Assembly: GCA_013265495.1 (NCBI GenBank)
Contig: MU057700.1
Span: 62,001 to 126,000 of the forward strand
Direction: 5' to 3'
From: Vicugna vicugna
Lineage: Eukaryota
Length of the DNA: 64,000 nt
Every line of letters starts with the position of its first letter. Within the stretch, counting starts at the first letter, position 1. The notes under the pieces were generated by a model. That model saw only the letters and a list, made by a program, of their open reading frames with translations, searched no databases and was not told the origin of the DNA. Position numbers and translations under genes: made by a program. Shown piece after piece: positions 1-64,000 of the stretch.

Positions 1-268
1 GGTATGCCATGAGGTTCTGAACATGGCTTTAGAAAAAAGAGATAATATAATCTTGTAACAGAATTAAGGGTTTTAGATAGCCCCTATATAACCTTTTACC
101 TAATGATAAAACACTAAAATAAGTCCACCAAATTAAATCTGATAACCAAACAAGGAGACTTAGCATCACCATTATTAATATTGTCCCCAAATTCTTATCA
201 ATACAATAATTCAAGAAACAGAAGTAGAATACCTATTAAAAAGAGATCAAGTTTTAAAAATGAATTGA

Positions 269-410
269 GGGGGGAGGATATAGGTCAAGTGTTAGAGCTC
301 ACGCTTAGCATACACATGGTCCTAGGTTCAATCCCCAGCACCTCCTCTAAAAATAAAACAAAAAAGTAAGTCTAATTACCTACCCCCCCAATTTTTTTAA
401 AATAAATAAA
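269..410 (+). mobile_element. tRNA-derived SINE (camelid-type) with TSD
   Basis: Box A/B-like head (tataggtcaagtgttagagc...ggttcaatccccag), A-rich tail, TSD tttaaaaatgaattga at 253-268 and 411-426. Confidence 0.85.
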
Positions 411-1169
411 TTTAAAAATGAATTGAAGACAAAACTAAAGGAAAAAGAACTACTGAAATACTAGCAGGACATTTGAACTTAATTTAAGCAAATCACCTGA
501 AAACTTCCCTGTTCACCAATAGTAATTTGATAAATACAATGAAGTTCTATTCGTATTGCTGTAAACATAAAAGTATCAAGGTATAACTTTACTGAGAAAA
601 GCATGACATTTATAAGGACAAACTAGAAATTGTGTGCAGATACAAAACAGAATTTCTTACATGGGGTACAGTAAGGACAGGTGGAGCATCTCAGCACTGG
701 GCCATCCAGCTGGGTCCAATCCCAGGACAACTGACACACGCCACCAAGGAGGGTGAACCTCTCACCTTCCCAGTCCATGGATTACAGTGTTTCCTTTGAT
801 GTAGGGATTCCAAGAAATAGAATAGGCAATACATACAGATGGGGAATTGTGATTTATTAACAGAATCAGCAGAAGCAACAAGTTTCCGATATCCAGACCC
901 TCCTGAGAAAAATTATCTTCTAAAACATTTGCTTCCTATCCCATCCCTTTCTTCACCATCTCTTCTGTCAACACAAATCCCTCATAAACCATCACTGAGA
1001 GACACATTTACAAACTCTGCGCCCTTAGGTTGCCAATTTTCTATTTGCTTGTTCCCTCATTTATAACAGCGGTGGTACACATCATGTTACATACACCGTA
1101 AGGGAGGTATTCTTAGGATATATTTCATTGCTGTTACTTCAACATAGTCCTAAGGGGTTTAACCAACAA

Positions 1170-1785
1170 ATCACTTTATAGTTTTATAGTTGGATCTGTG
1201 ATCCATTCTGAGTTAATATGTAAAGTGTGAGGTTTCAGTTAGGGTTCATTTTATTTGCAGATGGACATCTGGTCGTTCCAGCACTTATTTATAGGACTAT
1301 TCTTTTCCCGTTGAACTGTTGCAAATTGTTTCCATTGAATTTGTTGTCAAAAATTGGCCATGTCTGTGTCAATTTCTGGACTCTCTATTCTGTCCCACTA
1401 ACCAGTCTATCCTTCCACCAATACCATACCCTCTTGATTCCAATAGCTTTATAGTAAGTTTTAAAATTGGGTAGTAATGTGATTCCTCCAATTTTACCCT
1501 TTTTCAAAATAGTTCTGGCTACTCAGTCTTTTTTCATTACATACGCTATTTCTGGTAATTTTCATTGTTCAAAAGCCTGCTTTGTCTGATAGCAATACAG
1601 TCACATCAGATATCCTTTTTTTTTTTTTTTACTGTTTGCATGTTATACCTTTTCCCATCTCTTTAAAACTACCTATTATTTATAGGTAGTCATATACATA
1701 AGGACTCTTATACACATTGAGTCTTTTTTTAATCCACTCTGACAATCTGTCATTTTATTGGTGTGTTTGTGCCATTTATATTTCA
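1170..1785 (-). mobile_element. Old L1 ORF2 fragments
   Basis: Typical antisense L1 text such as atccattctgagtta, ttccagcacttattt and ctggactctctattctgtccc. Confidence 0.7.
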
Positions 1786-2284
1786 TGCCAAAAAGAGTTA
1801 ACATAGCAGGCCTGAGTCCCCTCTGCTTAGAAAGGCCTGCTTGCAAGACTGGCCCTTGGCTGGTATCTGAGAACTTACCTGGGAAACAGTTGCCTATGCT
1901 CAAATAAAACTTCACCTAAATGATTAAGAGTGGCTCAATACACACCTAACCTAACAAATGATGTGGTCACTGCTGAACACCTGCTTCCCTCATCAATCAT
2001 ATGGGTACCATGTTGCCTCCATGACTGATCCCCAAGAAACACCCTGGACTCCTAGCCTTTGATAAACTTCCCTGGTAGACAACACTTCCCACGAGTACTG
2101 CAGCTAGTTGTCGGGGGAATTCAGCGCATCCTGTGGGAGTCCACTAACAGAGGATTCTGGGAAGCTCATGTCCAGTTACCTCTGGACTTCATCCCAGGCA
2201 CTTTTTTTCCTTTTTGCTGATTCTACTCTGCCTCCTTATGTGGTAATAAGTCATGGCCACAAGCACAACTATATCCTGAATCCT
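1786..2284 (+). mobile_element. Solo LTR, MER21/MER68/MER77-like
   Basis: Begins tgccaaaaagagttaacatagcaggcctgag...cttagaaaggcctgcttgcaag, as recalled for this group. Abuts the 3' end of the pseudo-exon. Confidence 0.6.
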
Positions 2285-3228
2285 GAGTCTTTCTTTGAAA
2301 AATAATTTAATTTGCTAACAAAATTATTAAATGTTTCACTTAGCAAAGCACACCTAAAAGGAACTAATGATAAAAAGAGAAGCTTAAATTAAGGCTTCAC
2401 AATTTCACATAGTCACAAAGACCAAAACCCAACAGTACTGGTATTATATTTCAATTTTCAAATTTAATGTTGTAAAATCTGAAGTTACCTTAAAGGATTT
2501 TAAATGGGGGAAAAAAAAGATTAGAAGGAAAAAAGCATCAAATTTTTAAAATATTATGGATCTAAGACCTTTAATAGAATTTTTTTAAAGCATGTCTCCC
2601 GAATGTGTTTAGATGAGTATGGTATAAAAGTTATTTCACAAAACTGAAATTACTTCAATATAAATATACAACTGCTGAGGTATGCCACTACAATATAAAT
2701 TGAAATAAGCTCAACATGCAAGAAGCATTTTGAGGCATTACAAAATACTGAAAAGGGATTCTAAAAAAATAAACAACTGATTTCACAAGTTCATGGTGCA
2801 AATTGGTTACACAGCTTCCACTTCTATAAAAACAGCTATTCGTTGTTCCTGGATTCCCCGTGTAAGGTTAGGCTGGAATCAGTAAAGGTTTCCTATAAAA
2901 CCAGCTGTCTTGACTAATACAGTATGTTTCACTGTGCTTCAATACCCACCTGCTTCATTTCTGTGGGACTAGAATACTTCAATATACCTGTGTCCCATGG
3001 TTTCTCTGTCTTTTTTCAGGGCCATTTGATATAATCTTCTGATTAGCATCCAACAAAAAAATGAGATCAACACCAGATGCCCCATATTCAGTTCTGGAAA
3101 TTCTGCACATCTCAGCAGACAAGCACCAGGACGAGCTGGGCCGCCAGTCCTCCACGGCCTTCAGGACCAAGCAGCAGAGACACCTGACAGGACAGGCATC
3201 AAACTCGCTTGGGTATGACTTTTTGTGG
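2285..3228 (-). pseudogene. Decayed, unprocessed HNRNPF paralog terminal exon (inverted duplicate)
   Basis: Reverse complement aligns to the HNRNPF exon. Acceptor ttttcag|ccacaaaaagt, same 51-nt leader, then LLLGPEGRGG (vs [10 protein letters not shown]) and [23 protein letters not shown] (from 3025; stop at 2971-2969). 3'UTR blocks gaagctgtg..tttgcaccatga..ttgtgaaatc and tttgctaagtgaaac follow. Confidence 0.92.
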
Positions 3229-4121
3229 CTGAAAATAAAGCAAAATCTGTAAATTTTTCATTTAATATATATAACAAGAATATGTAATGAACATAATTTT
3301 CTCCATTATATAGATGAGGAACGTAAAGATGAGTCAAATTACATAAAGAGCCTTTAAAATACCAAAAACATTTTAGAGCTGAGATTTAAGCCCAAGTCTC
3401 TGTTTCCAAAACTTATACAAACTCCCCCATCCCACCCACAAAGACTACCTAATTCACTAAAGGACAGAGTGCGCACAATTTAACTGAATCAAAATGGCAC
3501 TTAGAGGACATACTGCGGTAGGCCCTCTGGTGAAAGACCACAGCAGTGACAAAAGATATTTTAAAAATATGAATGGGTATGATTGCTGGAAAATGACAAG
3601 AGTCACCCTCAGTGGACAGGGAATTTTGAGGAATTCAAAGAAGATGGAGTGCCCACAGAGTTGTATCCATAGTCCAAAACCTGCAGGAGATGACAGCTTG
3701 AAAAGATGCAAGAAGCTCCAGCGACAGCTTGAGTTTTGGGGCTCCCTTCTCCTTGTACCCAGAGGGCTGGGAAAGCAGTTGTGGGTCCACTCCCAGGCTG
3801 GCAGAGAGGTAGTTAAGGTGCCCTTGGTGTCTGGCAGCAACCAAGATGCCTTAGGAATCCCATATCATTACTGGGGCACACACACCACGTCCTGTCCTGT
3901 TATCTATAAAGGGTAGAGGTAAACAGAATCAGGCCCACAGGGATTTTCATGCAACATCTGAAGAAAACCAACACCCCAAAGAGCATCACCTCATTGAAAG
4001 GACGGAAGGTAACACTGAAGAAAATTAAGTCAATACAGAAAGCAGGAGATTTTGAAAGATGGAGATTTTCAAAGATGTATGCCTAGTATGTTCACAGCAA
4101 TATGACAGATTGACACCTGTA

Positions 4122-4250
4122 AATATATATATATATTTAATTTATATATATATTTATATATAAATTTATATATATTTATAAATATATATTTATATTTATA
4201 AATTTATTTATATATTTATAAATATATATATCTTTATCATATATATATCT
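4122..4250. repeat. AT-rich low-complexity (TA)n-like tract
   Basis: Nearly pure A/T with tatatattta variants. Confidence 0.9.
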
Positions 4251-4909
4251 TTTATGATAAAGAACAATTAGCCATCTCGGATATTAAAAATAGTGTCAAA
4301 ATCCAAAAAAAAAAATGCTCACAAAATTAAGGAAGTAGCAGAATAGAAGAAATTCGTAGAGTGGAATGGTGAGCTGGAAGATCCACTCAGTGATCTCAAA
4401 TGCAGTGCAAAGGTAAAGAGTAAGTATGATCTTTAGTTTAAAGGGACCAAGCTATAATTTCTAAAAGCAACTACTGAATGTCCTAGAAAGAAAGAGAATA
4501 AATGTGGGGTAATGCTCTAAGAATAGTAAGTAATACTCCAAACTGGAGAAAAATATGAGTCCACAGATTATATGTATCGCCATATGTCTAAAGAAGGAGG
4601 ATATATATAATTCAGATGTTTCAACATACTGGGAATATAAATATTTGTCAAGTTAAGGAGAGGGTGCCTTATAATGTCATGATAAAACCTGGTGATCCAA
4701 TAAAAAAAAAACTCTATAATATTCTTAGTTATAATTAAAGCAAAAACTCTTATCCTTAACCAATAACATAGGTTTACTTATTTGTGGTAGGAGGTATATT
4801 TACACAGAGTATGATTAATTATGGAAGCTGAATTTCATCTTGATCAAACTTCTGCTTTTTTTTTAATATGGCCCTATTCTCTTGGCCATATTTTATAGGC
4901 TCAGAAGTG

Positions 4910-4995
4910 CCCCCCACCCTTTTTAATGGAAGTACTGGGGATTGAAGCCAGGATCTCACACGTGCTAAGCATGAGCTCTACCACTGAGCTATTTC
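4910..4995 (-). mobile_element. tRNA-derived SINE
   Basis: ctggggattgaagccagg...gtgctaagcatgagctctaccactgagcta. Confidence 0.8.
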
Positions 4996-5334
4996 ACCTG
5001 ACAAAACCTTCTAATTTTTAACCCACTGTCAATGGCTTTAGTAATTGTTATGATTAACAGAACCAACAAAATAGTTTTTCTTAATACCTTTGTGGTCATA
5101 AGCAACCACTGGTTTTATCTTTATAACAAATTTTGGTTAAAATAAAGATGAATGAAGAATATATCAGAATTCCTTAAAACACAGGTAGAAAACCAAAATC
5201 CTGGCCATTCTACAAGGGAATCAGAATCACATCAGCAATGATGTTTACAAGAATATAAGACAGCAATGGCTTTTACATCCTAGGGGAATATACTTTCGAT
5301 CCTAAAATTCTCAATTAGAAAAAAAATCAAACTG

Positions 5335-5805
5335 ACAACATAACGCCATTTGCAGCAACATGGATGTTCCTGGAGAATGTCATTCTAAGCGAAGTAAGCC
5401 AGAAAGAGAAAGAAAAATACCATATGAGATCACTCATATGTGGAATCTAAAAAAAATAAAATAAAACATAAATACAAAACAGAAACAGACTCATAGACAT
5501 AGAATACAAACTTGTGGTTGCCAAGGGGGCAGGAGGTGGGAAGGGATAGACTGGGATTTCAAAATTTGTAGATACTGACAGGCATATGCAGAATAGATTA
5601 GTAAGATTATACTGTATAGCACAGGGAAATAGATACAAGATCTCTGGTAGCTCACAGTGAAAAAAAATGTGATAATGAATATATATATGTTTATGTATTT
5701 ATTTTTATAAATAAAAAATTGTGCTGTACACTGGAATTTGACACAACATTGTAAAATGACTATAACTCAATAAAAAAGTTAAAAAAAAAGAAAAGAAAAA
5801 AAATC
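5335..5805 (+). mobile_element. Relatively young L1 3' end with poly(A) tail
   Basis: gccatttgcagcaacatggatg...cactcatatgtggaatct...tgactataactcaataaaaaa followed by an A tail. Confidence 0.85.
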
Positions 5806-6549
5806 AATCAAGTAAGGCCTAAATGCAGATTTATTTCGATCCATGACACTATTTTTAAGAATTAGAGAATCGAATCTATCAAAATAAAAAAATAATTCTA
5901 AAAGGAAAATATGATACAAATAAATATAATGGTTAATGGCAGAAAAGTATACAATATATTGCTAAGTCTAAAGTAATATACTTTATAAAAAATAAAATAA
6001 AATTCTAAAATTAAGAGTAAATAATCTCCACTTGGGAGATACTGAACAGGAGGAAGTGGAAGATGCATATGCATAACTAGGACCTAGCAATCCTGCTTAC
6101 AAGTGCAATGCGGTGCGGCACACGATAGTGTAGATGAGCAAGCATCAGTAAGAAGCAGTTTAAATGGAATCACCATCACACAGCAACAAGGTGAGATGTG
6201 AAAACACCATGCTGGGGACAAATGAACAAATTCACCAGAAGAATATGAGTTATGTGCATTGCAGATACATACTCAGAAAACAAATTATACATAGTACAAG
6301 TTCACATATAAATAAAAGGATATACTTAATATGAATTAGAATTTGTACCATGACCAAAAAAAAACTGTTACCATGAACTGAGAATGGAAATAGGAAATGG
6401 GGATTAAAGGGAACAAATATATCAATATAACAAAGGGAAAAATAGAGTGTTGTAAACTAAAACAAAAAATTTACTCTGCCCTCCAGTCCAAATTAAAAAA
6501 CAGATAAATTAAAAAAAAAAGATTTGTGTAAAAAATAAAAACAAAATAT

Positions 6550-8632
6550 GGAGGACTTCAACTCTTAGGCAAGATGGAGTATCAGGGGCCAGATTAACCT
6601 TTCCACCTGAAACAATCAAAAAAATTGACAAAATATAAGGAAAAAATGGTTTCCAAAACAATGGATACCAGGCAACAAAGGAGACAGGAAGCAAGGAGAT
6701 AAGCGCCACAATTGCCCCAGCTCACCACCTGAGAAGTATTTAGACTTCTAGGGAGAAAAAACTGAGGCAGAACCCAGCAGACTCCCTGATTTGAAGAGAG
6801 AGATTTGAGAATCCGGGAAGACCAAGGCAGCTAGCTAGAGTTCATGGAACAGAATAGGGAGAGAAAACCCCAGAGATCTGCAGGGGGCCCCTTTGGCACT
6901 CGGGGGAGTAGGAGTCAGCAAGTATAGGTAGGGAAAGCACCAGAGATCCGAGGAAAGAATCATTCAAAGCATCAAAGGGAACAGTACCCTGTGCTCATTA
7001 AGGGAATAGTGCCTGTTTCAAGCTAGCAGAATGTAAAATTTCATAATTCTTGGCCCACTGGGTAGGGTACTCCGGAAGATCTTCCCTCAGTAGTGGGGAA
7101 TAATTAACCCGAGACAGAGCACTTTTCTGGACCTGCCTAACAAATCCTAAAAAGACAAAGACCAAAAAAGATCCAACTGTTTTCAAGTAATTTAACTATA
7201 TTCCCAAAATAAAGCTCAAGAAGATTTATAGGAATACAAAGTATTCAGCATTCAACAAAGTAAAATTCACAGTACCTAGCATCCAACAAAAGATTACCAA
7301 GCACATAAACGGCAAGAAAACATGATCTTTGGAGAATTATCAGTGAATTGAAACTGACTCAAGAACTGACAAAGATGCCAGAATTAGCAGAAAAGGACAT
7401 ATACACAATTACTATAACTGTATTCCATGTGTTCAGAAAGTTAAAAACAGGCATGAAAGATATAAAAAGACCTGAGCCAAACTTTCAGAAACAAAAACTA
7501 TAATGTCTGAGATAAAAAATAAACTGGATGGAGGGAAAAAAAAAAAACACTGGATGAGATGAACAGATTACATATCACAGAAGAAAAGATTACTGAACTT
7601 GAAGTCAATCAAGCTCATTATGCCAAAAAACAAAAAAAACCAACCCAAATTGAAAAGAAAAAAAAAAATCAGAAACTATGTGATGATTTCAAGAAGACTA
7701 ATACATAGATAACTGAAGGGTGGGGTGGGATGAAAAAACCAGAAAACATATTTGAAGAAATAATGGCCTAAAACTTTCCATAATTAAAAAAAAAACACTA
7801 TAAACTTATAGTTTCAAGAAGCTCAATGAACCCTAAACTAAAGAAACATAAAGAGGGGGGTGGGTATAGCTCAGTAGTAGAGCATGTGCTTAGCATACAC
7901 CAGGTATTGGGTTTAACCCCCAGTATCACCATTAAATAAATAAATAAAACCTACTTCGTCCCCCACAAAAAAAAATTTTTTAAGAAACATAAAGAAAACT
8001 ACACCAAAGAATATCAGAATCAAATAGCTCAAAATAAGTGATTTTTAAAAAATCTTAAGTCAGCCAGAAAAACAGACATGTTAAAGAATATATATACGAC
8101 ATGGAAACAACCTTAGTGTCCATCGATGGAGGAATGAATAAAAAAGTTGTGGTATATTTATAAACATACAATGGGATACTGCTCAACCATAAAAAGAGAA
8201 TGAAATTTTGCCATCTGCAGCAATACAGCTGGACTTGGATGGCATTATGCTAAGTAAAACAAGTCAGAGAAAGAAAAAAACAGCATGATATCACTTATAC
8301 GTGGAATCTAAAAAATCCAAAAAACTAGTAACTATAAAAGAAGCACTACCTTACGCTTACTGGGTGTAAGGTAGGCTCAAGGAGGTTTTGTACAACATAC
8401 GGAATATAGCCAATATTTTGTAATAACTGGAAAAGGAATGTAACCTTTAAAAACTGAATAAAAACTGTAAAAAAAATTTACAAAAAGAACATATATAAAG
8501 ATGACATCAGATTTCTAACTGGAAACAATGCAATAGAGAAGGCTGGGGAATGAAATCTTTTAAGTACTAAAAGAAAAAAAACTGTCATACTCTAATCCCA
8601 GAGATAGCAAAAATATCTTTCAAAAATGAAGG
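6550..8632 (+). mobile_element. Old L1 (L1MD/MC-like) 5'UTR and ORF1 relic, with nested SINE and L1 3' fragment
   Basis: ggcaagatggag 5' start and ORF1-like text (tttgaagaaataatggcctaaaactttcca). Nested SINE about 7855-7981 with TSD aagaaacataaaga; nested L1 3' end about 8100-8480. Confidence 0.7.
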
Positions 8633-8634
8633 CA

Positions 8635-11600
8635 AAGCTTCCAGTTCAGGACAAGATGGAGAAGATACACTTCCTATTCCTCTCCCTAAATACAGCTAAA
8701 CATAATGGTACACAAAGAAACAAAACAAGACTGAAAGGTGGAGAGAAATGGCAGATCAAGAAGGGATCCTGGCCCCAAGAAATGACATGATGTTGGGCTT
8801 CCTGGGTTTTCTTTTTGCTTCTTGTATTTCACACAGGGTGTTAGAGAAGCCAGCAACCTGAAAATGCCAATAGGTGCAAATTTTTAAAAACCTAAGAAAA
8901 TCCTGGTCTTCGAGACAAAGGACGAGAAAAGGGACAGGACAGCCTTGTAAGACAAAACTTTTAGACAATAACCACCATACTCCAGCCAAGCTCCACAGAA
9001 AAAAAGGGTGATACCACCCCTATCCATATCAGCAAAGGCCTAATAGGAAGCCTAGACTTCCCCTTGCCAGCCTGCAAAACATACATCTTACCCTTCCAGC
9101 CAAGCTGCTGTCACTGAAGGTCCAGTGGGGAACCTAACAGCCATCCCAGTCCACTGGAATGAGGCATCTCTCTGATTCCCCACCCCCAGTCAACAGAGGC
9201 TGAGTGGAGAAACTGGACTTCTATTCTACCTGGCAATAATAAGGCAGCACCTCCCTTTCCCTTGCCAGTGTGGTGTCAGAGAAAACCTGCTAAAAATAGG
9301 AGATTTGGGTAACAGCCAGAGTCTCATGAAAATGCTCAAAATGTCCAGGATCAAAAAAAAAAAAACATCGCCCTACCAAAACCCAGGAGAAGAGCCACTT
9401 GAATGAGAAAAGAAAACCAAAAGACATCAACACCAATATTTGGACTATCTGACAAGGAATTTAAAGCAGCCATCACAAAAACGCTTCAAAGAGCGATTAT
9501 GAATATGTCTGAAACACATGAAAAAGTGCAACTCATCAGAGAAACAGAAGATTTAAAGAATCAAGTAGAAATTCTAGAACTGAAAAATACAATTACCAAA
9601 ATAAAAAACTCAAAAGCAGAAAGGAGCCAAAAGAGGAGAAAGGTAGAGCAATTGAATACAGAAAAACAGAAATTACCCAATCTGAATGACAGAAAACAGA
9701 GCAGCAGAAAATGACCGGGGCCTTTGGAAACTGTGGGACTATAACAAAAGATCTAACATTCACATCATAGGGAGTCCAAGAAGGGAAGGAGAAAGAGTGT
9801 GGGCCTAGAAAGTATCCGAAGAAATAACAAATAAAAATATTCCAATTTTGGCAAAACAACCCCAAAGGGTCATATGGGAAAACTATAAAGAATGCTACTC
9901 ACATAAATTTGGCAAGTGAGAGGAAATTTACCAATTCCTCAAAAAGCTACTACTACAGTTCTACCTACATGAACAGCCCTGTAATTATTTTAAAATTGAA
10001 TTTCTACTTTGAAAACTTCTCCTAAAATCTCCAGACCCAGGTGGTTTCACAGGAAAAGTAATACCAAATATTTAGAAAACAATTAAAATTGAGGGGAGGG
10101 TATAGCTCAGTGGTAGAGTGTGTGCTTACCACACACAAGGGCCTGGGTTCAATCCCCAGCACCTCCATCAAAATAAATAAATAAACAAACAAACAAATAA
10201 ATAAATAAAAGATTAAAAATAAACAAACAAACAAAAAAGAATTAAAACCAACTCTAAACAATCTCAGAAAATGGAAGAGGAGGGAACACTGCCCCAACTC
10301 ATTTAATGAGGTCAGGTACACCCTGATACCAAACCCAAAGACATCAAGAAAGAAAACTAGACCAATATCCTTCATAAATATAGATGCTAAGCCCTTCATA
10401 AAATATTAGCAAATAGATTTCAGTAATATAGAAAAAGAATTATACACCATGACCAAATAGAGTATGGATATGCAAGGACGGTTCAAGTTTGAAAATCAAT
10501 GTAATACATCATATCAGCAGGTTAAAGGAATATTATATGATCACATAAATTGACATCGGAAAAGCACTTGACAAAATGCAACATTCCATTCATGCTAAAA
10601 ATGCTCAGCAAGTTAGAAATGGAGGGGAATCACCACAACTTGATAAAGAGCATCTACAAAAAACTACAGCTAACACACTCAGTGGTGAAAAACTGCATGC
10701 TTCTTTCCAAGATTGGAACAAGACAAAGATGTCCACTTCACCACTCTAATTCAACATCATATTATAAATTCAACTCAGCAGAATAAGGCAAGAAAAGGAA
10801 ATAAAAGTATGTATTGAAACAGAAGTACTACCTCCTCTTTGCAGATGACATGATGTGCTACACAGAAAATCCCAAGAGATGTACCAAAAACAAAAAAACA
10901 AAAAACAAAAAACAAAAAACAGAAGGAAAAAAACTCCTAGAACTGTTTGTGGAGGGAGGGACCCTTAAATTAGGAGGCCCACCAAATTGTGGGTTCTTGG
11001 CACCTGCTGTGAAAGAATTCGCACAGCAGAAAGAATTCGCAGAAGGGGAAATGGGAGGAAAGTGCTTAAGTGAGGAAGAGGCACTCAAGCGGGGAGCCAT
11101 CAGCAAAGATGGGTGGTAGAGACAGCTCTGGCCCAGGTTGGGCCACATAGACTTTTATGGGAAGCTTCTGCCATCATGTCCGTCTTCAATGTGTGGTGGA
11201 GTCAATAAGTCCCTGCTCTGAGTTTTTCAGTCCTCTATGGGCTTTTCTGGTGGTTGTCACGGCAACTGTTAACTGTCATGGCACTCATGGGTATGTCACT
11301 GAGCATGTTAACACACACTACAATGAATGTATAATGAGGCTCAAGGTCGACTGGAAGTTAGATCCTCCACCATCTTGGTCTCTATGAGTTTTAACCAGTT
11401 CTTGTTTCTTCTCTGCAGCTGCCTCCTGAGACTTAGACCAGAGTAATTGGTTTCTGTATGAGGAAGGGGCAGGGGTATGATCCTGGGGGCAAGAGCCTTG
11501 GTAACAAAAAGGAAAGTTGCTTTTAATCAGAATGCCTGCAACCTTGTGGACCCAGCATCCCCCCTAAAAAACCACCTCCAAAGATTCTGTTCAGCCACGA

Positions 11601-13480
11601 AAGTTTTAAAGGGAAATGAAGGAATAATCTCAGTTAATCATTGAGATAGGTGGTCAGAGTTCTTGCCATCTCCCAAAGCCTGCAGGCTTGTCCTAATCAA
11701 CTACTTGAGCCTGCTCTTCTGTGACTCAGGGAGGCCTGAGAGACTTCAGCTTTTCTATAAACAAGAGACAGGGGTTGTGGGGGGTGGGGGACGGGACGCC
11801 ACAGGTCCTGCTAATAAGTTAAGCACAGTCATAGACTACATGATCAACATACAGAAATCAATTGTATTTTTATGTACTAGCAATAAAACATGTGGAAATA
11901 TAAATTTGAAATACCATTTATGATAGCTCAAAAAATTAAAATTACTTACATATCTCACATATCTAATAAAAAGTATGTAGGACTTGGATGCTAAAAACTA
12001 CAAAATGCTTATGAAAGAAGTCCAAGAAGCTCTAAGTAAATGAATAGACATACTGTGTTCACATATTGGAAGATTCAACATAGTGAAGGCAAATGTCAAT
12101 TCTCTCCCAAAATGATACTAGGATTAATACAATTCCTATCAAAATCTCAGCAGTATTTTGATTTTGCCTTTTTTAGGGGGTGGGGGGATTAGGTTTCTTT
12201 CTTTCTTTATTTACTTTTAGAAGAGGTACTGGGGATCGAACCCAGGACCTTGTGCATGCTAAGCATGCTGTCTACCACTGAGCTATACCTACCCCCAAGC
12301 AGTATTTTTTTAATAAATATAGACAAACTGATTCTAAAATTTACATGGAAAGTCAAAGGAACTAGGATAGCCAAACAATTTTGAAAAAGGTGAATAATGT
12401 TGAACTCAGACTGCACTATTTTGGAAATTAGCATAAAGTTACAATGAAGACAATGTAGTAATGATGAAAAGATACACATATAAATTAAGGGGACAGAGTA
12501 ACTAGTCCAGGTCCAGACCCACACAAATTTTTTTTCTGATTTTTAAAAAATTTTTTACAATACAGCAAAGGCAATTCAGCAGAGAAAGTAGTCTTTTCAA
12601 CAAATGGTGATGGAACAATTGTATATCCATATGCAGAAAAAAAAGAGAAAGAGAGAATATTGATTTAAACCTCACACCTCATTCAAAAGCAAAAAAAAAA
12701 ATAAACCTCAAAATAAATCTATACATAAAATATAAAAGTGTAAAACTTTTAAAAGAAAATACAGGTGAAAAATCTTTAAGACTTAGTGTTATGCAAAGAG
12801 TTCTTAGATATAACACCAAGGATCTGTATTTTCAAAGCATAAAGAACTATTAAAACTCAATAGGAAGGAAAGAACCCAATTTTTTTAAATGGGCAAAACA
12901 CTTGATCAGATAAATACCTTAAAAGGGTTATGGGGATGATAAGTAAGCTCATGAAAAAATAATCAACATTATGAGCCATTAGTGAAATGAAAATTAAAAC
13001 CATGACAAAATATGGCCATATACCCCTACAGAATGGCTAAAATACTTTTAAATGTTTTAAAAGATGTTAAGAAGATGTAAAGCAATCAGAACTCTCATAT
13101 ATTGCTAATGAGAATGCAAAATGGTACGGACACTTCTGGAAAAGTTTGGTAATTTCTTATAAAGTTAAATATTTACTCATTATATAATCTAGCAATCCCC
13201 TTGGGGCTAGGGAAATAAACTGGTACAACTGTCTTAGAAAGTGTCCTTATGTGATGAAGTTGAATGTGGGCAAACTCTATGACCCAGAAATTCCATCATA
13301 GGTACAGAAGCCAAAAGTAAGTCTGGCACGTGTGTCCCAGAAGACATGTCCTGATTCAAAGCATCACTGTTTACAATACGCCAAACTAGAAACAGCCTGT
13401 AAGTCCTTTAACAGAACAGTGGAGAAATAAATTGTTGCCTGCTTATCAAATGGAATACTTAGCAGCAAAAAGTACTACAG
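8635..13480 (+). mobile_element. Second old L1: 5'UTR, ORF1 and fragmented ORF2/3' end
   Basis: caggacaagatggag start; ORF1 relic (LSDKEFKAAI...EILELKNTITKIKNS); RT motif LFADDMMCYTENPK at about 10835-10875. Interrupted by SINEs (about 10091-10235 +, 12175-12296 -) and LTRs. Confidence 0.8.
10944..11810 (-). mobile_element. LTR insertion(s) nested in L1 ORF2
   Basis: Interrupts the L1 motif aaaactcctagaac^taataag. LTR-like composition, probably two nested LTR pieces. Confidence 0.6.
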
Positions 13481-13802
13481 CTTTATGCTTGGTTTTGGAA
13501 TAATTCTGTGAAAACAACAGAAGAGGTTAACTAACCAAAGAAAGGCACTTAAGAAAACATGGAGTAGGAAAACAATACATAAAGAATCCAAAGACATGCA
13601 GAACTGTTCAGTACATTTTTCTGTGGGACACAATTTTAGTCAAATTATGAAGAAAAGCAAGCAACTGACCAACATAAAATTCAAGATAGAGATGGGAGGA
13701 GCTGTGATGATTAGGACTACACAAAGGATCATAAAATAAAAGGCAGTGTTCTACTTTTCCTTCTTTTTTTTTTTCATCCAGTAGTCTTTTATTGGTCACT
13801 TA

Positions 13803-14286
13803 TGTGAACAAAAAATACAGCAAGCCATATCAGTAAACAAAGAATGTTGTGGCCATCAAGTCATCAGCCGCTACCACCAGCCCTGCCACTCCCTGCCAGT
13901 GAACTCAGGATGTAGACCAGCAGGCAGCCAGGCCTGAGGGACACCCTGACGGACGTGAAAGAACAGGATACTGGCCCTAGATAGCTAGGTGCATGTCAAA
14001 GGAATGTTTTCAAGAAGCCCAGACATTTGCACCTTCCCATACATAGAAAAGCACTAAATTCCTTAACTTGAGCTATCTGGTTTTCTTTCATTAACAGTAA
14101 TCTTTTGATGGTCCAGCTACCTGGTCTTTGTTTTTACTCTTATATATCCTGGCTCCTCCCCTACCTCTTTGGATCAGTCCCTCACTGCGATCAAGGGTTC
14201 GTTCAAAGGGTTCGATTCCTCAGAAATGTCCACTGAATAAAATATAACTCTCAACTTCTACGTTGTGCATTTTATTTCAGTAGACA
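13803..14286 (+). mobile_element. Solo LTR (ERV1-like)
   Basis: TG...CA ends, TATA-like tatatat about 14141, AATAAA about 14237, imperfect 4-bp TSD ctta/cata. Confidence 0.75.
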
Positions 14287-14649
14287 CATATGCCAGGTAC
14301 CAACATTAGAAAAAAAAAAGGTCAACCTAAAACAGTCTGTTATTTTTTAGCTTGCCTCTTCCCATAGTTTCTCTCACTACTCTACTGATCCACAATCACA
14401 GATGAAGGCAGCTTTACTGGTAACAGATCTTACAAAAAAGGAACACTCAATCAAGAGGCAAGAGAGCCATTGATAAATCCCTCCAAATACAGAAGTATCA
14501 GTCAGCAATCACTGTACCAACTGCCCAGAGCTTCACATACAGCGTCCCTTTAAGCCTAAGATTATGCCACGTTGTAGGGGAGGAGACAAGTTCTAAGAGA
14601 ATTCAACCTTGTTTGAAACTAGCCCAGGTACTATAGAGTAGACTACAAC

Positions 14650-15302
14650 TGTTGCCAACGGATGTAACTGGTGTTCCAGGTTCTTGTCCCAGAAAGAATT
14701 CAGAGACAAGAGGTGGAGGTTTAAATAAAGTAAAGTGAGGATTTATTAAGTAATGAATAGTATACTCTCAAGGGGAAAGCAGGCGGGCTCAGGTGAGCAG
14801 CTGCTGCAAGATTCTTTGGCAAGTTGGTTACGTAGAGTGTAAAAATGAACGGGCAGAATATTTATTGGGGAGGGAAGGGTCTGGCGTCATATTCCCTGAT
14901 TTTCATCCCAACTCCACCTTCCCAAAGGGAGGAGGGATTCTTTCCTTATTTAGGTTGGATCAGAAGTGTCATGACGTTGGTGCATGATGGGTACTTCTAA
15001 TCTGCAAGGCTAATTTTATTGAAATGAGGGGATAATAAGCAAAATGTTATAGTCGGACACTAGAAATTCCGGCCTTTTCCCACCTTTCTTTGTTAGCCTC
15101 CAGGCTGCTCATCATCCGCAAAGGTGTGACCACTTAGCCCAGAGGTTCCTGCTTTTCCTTCTCTGCCCAGGGACTGCTGGTGCTTACATGATGTATCGTT
15201 TCCTGCATTGGGCCTGTGTCTCTCCTTTCTGCCCAACTCCTGCCATTTGGCATGCATCCCCCTTTCTCTGCTCGTATCTATAGTTACCTGCCTGCTCTAA
15301 CA
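14650..15302 (-). mobile_element. Solo LTR (ERV1-like)
   Basis: tgttg...taaca termini; minus-strand AATAAA (tttatt about 14742). Confidence 0.7.
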
Positions 15303-15419
15303 CAGGAACTGTATGGAGAGCTTCATTACTACTATTCTTTTTCCAACTACCAAGACCAGTATTCAGAACCAATGGGAAGGGGAACCTGAGAGTAGAATTT
15401 TATTTCTTAAGATTAATGA

Positions 15420-15535
15420 AGGAGGGAAGGTATAGCTCAAGTGGCAGAGCGCATGCTTAGCATGCAGAGGTCCCAGATTCAATCCTCAGTATCTCCTCCA
15501 TAAATAAATAAACCTAATAACCCCCTCAAAAAAGG
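15420..15535 (+). mobile_element. tRNA-derived SINE
   Basis: ggtatagctcaagtggcagagcgcatgcttagc...; flanked by aag(a/g)ttaatga repeats. Confidence 0.85.
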
Positions 15536-16354
15536 TTAATGATGGGTACACAGATTCTAGGTTGAGCTGTATTCTTTACACCTTCGAGATATGTTTTACA
15601 ATATATCTATGTCATCTTTCTTAATTTTAAAGTGGGAGAAAAATAACTAAACTAAAAAATCTTGATAATAAAGAAAAAAATACGAGTGTGGGACAAAACC
15701 CTGGATCTACTCCCACAACCTGCTGAATGCAGGCTCATTCCAAGATGATTTGCCAAAAAGGAACCAGTGTAAAATGTAGTCATGAATATGACTAGAAAAA
15801 GAGAAAGAAAAGCAAATGGCTGACTACACAAATGCTGCAGCAAAGTGTGACCAAGAGGCAAAGGAACTCAATTAGGAAATATTTCAGACTGATGGATTTA
15901 AATTTAGTGAAGCTGATGAAGGAAGAACACAGAGAAGAGATGCAGATACAAAAGGAAGAACTAAAACTCCTTGGATTAGAAAAATTCAAAGGTTTGAACT
16001 ATTTCCTTAGGAAACAGGAAATGGGTAGGAGAAAAGCTTTTGAGTAATAAAGCCTCGTGCAAGCTTGGGAGTCTTTAAATATGTGACTTATTGCCTTAAG
16101 AAATAAAACAATGTTTTCCTACCACGGCTGCACCGTTTAAGGTGTCCTCGCAGGCAGGCGCAGACCTCTCAAACCTCCAGGTCCTAGGATGCGGATCCGT
16201 CTAGGGCTCCCCCAACATCCCTCCCCTAAAAAAGGGATTTTCCTCAAACTCGTCCCCTTCCGGCTCCTCCGGTCTCCGTCTCCCGGGGTGGGCTGGAGAC
16301 TCCTCCACTGAAGCCAAGGATACTCTTTGCTGCCTCTGCAAAGAACGACTCCGC

Positions 16355-17280
16355 CCCCATCCCAAATCGCAGACCCGCTGTCCCTACCCCCAGAGTCCCC
16401 AGTTGGTCAAGGGGTGCTGGTCTCGAACACGCTTCCCGTCCCACCCCTCAGCTCGGGTTTCGAATCTCCACCCTCCCGCTCTTATACACACCCAGCACCT
16501 CGGTCGTCCCTCTGAGCACCTAGAGGACGGAACGCGGAGGCCTAGCTGAGGCATTTTAGGCTAATTTATCATCACCATGGAAACCCCTAGGCGGGGCTCC
16601 TAGGGGGCGGAGCCAGGGGCGAGGCTAGCCGTAATCTTTAATTCCCGCTCGTCGTGCGCACGTAGCGCACGGCGCACGCAGCGCACGGAAGTGGCGTGCC
16701 CTGCCACCCTCGGCCCTGCGCCCATGCACCCGGCAACAAAAGCCCTAGGAGCCTGCGTCCCCGCCCCGCTTCCGGGTTCTCTCCAAACCCCACCTTCTTC
16801 TCCAGGAAGATGGGCGCAATCCTACTTGCAAAATCGAGCGGGAAGGACGCAAAGACTACGGCGGGGCGGGGCCCCAGTGGCGGGTGCCTGGGGGCGGGGC
16901 CGCAAGGGCCCCATGTGTCGCTCCTGGAGCGGAGCAGGGGATTAGTCGGCCAGGCTCGGGGCGGGGCCAGGGCTTCGGAGGGCGGGGTGCGGCGGGGGCG
17001 TGGGTGAGTGTGGTTGTGTGGGCGAAATTCTGGAGGCGGATCGTGGAGCAAGCGGCGGGAGGTGGGGGAGGTCTTATCAGGGGAGGCAGCGGGTTCGCAG
17101 AGCGCTCCTTAGCCACTGAAGCTACTGACTCGCAGTCTCCAAACAATGAGCCCAAAGAGCACTTGATTGAAGACCAGCGTGACAGAAGAAAATGAGAGTC
17201 ATTGCCTGACAAGGAGAAAGAGGGAGCCGAGAACCCCCGAGACCAATAAAGGCGGCTCCGAGGGCAGAACTTTAGGAACG
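16355..17280 (-). promoter_or_regulatory. CpG-island promoter, inverted paralog of the HNRNPF distal promoter/exon A
   Basis: Reverse complement matches 37390-38310, e.g. gactctcattttcttctgtcacgctggtc, gtctttgcgtccttcc, gtttccatggtga, taggtgctcagagggacgac, ccaactggggact. CpG-rich with GC boxes, CGGAAGTG and GCGCA repeats. Confidence 0.9.
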
Positions 17281-17746
17281 GGCGCAGGCTGCGCTCTCAG
17301 CTCTTGGGTCGCTACTCCGCACCGTCAGGTGACCTCACCTGGCTACTTCAAGGGGTTCCTTTGGCGGGCAGGGCTTTCGCCTCAGGCCCGATCCTCAGAG
17401 ACAAAGTTCTAGGTTGTCAACTCTTAAGACCTTCACTTCTGTAAGAAACGCGCCATTTCAGTGTCATTTGAGTTCTTGCTACATCCGGGCCAACTGTTTT
17501 TGCTGTAAACAAGACAGACTGAACTTTCCATTCTTTGGGAGAAGTTGTTTGTTAAGCACACATACACAGTCGGAATTAGCAGTATCGGGGACCAAGAGTT
17601 GTAATATTCTGCAGCAAAAGCTGCTAAGCAAATCTTTTGCTTTCTGTCTTATGATCAGATTCAGCGCTAAGAAGAAAAGGAATCCTGAGAGCCACCTTTG
17701 GTGACCTGAATGTCCTGATCAACATAAGCAGATCATGGAATTTTGA

Positions 17747-18160
17747 TGTCAGGTGAGGTCTCTCTCTGAGGAGATGGAAGGTGGGGATAATTAGACTAAT
17801 CATGCCTGAACAGTAAAAAACACAATGCAACCACAAAAAAGATGACCAAACATCCTCTCCCTAGCTAACATGAGTGTTGCTTCTCCAATGACAACTCTAG
17901 CCCTACTCCATTCCTCCAGCTTTCCAGATAAGTGTATCACTGAATTGCCCTTACTTTCTGACAGCACCAGAACAGATCCCTGTCTCTTTGGGCCCTCCCC
18001 AAACTAACACAAGCCCAAATACTATAATAAACCCTCTGATTTACACCCCCTTCGTGAGATACCCCAGGGTTCCCCAGAGTGTGAGGTCTCCCTCACTACA
18101 GCATACAACCCTTCATTGTTGGACCATGACTGTGTTTTGGTAGTCTTTGGTGGGCATCAC
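17747..18160 (+). mobile_element. Old solo LTR
   Basis: TG...CA ends with LTR-like U3 (ccagataag, tactataa) and U5 (ggtagtctttgg) text. Confidence 0.5.
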
Positions 18161-18927
18161 CAGTATGAAAACGTATTTATGATTGCACATAGCCGTACAA
18201 AAATAAAACCTTAGAGTCTATACTCTAATGAGAACTCAAAACATTAATGTTAATGGTAAAATGGGGCAAGCTCTTAGTATATAAAAATCTTCTAAATGCA
18301 ATGTGAGATTGAGGGGCTACACTCTTCTGGGCATGTAGCCATAGTCACTGAAAGTGACCACGCCTGGCCTAGGTCCTGCCCCAGTATTTGTCATCACATA
18401 GACAAAAGGAACCCCAGGATTTCTGCCTGCTTTCAGAGTGGGAATAAGCTGTAAGTGGGTAAGAATCACAAAGGTACAGGAGGAGAAGTTGTGTTAAGGA
18501 AGCATTGTCAAGTTTAAGAAGAAGGAATGAAATTGGACTCTGCAAACACATTACCACCGCTGAGCTTTCCCTGGTGTGGTGTCACACAGTCCCCATCCTT
18601 CATCCCAGGCATGGGAGTTGATACTCTAATGGAAGGCATCAGGCTATGATACACCAACAAAACAGAAAATAGGATACCCAAGCCTGGACACCAGATAGTC
18701 ACTGAGGGACTGGATATAGCAGTCCAGGTTTTCTCAGTAACAGTGGATAGAGATTTTCATTCAGGTAATCCTCCCGTAGTAAAAGAAAGATGGATATAAA
18801 TATTAGGGACAGAAGACACAATGAAAAGTATTTGTTTGACTTACAGTAATTGGGACTCCAGAAGGAGCTTGTCTTCCAGAATCTGATGGCTTTCATTATG
18901 TGGTGGGAATAGTGTCTACCCTTACAG

Positions 18928-20750
18928 CAGTGCTGGCCAATAGAAATATAATGTGAGCCACAAATGTAATTTAAAATTCTTCTAGTAGCCACATTTACAA
19001 AAGTAAAAACACAGGTAAGATTAATTTTAATATTTTTATTTGTATCAACATATTCAAAATATAATTTCATATGTAGTCAGTATATAACATTATCAATGAG
19101 ATGTTTGATGTTCTTTTCTCCTTCTTTGAAGGCTGGTGTGTGTTTTCCATTTATAGTACATCTCCATAAATTTTTTTAATCAGGAATTTTAATTTTTATT
19201 GGGAATACTTAATGTATATTTAGATTTCAAAAAATTTACAGTTGAAAAAGCAGACTCATATATCCATGTTGTTCCAAACATACTTAAAAGTTTTCCCATA
19301 ACTGGATTGAGTATGAGTTTTTATTTTAAATTAAAGCAAGGATGTGGAGAAATTGGAACTCCTGTGTGTTGCTGATAGAAATGTAAAATGGTGCAGCTGC
19401 TATGGAAAACAGTATGACAACTAAAAAAATTAAAAAGAATTGTCATATGATCAAGCAATTCTGTTTTCTGGATATGTACTCAAAAAAATTGAAGGCAAGG
19501 TCTAAAAGAGATATTTGTACACCAATGTTCACAGCAGCATTATTTATAATAGTTGAAAGGTAGAAGCAACCCAAGTGTTCACTGACCATTAAATGAATAA
19601 ACAAAATGTGGTGCATACATAAGAGGGAACATTATTCAGCCTTTTTAAAAAGGAAGGAAACTCTGAGACATGCCACTATTACTGAGTCCAAACTTGTTCT
19701 GCTCACCACACAACAGGCCAGTAAATCAGGAGATGAGGTGTTGGGGCAAGGAATAATGACTTTATTCAGAAAGCCTGAAGACTGAGAAGATGGCAGACTA
19801 ATGTCATGGAGAACCATCTTACCCAAGTCAGAATTTAGGCTCCCTTTATACTAAAAAGGGGGAGGGGTGTGGTTGGTTGTTCCAAACTTCTTGGTGTCAG
19901 AATCGTTTGTTTTTATAACTGTCCAGGTAGGTCAGGTCATGGTGTCCCTGTAAACCTCCAAGACAAATGTTATTTTCTATTCTGCAACTTTTTATCTTAT
20001 ATGAATGGGAAAGTGTTAAATCCTTAAAGATCAGAGCCTTGAGAACGGGCTGTCTTTGTATATTTCAGGCTATAGGAAACATTTTTTACAAAAGGTACAG
20101 AACTTGCATGACTAAGCCCAAGAAACAGAGCACAGGGTTAGAGCCAAAGAAACGGATCTAATATGGAGTCAGATTTGTTCTTCTCTATTACACTACAAGA
20201 CGGATGAACCTTGAGGACATTCGGCTATGTGAAAAGAGCCAGTCACAAAAAGACAAGTACTATATGATTCCACTTACATGAGGTATCAAAAGTAGATTTA
20301 TAGGGCCAGAAAGTAGAATGATGATGTTGCCAGAGACGGGGAAAGGTGGGAAATCGGGAATTGTTCACAGGTAAAGAGTTTCATGTTTTCAAGATAAAAA
20401 TGAGTTATGGAGGTTGCTTGCACAATACTGAATGTACTTAACATAGTGAACTTAGAAATGGTTAAGATGATACATTTTATTTATTTTTTTAAAATACTTT
20501 TTAAGAGCCATTTCTTTATTTGGGGTTTTTGGGGGGGGGGTAGGTAATTAGGTTTATTTATTTATTTTGAGAAGATACTGAGGATTGATTGAACCCAGGA
20601 CCTTGTGCATGCTAAGCATGTGCTTTACCACTTGAGCTATACCCTCCCCGCCCCCATAAATTTTATGTTGTGTATTTGACAAAATAAAAAGTCAGGTCCT
20701 CAGTCATACTAGCCACATTTCAAGTGCTCAACGAACCTGTGTGGCTGAAT
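18928..20750 (+). mobile_element. MER33/Charlie-type hAT element with nested L1 3' end, LTR (19677-20192) and SINE (about 20510-20650)
   Basis: Starts cagtgctggccaatagaaatataatgtgagccaca and ends ctagccacatttcaagtgctcaa. L1 3' text runs about 19340-20660; the LTR has imperfect TSD ccac/ctac. Confidence 0.75.
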
Positions 20751-23739
20751 GCCTGTCCCCCCACCAACCTTACCACACAAGACAGCTTTACACTGAAGGA
20801 AAGGAGGAACTGAAATCCTATCTGTACACCAGAAATTGATACATTGTAACTGACTATACTTCAATTAAAAAAATCCGATCTTCAACTAACACCCTGAAAG
20901 AACTGCCCTATGGCTCTGTCTCTGCTGGAAGCCACTGGCTTTCTTCACTCTGCCTGGAGGATTAGAACCTGTTTTTTCAGTCTTAGGTGTGGTACTCCTA
21001 CTAATTACTTCAGAAAAAAGTTTTTCCTTGAGGGAGTTTCACTTGTATACAGAAGGAAGTGCAGCCTTCTAAAACGCTAGCCCTCCCCGTTAACTCTGTG
21101 GGTGTAGTATTTCTCAGAAGAAACGCACCAGATGCTTCCTCTAACTCCGTTTGCCACCCTGCGAACTTTTATCCCACAATGGATTATTTCACTGTGATCC
21201 AATGTCCAAGATTTAAAAGCAGCTTTTTGTAAAATCTCATTTGTGAATAGCAAGAGATTTGAAATCTCAGGGACAGAAAGATGAAGGAGAGGTATGAAGC
21301 ATCACCAAGGTTTGCCATTGACTTTCCCTCTAGGGCCTAAGTGTGATTGGCTTTTATTTAAAGCTTTCAGTACAGTTTAGGGTCCCTCACAGGTGCTTAA
21401 CATAAATTTTAGACAAGGATTGACTGGAGTCATTATTTTTATTGCAATCTTCATATTTTAGTCCTATGCGATTTAATCGAATTTTCTGTTTCAGAGTTTT
21501 TAATGAAATGTGACCCTGAGAAAACTTTTTCTTTTCTGAAAAGGCATGATTGCATACATGCTGTGCTCTTTCAGAAAAGGAAAAAAAAAAAAAAAAAAAA
21601 AAAAAAGCTTTGTGGTAAGCTAAGCTGTCTAAACACAAAGAACAATTTAATTCTCTTTATCTTCCATACCATTAAGCATGGAGCTCAAATAAGTTCTCAA
21701 AAAGTATTTGCTGATTGCTAGAAGTGCTTCTTCAGTAGGTGTTCATGTGTAATCTAAATGAAATTAATCTGGTTTTATTTTAAAAGGTTTAAATGTCTTT
21801 GTTGCTCACCAGTAATCAAGGGTGGGGACCAAATGTAGTTACTACTGTGTCCAGAGCAGCTGGCATAGTCCCCTGCCTGAAGGAAGAACCAAAATAAACT
21901 GCTTTGAAATGAATATCTAATTGCACTTATTAATCCTTAGGAAGAATTCTCATGTAAATATACTAAGTGTTTAAAAAGTAGAGCAAAAGTGAGGTTTTCA
22001 ACATCGCTCAGATTTTATAAACGTAAAGTCACATTTCAAGGGCACACTTGCCCAAGTGAGTTCAGTGTCAAAAAGAACCATGCTCACAGAGCTCAGCCAT
22101 GTAAAGGGGCCTGTGTCAGTCGTGGTCTGGATGAATGAAAACCAACTTTGTGACTCTTAAATCAGCCAGAACCCCCCATAGAAAACAAAAAGTTCATAGT
22201 TAACATTTTCAGGAAATGGCCACTTGCTTTTTTTTCCATAGTAAAGTGAAAGCAAGTTTATTTCGAGAGATATTCATAGAAGAATGCAGTCTGTCTCAGA
22301 AGGGACAGTGGCTTACAAATTGCTTTTTATTGCATTTACAGATTTCATTTATTATAGATTATTATCTTAGATTTATTTATAGATTTAATATTCACGATCA
22401 CATTGTAGATTGAGTCAGGTGGCCCTCTCACTTAGAGGACAAAAGAAAGGCCTTTGCCATTAGTAACTTGTAGTTGTCACTTAGCAGACGTCAGACTGGC
22501 CAGGAAAGAAGAGAAAGTTATGGTTCAAATGCCTTATTTCACTGCTGAAGAGACTCAACTCTGGCAAGTTAAGTGATTTTTCCAAAGTTGCCCAAATAGT
22601 AAATGGTTGCATAGAAACCTGGAGTACTTTGATCCCATTCAAATGGTCGTCCTCTTAAGTCAGACTAATTCTTTGCTCTGTGTGTGTGTGTGTGTTCCTT
22701 GCTTTGCACGGCAGCATGGGCTTGTCAGAGTGGCCATGCAAACTGAAACCACGCAAAGCAATCTTAATACTCAGTGGGGGAATATTACCATCGTTCGGTG
22801 ACCTTTGAAATTTTTTACCAAAACATTTAAAACTCTCTTGACAGTTATATATGTGTATTGGGAAATGAACATAATACTAAAACTAATATTTATTTTGTAT
22901 TATATAACTTACTAGAAACATTGAGCATTAAAGTGTTTTATTTATAAAAACTTACCAAGAGTAGTCTAAACAACACTTGCTGCTTCTTTCATTGTATAAT
23001 TTACGATAGAGCAAGCATCTTTTCAGTGCCTTGGTGAATTGTCATACCCCTTTATAAAATGTTGTCAGCTTCCAACATTTTATCCTTTCCACTTTTAATG
23101 TCATGAAATATCTCCAAGAAGCCGTGAATGTGAAGTTTTTTGCCAGCATCACATCCTCTAGGACACCTTCATCTTTTTCATCACACTTTTCTCATTTCTG
23201 CTGATAAGTTTTCCTTCAACGGGTTCCTCTAGTTGCAGATCTAGTCTCCTGAACAGCAGCAGTGTCAACATTCCTCCATTCAGCTGTTTCTTCCATAAAT
23301 CCATTTACGCTCGATTCCAGTTTCACACCCAGCACTCACTTTTCATTTACTTGCTGCACTTTCCTCTTTGTTGGTCAGTTCCCCCCTTTTTTTTTTTCAT
23401 TATACTGTTTAGTCTCTTTATTTTTCTGTATTTTTGAAAATTTCCATAATAAAATAAGTTTTTTAAAATAAGAAGTGTTTTTTGATACTATTATAAAACA
23501 TCAAAAAATTCTTTTTTTTTAAATGAAGACTTCCAGGCAGAAAAAATATAACTTTCTGAAGGACCATTAACTAGTACATTAAGTTAAATCGTATAACAGT
23601 TAGTTAGAAACTGACAAATATAATTTTTAAAATATTATATGAATTACTGAATATTAACATATCAATAAAGGACCACTGAAAGTTGGAATTTTAAGCCAAA
23701 AGCAGAAAACTTTGATAAATTTAACTTCAATTCTAGGTA

Positions 23740-23965
23740 TGAGTGTGGTGTCTGGGGTCAGCCAAATCTAGGTTTGTATCCTAGTTCTGCCCTTTTCTAT
23801 CTACTATTCTATCTACTAGATAACTAGAGTGATTCTGGCAAATCATTTAACTTCTGTGAACCTCAGGTTTACATCTTTAAAGTGGAGGTGAAAAAATTCA
23901 TCAGTAGAGAGAGCACTTAGCACAGGGCCTGCCATATACTAAGTGCTGAGCAAATAAATAATTCC
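23740..23965 (+). mobile_element. MIR
   Basis: ggcaaatcatttaacttctgtgaacctcaggtttacatctttaaagtgg...agcacttagcacagggcctg. Confidence 0.7.
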
Positions 23966-23967
23966 AC

Positions 23968-24151
23968 TACCCTATTTTGTCACTTCTAAATGAACATTTT
24001 TTTGTATTCTAACATCTCTGAAGTTGGGATACAACTCATAATTGATGGGATATCATAGTTTAATTCACAGAATTTTTCTTTCTTTAGGAGTATGTAAAAT
24101 AATGGTGCATACTACAAATGGATAGCATCTCAGTTTCAACCTAATATGGTA
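23968..24151. mobile_element. TcMar-type MITE (MER104/Kanga-like)
   Basis: taacatctctgaagttgggat...ataatggtgcatactacaa with degenerate terminal inverted repeats. Confidence 0.5.
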
Positions 24152-27100
24152 ATCAATCATCATAACACTATATCCCCAATTTCTGTTTTAAGGTTATTCA
24201 GAATATATAACCAACTTGAAATTTTAAAAATTTGAAAATATGAGCAAAATATTTCTGACACATCACAAATAGAAGAGTCTTGAGACAAATTATTTTTGTA
24301 AAAAATGGTCTATCAATTCCATTTTTGTGTAAAACATATGGGAGGAACCTAGCCGATCAACACACAATTGTTGCTACACAAAAGGGTACTCTTACCAAAC
24401 TTCAAATCTAAGAATGTCCAAATGTTTCTTTTATCATGTCTACAGTAATTATCTATGCTTTTCAATGTAACTATTTTAAAAATTCCACATATTCCCATTA
24501 TTTCTTCCATCCCAGTTACAGTACAATGATGGGGGAGGAAAGAGTATTGGTTAAAACAACTGTCTAAGCAGTTTTCTGCTGTCCTTTCTTTCCAGAGACT
24601 TGGGAATATAAGGGATCACACCATACCAGCTATGGTAGCCTTGAAAAGAGAATCCAACTCTTCACCACGGATTGCAAGCTGCAGGTGACATGGAATGATC
24701 TGCTCTACTCTGAAATCCTTGGAAGCATTACTTGCCACTCCAGCACCTCAGCAGTGAGGCACCCCAGAATTGCAGCACTATATACTGCAGTAGTGGCACC
24801 AACCCTTCCATGGCTCGTGGTGCAAATCTTCACATGTCTGTGGACGCAGCCCATGGGAAGCTGTCACCAAGCTATCTGTGAGTAAGACACTACCTTAGCC
24901 TGAGTACCCTCTTTGATCATCCCTTTTTAAAAAATGTCGCTTAGGTTTAACTTGGTAATCAAGCAACACAACCACATGCTTTTCTGTCCATGTGTGAACC
25001 AAGTAACAGCCTCACAGTGCTCACTGACAGACTTTCAGAGAACTTACATTATTGGTCACTGATCATGATGGACATCTGTTGTTTCTATTATGATCGGTAG
25101 CCTAAAGAGCTAGCAGCCACGTTTACATTTTATACAAGTATGATTAATACACTGTAGTAACTGGAATTTGAACCATGTTGTTGGGGGCTGATGTTACTTA
25201 ATTAAACTTTGTTAAGTGAAATTTGTGCATATAGGAACCCTACAAAGCGAGGCCTAGCTGTGTCAAGGTGCAATCTTGTAGAGAGTTTAAGAGGCACAAA
25301 GACTCCAGGATTTGACAGGCTAGTTTAAATCTAGGATCTGCCACTTTCTATCTGGATGACTTGGACAAGACCCTCACCTATGAAATTGAGATATCTCTTG
25401 GGGTTACCGTGAGAAATAATGATCGCTTTAAATGAAAAAGTGCCCTTCTAATGGAAGCCAATCCAGAGTCATGTATACCTCCCAGGAGTTCCCATTTAAG
25501 GTGGCCATGAAGGGTTAATGGGGAAGACCAATGGGAAGCTTCAGATTTCCATGTGGATGTCCATGTGGACAGTTAGAAATCCTAGTAAGCCTGGCCTCTA
25601 ACCCACCAGCTGTCTAAACATTCATAAGCCCATGGAGAGCCCCGTTGGCTACAAAGATAAAACCAGATGGTTCATGTAAGACTCCTGCTAGGGTTTGGTT
25701 ATTAATAGTGCCGTTAATTGAGGTTATTCTATTGGCCTTTTCAAACCAAGGGTCAGTGGTGTTTGGTGAACAATTAAAGGGAAACCATGCTTTCTGTGGA
25801 CTTTGTTCTCAAAGGCCATACAAAAGGGAGTTGTTTTCCCATGGCAAGCAGACCTAACCTAGTGGTGAGAACTGGGAACTGTATAGGTGGAATAGGTATG
25901 ATTATTTGCATTGAGAGGCATGACATGAGAGAGGTCAAAGCAAGGTGCAGGAAAACCTGGTTGTAGATGTTTGACTCAGTGAGATATATCCAAAAGAGTG
26001 AGCTGTAGTTAGCGGTCACAGAGGAGATGAAAGGAAAATGTTTGCTACAGTGAAGACTAGAGTCATGGCTGTCATGGACAGATTGGGTTTTCTGATGACA
26101 GATCCAACAATCAGAAGGGTCCAAGTTCCTTTGGACCATGACAGAAGCTTGACTTTTGGACCCTTTGAGGGCAGCATTTTTTGGGGAAAAAAATGTGAAT
26201 GAGGTAATTTCCTTTAACTTCTAAAGAGTCAAGTTTAGCACGCCCAGAAACTTAATAATAGACAAAGCAGCAGGTAATAAGAGTATGGCATCTAATAATT
26301 CCTGAACATAAAGGCTGTTTTTAATTTTATCTCCACTGGAAGTAAGGAAGCCATGTTGTTTCCATAACATCCAAAATTGTGAGCAATGCCAAAGGAATAG
26401 CTGCCATCAGTGTAAATGTTGGCAGTTTTGCCCTTGATTGGGATACAAGCCCATGTGAGTCTGTATAGTTTGGCTCACTGGGCCAAAGTAGCCAAAGGCA
26501 AAGGTGCCACTCAGTTACTTAAAGAAGAGTTGACATTGCATATCCAACGTAATATTTACCATTTTTGTCTTTCAAATAAAAACCATTAGTGAACCACGAG
26601 AAGCCAACATTATCTAAGGGAATTTCCTATAAGCAGTCATGAAGGGTTTCATCAGTTAAGAGGGGAGAAGAGTAGCAGGATTAAGGTTATTACAGTGGAC
26701 AAGAGTGATACAAGGGGCAGTTAACAGGAGAATTTCATAGGAAGTGAGATGGCTTACTGAAAGGTGTTGAGTATGATGAAAGTTAAGAGCTTCCACAGCA
26801 TGTGTCACAAAAATGATTAAAGGAGATCCCATGACTGTTTCTTCAGTGGTCTTAACAAGAAGGGCAGTAGCAGGTATAGCTCTGAAGTGGGGATAGGGGG
26901 GTATCCCCAGGCTACAGGTTCTAGTTGTAATACCCTGTAGGTCAGTGGTGATCCATGTGCTTTTGGGTGAATACGCCAAGGCCACTCCCTTCTTTTTCAT
27001 ATACAAAAAGGAAGAAAAGGAATTGATAATTGGGGTGTCCAAGGGCATGGGGGATTATTAAACTTTAAGATTTGAGAAGTTGTGTTGTCTGAATTTTCCC

Positions 27101-30100
27101 TGGTGATAGTGTCAGGTTCAGTAGTTTTTAACAAAGAATATAAAGGTTGGGCCATAAGAGAAATTTGGGGGATCCAGTTGTGACGAGAGCCTGCCAATCC
27201 AAGAAAACCTTGTGGTTTGCATTTGGTTTTGGATTTTGGGAAGTTCAAGATGCCATGAAGTCTGTCTGATTCTAGATGCAGTCGTTGTTCTGAGATGAAC
27301 TTGATATTGAACAACCTGCAGTGTTTCCTTAGAGACTTTATGTCCCTTTTTGGTTAGGAGTTTTAGTGAATGGAGGCATTCTTCTTGTGAAGAGGCTCAG
27401 AAAGGGGAACCAAGAAGTCATCCACACATTCTATTAAAGTGGAGCCTCCAGAGAACTTGATATCATCTAGATCAGCCTTAAAGTTTGTGAGAAATAAGAA
27501 GGGCTTTCAGTGAAACCCTGGGGCATTGCTATAAAGGCTTATTGCTGTCCTTCCCAAGTAAAGGACAAAAGATACTGTTATTGACTTGCTTTATCTCTCA
27601 GCATACTTCAATTAAATCACACACAAAAAATTTGCTCTCAGTAGAGATGGAGGCTAACAAAGTGTGGAGATTGGGGACAACAGGGTGGCAAGGGATGACA
27701 ATATTGTTTATGGTTTGAAGGCCCTGGACAAGCCTCCATCCATGGCCATTTGGTTTCTTCACAGGTAAAACAGGAGTTTTGCAGGACTGGTGCAGGGGGA
27801 AATGAGGCCCTGGGCCTTATAGCCTTCTAAAATTGAAGGGGCTCCTTGTATATAGGGTTTTGATTAATTCTGGGGAGAGATTTTGAGGGACCTGTTTGGC
27901 TTTTAATAGGAGAGGCACTGTGGATACTGCCAATATCAGCTGAGGATTTTGCCCATAAGGAGAATGGCAGCTGATCCAATAGGGACAAATGATTAATGTT
28001 CTTGGAATTAGCTGTAGTGTCATCAGAGATGGAGAAAATAAAAGATGTTGAAGGGCCATTTGATTCACCTAGTTGGCTATTTTGGTTGCTGCTGTCAAAT
28101 TCTAGAATATCTTGCCCCCACCTTTGGGAGAAAAATTCCATCATGTTATTTTTCTAAGACATTTTGGCTTAATAAATGAATATGGATGGAGGAACTAAAG
28201 AGAAAAGGATAAGTATCTCTTAGAGGGGCTAAGCAAAAGGGGGTAGGTTTAGAGATAAAAACCTATTGAGCTTTATTAGAGACCCCCCACTATTTGAACC
28301 ATTTAGTACTCTGAGGCAGGGGCTGTTTAATGGTAGTGGGACTGAGCACCAGGAGTATAGCTCTGGTGCAAAAAGAACAGAAAGAGATGCATTCCCAATC
28401 TAAAGGGTCATTTCTTCAAGACAATTAAGAGAAAAGGTTGGGGAAATCCTCTGTATTTCCTCAAAGTCCTTGAAGATTAGGAGGACATTGGTAAGGCTGA
28501 TTAGAGGACTAAAAGTCCTTGCAATACTTAAGTGTAGCAGCCTTTCTTACTTCCAGTGTCCTAGCTTTTTAAAATAATGGTGGAGGTCAGGAGGGTTTTG
28601 GTTTTGTTTAGAGACCTCCATTTTTGGATCTGAAGATTAAGGATTTTAGTGGTCTTCCTTTTAGTTGAATCATCTAGGGTGTGCATGAGTTGGTTTTCTA
28701 AACTAACTAAATCTAGAGTGGACACAGTTTCCCATTACATCCTGGTCCTTTCAGCTGGAAGAGAAAGATCTCAGTTTAGCCTGTTACTGAACATAGAATT
28801 AAAGGCAAGTCGAGTGGATTCAACATCCAAACGAAGACCAGAGTTTTCTTTAAAGACAATTTGGAACTGGCTGTAATAATCATGCCATGAGCTCATCAGG
28901 CTTCTGGAGGCAAGCCTGACTCTTATTCCAGTCAACCGGCTTTGGGAAAGTCCTAGGAATTGCCAAGTGGAGTCGCTTGGTGACTCCATGAGCTTGATCA
29001 TATAATAAGACCTCAGGAGTTTCTTTGTCCTAGGGTTGTAATTCTAAAGATTTCTCAGGATCCTCTCAGTTGGCAGTTTTCATTCAGTGTGAGCCTGGCC
29101 TTCACTGACAAGAATATGAACTAGCTGATATAAGTCAGAGAAGTCCAGTTGGTAAATGTGAATCACTATATTAAATTCCTCAGCAAATCTGTGGGAATCC
29201 TCAGTTACCTTGGAAACACCTTTGACTATGGCTCATAGTTCAGCTTTTAGTCCAGGAAACATGCAAAAATTAGAGGTTAGGCATTTGGATCCTCAGAGAG
29301 TGTGATTTTTAGAGGCGCAAGTTTTAACAGGTTCAGAAAAGGAGGAGGCAAGGAGAGGTTCAGAGAAAAAGGGAAGTTCAGTGAGGAGATTAGAATGAGG
29401 AAGTGGAGACTAAGGAGGAGATGGGGACAGTGCAGAAGGGAAAGGAAGCTGGCTCCAGAGACAAAGGATGGGGGAAGGGGAAAAGAGACCTCTGAAGCTC
29501 TTTTGGGGGTCCTCTTTCAATTGTCGGTTAATTTAGAAATGGTATTTTGTAAAGAGGTGGTTTTGGAATCTTGAATACTGTTGGAAGCCTCCAGGTACCA
29601 ATTAAAAGAGGGCTCGCATTCAGTCTGATTGATTTTAGAGCTACAGTCTTCTAATTCGGTTCTGAGAAAAACAAGCCTGGGGAGGTTGGAAGTTTCTCTC
29701 ATGGCCATTGGAGTTGTAAATGATCTTTGACGAAGTCGATTCACTTAGTTTTAAGAAGGTGCACAAGGAGGGACCATAGTTGTTATTTATTTTTTTTAAC
29801 ATTAAACCGGCCAGTGTGTCCCAGGAGTCCCCTGCTGAGAGAATTTAGAGGACTGGGATCCCATACTTCAAAACCAGAAGTTCAGAAAACAAATGAGTAC
29901 TCACCAAAAGGACAATGCCTGCAAGAAAACAGATCCTGTATAAAGTTGGAGAGCTCAACCAAAATGGGGGGAGCTCGAATCTCAGAAGAGACTTACCAAA
30001 CCAAAAGGATGACGATGACTCATGGAAGTGAGGGGCACAAGGGGCTCAAGGGAGCACCACACACAGTTCCAGGCTTGTTAACTCCTCAGGGATTCATCAT

Positions 30101-30106
30101 CTTCGG

Positions 30107-30124
30107 GTCCCACTTCTGACACTA
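30107..30124 (-). promoter_or_regulatory. Primer-binding site, tRNA-Leu type
   Basis: TAGTGTCAGAAGTGGGAC, 4 nt from the LTR end; 16/18 match to TGGTGTCAGAAGTGGGAT, the complement of the tRNA-Leu(CAA) 3' end as recalled. Confidence 0.75.
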
Positions 30125-30128
30125 GAAA

Positions 30129-30568
30129 TGTCAATTTTTTAAAAAGAAAAAGGTAAGCGATTTAGCCAGCAAAATCAAGTTTATTCAGAAGTAGCAGAGG
30201 AATTGCAACTCGGGACAAGCACACTATGGTGAACCATAGGCAAGTCCAGAGAACCAAAGAGGAGAGTGTATTTTTATAGAGGAAAGGAGGAAGTTAGGAG
30301 AGGCTGGGGTTATTTTAAACGAAAGTTCACTGGAAGAAAATGAGAGTTGAAAGTGGTGGTGGCTTCTCATTGGCTACAGGCAATTAACATGGTACCATTG
30401 GCTACAGGTGAAGGCAGTTTTCTGTGCTGGGCACCTGTAGCTTGGCTGTTGCAAAGCCAAGAGAAAATCTTCCTTCTTCCTGCTTCCTATGCATGCTGCG
30501 ATGAGTGATGTATGCGTGACAGCTCCTTTTCTCCATGGCTTCCCAACTCCAGTTAGGTTTCCTGAACA
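30129..30568 (-). repeat. 5' LTR of the class I ERV
   Basis: Minus strand TGTTCAGG...TTGACA, TATA (ctataaaaa about 30270-30279), AATAAA (about 30180-30185). Confidence 0.8.
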
Positions 30569-31235
30569 CATTTTTATATATGGTAGTGTAGAGATATTTG
30601 TGAGTCATAGGTGTTAAAGATTACAAGGCAGATGACTTGTCTTTATTACCACTTTTTCGTGAGCTCCTATAAAATAGACATTCAGAAAAATGTAAGAACT
30701 TTTTCTCTGATGAGGAGATTGCACCTCAAATGCTGGTTTTAGTCAATGAAGTTAACATTGATAATGAGCAGTTGAGATCTGTAAGAGCAAAGAGAGGTGA
30801 CCTGATGGCCTGCAAGTGAGTTTGCTACAGTGAGGTCCCATAAGCTTGGAGAAGCCCTGGAGAAAGCATGAAGGGCTAGAATAGTAGAAATAGGCAGTGG
30901 TCCCAATATTCAGAAGAGGGGAAGAGTGGAGGAAACCACTGTTAACATTTTTAGGTACATCCCTCTAGAACTTTTTAAAAGATATAGGTCTATATTTTGT
31001 ATTTAATCATAATACCAGAATATATCATTTTAGGAAAATGTACACCAGACCATTAAAAAAAAAAGAATCTCTGCTATCAGCATGCCAAGAAGACAGCATA
31101 CTTAACTGCTTGTCAGATCATGTGATTTATATTTTCTACATGTGTTAAGTAGGAAGGCACTAAGAACGCAGCCATGTCACTAAGTACCCATTTATTCCAT
31201 AAGTACAACTAAAAATTTTGAGCAGCCTTCTTTAT

Positions 31236-31730
31236 CTGTCAAGGTTCAAAGAGAGGAACAGAACCACCAGGAGATGTGTATATCTAACTTGTTACAGGGA
31301 TTTGACAGCTATGCCACAGTGGGAGCTGGTTAAGTAAGCATTCTCTGTGGGGAAGGAAAGATGGATGTGAAGTGGGGACAGTTGGAACTCACAGATCAGA
31401 CCTGAAACTGAAATTCTGCTCCATTCTCTTTGTCCTCCTTGCCTCTGACCTTGGTAGTAGGGGCGTCCAGTCGAAGACCCTTTCTTGCCTTGCTAATAAA
31501 CTCACACCTGACCCAGGAGTTGGGGAAGTTAACAGAGGATCCAGAGGAAAGGGGAGAGGCTGCAAGGCTGGTCACTGCCACTCACTGAAGAGGATTAGGG
31601 ATGGCAGGTTCCATCGCCAAATCTCACAGAAGAATCTTATATTCCCTTTCCCATTCGGAAACACACGTGAAAGGGATTCCGGGCAATGTCCTTCTGCTTA
31701 GCTGGGCTGCCACAGCATGAAGCCACCACC
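31236..31730 (-). mobile_element. Old ERVL/MaLR-type LTR
   Basis: aaggttcaaagagaggaacagaaccaccaggaga...aagggattccgggcaatgt pattern. Confidence 0.45.
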
Positions 31731-31740
31731 TCTGGTTTGT

Positions 31741-31940
31741 TTCCTTCCTTCCTTCCTCCCTTCCTTCCTTCCTTCCTTCCTTCCTTCTTTCTTTTCTTCT
31801 TTCTTTCTCTCTCTTTCTTTTTTTTTTGTCAGGGAGGTAATCAGGTTTCTTTTTTTAGTGGAAGTGTTGGAGATTGAACCCAGGACCTCGTGCATGCTAA
31901 GCGTGCACTCTACCACTGAGCTCTACCCTTCCCTCCCCTC
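31741..31940 (-). repeat. (TTCC)n/(TTTC)n microsatellite tail plus tRNA-derived SINE
   Basis: ttccttcc array joined to gattgaacccaggacctcgtgcatgctaagcgtgcactctaccactgagct. Confidence 0.85.
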
Positions 31941-32159
31941 CTAGTTTCTTTATAGCACTCCATGTGGCCTGCCTCTTGGGATGCCCTGACAAAAGCAAGA
32001 GTTTAGGTAGTTTCCATGATTCCTGACATGAGGCTGTGATGCAGGGAAGTTTTGATTTCTCCTTCCTTATATAGAAGACTAAGCCCCATCTTTTCTTTCC
32101 TCCCCCTGCTGCCCTCCCCATCTCTCATTGCCACCCACACACCAAACCACTTAACTTAC

Positions 32160-33312
32160 TTTTTATTTTTATTGAAGTATAGTTGATTCACAATACTGTG
32201 TTTCAGATGTACAGCAAAGTGATTCACATATATATTTTTTTTCAGATTATTTTCCATTATAGGTTATTATAAGATACTGAATATAGTTCCCTGTGCTATA
32301 CAGTAAATCCTGTTGTTTATCTGTTTTATGTATAGTAGTGTGTATCTGTTAAACCCATACTCTTAATTTATCTACCCCCTCACCCCAGGCCCCTTTGGTA
32401 ACCGTAAGTGTTTTCTTTGTGAGTCTGTTTCTATTTTCTAAATAAATCAAAATAAAATTCTATTTTGTAAATTTTATTCTTTTTTAGATTGCACATATAA
32501 GTGATATCATAATATTTGTCTTTGACTTTCTTCACTTAGTATGATATTCTCTAGGTCCATCCATGTTGCTGCAAATAGCAATATTTCATTCTTTTTTAAT
32601 GGCTGAGTAACATTCCATTGCATATCTTCCATTATCCATTTATCTGTTGATGGACACTTAGGTTGCTTCCATGTCTTGGCTATTGTAAATAGTGGTGCTA
32701 TGAACACTGGTGTGTAATCTTTTCGAATTAGAGTTTTCATCTTTTCTGGATATATGCCCAGGCATGGGATTGCTGAATCATATTGTAGCTATATTTTTAG
32801 TATTTTTAGTTTTTTTAAAGAAACTTCCACATGGTTTCTTATAGTGGTTGCATCAATTTACATTCCCACCAACAGTGTAAGAGTGTTCCCTTTTCTCCAC
32901 ACCCTCTCCAGCACTTATTATTTGTAAACTACTTTTTTTTGTTGTTGGGGGAGGTAATTAGGTTTATTTTTTTAATGGAGGCACTGAGGATTGAACCTGG
33001 GACCTCATGCCTGCTAGGCAGGCACTCTACCATTGAGCTATACCCTCTCCCCTATCTGTAGACTGTATTCTCCACTCTAACCCATGTGAGGTGATACCTC
33101 ATTGTAGTTTTGATTTGCATTTCTCTAATAATTAACAATATTGAGCATCTTTTTGTGTGCCTGTTGGCCATCTGTATGTCTTCTTTGGAGAAATATCTAT
33201 GTAGGTCTTCTGCCCATTTTTTGATTGGGTCGTTTGATTTTTTTGTTTGTTTGTTTTTGATATTGAGTTGTATGAGCTGTTTATATATTTTGAAAATTGA
33301 TCCCTTGTCAGT
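32160..33312 (-). mobile_element. L1 3' portion with nested SINE (about 32935-33052)
   Basis: Minus-strand ORFs read as the L1 ORF2 C-terminus ([45 protein letters not shown]). Confidence 0.9.
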
Positions 33313-33909
33313 CACAGCCAAATCACTTTAATCAACTGATTGTTAACTTACAAACTCCCACCACCCCCTTTTTTCTCTGTTGTAGGTCAGAAACTTTCAA
33401 AATCAACATTATTAAGAACCATTATGAAGATAAGTCCTCAAATTTATTCCCTTTTTCCAGGATAAAACTTGGGGCTTATTTTTTCATAAAGTGGTCAAAA
33501 TGAAAATGTTAGGACGCATTGCTGCTTAATAAGTCCCAAGTGATGAAAAAGAGAACTTCTGACAAAAGCATGGGTAATGAAATGCAGTTAGTCAGCTCTC
33601 TGGAGAACTGCCACCCACTTAACCTGGGCCCACACTTGTGTCCCACATGCCGTGAGTGAGGCTTCTTTCCCACATGGAGTGAGGCTCAAGAATCACTGGC
33701 CAATCCTGGGCTCCTTGCTCACTGGCCTTAGGGAGCACAAACTCTGCTGTGAAGAAGCAGAGGCAGGACAGGCTGCTCCCCAGGAGGGGCTAGTACTCAA
33801 GGACAAAGTGGAACTGATGCAGGGACCTCCTGCCAGGCTTCCTCCCACGGTTTTGAAATGGAAGCTGCCGTGAGAAGGAACTGTTTTAACCGTATTACCT
33901 GGGGTAAGG

Positions 33910-34370
33910 TGTGGTGAGGTCAGAGGCATATCAGGAGGGAAAAACTGGAAAGTTTTTACAGTGGTTTGTACTCATAGCTCTTGGGGGAGAACACAGCATG
34001 CCACTCAGGGCCACTAAGGGGAAGAACCAAGTCAGTCACCAGGCAGAGGGAGGGCGAGCTGCGGGGAAAGCACCTTTATTGTGGTTTTGCTGGAAGGAAA
34101 GAGACAGCGCAAGCGGGTTTATGGTTGACTAATCTGAATAATTTCAGTAGATTCTGGGGCACAGGGGCTGTCCCTGGTTGTCTTATATCTGGCCCCTGGG
34201 CAATTAGGGTAAGTGTATGGTGGCCCAGGGTGTGAGAGCCCCATAAGGGAGGTGTTCGGTGGTGTGGGCCTAATCGTCTGTTCAGGAAGAAGCACTGACC
34301 AGACCCTAGCTGGGGGCCTCAAAACTGGATGAAGATGGCCCACACCTACCCACATAAACCAGACCATAGG
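33910..34370 (-). mobile_element. Old solo LTR
   Basis: LTR-like composition and tgtggtgaggtcagagg terminus; family not assigned. Confidence 0.45.
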
Positions 34371-34517
34371 AAGCAATAGTCTTTAAAAAATGTATGTAAA
34401 TAGACTACATATTTTGTTATTTTTCTGATCTCAAAACTTCAATACTCCCCACTGACTGTATTATCTTTAAGATTTTTCTCAAATTCTGAAATATTTCATC
34501 TTTCAAAAATTGTATCA

Positions 34518-34680
34518 TGGGGAAAGGGTATATAGCTCAGTGGTAGTTGCATGCTTAGCATGCATGAGGTCCTGGGTTCAGTTGCTGGTACCTCCATTAA
34601 AAATAAATAAATAAACAAATAAATAGCTAATTACCTCCTCCCCCCAAAAAACAAACAAGCAAAAAAGGAATTATAAAAAA
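34518..34680 (+). mobile_element. tRNA-derived SINE
   Basis: tatagctcagtggtagttgcatgcttagcatgcatgaggtcctgggttca plus an A-rich tail. Confidence 0.85.
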
Positions 34681-35664
34681 AATTATAATAATTGCCTTTT
34701 GAAAAGTTGAAAAGCATCTCAGGCACTGGTTTACCTGTAATTTTTTGGCTAAAAACAATGAAAGGAAATAGTCAAAATATTAGTATCTCTTAAATGTGTG
34801 CAAGCCTGTAATTTTCTGTATGTTTTAAATATTCCATAATTTTTTTAAATGGAAGTTACTGAGAGAGAAAGAGAAAGGCTGCCAGCTGCCCTGCACCCAG
34901 CTCTTTTTTTTTCCCCCTAGATTTATTGAGCTTTAATATTGAGCTTTAATTGACATACAATAGCACATCTTGTGGCAAATGAAGTTTTCTGACTCTCCTG
35001 AGGCCCCACAGAAGTGAAGGAATCTAACTGGAAATATATTTGGGTGGGAACACTCACGATCAGGTTAAAGGCTGACAACTCAGAATGGAGACACAACTAG
35101 ACCTTAGCTCAAGTTAGGGCTTGCTGCTGGCCAGACCTGCTGAAGAAATGGTCAAGGTAAGGGCAGTCACGCAACACTGCCCAGGCCCACCCAGTCCACC
35201 TGCACTCTGGCTAGGCACAGAAACCAATTCAAGCAAGTAACCATCAAGCTCATGGGGTACCATTACCCCTCTTGTACTATTTAACACAAACCACAGTTTG
35301 AAAGAACTATGAAGTATCCTGAAGGAACTGCCAATAACTCAGGGGTCCAGCTTTCTGCAGGTGACTTCTTGAAAAAGCACTGGTGCTGCTTCAAAGGTAT
35401 ATTTTTCTATATTAACCAAGAAAATTAGCCACACAAGTCAAGAAAATTAGCACCTGCCTGCATCCCACTTGGGTTATCTTATCCCTCATCTCTGTCTACT
35501 AGAGTACTTGGCCTCCATGAGAAACACTGCTTTTGGACTGGACCTATTCTGTGACTGGATAGTAAACTGCTTTCTCACTTCATTCTTTCCTTCTTTCAGA
35601 TGGGAAAGGAAGGCAGAGGAGGGTCTTGTGAGCCAGCCTGAAAGTCCCGTCTCTCACGGGGCTT

Positions 35665-35912
35665 GAGAGTACAGTAGTTAAGAGTGCAGACCCTGGAACT
35701 AGCATGCTTATGCCCAGTGCCCAGACCTGCCGTCTACAAGCTGCGTGACCTTAGGGAAGTTACCTTAATGACTCTATATCTATTTCCTTCTATTAAGTGG
35801 TGGTGATAGTAGGAACGTCTACTGGTGGGTTGCTATGATGCTGAAATGAGATTAAGTATTCATAATAGTGCAAAGCACAGTGATGGTGCAATAAACGTTA
35901 GCTATTATTACT
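35665..35912 (+). mobile_element. MIR
   Basis: gtagttaagagtgcagaccctgga...ctgcgtgaccttagggaagttacctta...caataaacgttagctattatta. Confidence 0.75.
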
Positions 35913-38084
35913 GTCATTGCTATTTGACAGATAATGTGATTTTGAGTAAAAGCCTTCTCTGAGCCTTGGTCATCCTGCCTATCCAGCAGCACTCTCCTGG
36001 GAAAGGAAGAGAAATTAAAGCTTAATGGGTAAAATCTTCTTTCAAGGGGTATCAGCTAGAAAATTCTAGACAATACAAACCTCTGGAAAAGTTTCCAGAG
36101 ATGAGCTTTTAAAACTTAAAATATTTATTAAAAGGTATAAGTCTGTGATAATAATCTGTTTACACAAACAATAGGAAATAAACAGGCAAGTCTATTTGTA
36201 AATGGATACATCTTGGGATGATTTTCATTTGCGGTGAATTCATTGTTTTTAAACCAGACTGTTGAGGTGTATCTCTGTGCAGGTACTCTCAAGAATGAAA
36301 AAAAAAAGTCTCTTTTTAGATTTCAGAGCTTGGGTGAGACATAGAGGTGAAAAGAAAAGGTGGAGGCCTCTAAAGCCCCACAGTTGAGGAGGCAGTCCAA
36401 GTAGACCAGGTGTGTGGGCAAGCATCCTCCAATTGGTGACATGAGACAGACATCTGTGGAACAGACCTGGCATCTGTGGCACCAGTCGAAGTGATTCCAG
36501 CCCTTACTGTGGAAGAGGGCCTACAAATGACTCACTTACCAAAAGATGTCTTGGAGGACACCTGGGGTAACTCCCTAGGAACAAAGTGGTGCTCATAATC
36601 AGGACAAGGCCCTAGTCTTTTGTTCAGAGAAGACCTCAAAGATTATTGCATCACTGATGAATGCTGGAGAACTGTCAGACTTGATGAGGAGTTCAAAAAG
36701 CCCACCTGGCTCAGAGGCTCTCTTACTAGATTGCATGAACGTATCTTCTTGGACCTGCTTTCAGTCTCTAAATTCCGAAGCATCATTACTATTGGCATAA
36801 TTTTAATATTTGCCTCAGCTACTTGCATTTTCCCTCAAGAAACAGACTTTTCTACAGTACCAGCTGTGTTGTCATTAGGCTTCTTAGGAATACCTATTTG
36901 ATTTTTGTAGGACCTGTTTTCTGTAATTATGCCTCAGATTAATTTTATGGTACATTTTCACCTCCTCTGACAGCTTCAGCTTTTTACTCTTCCCATTTTC
37001 GTCTTTCCTGGAATCAGCTTCTTTTGAGAAACTGTGTTCTTTCCTTTACTAGAGTCGGCCATTCCTAATCCCTATTCCAAGTACTCCCTTAACTGATGAT
37101 TTTAAAAGATCTTCTGCATAAACAGTGATGAGTGCCTTGATATCATCCTCTTTATGAACCGAGTCTCTAAAAATAAAATGGTAGTAATTACTAATCCCAG
37201 AACACTTAAAAAAACCCAGCTCCACTGCCTCAGGCAGGGTAACCATTTCCATACAGCCTGTCGACTTAGATGCTCACTGACTGAAAACTCTCATTCGCCC
37301 TGAGTCATCTGGGTCACCTTCGGAGGCACCGGGGCTTCTCAGCCTAAGGGATAATCACGTGAGCAACCTCAGTCAACCTACTAATTCTTCCCTAAACCCT
37401 GCCGCAGAAGCCGCCTTTGTCTCCAGTATTCTCGGTTCCCTCTTTCTCCTCGGCAGGAAAAGACTCTCATTTTCTTCTGTCACGCTGGTCCTCAATCCAG
37501 GCATCCTTTGGGCTCACTGGGAAACTCTCGGAGTCAGTATCTTTAGAAGCTCAGGAGCGCGCAGCGACCTACCTCCCTCTCCTGAGCAAGGTCCAGCCGC
37601 TCCCCTCCCCACACCACCCAAGCTCTGCAGGCCTCGGCCCCGCCCCAAGTCTGGCCGACCAATCGCTGGCTCTGCTCCAGGTGCGTCACAATGGCGCCCT
37701 CGCGGCTCCACCCCCCGGAAGTTCGCCACGGAGACCCCGCCCCGTCGTGGTCTTTGCGTCCTTCCGGCTCGGTCTTGGAAGTGGGACTGCTCCGCGTCTT
37801 ACTGGAGAGAAAGGTGGGGTTCTGCGGGGGAACCGGCCCGCATTCACGGCGGCAGCCGGAAGCGGGGCGGGAGCGTGGGCTTCTCAGGCTGGTGTTCCTG
37901 GGTGGTTGGGCGCAAGGCCGGAGGGCGGTGGGGGGCAGGGCACGTCGAGGGTAGAAGGGCTTCCGGAAGCTCCGCGTGCGCAAGACGCGCGGGAGTTGTG
38001 GACTCAGGCCCGCTGCGCGCCTGACCCCGCCCCCCGGAAGCCCCGCCCAGGGCGCGCTGCCAGGGGTTTCCATGGTGACGGTAA

Positions 38085-38211
38085 ACAAGCCTCAACTGCC
38101 TCAGCTACAACTGCCAAGTCCCCCGCGTTCCACCCTCCTTTAGGTGCTCAGAGGGACGACAGAGGTGCCAGATGTGAATAAGAGCGGGAGTGTGCAGACT
38201 CGAAGCCCGAG
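38085..38211 (+). other. HNRNPF: Candidate HNRNPF first exon A (non-coding)
   Basis: Donor CCCGAG|GTGAGG at 38212 just downstream of the promoter motif cluster. TSS is approximate. Confidence 0.5.
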
Positions 38212-38289
38212 GTGAGGGGTGGGACGGGCAGCGTGTCCCGAGTCCCGCACCCGCTAACCAACTGGGGACTGCGGCCCCTGGGGGTGAGG

Positions 38290-38645
38290 ACTGAGGAGCT
38301 GAGATTTGGGGTAGGGAGAAGAGAGGTCTGAGGTCAAGGGCCGCACACACGGAGACCGACCGGGGACCGAGGGGCTGAGATTTGAGTAGGGGGTGGGGAG
38401 GTCAGGGAAGTGCGGTCTGGGGTGAAGTGCCACACACCTGGGGTCCAACACGGGACTGGGTTCACTGAGGGGTAGGGTTTGCGGGGCTTGAGATTTAGGG
38501 TCGGGGGAGGTGGGGTCTAAGGTCACGGGCCGCACACCCGGAGACCGCGGAATTGAGATTTGGACTTCGGGGAGGTGGGCTTGAGGTGAAGGGCCTTACA
38601 ATCCGAGACTGGACCGGGAGCTGAGATTTGGGGTTTGGGGAGGCA
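38290..38645 (+). repeat. Degenerate G-rich tandem repeat, about 5 units anchored by TGAGATTT
   Basis: TGAGATTT at 38300, 38376, 38489, 38554 and 38622. The first four are followed by G-tracts and variants of gaggtca-gggccgcacac-cggagacc; the fifth by G-tracts only. Confidence 0.75.
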
Positions 38646-38839
38646 GGGCCCGAAACGAGGAAGGGAAGGAGAGCCTCACGCGGACTTCAGGGGGAGCAGA
38701 ACCCGAGCGCCCCTGCCAGGCGTAGGGTGAGGGCAACGAGCGGCGGTCGGAGAAGTGGCTCATTTAAAAATGAAAGCAGTACTTTCACGTGGCTGGAGGC
38801 GTCCGACAGTTGCACAAGACTGGTTTGAACTGACTCCTC

Positions 38840-38952
38840 CCCCCTCCCACGTTCCCGCCGAACCTCCGCTTTCCGTCTTTGCGGCCTTTTTTCCCCTCTC
38901 CGTGCTGCGTGTGTTCCCTGAGCCTGTCTGCGTTTGACTCCCGCTCTCAGAG
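38840..38952 (+). other. HNRNPF: Candidate HNRNPF first exon B (non-coding)
   Basis: Pyrimidine-rich leader downstream of TATA-like CATTTAAAAA (38761) and an E-box. Weak donor AG|GTATCG at 38953. Confidence 0.35.
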
Positions 38953-40659
38953 GTATCGTGTCGGCATTTTGGTTAAAACTCGGGTTCTCGTCTTTACCTG
39001 CTGTGAGCAGGCTTCTGAGCGAACTTAACCGGCCATTTCTTTTTCCTTGCCCTGTACTTCTTTGATCTTTGAATGTATCTTAGCTGACTACCGACTGAGC
39101 CCGAGAAACTTCTGGACGCTGCCGGCGCTCGTGCGGCGCCCTCTGCCTCCCGGGTTCCCTCGTGGTTCACTGTGGCGCCGGGCGGCCCGGGTGACGCTGC
39201 ACGAGCCGCGGGGACCCGACCGGCCCTGGTCCCGAGACCCTGGTCTTACGGAAACGGTTGGGGGCCGCAGGCTCCTCCCGGTTTTTCTGTACTTAAAGGG
39301 GCTCTCAGAGGACCCCCACAGGTTCCCGCCAGACAACCCCCGGGCATCTGCGTCCCCCAAGACGCCCTTCGCGGCAGTTTCCTTCCCTTTGGGGGTCGGA
39401 GACGCACCAACGTGCTTTACAACTGTTTTTGAGACTCCGGCGGCTCCTGCCTGTCGCTGCGGGTGAGGGGCCCGCGAGCGGCTGTGCTGGGGGGGTGGGG
39501 GGGGCTTGTGGTCGCGGCCGCTTCCCGGAACCGCCAGGGTTGGGGTGGGGTGGCGGAGGGGAGTAGCCCCCACCCCCGACCCCAGAGGTTGGCGGCCGTT
39601 CTCGGATGTTCGGACCCTGGTAGAGCAGGGACAGTTGAAGGCAGCAAATAATCTCTTAGTTAAAAACATCATCGAAACTACCGACCTCATTGTTACTTTT
39701 AGTCACGTCTTTAAAAGTTAACTATGTTTCTGAATTTCTGTTAGGAATGAAAATACCTTGGGTTCTCTGGTTAGACAAAAAAATATATTGGGATCTGTCA
39801 GTGAAAAGTGGTGTTTTCAGTGCTAACTTCTAGACATCTTCATTTTAAAATAAGTAGTTTTGCTTTTAATGAACATTGGGAGAGATTGCTTTATTACTGG
39901 TGTTAAGCAAGGCCATGCTTTGCGTTGGGGATCCTGTATGCATTTCTGTTCATTGATTAGGTATATTTTTATGTTACAGTCTTTTTTTTTTTTTTAGGTT
40001 TTTTAAATTTTAGTAACATTCTTTTTGTACTATTTGCTTTTTGTTACCTTTTTTAAACTGGCATGTGACTGGTTTTCACTTAAGAGTATTGTTACAAAGC
40101 TCCCTTTAAAAAATAACTCAAATAAAAACGTGAATTGATTTAAGGGAAAGGAGTGATTAAATAGGAAGAGAGTTCATTCTTGGATAAAGCCAAAACTGAG
40201 GGAGAGTGGAGACATAGGAATGTCGGTTGGAGTAGATGCCTGGAGGGCCTACAGAAATGGGAGGGGCATCTTTCCACTGTGGTGACTTACCCACCAACCT
40301 CCCCTGTCGCATCTGCACTCTGTCTCTCAGACTCTGTAGAATCCCATTAATTGGCCCTTACTCGATCCAGACACAGCTAGGTGTTTATTACATTTTCTAA
40401 TCACATGCTCATGACCAGCTTATAAGGAGGCATTACTGTTACCATAATATAGATGTGTCCTTAGGGATAAAGCTGGGACTGGGACTCGGGTCTGTCTGAC
40501 AGGGACAGTGTTCTGCCAGGGCCCCTAGCCCTACTTAGTTGCCCTGAACAAGGGTTCTTGTGGAAGATAAAAGGCTGGGCAGAGGGAGAACCAGGCTCAT
40601 CTAAGACCAGCTTGGCTTGTTTTACAGCAAACCCCAGACTTAGTAAGATTTTTATCCAC

Positions 40660-43600
40660 AATTATTTGTATTTCTAAGTAAGGATTTAAGAAAATAATCA
40701 CAATACCATTATCAGACCTAAAAGAATTTGTAATTCCTTGATACCAAATTTCCAGTGTTCAAATGAACCTGATTGTGTAATAAATGTTTTTATATAGCTG
40801 GTTGGTTTGATTTGGGATCCAAGCAAGGTCATTATATATTTGGTAGATATATTGCTCTTAAGTTGTAAGACAGAGCAACCAACATTGTCCAATAGAAATA
40901 ATGCAAGCCACATAGTAATTTTGCATTTTCTAATAAAAAGAAACAGATGTGGTTCACTTTAAGAATTTAGTTTAACATATATATCTAAAATAGATCCAAC
41001 ATATTTCATTATGTAATACAATTTTTTAAATTATATTTTTCATGCTTTTCTTTTTTCAAACTAAGCTTTTAAAATCCAGTGTGTACTTATTTTATAGCAC
41101 ATCTCAATTTGTACCACCCACATTTCAGGTGTAACAATAGGCTTTATTGTGATGATCTAACGTTTCTCTATGCTTAAGATCTTCATTTGTGCAAATCAGG
41201 TTCTGTCATATAGAATTCCTTCCCCACAGGATTTTTCTGAGCACATTCCTGTGGTGGTGTTTGAATCTTTGTCCTATGCATTTCCTGTAAAATGGTAGTT
41301 ACTTCTAAAGGCTGTTCTGATTCCGTTGAGATTCTTTGGGGAAACACTGCATTGGAGGTGCTGTATGCTCCTGCCAGAGGCACATACTGGTTGGTGTTCT
41401 GCCTTTGTGATGTTAGCAGCCATTGATGGTCGTTCTCTAGATCCATTGTTTTGTTAATTAAGTTTCCAAATCAGTTATATTTTAATTAAATATTCCTTCT
41501 CATTTATTAGCAGGAGTACTTTATAGAGAGGAAATTTTCTTTATCATTTGATTACTCTCTGGTGTACTTTATAAAAGACAGTTTAAGTTTTTGATTCCTT
41601 CCTCATATTTATAAATATCTAGTGTAATGAATTGAATCCCTAGCATGTGCCAGAGATAGTAATTTTTCTGGTATCATAAGTTGTGGGTTTTTACATATAG
41701 GATGTGTTTAAATCTATTGCAGCTTTTATTCTCTTTGATGCTCAAATTATCCAATTTTTGGCCAATGGGAGCCCTTCAAATTGGTTCCTGACTTTCTTGA
41801 TACCTCAGTGGGCTTTGGTTTTCTTGGTTTAAGGTATAACACTCCACCAAAGTTTATTCAACTGGACTTCTATTGATGGACAATTGGGTTGTTCTAGTCT
41901 TTCCCTATTAGAACTAGTGCTGCAATGAATAGCCTTCACAAGTGTCTTTTCCCTTTTTGCCCATGGGGGTTGAACTTAGTGTTTACACAAATAGTATCTG
42001 AGAGTCTGCTTATCAGCAACCTCAGCAGGTGAGTTTGTTATCCAACTTCGGTATTTTTGTCAATGTGATGGGTATTTTAAATGTTATTTCATTTAAAATT
42101 TTAATTTATCTTACATGGGTGAAGTTGAGCATCTTTTCGTGTTTAAGGGCATTTCTTTTTCCATCAGCTGTCCGTAACTCTAGCCCAATTTTCCTTCTTG
42201 GATTGTTTGACTTCCTTTTTTTCTTTTTAGAAGCTCTTTAATATATTAAGGATATTAACACCTTGGGAAAATAAATTGCAAGTATCTTTTTTTATCATTG
42301 GTATTTTTGCTTAGCTTACAGTATTTTTAGCCATGCATGAGGGAGGTTTGGGTTGTTTTGTGTATGTGTGTATTTTCCTATATAATGATTGGGTTTTGTT
42401 GTTTGTTATTTTTAATATAATGGGTTTTGAGTCATGGTCAGGAAGGTTTTTCCCTACTTCCAATATATAGTGTAATTCATCTTTTTTTTTATCTTTTGTT
42501 ACTTAGGATATTAGCATTTCTTAAAGAACATGAAAAATTCTTAGCTAACTCATATTTTACCTTTATTATGTCAGTGTGACAGTTCAGTGATTGACTTTGA
42601 AATGATGAACTATAACTGCATTCCTGGAATAAACCCAACTTGGTCATGATGTGTTAAATAGCTTTGTGTATTTCGGATTTGGTTGGCTAATGTTTATTTA
42701 GGGTTTTTTCGTATGAGTTCATGAGTGAAATTAGCCTGTGAAACTTGATAAACTAATTATGAAACTCTTGGAAAATCAATTCCAAGTTTATTGTAGATCA
42801 AAATGTTAAAAAATGTAGATGAAAACAACTTTAGAAGGTTAAAAAAATCCATATGGCCTTGGACTAGGAAAAAGATCTCTTAAACAGGACACAAAAAGCG
42901 GTAATCATTTAAGGGGGGGAAAATGACAAGAATGAAAAAAAATCTAAACTATAGGTTTCCCTGATAGTATGACTTTCATAATAAATATTACAAATTAGTA
43001 TCACAGTCTTTCCTTATAAGTCTATTTATGTTGCAAAAATGGTCCATCATTGTCATCTCCATTCTTCATCTTCCCTTAATTGAGGTCTCTGTTCTGCTTT
43101 ACATGATTATTTGGTTAGATTAGTGCTGTTCAGTAGAATTATGATATGAATTTTTTTTCATTTTTAAATAATAAGATTCACATACCATACATTTCGCCCC
43201 TTTAAAGGGTACAGTTCAGAGGGATTTTGAGGGGGGCGGTTGGGGAGGTTAGTATATTCACGAAGTTGTAAAAACCCATCACCACTGTCTAATTCCAGAA
43301 CATATTCTTACGTTGAAACACCCTTAAGCATTCTTGGGATAAATCCCACTTGGTCATGGTGCATAATCCTTTTTATAGGTTGCTGGTTTCAGTTTGTTAG
43401 TATTTTGTTGAGGAATTTTGCATCTATACTCATAGGGGTTGTTTTGTGCTGTCTGTCTGGTTTTGATATCTACAGGTGTATTAGCTTGTACAGCTGCCAT
43501 AACAAAGTCCTGAAGGCTGAGTAGCTTAAACCACAGAAGTGTGTTGTTTCACAGTTCTGGAGGCTATAAGTCCTGTATTAAGGTGTCCATGGTTCTCTCT

Positions 43601-44470
43601 GCTTATCTGTGTCCAAATTTCCCCTCATAAGTACATTAGTGATATTGGAATATAGCCCATCGTAATTATATCATTTTAAACTTAATTACATCTGTAAAGA
43701 CTATATCCAAATCTGGCCACATTCTGAGGTACCTGGGGGGTTGAGACTTCAATATATGAATTTTGGGGACACTGTACTGGCCTTGTAAAGTAAGTTGGGA
43801 AATGCTTTAATATTTTAATTTAGTATATCTTAATGAGTTCAGTACATCCAAAATATCATTTCAACATATAATCAATACGTTAAAATTGAGAGATTTTATG
43901 TTCTTTTATAATCTTTGAAATTCATTTTATACGTACTAAATTTTATACTTGGCACATCTCGATTTGTGCTTGCCACATTTCACATGCTTAGCAGCCCCAT
44001 GTGGCTAGTGGCTACCATATTTTTATCCTTTGTACCTAACTTGTTCTTTTTCCAAAGCAATTTTTCTCTGTACTTTAAATTTAGGAGTTTTACTAACATA
44101 TGCTTGCCTGGGTTGTGTGTTTTTGAAGCATCTGTTGGGAATTACACAACCGAGTTTATCTTAAGCCAGGAAAGTTTTCTTCCATTCTTGATGTGTTCTC
44201 TTTTGCCTCCATTTTGTGTTTTTCTCTTGGAAATCCTATCATTCACATGTCATTTCTCCTGTCTTACGTAATTATCTTAGTTCTCTGAAGTTCATATCAT
44301 TTTCCCTTTACTGTTTCTTTTTAAAATTTTCTTCTGTTTGGGCTGTTTAGAACACTTGGTTTTCCAAGCCACTATCCTTTCTTTCAATTCATTACTAACT
44401 TTATAAAAATTAAGTTTTTAGCACTGGAAAGTTCTTTATTCTGTAACTGAGTATCTGAAAGTGCTTGTTA
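40660..44470. mobile_element. Intronic patchwork of old L1 fragments, MER33 pieces (about 40878-41140, 43122-44020) and MLT1 (about 43477-43772)
   Basis: tccaatagaaataatgcaagccaca (MER33); tgtattagcttgtacagctgccataacaaa (MLT1); antisense L1 text ataaatcccacttggtcatgg. Confidence 0.65.
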
Positions 44471-47400
44471 TTTTTCCTGTTAAAATAGTTTTGTGTAGTA
44501 CTTTTTCCTCTTATTTATTTATTTAGTTACTTATTGAAGTCTTTGATTCACAGTGTGGTTAGTTTCAGGTGTGTGTGTGTGTGCACTACATCTTGTTCCC
44601 TGAAAACTGCTCTTCTAACCTGCTGTGTGATTTGTGGTATCCTAGTGCTGGAGCACATTGTCATATTCCTTTCCCCCTCTTGGCTCTGTTCTCCACTCCC
44701 CAGGGCAGTGTGCTGTGGTCCCCTGAGCAGGGAGTTAGTTACAGCAGTCTCCACTCTTGTGGCAGCTGCATGGTGACACTAGGTGTCAGCTCTCCACTGA
44801 GTCCCAGGAGGAAGCTCTAGGCCTCAAGAGTGGGCTGAGGGCATGTGCTGCAAAGGTCTCTCTAGAGACCATGAGTGTAACCTACAGGCCTCCCGAGGCC
44901 TCCCGCTCATTCACAGGACAGTTGGTAGAGCTGGTGGTTGGGAGCTATTTTAGCGATTGTATTTTCTTTATCAAAATCCCTCCTTTCCCTCCCCCTACTC
45001 CCAACCTCCTATTTCCTACTATGAGGTGAGCCCAACCAGTTAATATAGATGACGAAGTAGTTCCCTCTGTTGAGAACAGATTTTATCTTTAGCAGTGGAA
45101 GTCTAATAGCAGTGTTTCTTTTTATGAACACCCCACCTGATTTTTTTTTCCTGTTACGTCTTTAGATCTTGATTCTTCAGTCACCTGTAAAATGCAATCA
45201 ATAATATCATAGATCAATGGTTGCCTGTGCTGTTGGCTAAAAATTTGTCCTTTGTGTCAATTTCAATACAGGCATTATAGTTAGAATTTACCTACACTAC
45301 CTATAGTTTACATTACACTATTTTTGCTTTTTAGTTAAGACAGCTTTTGAGAAATGAACACTGAGGAAAACAGTGTAGTATTACCATGAGACTTAGCTAC
45401 AGAAAAATAAACTAAAGAGCCTAAGAGTTAAAAGATAATGGAAAATAGCTTTCCTGTTGCTTACAGATTATGACATATCTTCTTTGTTACTATTACTACA
45501 TTTTTATCCATCACTTAAAATGATGTATTTAACCATCCATCTGTAGCTTCTCTCTTTAATAGACCTTAGGAAGCTTTATGTATTGAACTTGGCATGTTGT
45601 GCAAATTGGGTCAGAGTTCTCACACTTCAGTTGCATGAGCCCCTTGAAAATTTCGGTACAGCTCTGGGGAAGGTGGGGTACACTTTTGAAAAAGCTGATC
45701 AAGACTTGCATCCTATTCTGAGTGAGTCCCTGAGAGCAAAAAAATGTTTTAAGAACCACTCAGTTGGGACTTTATAAAACTACTGGGTTCAAAGAGACTG
45801 GAGTTTTCTAATGGAATTTCCAGTATGACAGTAAAACACCTGTAAACAAATAGGGGTCTGGTCTCTGCTCATATACTGTCCTATGACGGGGAATTGCTTC
45901 TTCTCCAGACCTGTTTGTGCTCTGCAAGTGGAAAACTTGATATGAGCAGCAGATGTGGTATCTAAACTTCCCTTTTGAATTTAATAGAAAAAGATTCACC
46001 ACAAAATAAAAGTATTTTTACAAAGCAGCCAACACCAACATAACCTGACAAAGGGCTACATTTAAAAATAATTTGAACAAGTATCCAGGGGGAAATAAAT
46101 AGGTAATGTACAAAGGAGAAAAAAAGAATAATATGGTCTTCTAAATACTACTTTTAAACCATAGCTTTTTACTAGGGGGAAAAGGTTTTAACATTGTAGC
46201 CCTGCTCATGCTTCTGGTCTGTTTAAATGTCACTTCCTCAGAATCCCAATGTGAGTTAATCCCCATTTTCTAATTTTGGGTTATTTCAGGATTTGTCATC
46301 ATGTTTATTTGTTCCTCTCTTTATTGATTTCCTAGTCCACTGTTCTGTGGACTTAGCACAGGACCTGCATCTTGTCAGTGCACAATATTTCTGGGTTAAT
46401 GAATGACTCTCCAAGTTGGGTAAATTTTATCTACAGCATATCATTCAAATCCTTTCATGTGCTTCAATTTCTACCACAATATTTCTGTTGCACAGTACCA
46501 TCAGTTCTTCCTAAACTTCTCATTTCTTCCCATCTCATCTCCATGCATCTGTTTCCACCATTCATTTTCCAAAGAGCAGCTAGACTGTTCTGGTGAAAAG
46601 CAAAACTCAAATTACACCACATCCCATTTTGAAACAGTTAAGTGACTTCCCATTGGCCTTGGAATAAAGTCCAAAATACTGAACCAGTCCTTCAAGGCTT
46701 TGGAGGTTCTTATTCTGCTTCCCTCCCTTGTTGATCTCAGCCCTGGCTGCTTTCTGTGTTTTCAGGTGCTTTTCTGTCTCGGCATAACGTTCCCCGGTGT
46801 CTTCTGTACATGTTGTTCCTTCAACAGGCGGGAACCCTATCATGACTGATCAATTATTAACACTTACCTAGCCATTGTCACCAGCCAGTTAAGCCAAAGA
46901 GGCATATGTAAAAATACTTAACTGCAGTGAATATATTTAAATAAAATAAGTGAGAAAATGTATGCCAGTTATATAAATTACCCAGAATATATTTCGAAGA
47001 GGATTTTAAAAAGTAAAATGCTTATGAAGCAGTCAAGGTACTCATTTCTGTAGAGACAGTCTTTCCAGAAACAAGCCAATTTTGTGGCTTAATTTTCCTT
47101 CACGTTATTGTTTCATTTTTCTTGAATGTATGAGTTTTTAGTGTCTGTTTTTCACTTTCCATGGGATGGCTGGATTTTGATTCCTATCATCCAGGTTCAG
47201 CAATCACCAGTCATGGCCAGTTTTTCTCTACATCTCCCACCTACTTCCTACTCAGATAATTTTGAAGCACATTCCAGCCATCACACCATTTCACCCACAG
47301 ATATTTCAAAATGTATCTCTAAAAATTAATTCCTTTATTTTTAAACATAACTACAATTTTATCATATCTAATGTTAAGTAAATATAATACTTTACTATCA

Positions 47401-48196
47401 AAATTCTAATCAGTGTTCATTTATCTCCTTGTCTTATAAATGTTAACCAGTTTGAATCAAGATCTAAATATGTCCCATGCATTGTGAATCCTTGATAATT
47501 CTCTTAAGTTTATTTTATTCAGTAAGTGCTCCCTTGGAGCTATTTTGTTGGAGTGGCTGTTGTCCTTTTTTAAGAGTTTCCCACAGTCTGACTTTGCAGA
47601 CCGCATCATCATATTCTCACCTAGTACCATTCCTTTTTTCTGTAAATTCTGTAGTTTTATTTTTAGTAAATAGATTAAGACTTTTTTCTTTTAAAAATAT
47701 TTTTATTCTTAAAAGTGTTAAACATACACAGAAGTAGAGACAAAAGTATGATGAAACTCCATGTACCTATCCCCCAGCTTCAGTAATTACTAAATCCTGG
47801 TCCATGTTTCATCTGCTATCCGACTCCCTCAACTCAGATTTAGAAAGATTCTAGACATCAGATGTTTCTTTAATGACTTAAAAGAATCATAGCGGCATAG
47901 TTACAATTAAATTTTATAACTTCTTAATGTAAATTCAGTCACTGCTATCATTACTCCAATTGCCTTGTAATTGTTTTCCAGTTCATTTGAATTAGAATTC
48001 AAAGGTTCATAATGTGTAATTGCTTGTTAGGTATAAAGTTTAAGAATTGCGTGTTTTAAAATTAGTCTTTTTAGAATTGTGCAAAATACTTACATGGCTC
48101 TGCTCAAATGTACAAAACAAGGTGTACAAAGAGGTTGTTTTCCACCTTTAGTCCATTAGTTTCCATTCTGAATTCTTCCTGTCTTCAGAGATGATT

Positions 48197-48227
<31 letters not shown>

Positions 48228-48419
48228 TAATTTTACTGTGGCTCCTTCCACATAAGTGGTGCCCGTCCACCCCTCCCCTCCGCCCGTACTCTGGACTTTT
48301 CTCCACCCTGGCACCTCTCTTGAGAGCTCACGCAGACCCGTCTTCCTCGTTGCTTTCCTTTCCTCCTCCTCCCACTTCCTGCCTTGGCCGACCGCGCGGG
48401 CCGCGGGCCGCACCTGCAG

Positions 48420-48585
48420 GACGCGTTTCCATTGGTGACATCTTGGCGGGCCCGTCGGTGGCACTTCCTCCTTTACACCCCGTGATCCACGTCCGGCTCG
48501 CCGCCCTCCTAGTCACGCGGCCTCTGCCTCCGGGACGCAGCCCCGCGCGCCGGCCTTCCGGACTCCAGGCCTCGGACCCGTAGTG
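48420..48585 (+). other. HNRNPF: Candidate HNRNPF non-coding exon in the proximal CpG island
   Basis: Donor GTG|GTGAGC at 48586. Possible acceptor cacctgcag| at 48418-48419 after a pyrimidine-rich stretch. The 5' boundary is uncertain and could be a TSS. Confidence 0.45.
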
Positions 48586-48706
48586 GTGAGCCGCCGCGGG
48601 CGGACGACCCCCGTCTGCCCACCCAGCCCCCCGCGGGTCCCGGGAACTTTTCCCCGCCCCCCCCACAGCCGCTCCTACCCCAGGAACTCTTTCTTCCCCC
48701 TTCCCT

Positions 48707-48941
48707 NNNNNNNNNNNNNNNNNNNNNNNNNNNNNNNNNNNNNNNNNNNNNNNNNNNNNNNNNNNNNNNNNNNNNNNNNNNNNNNNNNNNNNNNNNNNNN
48801 NNNNNNNNNNNNNNNNNNNNNNNNNNNNNNNNNNNNNNNNNNNNNNNNNNNNNNNNNNNNNNNNNNNNNNNNNNNNNNNNNNNNNNNNNNNNNNNNNNNN
48901 NNNNNNNNNNNNNNNNNNNNNNNNNNNNNNNNNNNNNNNNN
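48707..48941. other. Assembly gap (235 N)
   Basis: Run of N inside a GC-rich island. Confidence 1.
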
Positions 48942-49797
48942 CGAGGCCCTGGAAGCCTCTTCCCCTCCCCCACCCGTAGCTCGCCCCGCCCCGGAAGCTC
49001 CCGCTGACCCCGCCCAGGCCCGGGGATGGGGCTCCCTGGCGTCGGGCCTTCCTGTAGGGCTAGCTGGGCGGGCTCGAGGCTTTCGTATCCCCGGGTGGAG
49101 GCCGAGCGAGCCGTTTCACCTTGCCAGGCGGCCCAGCCAGAAGCTTGGCGTCCGGGCGCGATACCGAGCTTCCCGCCGAATCGCTCAGACTCGCCCCTGG
49201 CGGCCCGCGGCCGCGAGCTTCAAACCGCACTTTCAGCTCTCGAACGAGGGGTTTGCCCACAGCCAGTTGAGTTTCAATTTCAGGTTAATAACAAAAGGAG
49301 ATGCACCTGGCTTTTGCCCGGAATCCTCTGCGTTTTTAAGCGTCGAGTGGAATTGGGGGTCCTTTCGCTGTAAACCACGCTTGCTTGATGAAAGTAGAAA
49401 ACGGTCCTGCTTTCAGCGGTAAGTCTCAGGGCAAGAGTCAACCGCGTAATCCTGAGGCGGCGTCTCCCGCGGACTATGATTTAAGAGTAGAACTTTCTGA
49501 GTAAGACACCCAGGACAATCCGGCTTGTGTGTGCTGCCGGTTGTAGGTTACAGTTCGTTTACAAGTGAGGACGGAAATGCTTTTCAGGCCTCCCTGGAAC
49601 ACAAATAAAGGAGGGTGAAGTCAGGTCCCGCCGAGTTCCCGTCCCTGAACAAGAAGGTGGGGGTGCAGTTTAGACCGCCCTGTGTACTCCGTTGATAAAC
49701 CTAGTCAGTCGCGCGCTGGAGGCGCACCCTGTTTATCTTGATTGGTCTACCTCGATCTGAACTAAATCCTGTCTAACCAGTATAGTAGAGTGAGGAA

Positions 49798-49940
49798 CAG
49801 CGCGTTCTGGAGAGCCTCCCGGGAGTCCAGGAAACTTGTTAAAAATGCAGAATCTGGGCCCCAGCCCAGATCTATTGTTTTAAAATCTGCATTTTAATAA
49901 GATTCTTGGGTGGTCCGTTTGTGCGCTTCCATTATAGTCC
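49798..49940. mobile_element. MER5-type hAT MITE
   Basis: aaacttgttaaaaatgcagaatctgggccccagcccaga...aatctgcattttaataagattc. Confidence 0.7.
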
Positions 49941-51001
49941 AGTCGTTGGGGTGAGTTGTGCAAAATTAAAATCTTTGGTTGCTTCCCTTTCTGTACGTAC
50001 AGTTGAATCAATCTCCAGGTGCAGGATCCAAGAGCAGTATTTTGTAACACTCCTCCGGCGATTACAGGGTGCAGGCTTGGAGAGGGTGGGGGACCAGTGT
50101 TCTCCCACAGCGTTTCAAATGGGTGTGCGCCACGGTTCAGTCTTGTGGAAATCGGCTTCGGTGCTTCAGGCCGCCCTGGGTGTGCATGTCCTAATAATTA
50201 AGATCGCTAGTAAGCATGGCAGATAACTAAGACAACGGGCTCAGAGAAATTAACTTGAGTTTCTCAATTCTGTGTTTCTAAAACTAAGAATGTGCCTTAT
50301 TTATCAGAGTATCCCCTGGGCTTAAGCACATAACCTAGTCTTTTGGGGACGTCTTTGTCCTGTGGCTGTATGTTATGGTAGTGATTTTCCTGTTAAAGCA
50401 TTATTTCTTTCTCTCCTCCCCATTCCTCCTCAGTTAATTAAAAGATCAGTGTTAGAAATACAAGTCACAAGAAATGAAGTTGTCAGATAAAATTAGGAAA
50501 GAAAGGTCTTTTGAGTATCTCCACCCAATCCTGTAGGGATACTTGTGAATTGTAAATTCTGTTAGATCAGTTTCTAGCAAATAACCTTTCCCTGGAGCCC
50601 ATTCCAGTGAAAATCTGGCCCCATCTCCCCCGTGTCCCGTGCTGGTCTGCGCGGCTTTCCCCGCCCTTGGCTTCTCGGGACCCCTCCGACCTTGCCCAGG
50701 CCCCACCCTGACGGTGCCCCTCCCGCCCTGGATATCGAAATACCTAAATTTCCTTAGCGTGTACGGAACTCCGGTACTGAGAAAACCTCTCAGGGCAAGT
50801 GGGAGTGGCTGTTAACTCTCTGCATTACCCTATGAAAAGGGTAAACCTTTTAGAAACGGGGGGTGTGGCAGGTGTGTACTTTAATTTGAGGCAGCTGCGT
50901 GGTTCCGAGAAGCCCATCCCAGCCGGGGGACTGCTGCCTCTATAGTCACTCTGGGAATGCTGGGGCACTGAGGCAAAATTAACGTTCTCTCTCTTTTTTA
51001 G

Positions 51002-51061
51002 GATAATCCGTTGCCTACTTGGAGTGTCTCTGACTGTGGGCATCTCCCACTGTTCTCTAAG
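51002..51061 (+). other. HNRNPF: HNRNPF 60-nt non-coding 5'UTR exon
   Basis: Strong acceptor ttctctctcttttttag| (AG 51000-51001) and donor AAG|GTGAGC (GT 51062). No ATG inside. Confidence 0.7.
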
Positions 51062-51559
51062 GTGAGCTTTTTTTTTTTTTTAAGTAATTTCTTTATAATT
51101 GATTTTATTGATGCAGAAAGTTTTCTTGAGTGTGAAGTAAAAACTTTTTTTCACTAGCTTTAAATCCAGCTTGAGCCCCAGTGCTCTTAATTTCTGAGTT
51201 TTAGTTCATGTCCTAAGTAATGTAAGTCTGCAAAGAATCCAAATGTAGAGAATTCTGAGGGCAGAAGTGAGGGTATTTATTGCCTTATGTGCAATTAATG
51301 TACAGATACTTGTTTTGGAAAAGTGCTCTTCATCTTGCATTCAGAGAAGAAACCACTTTATTTTTGAAACATTTTCTGGAACAAAGAAACATTTATACTT
51401 TCTGTTCTGTATTGGGCATTTTAAGTAATTCTTACATGAAATAACTGTTCTTTTACACACTTCTTGCTTGTCTTTTTTAATTTAGCTGTGCTGCCATATT
51501 CTAGAGGGTGATGTTGGCCCCACATGGCCATCGGTTAATCTCTTGCTAATCTTAGGCCT

Positions 51560-53400
51560 GCTGTGCTGGGGGTGGGACCACGATGACCTACAGAAGAGAT
51601 AAGTCTTTTCCTGCTATGCTCTCAAGGCATTTTTGAAGATTTCTGAACAAATCACAGCAAGAATGCTCAGGGAGTATAGAAGCATAAGACTTAATTTATG
51701 GAAGGGGAAGGTCTTGTGGGAAAGGTGGTATGTTTGAGCTGAGACCCTAAGGATTAGTAGGATTTAGCTAGACAGAAGATTGAGTGGAGTCTGTTTGGAG
51801 AGAGAATTACCACGTGTGTTAAATTCTAGGGAGCAGAGAGCCTGGCACATTCCAGGAACAGAGAAATACAGGAATAGAGATTTCTTTTTAATAGAAGTGA
51901 TGTGAGCTTAGTGTGTTGCAGGCCACAGTTGCAAGGCTTGAGCACCCTCTTAGCCTTGTGGTTTATTCCAACCGGTGGGAAGCGACTGAGGTCTTAGAAC
52001 AGGAGAGTGAAAAAGTCACTTTAAAAGAACATGCATGCTTAGCATGCATGAGGATGAGAGGGGTGAGGGGCATAGCTCAGTGGGAGAATGTGTACCTAGC
52101 ATATATAAGGTACTGGCGATTGAACTGGGTTTGAAAAAAATTTTTAAACAAGTAAACCAAACCCCACCACCATCACCACCACCAAAAAAAACTGGTGCGA
52201 GCTGCAGATAGGGCTTCAGGAAGTGCCAACTTTATGTTTGGAAAAGTTTGAGGATCAGATGTGAATATGCTGGAATGGCCTGTTGGTACTGAAAGTAAGG
52301 AGACATAGAAAGGGATCTGAGGACAATGCAGGGGAAAACATGATTTCAGGTCATGAAGGAATGATGGAGTTCATACTCTGCCAAGCAGCGTGCTAGGGAC
52401 TGGGAGGAGCTGTGAGAAACCTTTATTTACTTGTTGGAGTCAGAAGAGTTACTGAACAGAATTTGGGCATGAAATTAGGAAAAGGATTAGGGTGGAGAAT
52501 GGGTTCACTGCAAAGAGATGATGAACTCGTTGGATTTAAGGGCCTGAAAGAAGTAGTCAGGGCTTTCTTCAGTTTCATTCTAGAGCCTCTGGATGACAGG
52601 TAATGCTATTTATGCTGCAACCAGGGTGCTATAGAAGAGTTTCAGAGAGAAAATGCTACATTCATTTCTGGTGCATAGATGGAACTCAGCCTATGACTGA
52701 GAACTTGTGTATCCTGAGCTCAGAGCTGGCCCTGAAGATCTAGGGATCAGGTGAGGCTGCCTCCAAAAAGGCCAGTGATTGCCTATAGTTGAATGATTGA
52801 GGAAAGGCTCAAAGAGACAGTGTCTAAGGAAGTAAGAGAAAAGCCAGGAACCGAGAGGAGATTTTCAGAGGATGGTTAAGTTCTGCCATAGGAGCAAATT
52901 AGATGGTGATAAGAAAATGTTTCTTGCCTGGGAGATTCTTGGCAGAGTGAGATCATGCCCTTTTTAATGGTGTGGGGTAGAGATGACAGGCCTTTTTCGA
53001 TTTTACTGAAAGGGAAAGCCAGTCAGCAATCTGCTGGAGGGAAAGTTGGTATTAGGGAAAGTGTAAGGCGATTGGTTAGAAGTGATAGTCTCCTTAATTG
53101 ATAAGGAAAAATGGTGTTTCTCTAGAGAAGAATTTCATGGGGATGGGTGGAGTTGAGACCAGAGCAAGAGTCACGATACTGATCTCAGCTATGAGGCAAA
53201 GCAACTCCTTGTTTATGAATTCCTAGACCTTGTTCTAATTTCCTTCAGCCAGTTTCTAGTCCTCTAAGAAGATACGATGATCAGCTGAGGGTGGGGGAAT
53301 TAGTGAGGTTTACCACAGACATTTGAGGGCTTGGGGAAGTGCTAAGTACCCAGTATGAAACAGTCAGATACCTAATCTTCCTGGGCTCGATACCCCATTC
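51560..53400. mobile_element. L2 fragments with nested SINE (about 52063-52190)
   Basis: tttgagctgagaccctaaggattagtagga and gcctggcacattccaggaac are L2-typical purine-rich text. Confidence 0.55.
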
Positions 53401-54833
53401 CATCTGGGATGTTTTTCGGATTCATCTGAAGTAAGATTCTGCTTTTATCTGTGTGATAACCATTGTGCCCGGATTTCTTGAAAAGGCAACTCTCTTATCA
53501 CTGATTTTAATGACTACATCTGTTGGCTTGATGGGCAGTGACAGTTTGATGAAACATGTAATTTCCGTATACTTACATGTGCCCATTTTGAGCATTGATC
53601 ACCAAGAATATATTTTTGGCCCCATCAATATTTTTATTGTCTCAGTTCTGCATATATTGCTGTCTGCTGGCTCAACTCCTACTCTTCCCAGTATAGCCCT
53701 TTGACATGAATTTGACTTTAACTCTTTTTCAGTGGTACCAGGTGCTACTTGCACTTAGTGACCCCCTGTCGGGAAGGGCACTGCTCACTCATGCCTCTTG
53801 TACTTGGAGGTGGTCATTCCCTTCTAGTCTCAACAAAACAGCAATCTGTGTGTTATGTTTTTGAGACTGAGAAGCATATAATCTGATTTCTGTATTTGCA
53901 GCACACATAACTAATCTGATGGGCTTATCTGCTTGTTTGTATATGTCTTCAGTTTGACCTCACACTTAACTCATGTTTTGTTTGAGTTAACAATTTAGGA
54001 ACAAAATGATGCTTCCTTAGACTCTGAAAGTCACTGCTTCCTTGTGTCCTTGCAGCATTGTTGCTGATGTGAAGACTGATTCTGGTTCATCCCAGTATCA
54101 AAGAAAATCTTATTCTGTATTCTGATTTAAAATAGCTTCTATTGATCACTTACTTTTGCTTGTATAGTATCTTGCCACAAACAAGCATATAGGTTAAATA
54201 TAAGGATTTTAGTTTAAGAATCACTCAGGAACTGTCATAAATGAATTAACACATTTCATGACAGATAATCTGGAATAAATAAAACAAGAAAATGCTCTGC
54301 CTTATACTTAGGTTCTTCTGTGTTCAAAGTACTGAGTCACACCTATCCTTTACTTTAGCGATGCAAGAAAACAGCTCATCTATTTTCCTCCAGTTCTGAG
54401 TTCTTTTAGTATTTCTGAATGTTACCTCAACTCATTCTTCTGTCTACCCTTCTAGAACTCATAGTAATTGATAATTATGATTTGTAAATTTTAGTTTATT
54501 GCCTGACTTCCAGATCTCTATTCTGCTCTTCAAATTTTACTCTCCCTTGTTTTGCTTTTTAAAGAAAAACAACCCTTAATTTGTTATTTTTGATCTATCT
54601 GTGAGTAATATGAACATTTTTGGGGAGACCTAGGATTAAATCTGAGCTCAAACGTATTTGTATTTCTTAACATCTTTATTTAATTTCATTCATCTGTAAA
54701 AGGGGGGAAGCTATTTATTGCATATTCTTGTTGCACATATTAAATGAAAAATTATGTAAAGTAGTTTTTGCTTTCTTTGCAGCCACAAAAAGTTGCACCC
54801 AAGCTTGTTTGACGTCTGCCCTGTCAAGTGTCC

Positions 54834-56078
54834 ATGATGTTGGGCCCCGAGGGAGGTGAAGGTTTTGTGGTCAAGCTCCGTGGCCTGCCCTGGTCCTGCT
54901 CTGTTGAGGATGTGCAGAATTTCCTCTCCACCTGCACAATTCATGATGGGGCCGCAGGCGTTCATTTTATCTACACTAGAGAGGGCAGGCAGAGTGGTGA
55001 GGCTTTTGTTGAACTTGAATCAGAAGAAGATGTAAAAATGGCCCTTAAAAAAGACAGGGAAAGCATGGGACACCGGTACATTGAGGTGTTCAAGTCCCAC
55101 AGAACCGAGATGGATTGGGTGTTGAAGCACAGTGGTCCAAACAGTGCCGACACCGCCAATGATGGTTTTGTGCGGCTTCGAGGACTCCCATTTGGATGCA
55201 CCAAGGAAGAAATCGTTCAGTTCTTCTCAGGGTTGGAAATCGTGCCAAACGGGATCACATTACCTGTGGACCCTGAGGGCAAGATTACAGGGGAAGCCTT
55301 TGTGCAGTTTGCCTCCCAGGAGTTAGCTGAGAAGGCTCTAGGGAAGCACAAGGAGAGAATAGGGCACAGGTATATCGAGGTGTTCAAGAGCAGTCAGGAA
55401 GAAGTCAGGTCATACTCGGATCCCCCTCTGAAGTTCATGTCGGTGCAGCGACCGGGGCCCTATGACCGCCCCGGCACAGCCAGGAGGTATATCGGCATTG
55501 TCAAACAAGCAGGCCTGGAGAGGATGAGGTCCGGAGCCTACAGTGCAGGCTATGGGGGCTACGAGGAGTACAGCGGCCTTAGCGATGGCTATGGCTTCAC
55601 CACCGACCTGTTTGGAAGAGACCTCAGCTACTGTCTCTCTGGGATGTACGACCACAGGTATGGAGATGGCGAGTTCACTGTCCAGAGCACCACCGGGCAC
55701 TGCGTCCACATGAGGGGGCTGCCCTACAAGGCCACGGAGAACGACATTTACAACTTCTTCTCTCCGCTCAACCCGGTGAGAGTCCATATTGAGATTGGCC
55801 CTGATGGAAGAGTGACGGGCGAAGCTGATGTTGAGTTTGCCACTCATGAAGAAGCTGTGGCGGCCATGTCCAAAGACAGGGCCAACATGCAGCACAGATA
55901 CATAGAACTTTTCTTGAATTCCACAACGGGGGCCAGCAACGGGGCTTATAGCAGCCAGATGATGCAAGGCATGGGGGTGTCAACCCAGTCCACTTACAGT
56001 GGCCTTGAGAGCCAATCCGTGAGTGGCTGTTACGGGGCTGGCTACGGTGGCCAGAACAGCATGGGAGGGTATGACTAG
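54834..56078 (+). CDS. HNRNPF: Heterogeneous nuclear ribonucleoprotein F (three qRRM domains, GYR-rich linker), intronless CDS, 414 aa
   Basis: Translation [23 protein letters not shown]...[38 protein letters not shown]...GQNSMGGYD is recognisably hnRNP F rather than H1/H2. The ORF track starts at GTG 54828; the first ATG is 54834 and TAG ends at 56078. Confidence 0.98.
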
Positions 56079-56690
56079 TTTTGTAGTAGCATTTGAGTTA
56101 TTTCAATCAAATTTTCACAGGCAGCCAACAAGCAGTGAAAAGCAGTTACTATTCTAGAGGAAGCTGTGGGACCCGTTTTGCACCATGAGTTTGTGAAATC
56201 TGGATTAAAAAAATTACCTCTTCAGTGTTTTCTCATGCAAACTTTCTTCTAGCATGTGATATTGAGTAAACTAAAACTATTTTCAGCTTTTCTCAATTAA
56301 TATTTTGGTAGTGTACTTCTGGAGTGATGTTATCTGAGTTATAAAGTAGTTTTAAGTATGTTAAATGTGGATCTTTTACACCATCGTGAACACATTGGGG
56401 AGGTGTGCTTTTCTCTCTCTCTCTTTTTTTTAAAACTCAAGGTGCTAGATCCCTAATTCAAAGAGGAACATTTCTCATGTTTGTTCATTCTAGTTTATTT
56501 TCATTTAAAATCTTTTAGGTTAAGTTTAAGCTTTTAAAAAGTTAGTTTTGAAAATTGAGACACATTACTAATACTGTAGGAATTGGTGAGGCCTTGACTT
56601 AAAACTTTCTTTGTACTGTGATTTCCTTTCGGGTGTATTTTGCTAAGTGAAACTTGTTAAATTTTTTTGTTAACTAAATTTTTTTCTTAA

Positions 56691-56696
56691 AATAAA
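56691..56696 (+). terminator. HNRNPF: HNRNPF polyadenylation signal AATAAA
   Basis: Canonical hexamer at the end of a U-rich 3'UTR. Confidence 0.75.
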
Positions 56697-57699
56697 AAGA
56701 CTTTTTCACAATGACTGGCACAGACTATCTACTCACCAAATATAGCAGAATGATTGGGTGGTTCATTTTAATACTATTGTATTTCAGTATGAATTTTAAA
56801 ATTTAGCACTATAATTTCCCTTGTATTAAAACAAGGCTAAATTAAAAATCATATTTAAAAATGTTTAATATGTGAGTGGAAATGGTGACTAGAAATACAT
56901 ACCAGGAACTGTGAGAATAGAATGAGCGTATAGTCCCAGCTTCCTGTGACTAGCATGTCCTATTCATCAGCCATTTGTAATGCCCTGCTGTTCCCTTCCT
57001 TTATGCTGGAGATGCATCTATTCATAGCTAGAGATCTTCGTTTTGGGGTGCTTTATACCCTGAATCATCAGCCACAATTTGTTTCAGTTTTTCTATATAA
57101 AATATGTTGATTTGAATGCTTTTTTTCATACTTTTACCCTGGGTTAGCACTTAACAGTTACTGCAGGATACACATATTCTCAAGCTTGAGACCTGTTCCC
57201 AAATTGTTAACTAGAAATTTCTAGCAGTGGAAAGCAAGCTCCACATTTCAGGCAGCTCTGCGCATAGCACATTATCACTTACACAAATATTAAATAAAAA
57301 TGTCAAGACTTTAAAATGTGAGTGAAGTTTATTAAAAAGAATTTTGCTTGATAGCTGTTTACCCAGCTTTATTTTCCCACCAGCTTTATTTTCCCACGTA
57401 TCTTTAATAACCATACAGTGTTGTCTTCAATAACTATGCAGTGCAGCCCAGTTATCCCAATTTCATCATTTTAAGGATCTTTATCTGGTGTCTATCTGTA
57501 GGTAGACTAGTCTTTCTTTGGCCTTATTGGGCTTTGCCCCACTCCACCATTCTTCCCACCAGTATTCTGCAGACTCACAGGGCCAGAGATGGGGCTGCAG
57601 CATCACCCAGGAATGCCAGAGGCAGAGAAGACTGAGTAGCATGAAGGTGGATGGGTGGGGCAGAGACTGCATCTTCCCATGTTCACAGGGTCTCTGCTT

Positions 57700-60520
57700 G
57701 TCCCATGAGCCTACAGTGCTGATGTTCTCAGGCAACGGTCAACCATGGAACAGCAAAGGCCCTCTGGGTTGTGAGGTGGAACGCCTGGGAGCTTATGAAA
57801 CCTGTAGTAGCAGTGGCTAGGATGCCATGAAAGGCCAGTTTGATAGAGCAGTGAAGTTTCAAGGAGTGTATTAACCCCCTGTAGAGTTACTAATTTTAAG
57901 GTCCAGATATGGAAGGAGTGGGCTCTGGGAACCTGGGATGGGAAGTTGTGGGTGTGCTAGGTGAACTTAAATCCCAAGGTAACTCTGAAACCTGGGCCAG
58001 CAGCAGTAGCCACCTGCCTCTTAACTAGAGGACTATTCAGCAGCCTCACCTGAGGTAGGTGAATTACATGATAATACATACCTGCCCCCTCAACGTCTTA
58101 TTTGCAGAATGGGTTGGCAAACTGCTGGTAAGCCAAGTACCAGCTGAGTGATTTTTACAGATGAATTTGATGGCAAGGAACCTAGTTAGGAATATAATTG
58201 CCCCCCCCCCAAAGAATTCCACCCTTGTTACTAGGCTTGTAGCACAGAATATTGCAATTTTGTGAATATTTCACATTTCTCTTGGCCTGCAAAAAATAAA
58301 AATATACTGCCTAGTCCCTTAGAGGAAACTCAGCTGACAACTGACTTTTCTGTTTCAGAAAACTAGTGTCTGGACTGAGCATGGCGCAGAAGGAAGAGTC
58401 CCTCCTACAGAAGGAAACTGCAGGGCCTGATTAGTGTATGTGAATAGGACCTAGAACACACAAGGGAATCTTGAGGATGGTAGAGCAGAGGGTTGAGTAT
58501 AAAATGATTAATTAATGTGAGGCATCTCTTGTGACTCAGGATTTAAATTCTACGCATTCTAGGGGTCCATCCTGATCTAGAGTTGACCCTTAAAGGTTGG
58601 AGACAATGGCCTATGGGAGGGAGAGATGCTGAGTGTTGAGAAAAGGGGTTGGAGGCCTCAGGTGGGCATGCTAGGGAAGATTAGTATATAAGGCCAGAAA
58701 AAAACACTGAGCTAAAAATGTCCTTGGGAAGGACCCAAGAACATTTCTTTGCTAAACTGATAGTGTGCTAGTGAGGTGCACCAGCATTTTGAGACTAGTG
58801 GAAGTGCTCCTCAGCCAGAGTTGGCAGTAGGAGAACATAGGGATTGAAAGGGTTCCAGAAGAGCAGAGACCAGGTTGTGGCCATCATAAGATGTGAAGTA
58901 GCGTAACTGTCAGAATGGGCAGCAATGCCCAAAAGGTCCGTGGTGAAAGCTCAGATCTCTGCGTCCAGAGGTCATAGAGGCCCAGCTCTGGGCTCTATCA
59001 GCTTTGTACTCCCAGCTCGTACCCCTTTTTGGTTATATGAGCAGAAAGCTGAAGATCAGGATCTTGTTCTATTTATTTCCAGCACACAGCCAGGTCTCAG
59101 ACCCAGAGACCATCAATTGGAATGGAGGAAGGGTCTGACTGTATTGCAGCAACTATATGTGATAAGGATTCTATAAATCTACCCCTCTGAGGCCAGGGGT
59201 AGGAAATGACCCAAGTCTCTTACATGCTGTTGGGTAGGGGGTCTGAGCTGACATAACCAGGAGGAAAACCATCACCTCTCTGTTAGAGTGGGAGCATAGG
59301 AAAGCCAGGTGGCAGGTGGATTCCTAGGCCCAAATTCACCTCACTGTGGGTTAAACAGGTTTGCAGACCCCATCCCCCCACCACACACACACTGAAGTAA
59401 GACTCATAATGGTAGGAAAGGCAAGAGGAACCTGTCAAATGATGTTCCCCATCCAAGACAGTAAACAAGGAGAGATTCTATAACACGTGTGCAATATCTG
59501 AAGTTAGGGTGATCCTCGCCCGTTTTATTTGCCTGTCTGGTCCCAGCAAACAGCAGATGGATTCCAGCAGATGGTGAACTGACAGTGAACGACCAGAAAC
59601 TTAACCATGGAGTTCCCCGTCACAGCTCAGTATTTAATGTGGTGTGTTTGCCAGTGCAGGTCAACAAGCCTCTGGGACTTGGGGAGCCCCTGATCTAGTG
59701 AGTATGTTCTCTTCAATCAGCATCAAGCAAGAGATTTAAAAAAAAATTACCATCTCATAACATGGCCATCAGAACACATTGCCTGTCTTTCTCCAGGTGT
59801 GTGGTAACTCCTGCCCTCTGTTACAGCAGAGTGAGGAGACACTGATCACCTTGCCATGATCCACTGTATTGATGGCATACTCAGTCTCGGTGAGAAGGAA
59901 GCAGTGAGTTCTTGGGATGCCCTAGGAAGACACCTGTGTGCTAGAGGGTGGAAGGATTCAGGGCTCTGCCACATCGGGGACATTTTTAGGGTCTAGTAGT
60001 CTTGGCCAGAGATTGACAAACGGGTCCATGGGCCAAACCTGGCTGGCTGCCTGTTTCTGTATATAGAGTCGTATTGGTACACAGCCACACCCATCCATGT
60101 GTTTTGTCTAGGCTGCTCTTGTGCTACATTGGCTGACAGATGAGTAGTTTCATGTGGCCATGCGGCCCACAACACCCAACATATCCTAACTCAGATCCTA
60201 CCAACTGAGTCTTTAGAGGAAATGTTCGCTGACCTCTGGCCTTGGGCAGAACTGGGACATTTCCTCCAATGTAAAGGCTAATACATTGCATCACTGAGAA
60301 CGAGGCATAACTGTCAGTAGGGCCTTTTGGATTTTGGAGAAACCTTATTTTACACTTGAAAACACTGCTCCTACCCCATTATCAGGTGACCAGAAGGCTG
60401 CAGGGGGTCTGCAAGCTGCCGTGCCATCTGCCACAAAGAACAGAGCAGGAGCCGTCATCCAGGCATCTGTGCATAAATGGTCTTGTGTGGTGTCTCTGAC
60501 AAGTCTCAGTGCGTGTTCTA
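57700..60520 (+). mobile_element. Highly decayed ERVL internal region (gag and RT relics)
   Basis: RT-like relics across frames: PF.LPVW, TVNDQKLNH, PALCYSRVRR, MIHCIDGIL (cf. ERVL PFNSPIW, TVDYRKLNQ, PALCHNLVRR, VHYIDDIM) at about 59520-59885. gag-like text near 57920 and 58465. Confidence 0.7.
60007..60238 (+). mobile_element. MER58A-like hAT MITE inserted in ERVL pol
   Basis: cagagattgacaaac..gggccaaacctggc..tattggtacacagccacaccca..gctgacctctg; imperfect 8-bp flanks gtcttggc/gccttggg. A second MER58-like copy lies at about 58105-58343. Confidence 0.8.
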
Positions 60521-60551
60521 GCTCAGACCCTGGGTGTTCAGAATCAACACC

Positions 60552-60576
60552 ACACACACACACACACACACACACA
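60552..60576. repeat. (CA)n microsatellite
   Basis: Direct observation. Confidence 0.95.
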
Positions 60577-61377
60577 TGCAAATCACACCACGCCCTCAGA
60601 AGCAGAGAGCTGCGAGCTGTTTACAATTCAAAAAGCAACCACCCTCTTGTTCTGAATGTTGGCAGTTGCATCAAGTCGTAAGGCTCTTTTAAGGTATCTC
60701 CGTTTAAATGTTTTTGTGTAAAAATTCTTTGTTTTTAAAAAATTATTATTATTATAGTTTAAATGGTGTCTTACTTCTTTTGCCGAGAGTTTGTTCCTGG
60801 GACTGTAAATATTAGGATTTAAAAAAAAAAAAACTAGGATTTTTATATTGACCTTTGTAGTCTTCCTAATAAATTCACATACCTTTGATTATCTGAATAG
60901 ATTCTTTGGATTTTGTACATACAAAATCATGCCATTTGCAAATAATGAAGTTTGATTAATTTCTTTCTAATCCTCATGTACGTTTTTCTTCTCTTTGCCT
61001 TATTGCCTACTCTTAGATAAGTGTTTTTTTATCATTAGAAAATGTGATGCTGAATAAATTTGGGGTCAGAGGGCATCTTATTCCCAATTTCAGATAGAAA
61101 GCTTTCAATCATCTCCATTAAAATACCAATTGTTTTTTGGTTGCATACCCTTTACTAGGAAAATTTCCATTTACTTCTGGTTTAGTATAAATTTATTTTT
61201 TAATCATTAGTAAATGTTGGATTTTATTTAATACATTTTCCTTATATGTCTTCATTTTCTTAATCTATCTTCCAACCACTCTTCAGTTAAGTCTAATTGA
61301 TTGTTAAACATCAGTTATGTTCTTGAGTTAAGAACTTTAAGTTCTAAAATTTCCACTTAATTTTTTAATGTAATATA

Positions 61378-62290
61378 AAAAATTAATTTTCTCACAGTTC
61401 TGGTGGTGAGAAGTCAAAATTAAGGTGTTGGCAAGGCCATTCCCCCTCTGAAGTCTCTGAGGAAGGAGACTTCCTTGCCTCTTCCTGGTGTTCCTTGGCT
61501 TGACGTTGCATCTTTCCATCTCTGCCTCTTGCCTCAAGGCTTTCTCCCTGTGTCCACATTTTCCTCCTCTTATGAGGACACTGTTGTGGGCACACAACAC
61601 AGTGATGTTGACAGTGACACGCGGGTTGGTAGAAGAATTACTGGAGACCGAGAAAAGTTTAGGAAAGTTTAATAGGGATGCTGCTATAGGCAACAGCGGG
61701 CCACACAGACTGGAGAGGCGCCCGGGTGAGTGCCACGGATGGGCGTGTTGGGTCTTCTATTGGGGGGAGGGAGCTGTGCACACAAGGAGTAGGGGGGTTG
61801 CATGATTCAGTTCGTGCCCAGGTACCTGACTGGTTGTAAGATCTGTCAGGGTCTACTCTGAATAATAGGATTTACAACCCTGATAAGGGCAGGATGTGCC
61901 TGGAGTCCTGTCCGCCTAGGGTATTGTGAGATGGGCTATTATCTCCTGGGGCAATGAGTTTTGTTAGGGTAAACACACATCAAGAGATCTTTTATATCTT
62001 GCAGAAATGCAGGTATGCAAAGGATCCTGCAGTGGGGAGTGGGCTTAAGGTGTCAGTAGGCTTCAGACACACAGATAGCCCAGGGGTGGGGGGGTTTATT
62101 ATTCCAGAGAGTGCCAGCCGGCTCCGCAGACACCAGTCATTGGATTAGGGTCCATCCTAATCCCGTATGACCTCTTCTTAAAATGATTATATCTGCAAAG
62201 ACCCAACTTCCAAACAAGGTCACAGTCTCAGGTATGGGGGATTAGGAATTGAAAATACCTTTTTGGAGGATACAATTTAACCTACAACAT
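61378..62290 (-). mobile_element. MLT1 (MaLR) LTR interrupted by another LTR (about 61583-62130)
   Basis: tctcacagttctgg..tcaaaattaaggtgttggcaaggcc..cttatgaggacac [insert] cagtcattggattagggtcca..tctgcaaagacc. Confidence 0.75.
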
Positions 62291-64000
62291 ACAGGTTTAT
62301 TTTCTTCTGCAAATCTCCATATATCATCTCATTCCTTGAACACATTAATCACAGTTGTTTTAAAGTCTTGGTCTGATCATTCCAACATCTGCATCTTCTT
62401 TCTCTGTATGTTGTCTGCCTGGTCTACATTTGTCTTTCATGCATGGATATTTTTGGTAGGGTCCCAGATGTTGTATACAGAAACTGTGAGCCTAGGATGA
62501 CCTCAAGACACATGTGCTATTCTCATCTGTGAAGGGACTGGTGGAAGGAACACAACCAGATTTCCTAAAATTACCCTGAGAACATGAGAAGCACAAAATG
62601 ACCATATGTACTCACTGGAAATCACAAGACAGCAATCTGAAAATAAATTAATCTGTGAGCCCAAACTGAGAAAAGTCTGCAGGTGCCGATTGATTTGGAT
62701 TTACATTCTGTAGAGGTCGGAGACCATATCAAATAAATCAGTAAAATATAAACAGTATGTGAATTGAGCTGAGTACAAAGAGAAGCAGCCAACAGTGATG
62801 AGAGGACAAATGCTGGTGGTGCCGCTGCCGAGTGGCCCCAGAGGCCTCCTGAAAGAGCCTGAAGGAGGAAGGGGATTGATGATGCTGGGATGCTAGGAGA
62901 CTGGGACAGAGGGAGGGAAGTGCGGTGCCCTGAGGCTAAGGCTGCAGCCTAAACTGTGTTTGTTCTTGGGAGAGCACGGGGGGGGGGGGGGGGAATGGTC
63001 AGAGGTGGGGCCTGGGGTCAGATGTAGGTAGGGCCTATAGGCCATGTTAAAGGAATTTTTCTGTAAGATAAATAGATTATCTTTTGTGCATTTTGAGCAG
63101 ATCTGACCTTAAGAATATTCCTGATAGCAGGTTTGAGACTTGAGTAATAAATCCCTCTACAGAACCAGGCACAGGACCTCACCAGTGACCAACCAAGATG
63201 GCCCTCCACTGCTCCTTCATGATAGCTGTTGGCCCTCACTTGTTACCTTGGGTTTTCTAGTATTTACACAAAAATTGAGGGTAAGATGCTGCTATCTTCT
63301 AAGAAACAGAAATATTACAGTGTTTTCAAGCGACTATTCTAAGACTAGAATAAACCTTATATATTTAGGTTAGTAGGCCTTCCTTTATATTAAGAGGATT
63401 GTGTAGGACTACTATTCAGTAATGCAAAATGATGAACTATTCATGTAATAACCTGGCTGCAGCTCCAGAGAAGTATAGAATAATATATGTGTGATATATG
63501 ATATATAATAGAATTACATAATACATCAAACTTTTATCCTTGATTAGTTCTGAGTGCTGGGTTAGAAACTGGTTTGCCTTCTAAGTGAGATACCCCTGTA
63601 ATGTTCCAGATTTCTGTAATAAGCATGAAAGATGTTTGCAATCAGAAAAAAATTAGATTCTTTCAAAAAGAGTGGGGGTATATATAGTTTCCACGCAGCC
63701 ACAGTGCCTGGGTTCTCTCTCAGTGATAAATACCAGAAAGGCTGTGTAACCCAGTCCTTCAGAAAGGCTCAGGACAAGATGGCCTGTGAGATCTAGAACC
63801 TAGGTCTCCTCTTATGCACAGAGGGGATGATCCAATTCCTGTCACCTAAGTTCCTGGGAAAACTGAGTTAACGTGTCCATCACATACCAAGTGTTCAATT
63901 AAGTGGAAATTGCCCTTAGATTTCTCTGGTTCCTACCTTGGCAACCCCTCATCTGGGAGATGACAAGAGTTAGGAATTATGACTAAAGCCTCCCCACCCC

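Follow-up and report, generated by a model that had tools for sequence, protein, structure and literature searches.

A decayed, apparently ancient inverted duplicate of the HNRNPF locus and its retained CpG island in Vicugna vicugna

HNRNPF is a textbook retrogene, having gained alternative isoforms along with a promoter and 5' exons. Orphan CpG islands with promoter activity were reportedly described by Illingworth et al. 2010, and the island examined here resembles them in having no intact protein-coding gene; it differs in that its origin is known, as a paralogue of the HNRNPF distal promoter, while its own promoter activity is putative. A second point of comparison is provided by unprocessed pseudogenes from segmental duplication, in which a DNA-level copy carries over promoter, introns and exons and is then disabled. 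The copy of HNRNPF considered here was disabled in the manner of such duplicated pseudogenes, through lost start codons, frameshifts, a stop and an internal deletion. It departs from the usual case in being an inverted, head-to-head copy of a parent that is itself a retrogene, and in having a promoter that kept full CpG-island character over what may be ~100 Myr while the exon decayed. In its passages on HNRNPF, Carelli et al. (2016, PMC4772013) present the gene as a eutherian-specific retrogene with alternative promoters. The working gene described below corresponds to that retrogene (single coding exon, gained 5' exons, CpG-island promoter), and the second copy reproduces its layout of exon 1, intron and coding exon. 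The main-text passages of the same paper on HNRNPF or segmental duplication make no mention of a DNA-level duplicate of the locus.

The window analysed is a stretch of 64,000 nucleotides, in which a preliminary description had proposed inverted, head-to-head and collinear homology blocks and suggested aligning the stretch with its own reverse complement. In a minus-strand self-blastn (E<=1e-10), the promoter and exon blocks are indeed the top 2 of 20 inverted matches: 16355-17257 against 38316-37409 (69.2% over 974 columns, E 5e-112, 402 bits) and 2930-3400 against 55134-54625 (66.9% over 531 columns, E 1e-43, 175 bits). The other 18 matches, at no more than 107 bits, are short dispersed repeats. 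A more sensitive blast (26 rows) bears out this arrangement, extending the promoter block to 16355-17278 against 38316-37388 and splitting the exon block into 3096-3317 against 54924-54690 and 2919-3058 against 55145-55004, with further pieces at 2779-2904 (56200-56075), 2429-2506 (56580-56502) and 2299-2413 (56685-56573). Overall, exon homology runs from 2299-3400 on the minus strand to 54625-56685 on the plus strand. As controls, all 12 off-diagonal matches on the same strand score 104 bits or less, and when the right half was shuffled in 200-bp windows (n=20), the left half reached best scores of 30-43 bits against it in 20/20 shuffles. The two inverted blocks are collinear, and each is unique within the 2.03-Gb genome, in which the left promoter block is found at only 3 places. 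Promoter and exon lie ~13.0 kb apart on the left arm and ~16.3 kb apart on the right, with 20.1 kb between the promoters, in agreement with the ~13, 16.5 and 20 kb first estimated. Given 70-76% identity, an assembly chimera is an unlikely origin of the left-type sequence.

The right arm is the working HNRNPF gene, with exons 1 and 2 deduced from junctions in processed pseudogenes:
37388-38316, plus strand: distal part of the HNRNPF CpG-island promoter, with a left counterpart (blast and alignment)
37763-37814, plus strand: HNRNPF exon 1, minimum extent (processed pseudogene junction), with donor AAG/GTGGGG from 37815
48200-50100, plus strand: second CpG island, in the HNRNPF intron (GC up to 0.74, CpG observed/expected 0.7-1.05)
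51001-51061, plus strand: HNRNPF exon 2, 61 nt (junctions in two processed pseudogenes)
54781-56740, plus strand: HNRNPF last exon (ORF, Pfam and cluster; exon start from retrocopies)

The last exon comprises 53 nt of 5'UTR, an intact and uninterrupted CDS in one exon (54834-56078, 414 aa) and a 3'UTR reaching the AATAAA region. The protein is identified as HNRNPF by this ORF, by its qRRM domains and RNPHF zinc finger (Pfam RRM_1 96.9 bits, zf-RNPHF 85 bits) and by the presence of its exact sequence in a cluster named HNRNPF (133 members, >=90% identity), and a single-exon CDS following non-coding 5' exons is the layout of a retrogene. The processed pseudogene C3565:950439-953618 joins 37763-37814 to 51000-51061 and then to 54781 onward; exon 2 has acceptor TTTTTTAG and donor GTGAGC, and an alternative longer first exon spans 50911-51061. 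The distal promoter block (GC 0.652, 71 CpG, observed/expected 0.72) belongs to an island of ~37400-39800 in all, and the second, intronic island contains an assembly gap at 48707-48941. Blast against the left arm gave no significant match to this second island, and exon 2 has no detectable left counterpart.

Homology on the left arm takes in the promoter and exon 1, the 3' end of the last intron, where the AG acceptor is kept, and the 3'UTR as far as the poly(A) region:
16355-17278, minus strand: retained CpG-island promoter, homologous to 37388-38316
16793-16843, minus strand: left homologue of exon 1, placed by alignment (40/51 identical)
5227-5327, minus strand: weak collinear intron block, 67% over 101 nt against 53973-54072 (E 7e-7, more sensitive blast), single-copy in the genome search
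3231-3400, minus strand: homologue of the last-intron 3' end (alignment), with polypyrimidine tract and AG acceptor TTTATTTTCAG/CCACAAAAAGT
2905-3230, minus strand: 5'UTR relic and first ~104 codons (alignment), ending where ~929 bp of CDS is deleted
2285-2904, minus strand: relic 3'UTR (blast), running directly from the HNRNPF stop-codon position to near an ATTAAA

The terminal exon on the left had been taken to mirror that on the right. Homology is present, but the mirror is incomplete, as ~929 bp of CDS (about aa 105-414, right 55146-56074) is deleted. Both relic ATGs are now CTG (3177-3172), four frame-breaking deletions of 8, 1, 11 and 31 nt interrupt the relic CDS, and a TAG stop lies at 2971-2969. 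Identity to the right arm is 74.3% over 152 ungapped sites in the intron flank (K2P 0.32), 76% in the 5'UTR and CDS (K2P 0.29) and 66.9% over 577 ungapped sites in the 3'UTR (K2P 0.44), and the ATTAAA near the end of the latter sits opposite the poly(A) region of the right arm. In base composition the relic exon (2299-3317) has drifted to background, with GC 0.34 and a CpG observed/expected of 0.24, compared with 0.30 for the background of the window. With intron and promoter homology and a disabled CDS, the left arm is an unprocessed pseudogene, dead and internally deleted, and no second gene. The proposal of a whole-gene duplication thus stands for its span, from promoter to poly(A) region, while the left copy is neither complete nor alive. 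That this copy could be a functional paralogue encoding a short protein with the first qRRM only is an idea with scarcely any chance of being right: its sole support is a residual similarity of 25 aa, and it is refuted by the lesions in the relic, with the ATGs changed to CTG, the four deletions and the TAG falling within the first 90 codons, and no ATG-started ORF of at least 100 aa on the relic strand in 2285-3230.

The shared intron also bears on how the copy arose. The last ~190 nt of the intron, polypyrimidine tract and AG included, is common to both arms, and promoter and exon 1 follow 13 kb upstream, supporting a DNA-level copy rather than a processed one, as had been argued. A better match of the left exon to HNRNPH without the intronic flank would have spoken against this; in the genome search, leaving self aside, the left exon is closest to HNRNPF on its own contig, the only locus that spans intron flank and CDS start continuously, while the C6509 locus matches a separate 135-nt piece that includes ~44 nt upstream of the CDS start. 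Other H/F loci match the relic CDS about as closely as HNRNPF (76-86% over 82-130 nt), which might suggest a processed pseudogene or an independent HNRNPF or HNRNPH retro-insertion with coincidental promoter similarity. Such an origin is nonetheless highly improbable, and is refuted by the shared intron flank, which is no dispersed repeat. The ~190 nt with the acceptor is common only to the neighbouring HNRNPF, the exon 1 and promoter homologue lies in collinear inverted order, and the promoter block is confined to the three places noted above. Moreover, true retrocopies look different. The processed HNRNPF pseudogenes C6509:4045824-4049135 and C3565 are, like the relic, decayed HNRNPF copies, but they are spliced (exon 1 or 2 runs straight into the last exon, a junction absent from the relic), promoterless, 89-93% identical to the gene and much younger, whereas the unspliced relic retains homology to intron as well as promoter, at 67-76% identity.

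The preliminary view that high divergence makes the event old agrees with the K2P distances of 0.29-0.44 and with the branching of the relic. In the ML tree, the relic falls outside HNRNPF and its two retrocopies (SH-aLRT/UFBoot 98.6/98), with a terminal branch of 0.221 beside an F stem of 0.091 and an H stem of 0.109; the retrocopy branches are 0.046 and 0.068, the relic branch being about 3-5 times as long. Three F and three H sequences of this genome show fixed differences at 37 nucleotide sites, and the relic sides with F at 20 of them and with H at 14, with a different base at the remaining 3; where it departs from F, it takes the H base in 14/17 cases. At the protein level, it is F-like at positions 5, 15, 26, 29, 43, 83, 89, 90 and 100 and H-like at A24, S41 and T77, where 6/6 placental HNRNPF sequences compared have V/I24, A/T41 and S77. 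These three H-like residues appear ancestral and kept in the relic, although they could be chance reversions (rough estimate, p ~0.05-0.08). Among the best 120 matches, 27 rows are named F or F-like, and every one of them is from a placental mammal, which is consistent with the eutherian-specific retrogene described in the HNRNPF passages of PMC4772013. Together with that published age class, the internal evidence points to a duplication ~100 Myr old, well before camelids, a date that leans on an assumed neutral rate and on the three ancestral-looking residues. The rate assumed is 2.2e-9 per site per year. Metagenome contigs scanned by pattern gave 0 matches and 1 chance match. A young duplication, specific to camelids or cetartiodactyls, whose dead copy evolved unusually fast is improbable. 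The clock rate is assumed and the evidence comes from the locus in this genome, which leaves such a reading some room, but the relic branch of 0.22 far exceeds those of the retrocopies, the relic splits before them and before the F-specific residues at 24, 41 and 77 that are common to six placental orders or families, and its departures from F go predominantly to H rather than to random bases.

The arms are separated by a spacer that had been called filled with transposable elements:
17279-37387, no strand: inter-promoter spacer of 20.1 kb, with dispersed repeats
32976-33047: tRNA-derived SINE in the spacer (Rfam)
~19680-20193: high-copy element of ~520 bp in the spacer

Qualitatively, dispersed repeats are there: sequence that recurs within the 166 kb compared makes up at least 14% of the spacer, and there are 49,821 first-look candidates genome-wide, but no transposable-element protein domain was found in 140 ORFs of at least 70 aa. 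The further observation that the introns carry different elements holds for tRNA-derived SINEs, with 4 Rfam tRNA matches in the left intron and 0 in the right.

CpG islands are defined by a length >200 bp, GC of at least 0.5 and CpG observed/expected of at least 0.6, and 16355-17278 is such an island, with GC 0.634 and 70 CpG in 924 bp (observed/expected 0.75), on a par with the right block. Six consecutive 200-bp windows across 16200-17399 have GC of at least 0.565 and CpG observed/expected of 0.57-0.98. Identity to the right promoter is 76.0% over 855 ungapped sites (K2P 0.29), and perfect runs of at least 15 nt number 6, against 0.6 in shuffles, and are clustered, the longest being 29 nt. 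The exon 1 donor is kept (GAAG/GTGGGGTT, GT at 16792-16791), while the CCAAT box is lost (CTAAT); that GT and AG were kept by chance over such divergence is not unlikely. In 15800-17800, 0.21-0.29 of sampled 31-mers are held by 13 RNA or RNA? runs from four studies (4 runs, from one study, are on record as RNA, and 10 of 14 'RNA' runs are only guessed to be so), and 0.76-0.82 by runs of unstated kind. These 31-mers cannot stem from the right copy, because the longest perfect left-right run is 29 nt. An ORF-based search found no proteins from left-island transcripts. Based on CpG retention and these words, the left island probably still fires, and it would be unmethylated in the germ line.

It is less likely, though not negligibly so, that the left promoter is as dead as its exon: an orphan CpG island on which no transcript or function depends and whose CpGs owe their persistence to residual factor binding, to biased gene conversion with the right island or to chance. 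Sequence conservation alone is no proof of constraint on the left copy, because the promoter (76%) is no better matched between the arms than the dead CDS (76%), and the lost CCAAT box and a downstream KRAB exon with a stop and no zinc-finger exon in 34 kb fit this unlikely alternative too. Methylation would be expected to strip an island of its CpGs in a matter of tens of Myr, yet the left island kept 0.75 over the same time in which the relic exon fell to 0.24, and RNA-type runs hold 21-29% of its sampled words; recent gene conversion would be expected to leave long near-identical tracts, and there are none.

An inverted duplication of the young HNRNPF locus, with the right copy kept, the left coding part dead and the left island still live, is put forward as the likely history. 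A single inverted segmental duplication would have copied the whole young retrogene locus (CpG-island promoter, exon 1, long intron and single coding exon with its 3'UTR) and left the copies head to head, early in HNRNPF history at ~100 Myr, near or before the placental radiation. The right copy stayed a working gene, while the left lost its coding function through its ATGs, frame-breaking deletions, stop and CDS loss. The left promoter escaped such decay, with CpG island and exon-1 donor kept, and the last-exon acceptor persists too. If unmethylated in the germ line and still firing, this promoter would give a non-coding transcript, either with exon 1' spliced to the relic exon or reaching a KRAB exon 44 kb downstream.

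That KRAB-A exon (contig 34341-34466, Pfam KRAB 73 bits) lies on the same strand as the left island. Human ZNF487, with KRAB and 3 C2H2 fingers, is recorded at 10q11.21 and as testis-enriched (PMC9611863), and a table in PMC3894567 has it as a neighbour of HNRNPF. A KRAB-A exon near HNRNPF fits this relation, but the exon here is closest to ZNF33A/B among named matches (77-79%), carries a TAG stop in this genome and has no C2H2 finger in contig positions 1-146000. A tentative possibility, on balance doubtful, is that the left island and exon 1' are the working promoter and first exon of a KRAB gene, the putative ZNF487 orthologue, across placentals, and that the dead exon is a ~100-Myr fossil of HNRNPF from before the placental radiation, when the gene had its promoter, exon 1 and the long intron but may still have lacked exon 2 and the second CpG island.

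Otherwise, this is a fairly ordinary ancient duplicated pseudogene of no evident consequence for HNRNPF function. Its value lies in the early state that it freezes, as the HNRNPF retrogene was gaining its promoter: a distal CpG-island promoter, exon 1, a long intron and an acceptor 53 nt before the ATG were already in place at duplication, and H-like ancestral states in the relic would date later HNRNPF changes. The decayed exon beside a preserved CpG island illustrates neatly, from nature, how a promoter can outlive its gene. The left island may also explain the source of the neighbouring KRAB gene's promoter, and if this is true, a KZFP gene would be driven by the duplicated, testis-biased distal promoter of the HNRNPF retrogene.

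A real and ancient DNA-level duplication has left an inverted copy of the HNRNPF retrogene locus in the left arm of the window, and the working gene occupies the right arm. The window covers positions 62001-126000 of contig C677 in a 2.03-Gb assembly and is interrupted by a single N run (48707-48941). Minus-strand self-blastn of the window returned 20 matches at E<=1e-10, two of which score far higher than all others:

16355-17257 with 38316-37409, inverted: promoter block, 69.2% identity over 974 columns, E 5e-112, 402 bits
2930-3400 with 55134-54625, inverted: exon block, 66.9% identity over 531 columns, E 1e-43, 175 bits

The preliminary description had proposed an inverted self-match at both blocks, and both are present at the stated coordinates and far beyond chance, as the best scores in 20 local-composition-preserving shuffles of the right half were 30-43 bits. 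The remaining 18 inverted matches (at most 107 bits) are copies of a ~100-nt tRNA-like element (Rfam), i.e., tRNA-derived SINEs, and the same-strand control yielded 12 matches, all at or below 104 bits. Under scoring tuned to ~70% identity (26 rows), the promoter block lengthens to 16355-17278 with 38316-37388. The exon block separates into five pieces in collinear order, and a weak additional match emerges in the intron (5227-5327 with 54072-53973). Genome-wide, the left promoter block is found in three places: itself, the right block, and a fragment at contig positions 694328-695270. A better match of the left exon to HNRNPH1/H2 mRNA, lacking the intron flank, had been named as a finding that would speak against the duplication; in the genome search its best non-self match is the adjoining HNRNPF, which is also the only match continuous from the intron flank into the CDS. 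A processed HNRNPF pseudogene on contig C6509 matches a separate short piece at the start of the relic CDS, including ~44 nt upstream. An extra collinear block (contig 61402-61573 with window 62128-62290) was set aside as a dispersed repeat with 1141 first-look candidates and lies outside the duplication. An inverted, unique-looking pair (contig 22906-23096 and window-frame 77440-77627, 79.6% over 191 nt) was also seen far beyond the duplicated gene, at unmatched distances.

In the right arm, the ORF at 54834-56078(+) encodes 414 aa with RRM_1 and zf-RNPHF domains (Pfam), and this exact sequence falls in a cluster of 133 members, of which those that carry a name are HNRNPF from many placental mammals. 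The exon map was read from two processed HNRNPF pseudogenes in the same genome (retrocopies whose identity to the last exon is 89% and 93%), which serve as natural cDNA copies:

C6509:4045824-4049135: processed HNRNPF pseudogene
C3565:950439-953618: processed HNRNPF pseudogene
at least 37763-37814, +: HNRNPF exon 1, then AAG/GTGGGG
50911-51061, +: alternative longer first exon, documented by one retrocopy
51001-51061, +: HNRNPF exon 2, from retrocopy junctions
54781, +: start of HNRNPF last exon, 53 nt before the ATG

A further retrocopy, of the HNRNPH type, lies at C3565:101987-102291. Exon 1 falls within the duplicated block, in agreement with its earlier labeling as "promoter/exon A," and the right CpG island spans 2.4 kb (37400-39800). 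A second strong CpG island (48200-50100, GC up to 0.74), which contains the 235-N assembly gap, lies in the HNRNPF intron, and a smaller CpG-rich patch (50600-50900) directly precedes the alternative first exon. HNRNPF is described, in the excerpted text of PMC4772013, as a eutherian-specific retrogene with broad and testis-specific isoforms from alternative promoters, and the second island and the patch probably mark the alternative promoter of that study. Since the two retrocopies begin in different first exons, they record both HNRNPF promoters. Blast against the left arm gave no significant counterpart for either exon 2 or the second island. A 61-nt exon at ~70% identity would escape detection, so this result fits a later gain in the right arm as well as a loss from the left.

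The coding part of the left arm is dead. In the relic of the last exon both ATGs are CTG, the coding part carries deletions of 8, 1, 11, and 31 nt and a TAG stop at 2971-2969, and tblastn recovers only 25 residues. Past the equivalent of codon ~104, the alignment resumes only at the base immediately following the HNRNPF stop codon (2904 with 56075), leaving ~929 bp of CDS absent, and the 3'UTR is alignable as far as the poly(A) region, where homology stops. On the upstream side, homology to the right arm covers the final ~190 nt of the intron with the polypyrimidine tract and AG retained, giving the acceptor junction TTTATTTTCAG/CCACAAAAAGT with the exon starting at 3230. An exon-1 homologue at 16843-16793(-) is identical at 40 of 51 positions and keeps its donor GT. 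A processed pseudogene is ruled out by the shared intron flank with its acceptor and by the promoter and exon-1 homology upstream, as the preliminary description had argued. The homology of promoter, exon 1, intron flank, and 3'UTR shows that the copy was made at the DNA level and originally reached from the promoter of the gene to its poly(A) site.

Distances between the arms are large, with K2P values of 0.29 for the promoter, 0.32 for the intron flank, 0.29 for 5'UTR plus CDS, and 0.44 for the 3'UTR. In a maximum-likelihood tree of the first ~104 codons from this genome (relic, HNRNPF, its two retrocopies, H1-like, H2-like, and one H-retrocopy), the relic falls outside HNRNPF and its retrocopies (98.6/98), on the branch toward the H genes. 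Its terminal branch is 0.221, the F and H stems are 0.091 and 0.109, and the two HNRNPF retrocopies have branches of only 0.046 and 0.068. The three F and three H sequences show fixed differences at 37 nucleotide sites; there the relic matches F at 20 and H at 14 and carries a different base at the remaining 3. Random decay would mostly yield other bases, so many of the 14 are retained ancestral states. F and H differ at 24 of the amino-acid positions compared. The relic resembles F at 5, 15, 26, 29, 43, 83, 89, 90, and 100 and H at A24, S41, and T77, where placental HNRNPF has V/I, A/T, and S in all six sequences (whale, gibbon, lemur, cattle, fruit bat, and rhinoceros). These residues fit a split of the relic before the common ancestor of those six sequences; three chance reversions to the H residues would also produce them, with a roughly estimated p of about 0.05-0.08. 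The average mammalian neutral rate is 2.2e-9 per site per year, and at this assumed rate 0.22 substitutions per site correspond to about 100 Myr (roughly 70-150 Myr at 1.5-3e-9). The eutherian-specific origin of HNRNPF (PMC4772013, excerpted text) sets an upper bound. In line with that origin, all 27 rows named F or F-like among the best 120 of 2971 protein matches are placental mammals, and the non-mammalian rows in that set are all named H. Metagenome pattern scans for other-mammal DNA with the most conserved promoter motif gave no match in one and a single chance 21-mer match in another. Taken together, distances, tree, residues, and the age class of HNRNPF point to a duplication that long predates camelids and took place when HNRNPF was still a young gene, so that the great age suggested for the event holds up on evidence from this genome and the published age class.

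The left promoter block has fared differently from its exon. The relic exon (2299-3317) has a GC of 0.34 and a CpG o/e of 0.24, the background level of the window (0.30), whereas the left block (GC 0.634, 70 CpG, o/e 0.75) is indistinguishable from the right one (GC 0.652, 71 CpG, o/e 0.72). An island methylated in the germ line would long since have lost its CpGs, and their retention suggests that the left island has remained unmethylated and factor-bound. Perfect-match runs between the blocks are clustered, with six of at least 15 nt vs 0.6 in column shuffles, and fall on GC boxes, the region of exon 1, and a 29-nt element that forms the longest run. When sequencing runs were searched with 15800-17800, 13 runs from four studies, labeled RNA or "RNA?", contained 0.21-0.29 of the sampled 31-mers; of these runs, four belong to a single study and are recorded as RNA. 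The corresponding share was 0.20 in a fourteenth run and 0.76-0.82 in six runs of unstated kind. The matched 31-mers are left-specific because no left-right perfect run reaches 31 nt, and they suggest that a few hundred bases of the left island may be transcribed. A protein search with the left-island ORF 16641-17108(-) found none among 414 candidates. The best-supported mechanism is a CpG-island promoter that would have survived its dead exon and would drive a putative non-coding transcript into the relic exon or toward a KRAB gene farther left. We lean modestly toward the left promoter being live.

The KRAB gene is represented by a single exon:

contig 34341-34466, -: KRAB-A exon, Pfam KRAB 73 bits, canonical AG and GT borders, in-frame TAG

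It lies on the same strand as the left island, 44 kb downstream of it and 27.5 kb beyond the left edge of the window. With its stop translated as X, it gave eight matches among nine candidates, the best named being ZNF33A/B (77-79%) and none of the eight named ZNF487. No C2H2 fingers or linkers were found in contig 1-146000 by regular expression, for which reason the gene looks like a pseudogene, and Pfam found no C2H2 in 150 minus-strand ORFs of at least 55 aa from contig 1-40000 (drawn from a list of 268, those of contig 40001-79500 being left out). A scan of contig 1-146000 for the FXYD motif of the expected downstream neighbor gave nothing convincing. We take human ZNF487 to lie head to head with HNRNPF. 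A SNP table of human 10q11.21 lists ZNF487 next after HNRNPF (PMC3894567), and ZNF487 is described in excerpted text as a testis-enriched KRAB gene with three C2H2 fingers (PMC9611863). A MESD (Mesd chaperone) retrocopy at contig 39280-39901(-) is divided between two frames (Pfam Mesd, E 3e-44 and 1e-6) and probably represents a processed pseudogene.

The spacer between the promoters had been called TE-filled. This stands only qualitatively: within the 166 kb examined, other copies exist for at least 14% of the spacer (left intron 27%, right intron 5%), and it drew 49,821 first-look candidates genome-wide. Pfam found no family and no TE domain in 140 of the 176 window ORFs of at least 70 aa (36 in the promoter blocks, HNRNPF exon, and relic were left out). 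Five elements that score as tRNA in Rfam belong to the ~100-nt dispersed family:

4927-4998, 7860-7931, 10096-10167, and 12221-12292: tRNA-scoring SINEs, left intron
32976-33047: tRNA-scoring SINE, spacer

With four in the left intron vs none in the right, the arms do differ in their intronic elements as proposed. By self-similarity the right intron is almost repeat-free. Directly downstream of the relic, in contig 52000-64284 (window 1-2284 and the 10 kb to its left), 75% of the sequence is matched by one or more further copies within the 166 kb examined, suggesting a large repeat, for example a LINE. The third, partial copy of the HNRNPF CpG island (contig 694328-695270, reverse orientation, 570 kb to the right) pairs with 37775-38973. 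Over its first 816 bp it matches 38973-38158 at 100.0% identity, but over the following 126 bp it matches 37900-37775 at only 86.5%; its flanks are abrupt and AT-rich, and there is no clean splice junction. This mosaic of identity suggests either that gap filling or assembly has laid an artefact over an older fragment copy or that a conversion took place very recently.

A search of the literature, as distinct from genome annotations, found no description of this HNRNPF locus duplicate, and the excerpted text of PMC4772013 describes none. HNRNPFP1, on human chromosome 1, is unrelated. An existing annotation may already list the duplicate, whether as a pseudogene or within the 5' region of ZNF487. 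Ultimately, the coding part of the duplicate is dead and its putative promoter looks alive, and the locus is of modest interest as a new member of a kind of system that is already known.

What the first reader, a model, noticed from the sequence alone, without database searches (positions are those of the whole stretch)
16355..17280. Duplicated HNRNPF promoter has stayed a CpG island and may have been co-opted
Seen: the promoter twin remains CpG-dense and clearly alignable while its coding exon has decayed. Established: methylated CpGs decay over time, so persistence suggests germline hypomethylation. From recalled human synteny, KRAB-ZNF genes (ZNF487, ZNF239 cluster) lie on the promoter side of HNRNPF. 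Inference: this twin promoter now drives a leftward transcript, possibly a ZNF487-like gene or lncRNA beyond the window, i.e. promoter birth by duplication of a housekeeping gene. No KRAB exon was recognised in the window.
Basis: partly seen in the sequence, partly recalled or inferred. Interest (0 to 1): 0.7.

Follow-up and report, generated by a model that had tools for sequence, protein, structure and literature searches.

The report
Old HNRNPF promoter copy, likely ZNF487's
An ancient mirror-image copy of the HNRNPF gene lost its coding part but kept a CpG-rich promoter, and that promoter sits where the neighbouring zinc-finger gene ZNF487 should start, so one promoter probably came to serve two unrelated genes; transcription itself was not observed.

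Summary
16355-17276 is an inverted copy of 37391-38316, the 5' CpG island of HNRNPF: 81% identical without gaps, E 1.7e-130. It belongs to an unprocessed duplicate whose coding exon (2290-3400) is dead. CpG decay is absent: 40 of 59 aligned parent CpGs are kept, against 53 of 72 GpCs; in the dead exon none of 8 is kept. Published human coordinates put the ZNF487 5' end 27.7 kb upstream of HNRNPF, on the divergent strand. Scaled, that is about 15.5 kb here, and the twin is the only island in 1-37400. ZNF487 (105 Ma) and HNRNPF exon 1 are both testis-biased. HNRNPF is a retrogene, so the promoter may first have belonged to the zinc-finger gene. No transcript or human alignment was seen. The scan had not noted this before. 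It is a new case of a known process.

The parts
16355..17276 (-). Promoter twin: inverted copy of the HNRNPF 5' promoter block, core of a CpG island (island call 16087-17480)
16795..16856 (-). Homologue of the candidate HNRNPF P1 first exon, with its splice donor AAG|GTGGGG unchanged near 16794; proposed start of the leftward transcript (inferred)
   Evidence: donor scored with a recalled frequency matrix; 8 of 320 GT sites in the HNRNPF islands score as high
16571..16584 (-). RFX X-box-like palindrome, 13 of 14 bases identical to the parent site at 38066-38079
   Evidence: the motif name is recalled and the pattern was written after seeing both copies
2919..3400 (-). Dead copy of the 5' part of the HNRNPF coding exon (qRRM1 remnant) plus about 170 bp of upstream intron; acceptor AG intact, exon begins at 3228
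2290..2904 (-). Dead copy of the HNRNPF 3' UTR, joined to the qRRM1 remnant across a deletion of about 930 bp; the parent AATAAA is changed in the copy
5218..5325 (-). Short homologue of HNRNPF last-intron sequence 53976-54082
37391..38316 (+). Parent block: upstream part of the HNRNPF 5' CpG island (37400-39718), with candidate P1 exon about 37750-37813
   Evidence: P1/P2 spacing compared with human CAGE peaks
54834..56078 (+). Intact single-exon HNRNPF coding sequence, 414 aa

Best explanation
Early in placental evolution about 19 kb spanning the HNRNPF promoter to its 3' end was duplicated as DNA in inverted orientation (shown: homologous promoter, intron and exon blocks in mirrored order). 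One copy kept the coding exon. In the other the exon died and most of the interior was lost or replaced by repeats, but the promoter, candidate first exon and donor stayed an unmethylated CpG island in the germ line (shown by CpG fate). That island most likely works as a TATA-less GC-box/ETS/RFX promoter firing leftward, and is the orthologue of the human ZNF487 promoter. Its first exon would splice over a long intron containing the dead HNRNPF exon to KRAB and zinc-finger exons beyond the window's left end (inferred). HNRNPF and ZNF487 would thus have paralogous promoters. Which gene owned the promoter first is open.
For: Mirrored blocks including intron DNA. CpG kept as often as GpC, 40 of 59 versus 53 of 72, where a toy methylated-branch model gives 6-46% survival. 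TG+CA o/e is 0.94 in the twin, against 1.19 in the dead exon and 1.20 in background. Human HNRNPF spans hg38 43,385,617-43,409,166 (PMC6303322 supplement) on the minus strand. ZNF487 spans 43,436,841-43,483,179 (PMC6718674 table) on the plus strand, aged 105 Ma (PMC10547255 supplement). The 27.7-kb gap, scaled by HNRNPF length (0.81), predicts 15.4-15.6 kb; the twin island is 16.1-17.5 kb and is the only one in 37 kb. The human KRAB-to-finger body starts about 39 kb further on (arithmetic), which explains why no KRAB is in the window. ZNF487 is low everywhere and at least 3 times higher in testis; HNRNPF exon 1 is testis-higher; both copies keep an X-box-like site. The candidate exon-1 donor and the dead exon's acceptor are intact.
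Against: No transcript, chromatin or human sequence was examined. Long exact runs are not above permutation (p 0.14, 0.37, 0.25), and only 5 of 15 parent motif hits are unchanged. The intron flank of the dead exon is as conserved as the promoter. Islands can stay unmethylated by sequence alone (PMC5001583 abstract). Positional scaling is rough: a random island would fall within 1.5 kb of the prediction about 8% of the time (my arithmetic). Whether ZNF487 survives in this lineage is unknown. The P1 exon assignment in the window is inferred, and the candidate P2 donor fell below my score threshold.
Confidence: 0.65

Rival explanations
1. Reversed direction (a variant of the best explanation). 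The promoter belonged to the ancestral KRAB-zinc-finger gene. An hnRNP H retrocopy landed in its long first intron and used the host's first exon. An inverted duplication then separated the two jobs: today's HNRNPF is the derived copy, and the 'twin' with its dead exon is the original site, where the zinc-finger gene regained read-through.
For: HNRNPF is a eutherian-specific retrogene, and 13 human retrocopies are expressed as chimeras from host introns (PMC4772013 passages). ZNF487 is dated to 105 Ma. Homology stops at the HNRNPF 3' end and the polyA hexamer is changed in the twin. The dead exon is H-like at 2 of 21 diagnostic residues, a hint of an early split.
Against: No outgroup was examined. 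Both directions predict the same layout. The 2 H-like residues are weak: 9 are F-like, 7 other, 3 gaps, and about one chance hit is expected. In PMC4772013 about 86% of retrocopy promoters were not taken from parents or neighbours.
Confidence: 0.25
2. Orphan island. The twin is a passively maintained CpG island, perhaps with low-level or lncRNA transcription (possibly into the dead exon, or rightward from the donor at 17003), and is not the promoter of a zinc-finger gene in this species.
For: No constraint beyond CpG retention. Hypomethylation is DNA-encoded. No KRAB or C2H2 signal among 113 frames or by motif scan. No protein relative for one twin reading frame.
Against: Position, orientation, age and testis bias match human ZNF487, and no other island is available within 37 kb. 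The neighbouring half-island and the second island did not survive in the copy, while the piece with the candidate start and donor did.
Confidence: 0.27
3. The similarity or the CpG content comes from recent gene conversion or from an assembly duplication.
For: The two arms are inverted and only about 20 kb apart.
Against: 19% mismatches spread evenly (69-91% identity per 60-column bin), many indels, longest exact run 29 bases; divergence is similar to that of the other duplicated blocks (K2P 0.22-0.38).
Confidence: 0.03

Closest known systems
NPEPPSP1-TBC1D3 promoter relocation by partial segmental duplication (PMC12871316; abstract read)
   Same: A duplicated promoter of one gene, with a pseudogenised body, placed next to an unrelated gene and driving it.
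   Different: That case is about 8.9 Ma old, 110 kb long and shown by transcripts. This one is about 100 Ma old, local and inverted, the partner is a KRAB-zinc-finger gene, and transcription is inferred only.
Retrogene promoter recruitment, including HNRNPF itself (Carelli et al. 2016, PMC4772013; passages read; supplements not available)
   Same: HNRNPF is named as a eutherian retrogene with a testis-biased exon 1; host-intron chimeras and CpG-island recruitment are described.
   Different: The passages seen mention no second, dead HNRNPF copy and no shared promoter with ZNF487.
Promoter evolution of mammalian duplicates (PMC10100218; abstract and section 5 read)
   Same: Deals with sequence similarity between duplicated promoters.
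   Different: It compares promoters of paralogous genes and finds similarity is rapidly lost; here the two promoters would drive non-paralogous genes and remain 81% alike.
Unprocessed (duplicated) pseudogene with a surviving CpG island
   Same: Intron-containing copy, disabled frame, promoter retained.
   Different: The promoter appears to serve a neighbouring gene, not the pseudogene.

Membership tests
CpG island (thresholds recalled: at least 500 bp, GC at least 0.55, o/e at least 0.65) | Length, GC content and CpG o/e | tested here: met
   1394 bp, GC 0.61, o/e 0.73
CpG island | Unmethylated in the germ line | tested here: met
   Indirect, from substitutions: CpG kept 40 of 59, TG/CA rare; no bisulfite data
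Unprocessed HNRNPF pseudogene | Homology includes non-exonic DNA of the parent | tested here: met
   Intron flank 120 of 148 identical, a second intron block and the promoter
Unprocessed HNRNPF pseudogene | Disabled reading frame, derived from hnRNP F and not hnRNP H | tested here: met
   Frameshifts, stop, deletion; 9 F-like, 2 H-like, 7 other, 3 gaps of 21 sites
ZNF487 promoter orthologue | Position and divergent orientation relative to HNRNPF | tested here: met
   (published coordinates, rough scaling)
ZNF487 promoter orthologue | Sequence aligns to the human ZNF487 first exon | not testable with these tools
   No mammalian genome held; no ZNF487 guide sequences in four supplements searched
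ZNF487 promoter orthologue | KRAB and zinc-finger exons downstream | tested here: inconclusive
   None in the window; expected outside it from human spacing
Promoter exaptation by duplication (NPEPPSP1-TBC1D3 type) | Transcript starts in the duplicated promoter and splices into the neighbour | not tested
   No read-level data obtained
Promoter exaptation by duplication (NPEPPSP1-TBC1D3 type) | Donor gene owned the promoter first | not testable with these tools
   Needs outgroup genomes; HNRNPF is a retrogene
Selectively constrained regulatory element | Conserved blocks or motifs above neutral expectation | tested here: not met
   Permutation p 0.14-0.37; 5 of 15 motifs unchanged; pairwise test of low power

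The most novel reading that the evidence does not exclude
The twin locus is the birthplace of HNRNPF. An hnRNP H retrocopy landed in the first intron of the ancestral ZNF487-like gene and borrowed its promoter. An inverted duplication in the placental stem then gave each gene its own copy of that promoter, leaving a dead HNRNPF exon as a fossil in the zinc-finger gene's intron. This would trace the origin of a major splicing factor's promoter and explain the shared testis bias.
Probability: 0.25. Interest if true: 0.65.

Novelty: new member of a known kind. Interest (0 to 1): 0.45.

Why it matters
If right, two unrelated placental genes, a splicing regulator and a KRAB-zinc-finger gene, run on paralogous promoters that are still alignable after about 100 million years. 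That is a much older case of promoter sharing by duplication than the primate examples, and it gives a concrete handle on where the HNRNPF retrogene got its promoter. It is quickly testable with public human and camelid data. It does not describe a new mechanism.

Tried and rejected
Whole genome: none held. RNA runs: 20 of 24 listed runs hold part of 15900-17500; 14 RNA or guessed-RNA runs hold 13-21% of sampled words, of which 4 are on record as RNA. No read alignment was obtained, so this is not used as evidence. Protein search with one of three leftward twin frames against longer proteins: 0 of 1863 candidates scored (weak). Pfam on 113 frames from 1-16400: no KRAB or C2H2; 5 frames gave sub-cutoff hits regarded as noise. 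Motif scan of all six frames: six weak pattern hits, none KRAB-like in context. Rfam on 1-40000: only 5 tRNA-like SINE heads. Search for copies of 38317-39700 and 47900-51500 in 3400-16400, and of 35000-37400 in 17270-35000: nothing better than E 2. Clustering of conserved runs: not significant. F-versus-H residue table was mis-indexed and is replaced. ZNF487 guide sequences or TSS rows: absent from the supplements of PMC5094855, PMC6303322, PMC8381491 and PMC5062975 (some files were cut or unsearched). PMC5425846, PMC12933910 and PMC13135900 gave nothing usable. ZNF239 rejected as the driven gene. Earlier scan notes: none on this locus.

Full report
Setting. The window is mammalian and holds an intact single-exon HNRNPF coding sequence at 54834-56078 (+), 414 aa. 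Its first domain matches hnRNP F structures best per domain. tRNA-like SINE heads resemble the camelid SINE (recalled), and earlier scan notes call this genome camelid. No whole genome is held. Four island calls were made: 16087-17480, 37400-39718, and 48206-48706 plus 48942-49387 around an N gap; background CpG o/e is 0.16.

The observation. 16355-17276 aligns inverted to 38316-37391 (69% over 993 columns, E 1.7e-130), with 681 of 841 ungapped columns identical. Three more mirrored blocks complete the picture: 5218-5325 (last intron), 2919-3400 (intron end plus first part of the coding exon) and 2290-2904 (3' UTR). Because intron DNA and promoter are included, this is a DNA-level duplicate, not a retrocopy. 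Its exon is dead: frameshifts, a stop, an internal deletion of about 930 bp, and 33 non-synonymous or stop codons against 16 synonymous among 82 alignable codons. At 21 residues where hnRNP F and H differ it is F-like at 9, H-like at 2, other at 7 and gapped at 3. Divergence between copies is K2P 0.22-0.38. With recalled lineage rates that points to about the placental or boreoeutherian stem; this dating is rough.

CpG fate. Of 71 parent CpGs, 40 are kept, 4 read TG/CA, 15 changed otherwise and 12 are gapped; the count from the twin's side is 40, 5, 17 and 8. In the exon block none of 8 is kept and 5 read TG/CA. Pooled over both directions, p is 4.6e-6, on a small control. CpG survives as often as GpC (40 of 59, 53 of 72), whereas a toy model of one methylated branch gives 6-46%. 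The twin has no TG/CA excess (0.94 against 1.19-1.20). Long-term germline hypomethylation is therefore well supported.

What is not supported. Alignability alone shows nothing: the dead exon's intron flank is also 81% identical, although promoter against exon plus UTR differs modestly (p 0.001). Exact runs are not clustered beyond permutation (p 0.14, 0.37, 0.25), and only 5 of 15 parent motif hits (four GC boxes, one ETS) are unchanged. Islands can resist methylation by sequence alone (PMC5001583, abstract). So selection on the twin is not shown from this pair.

Which part of the promoter is it? Human HNRNPF has two CAGE starts 1.4 kb apart (PMC5094855 supplement). In the window the matching candidates are an exon at about 37750-37813 and one at about 38850-38953, 1.1 kb apart, the same 0.8 ratio as the whole gene (assignment inferred). 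The duplicated block contains the first of these. In the twin it maps to about 16856-16795 with the donor AAG|GTGGGG unchanged. An X-box-like palindrome about 300 bp downstream is kept at 13 of 14 bases and occurs only at these two places in the window (the pattern was written after seeing both copies). The second start region and the second island have no copy.

What it drives. Human ZNF487 spans hg38 43,436,841-43,483,179 (PMC6718674, table passage) on the plus strand, is dated to 105 Ma, and has its KRAB-to-finger body at hg19 43,971,174-43,978,429 (PMC10547255 supplement). HNRNPF ends 5' at 43,409,166 on the minus strand. The genes are thus divergent and 27.7 kb apart. Scaled, the ZNF487 start falls at 15.4-15.6 kb of the window, next to the only island in 37 kb. 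The KRAB exons would lie more than 10 kb beyond the left edge, consistent with none being found. ZNF239 starts about 165 kb away and points inward, so it is not the target. [quoted passage not shown] RFX2 is a testis regulator (search listing only). All of this fits, and all of it is indirect: no reads were aligned, and no human sequence was compared. The word shares in RNA runs are not used.

Direction. HNRNPF is a retrogene and had to recruit one. Insertion into a host intron is a documented, minority route. A zinc-finger host whose promoter was first borrowed and then duplicated predicts the same layout, including homology that ends at the HNRNPF 3' end and a changed polyA hexamer in the twin. 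I cannot separate the two directions without outgroups; I give the reversed one 0.25 overall, within the 0.65 for the ZNF487 link.

Comparison and novelty. It works like the NPEPPSP1-TBC1D3 promoter relocation (PMC12871316, abstract), but membership rests on an untested transcript. Full-text searches for ZNF487 with HNRNPF (1 paper, unrelated), ZNF487 alone (32 papers, 31 listed), HNRNPF retrogene or alternative promoter and duplicated-promoter terms showed no description of this duplicate in the listings and passages I saw. The library lacks most subscription papers, the supplements of PMC4772013 could not be seen, and genome-browser self-alignments may already show it. Verdict: real, probably the ZNF487 promoter, a new and unusually old member of a known kind; interest 0.45.

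Noticed in passing
window 3184-3228 (-): The dead exon keeps its acceptor and has a moderate donor-like site (CAG|GTGTCT) about 45 bases in, absent in the parent, plus stronger ones at 2988 and 2950; it could serve as a small 5' UTR exon of the leftward transcript.
   Followed up: partly
window 17003 (+): A strong donor-like site (TGG|GTGAGT) inside a stretch of about 60 bases that the parent lacks; a rightward antisense transcript from the island is possible.
   Followed up: no
window 17172-17200 and 37462-37490: The longest exact match between the copies (29 bases) lies in an AT-richer upstream block with no motif that I recognised; not significant by permutation.
   Followed up: partly
window 15720-16080 (+): Purine-rich, coding-looking stretch with stops just left of the island, perhaps a decayed processed pseudogene; no Pfam hit.
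   Followed up: partly
window 38258-38650: Degenerate repeats of a GAGATTTGG-containing unit in the parent island, beginning where homology with the twin ends.
   Followed up: no
window about 25400-30200: G-skewed block that looks like a decayed endogenous retrovirus interior on the minus strand, between the two promoters (identification by eye).
   Followed up: no
window 48708-48942: Assembly gap of 235 N in the second HNRNPF island.
   Followed up: no
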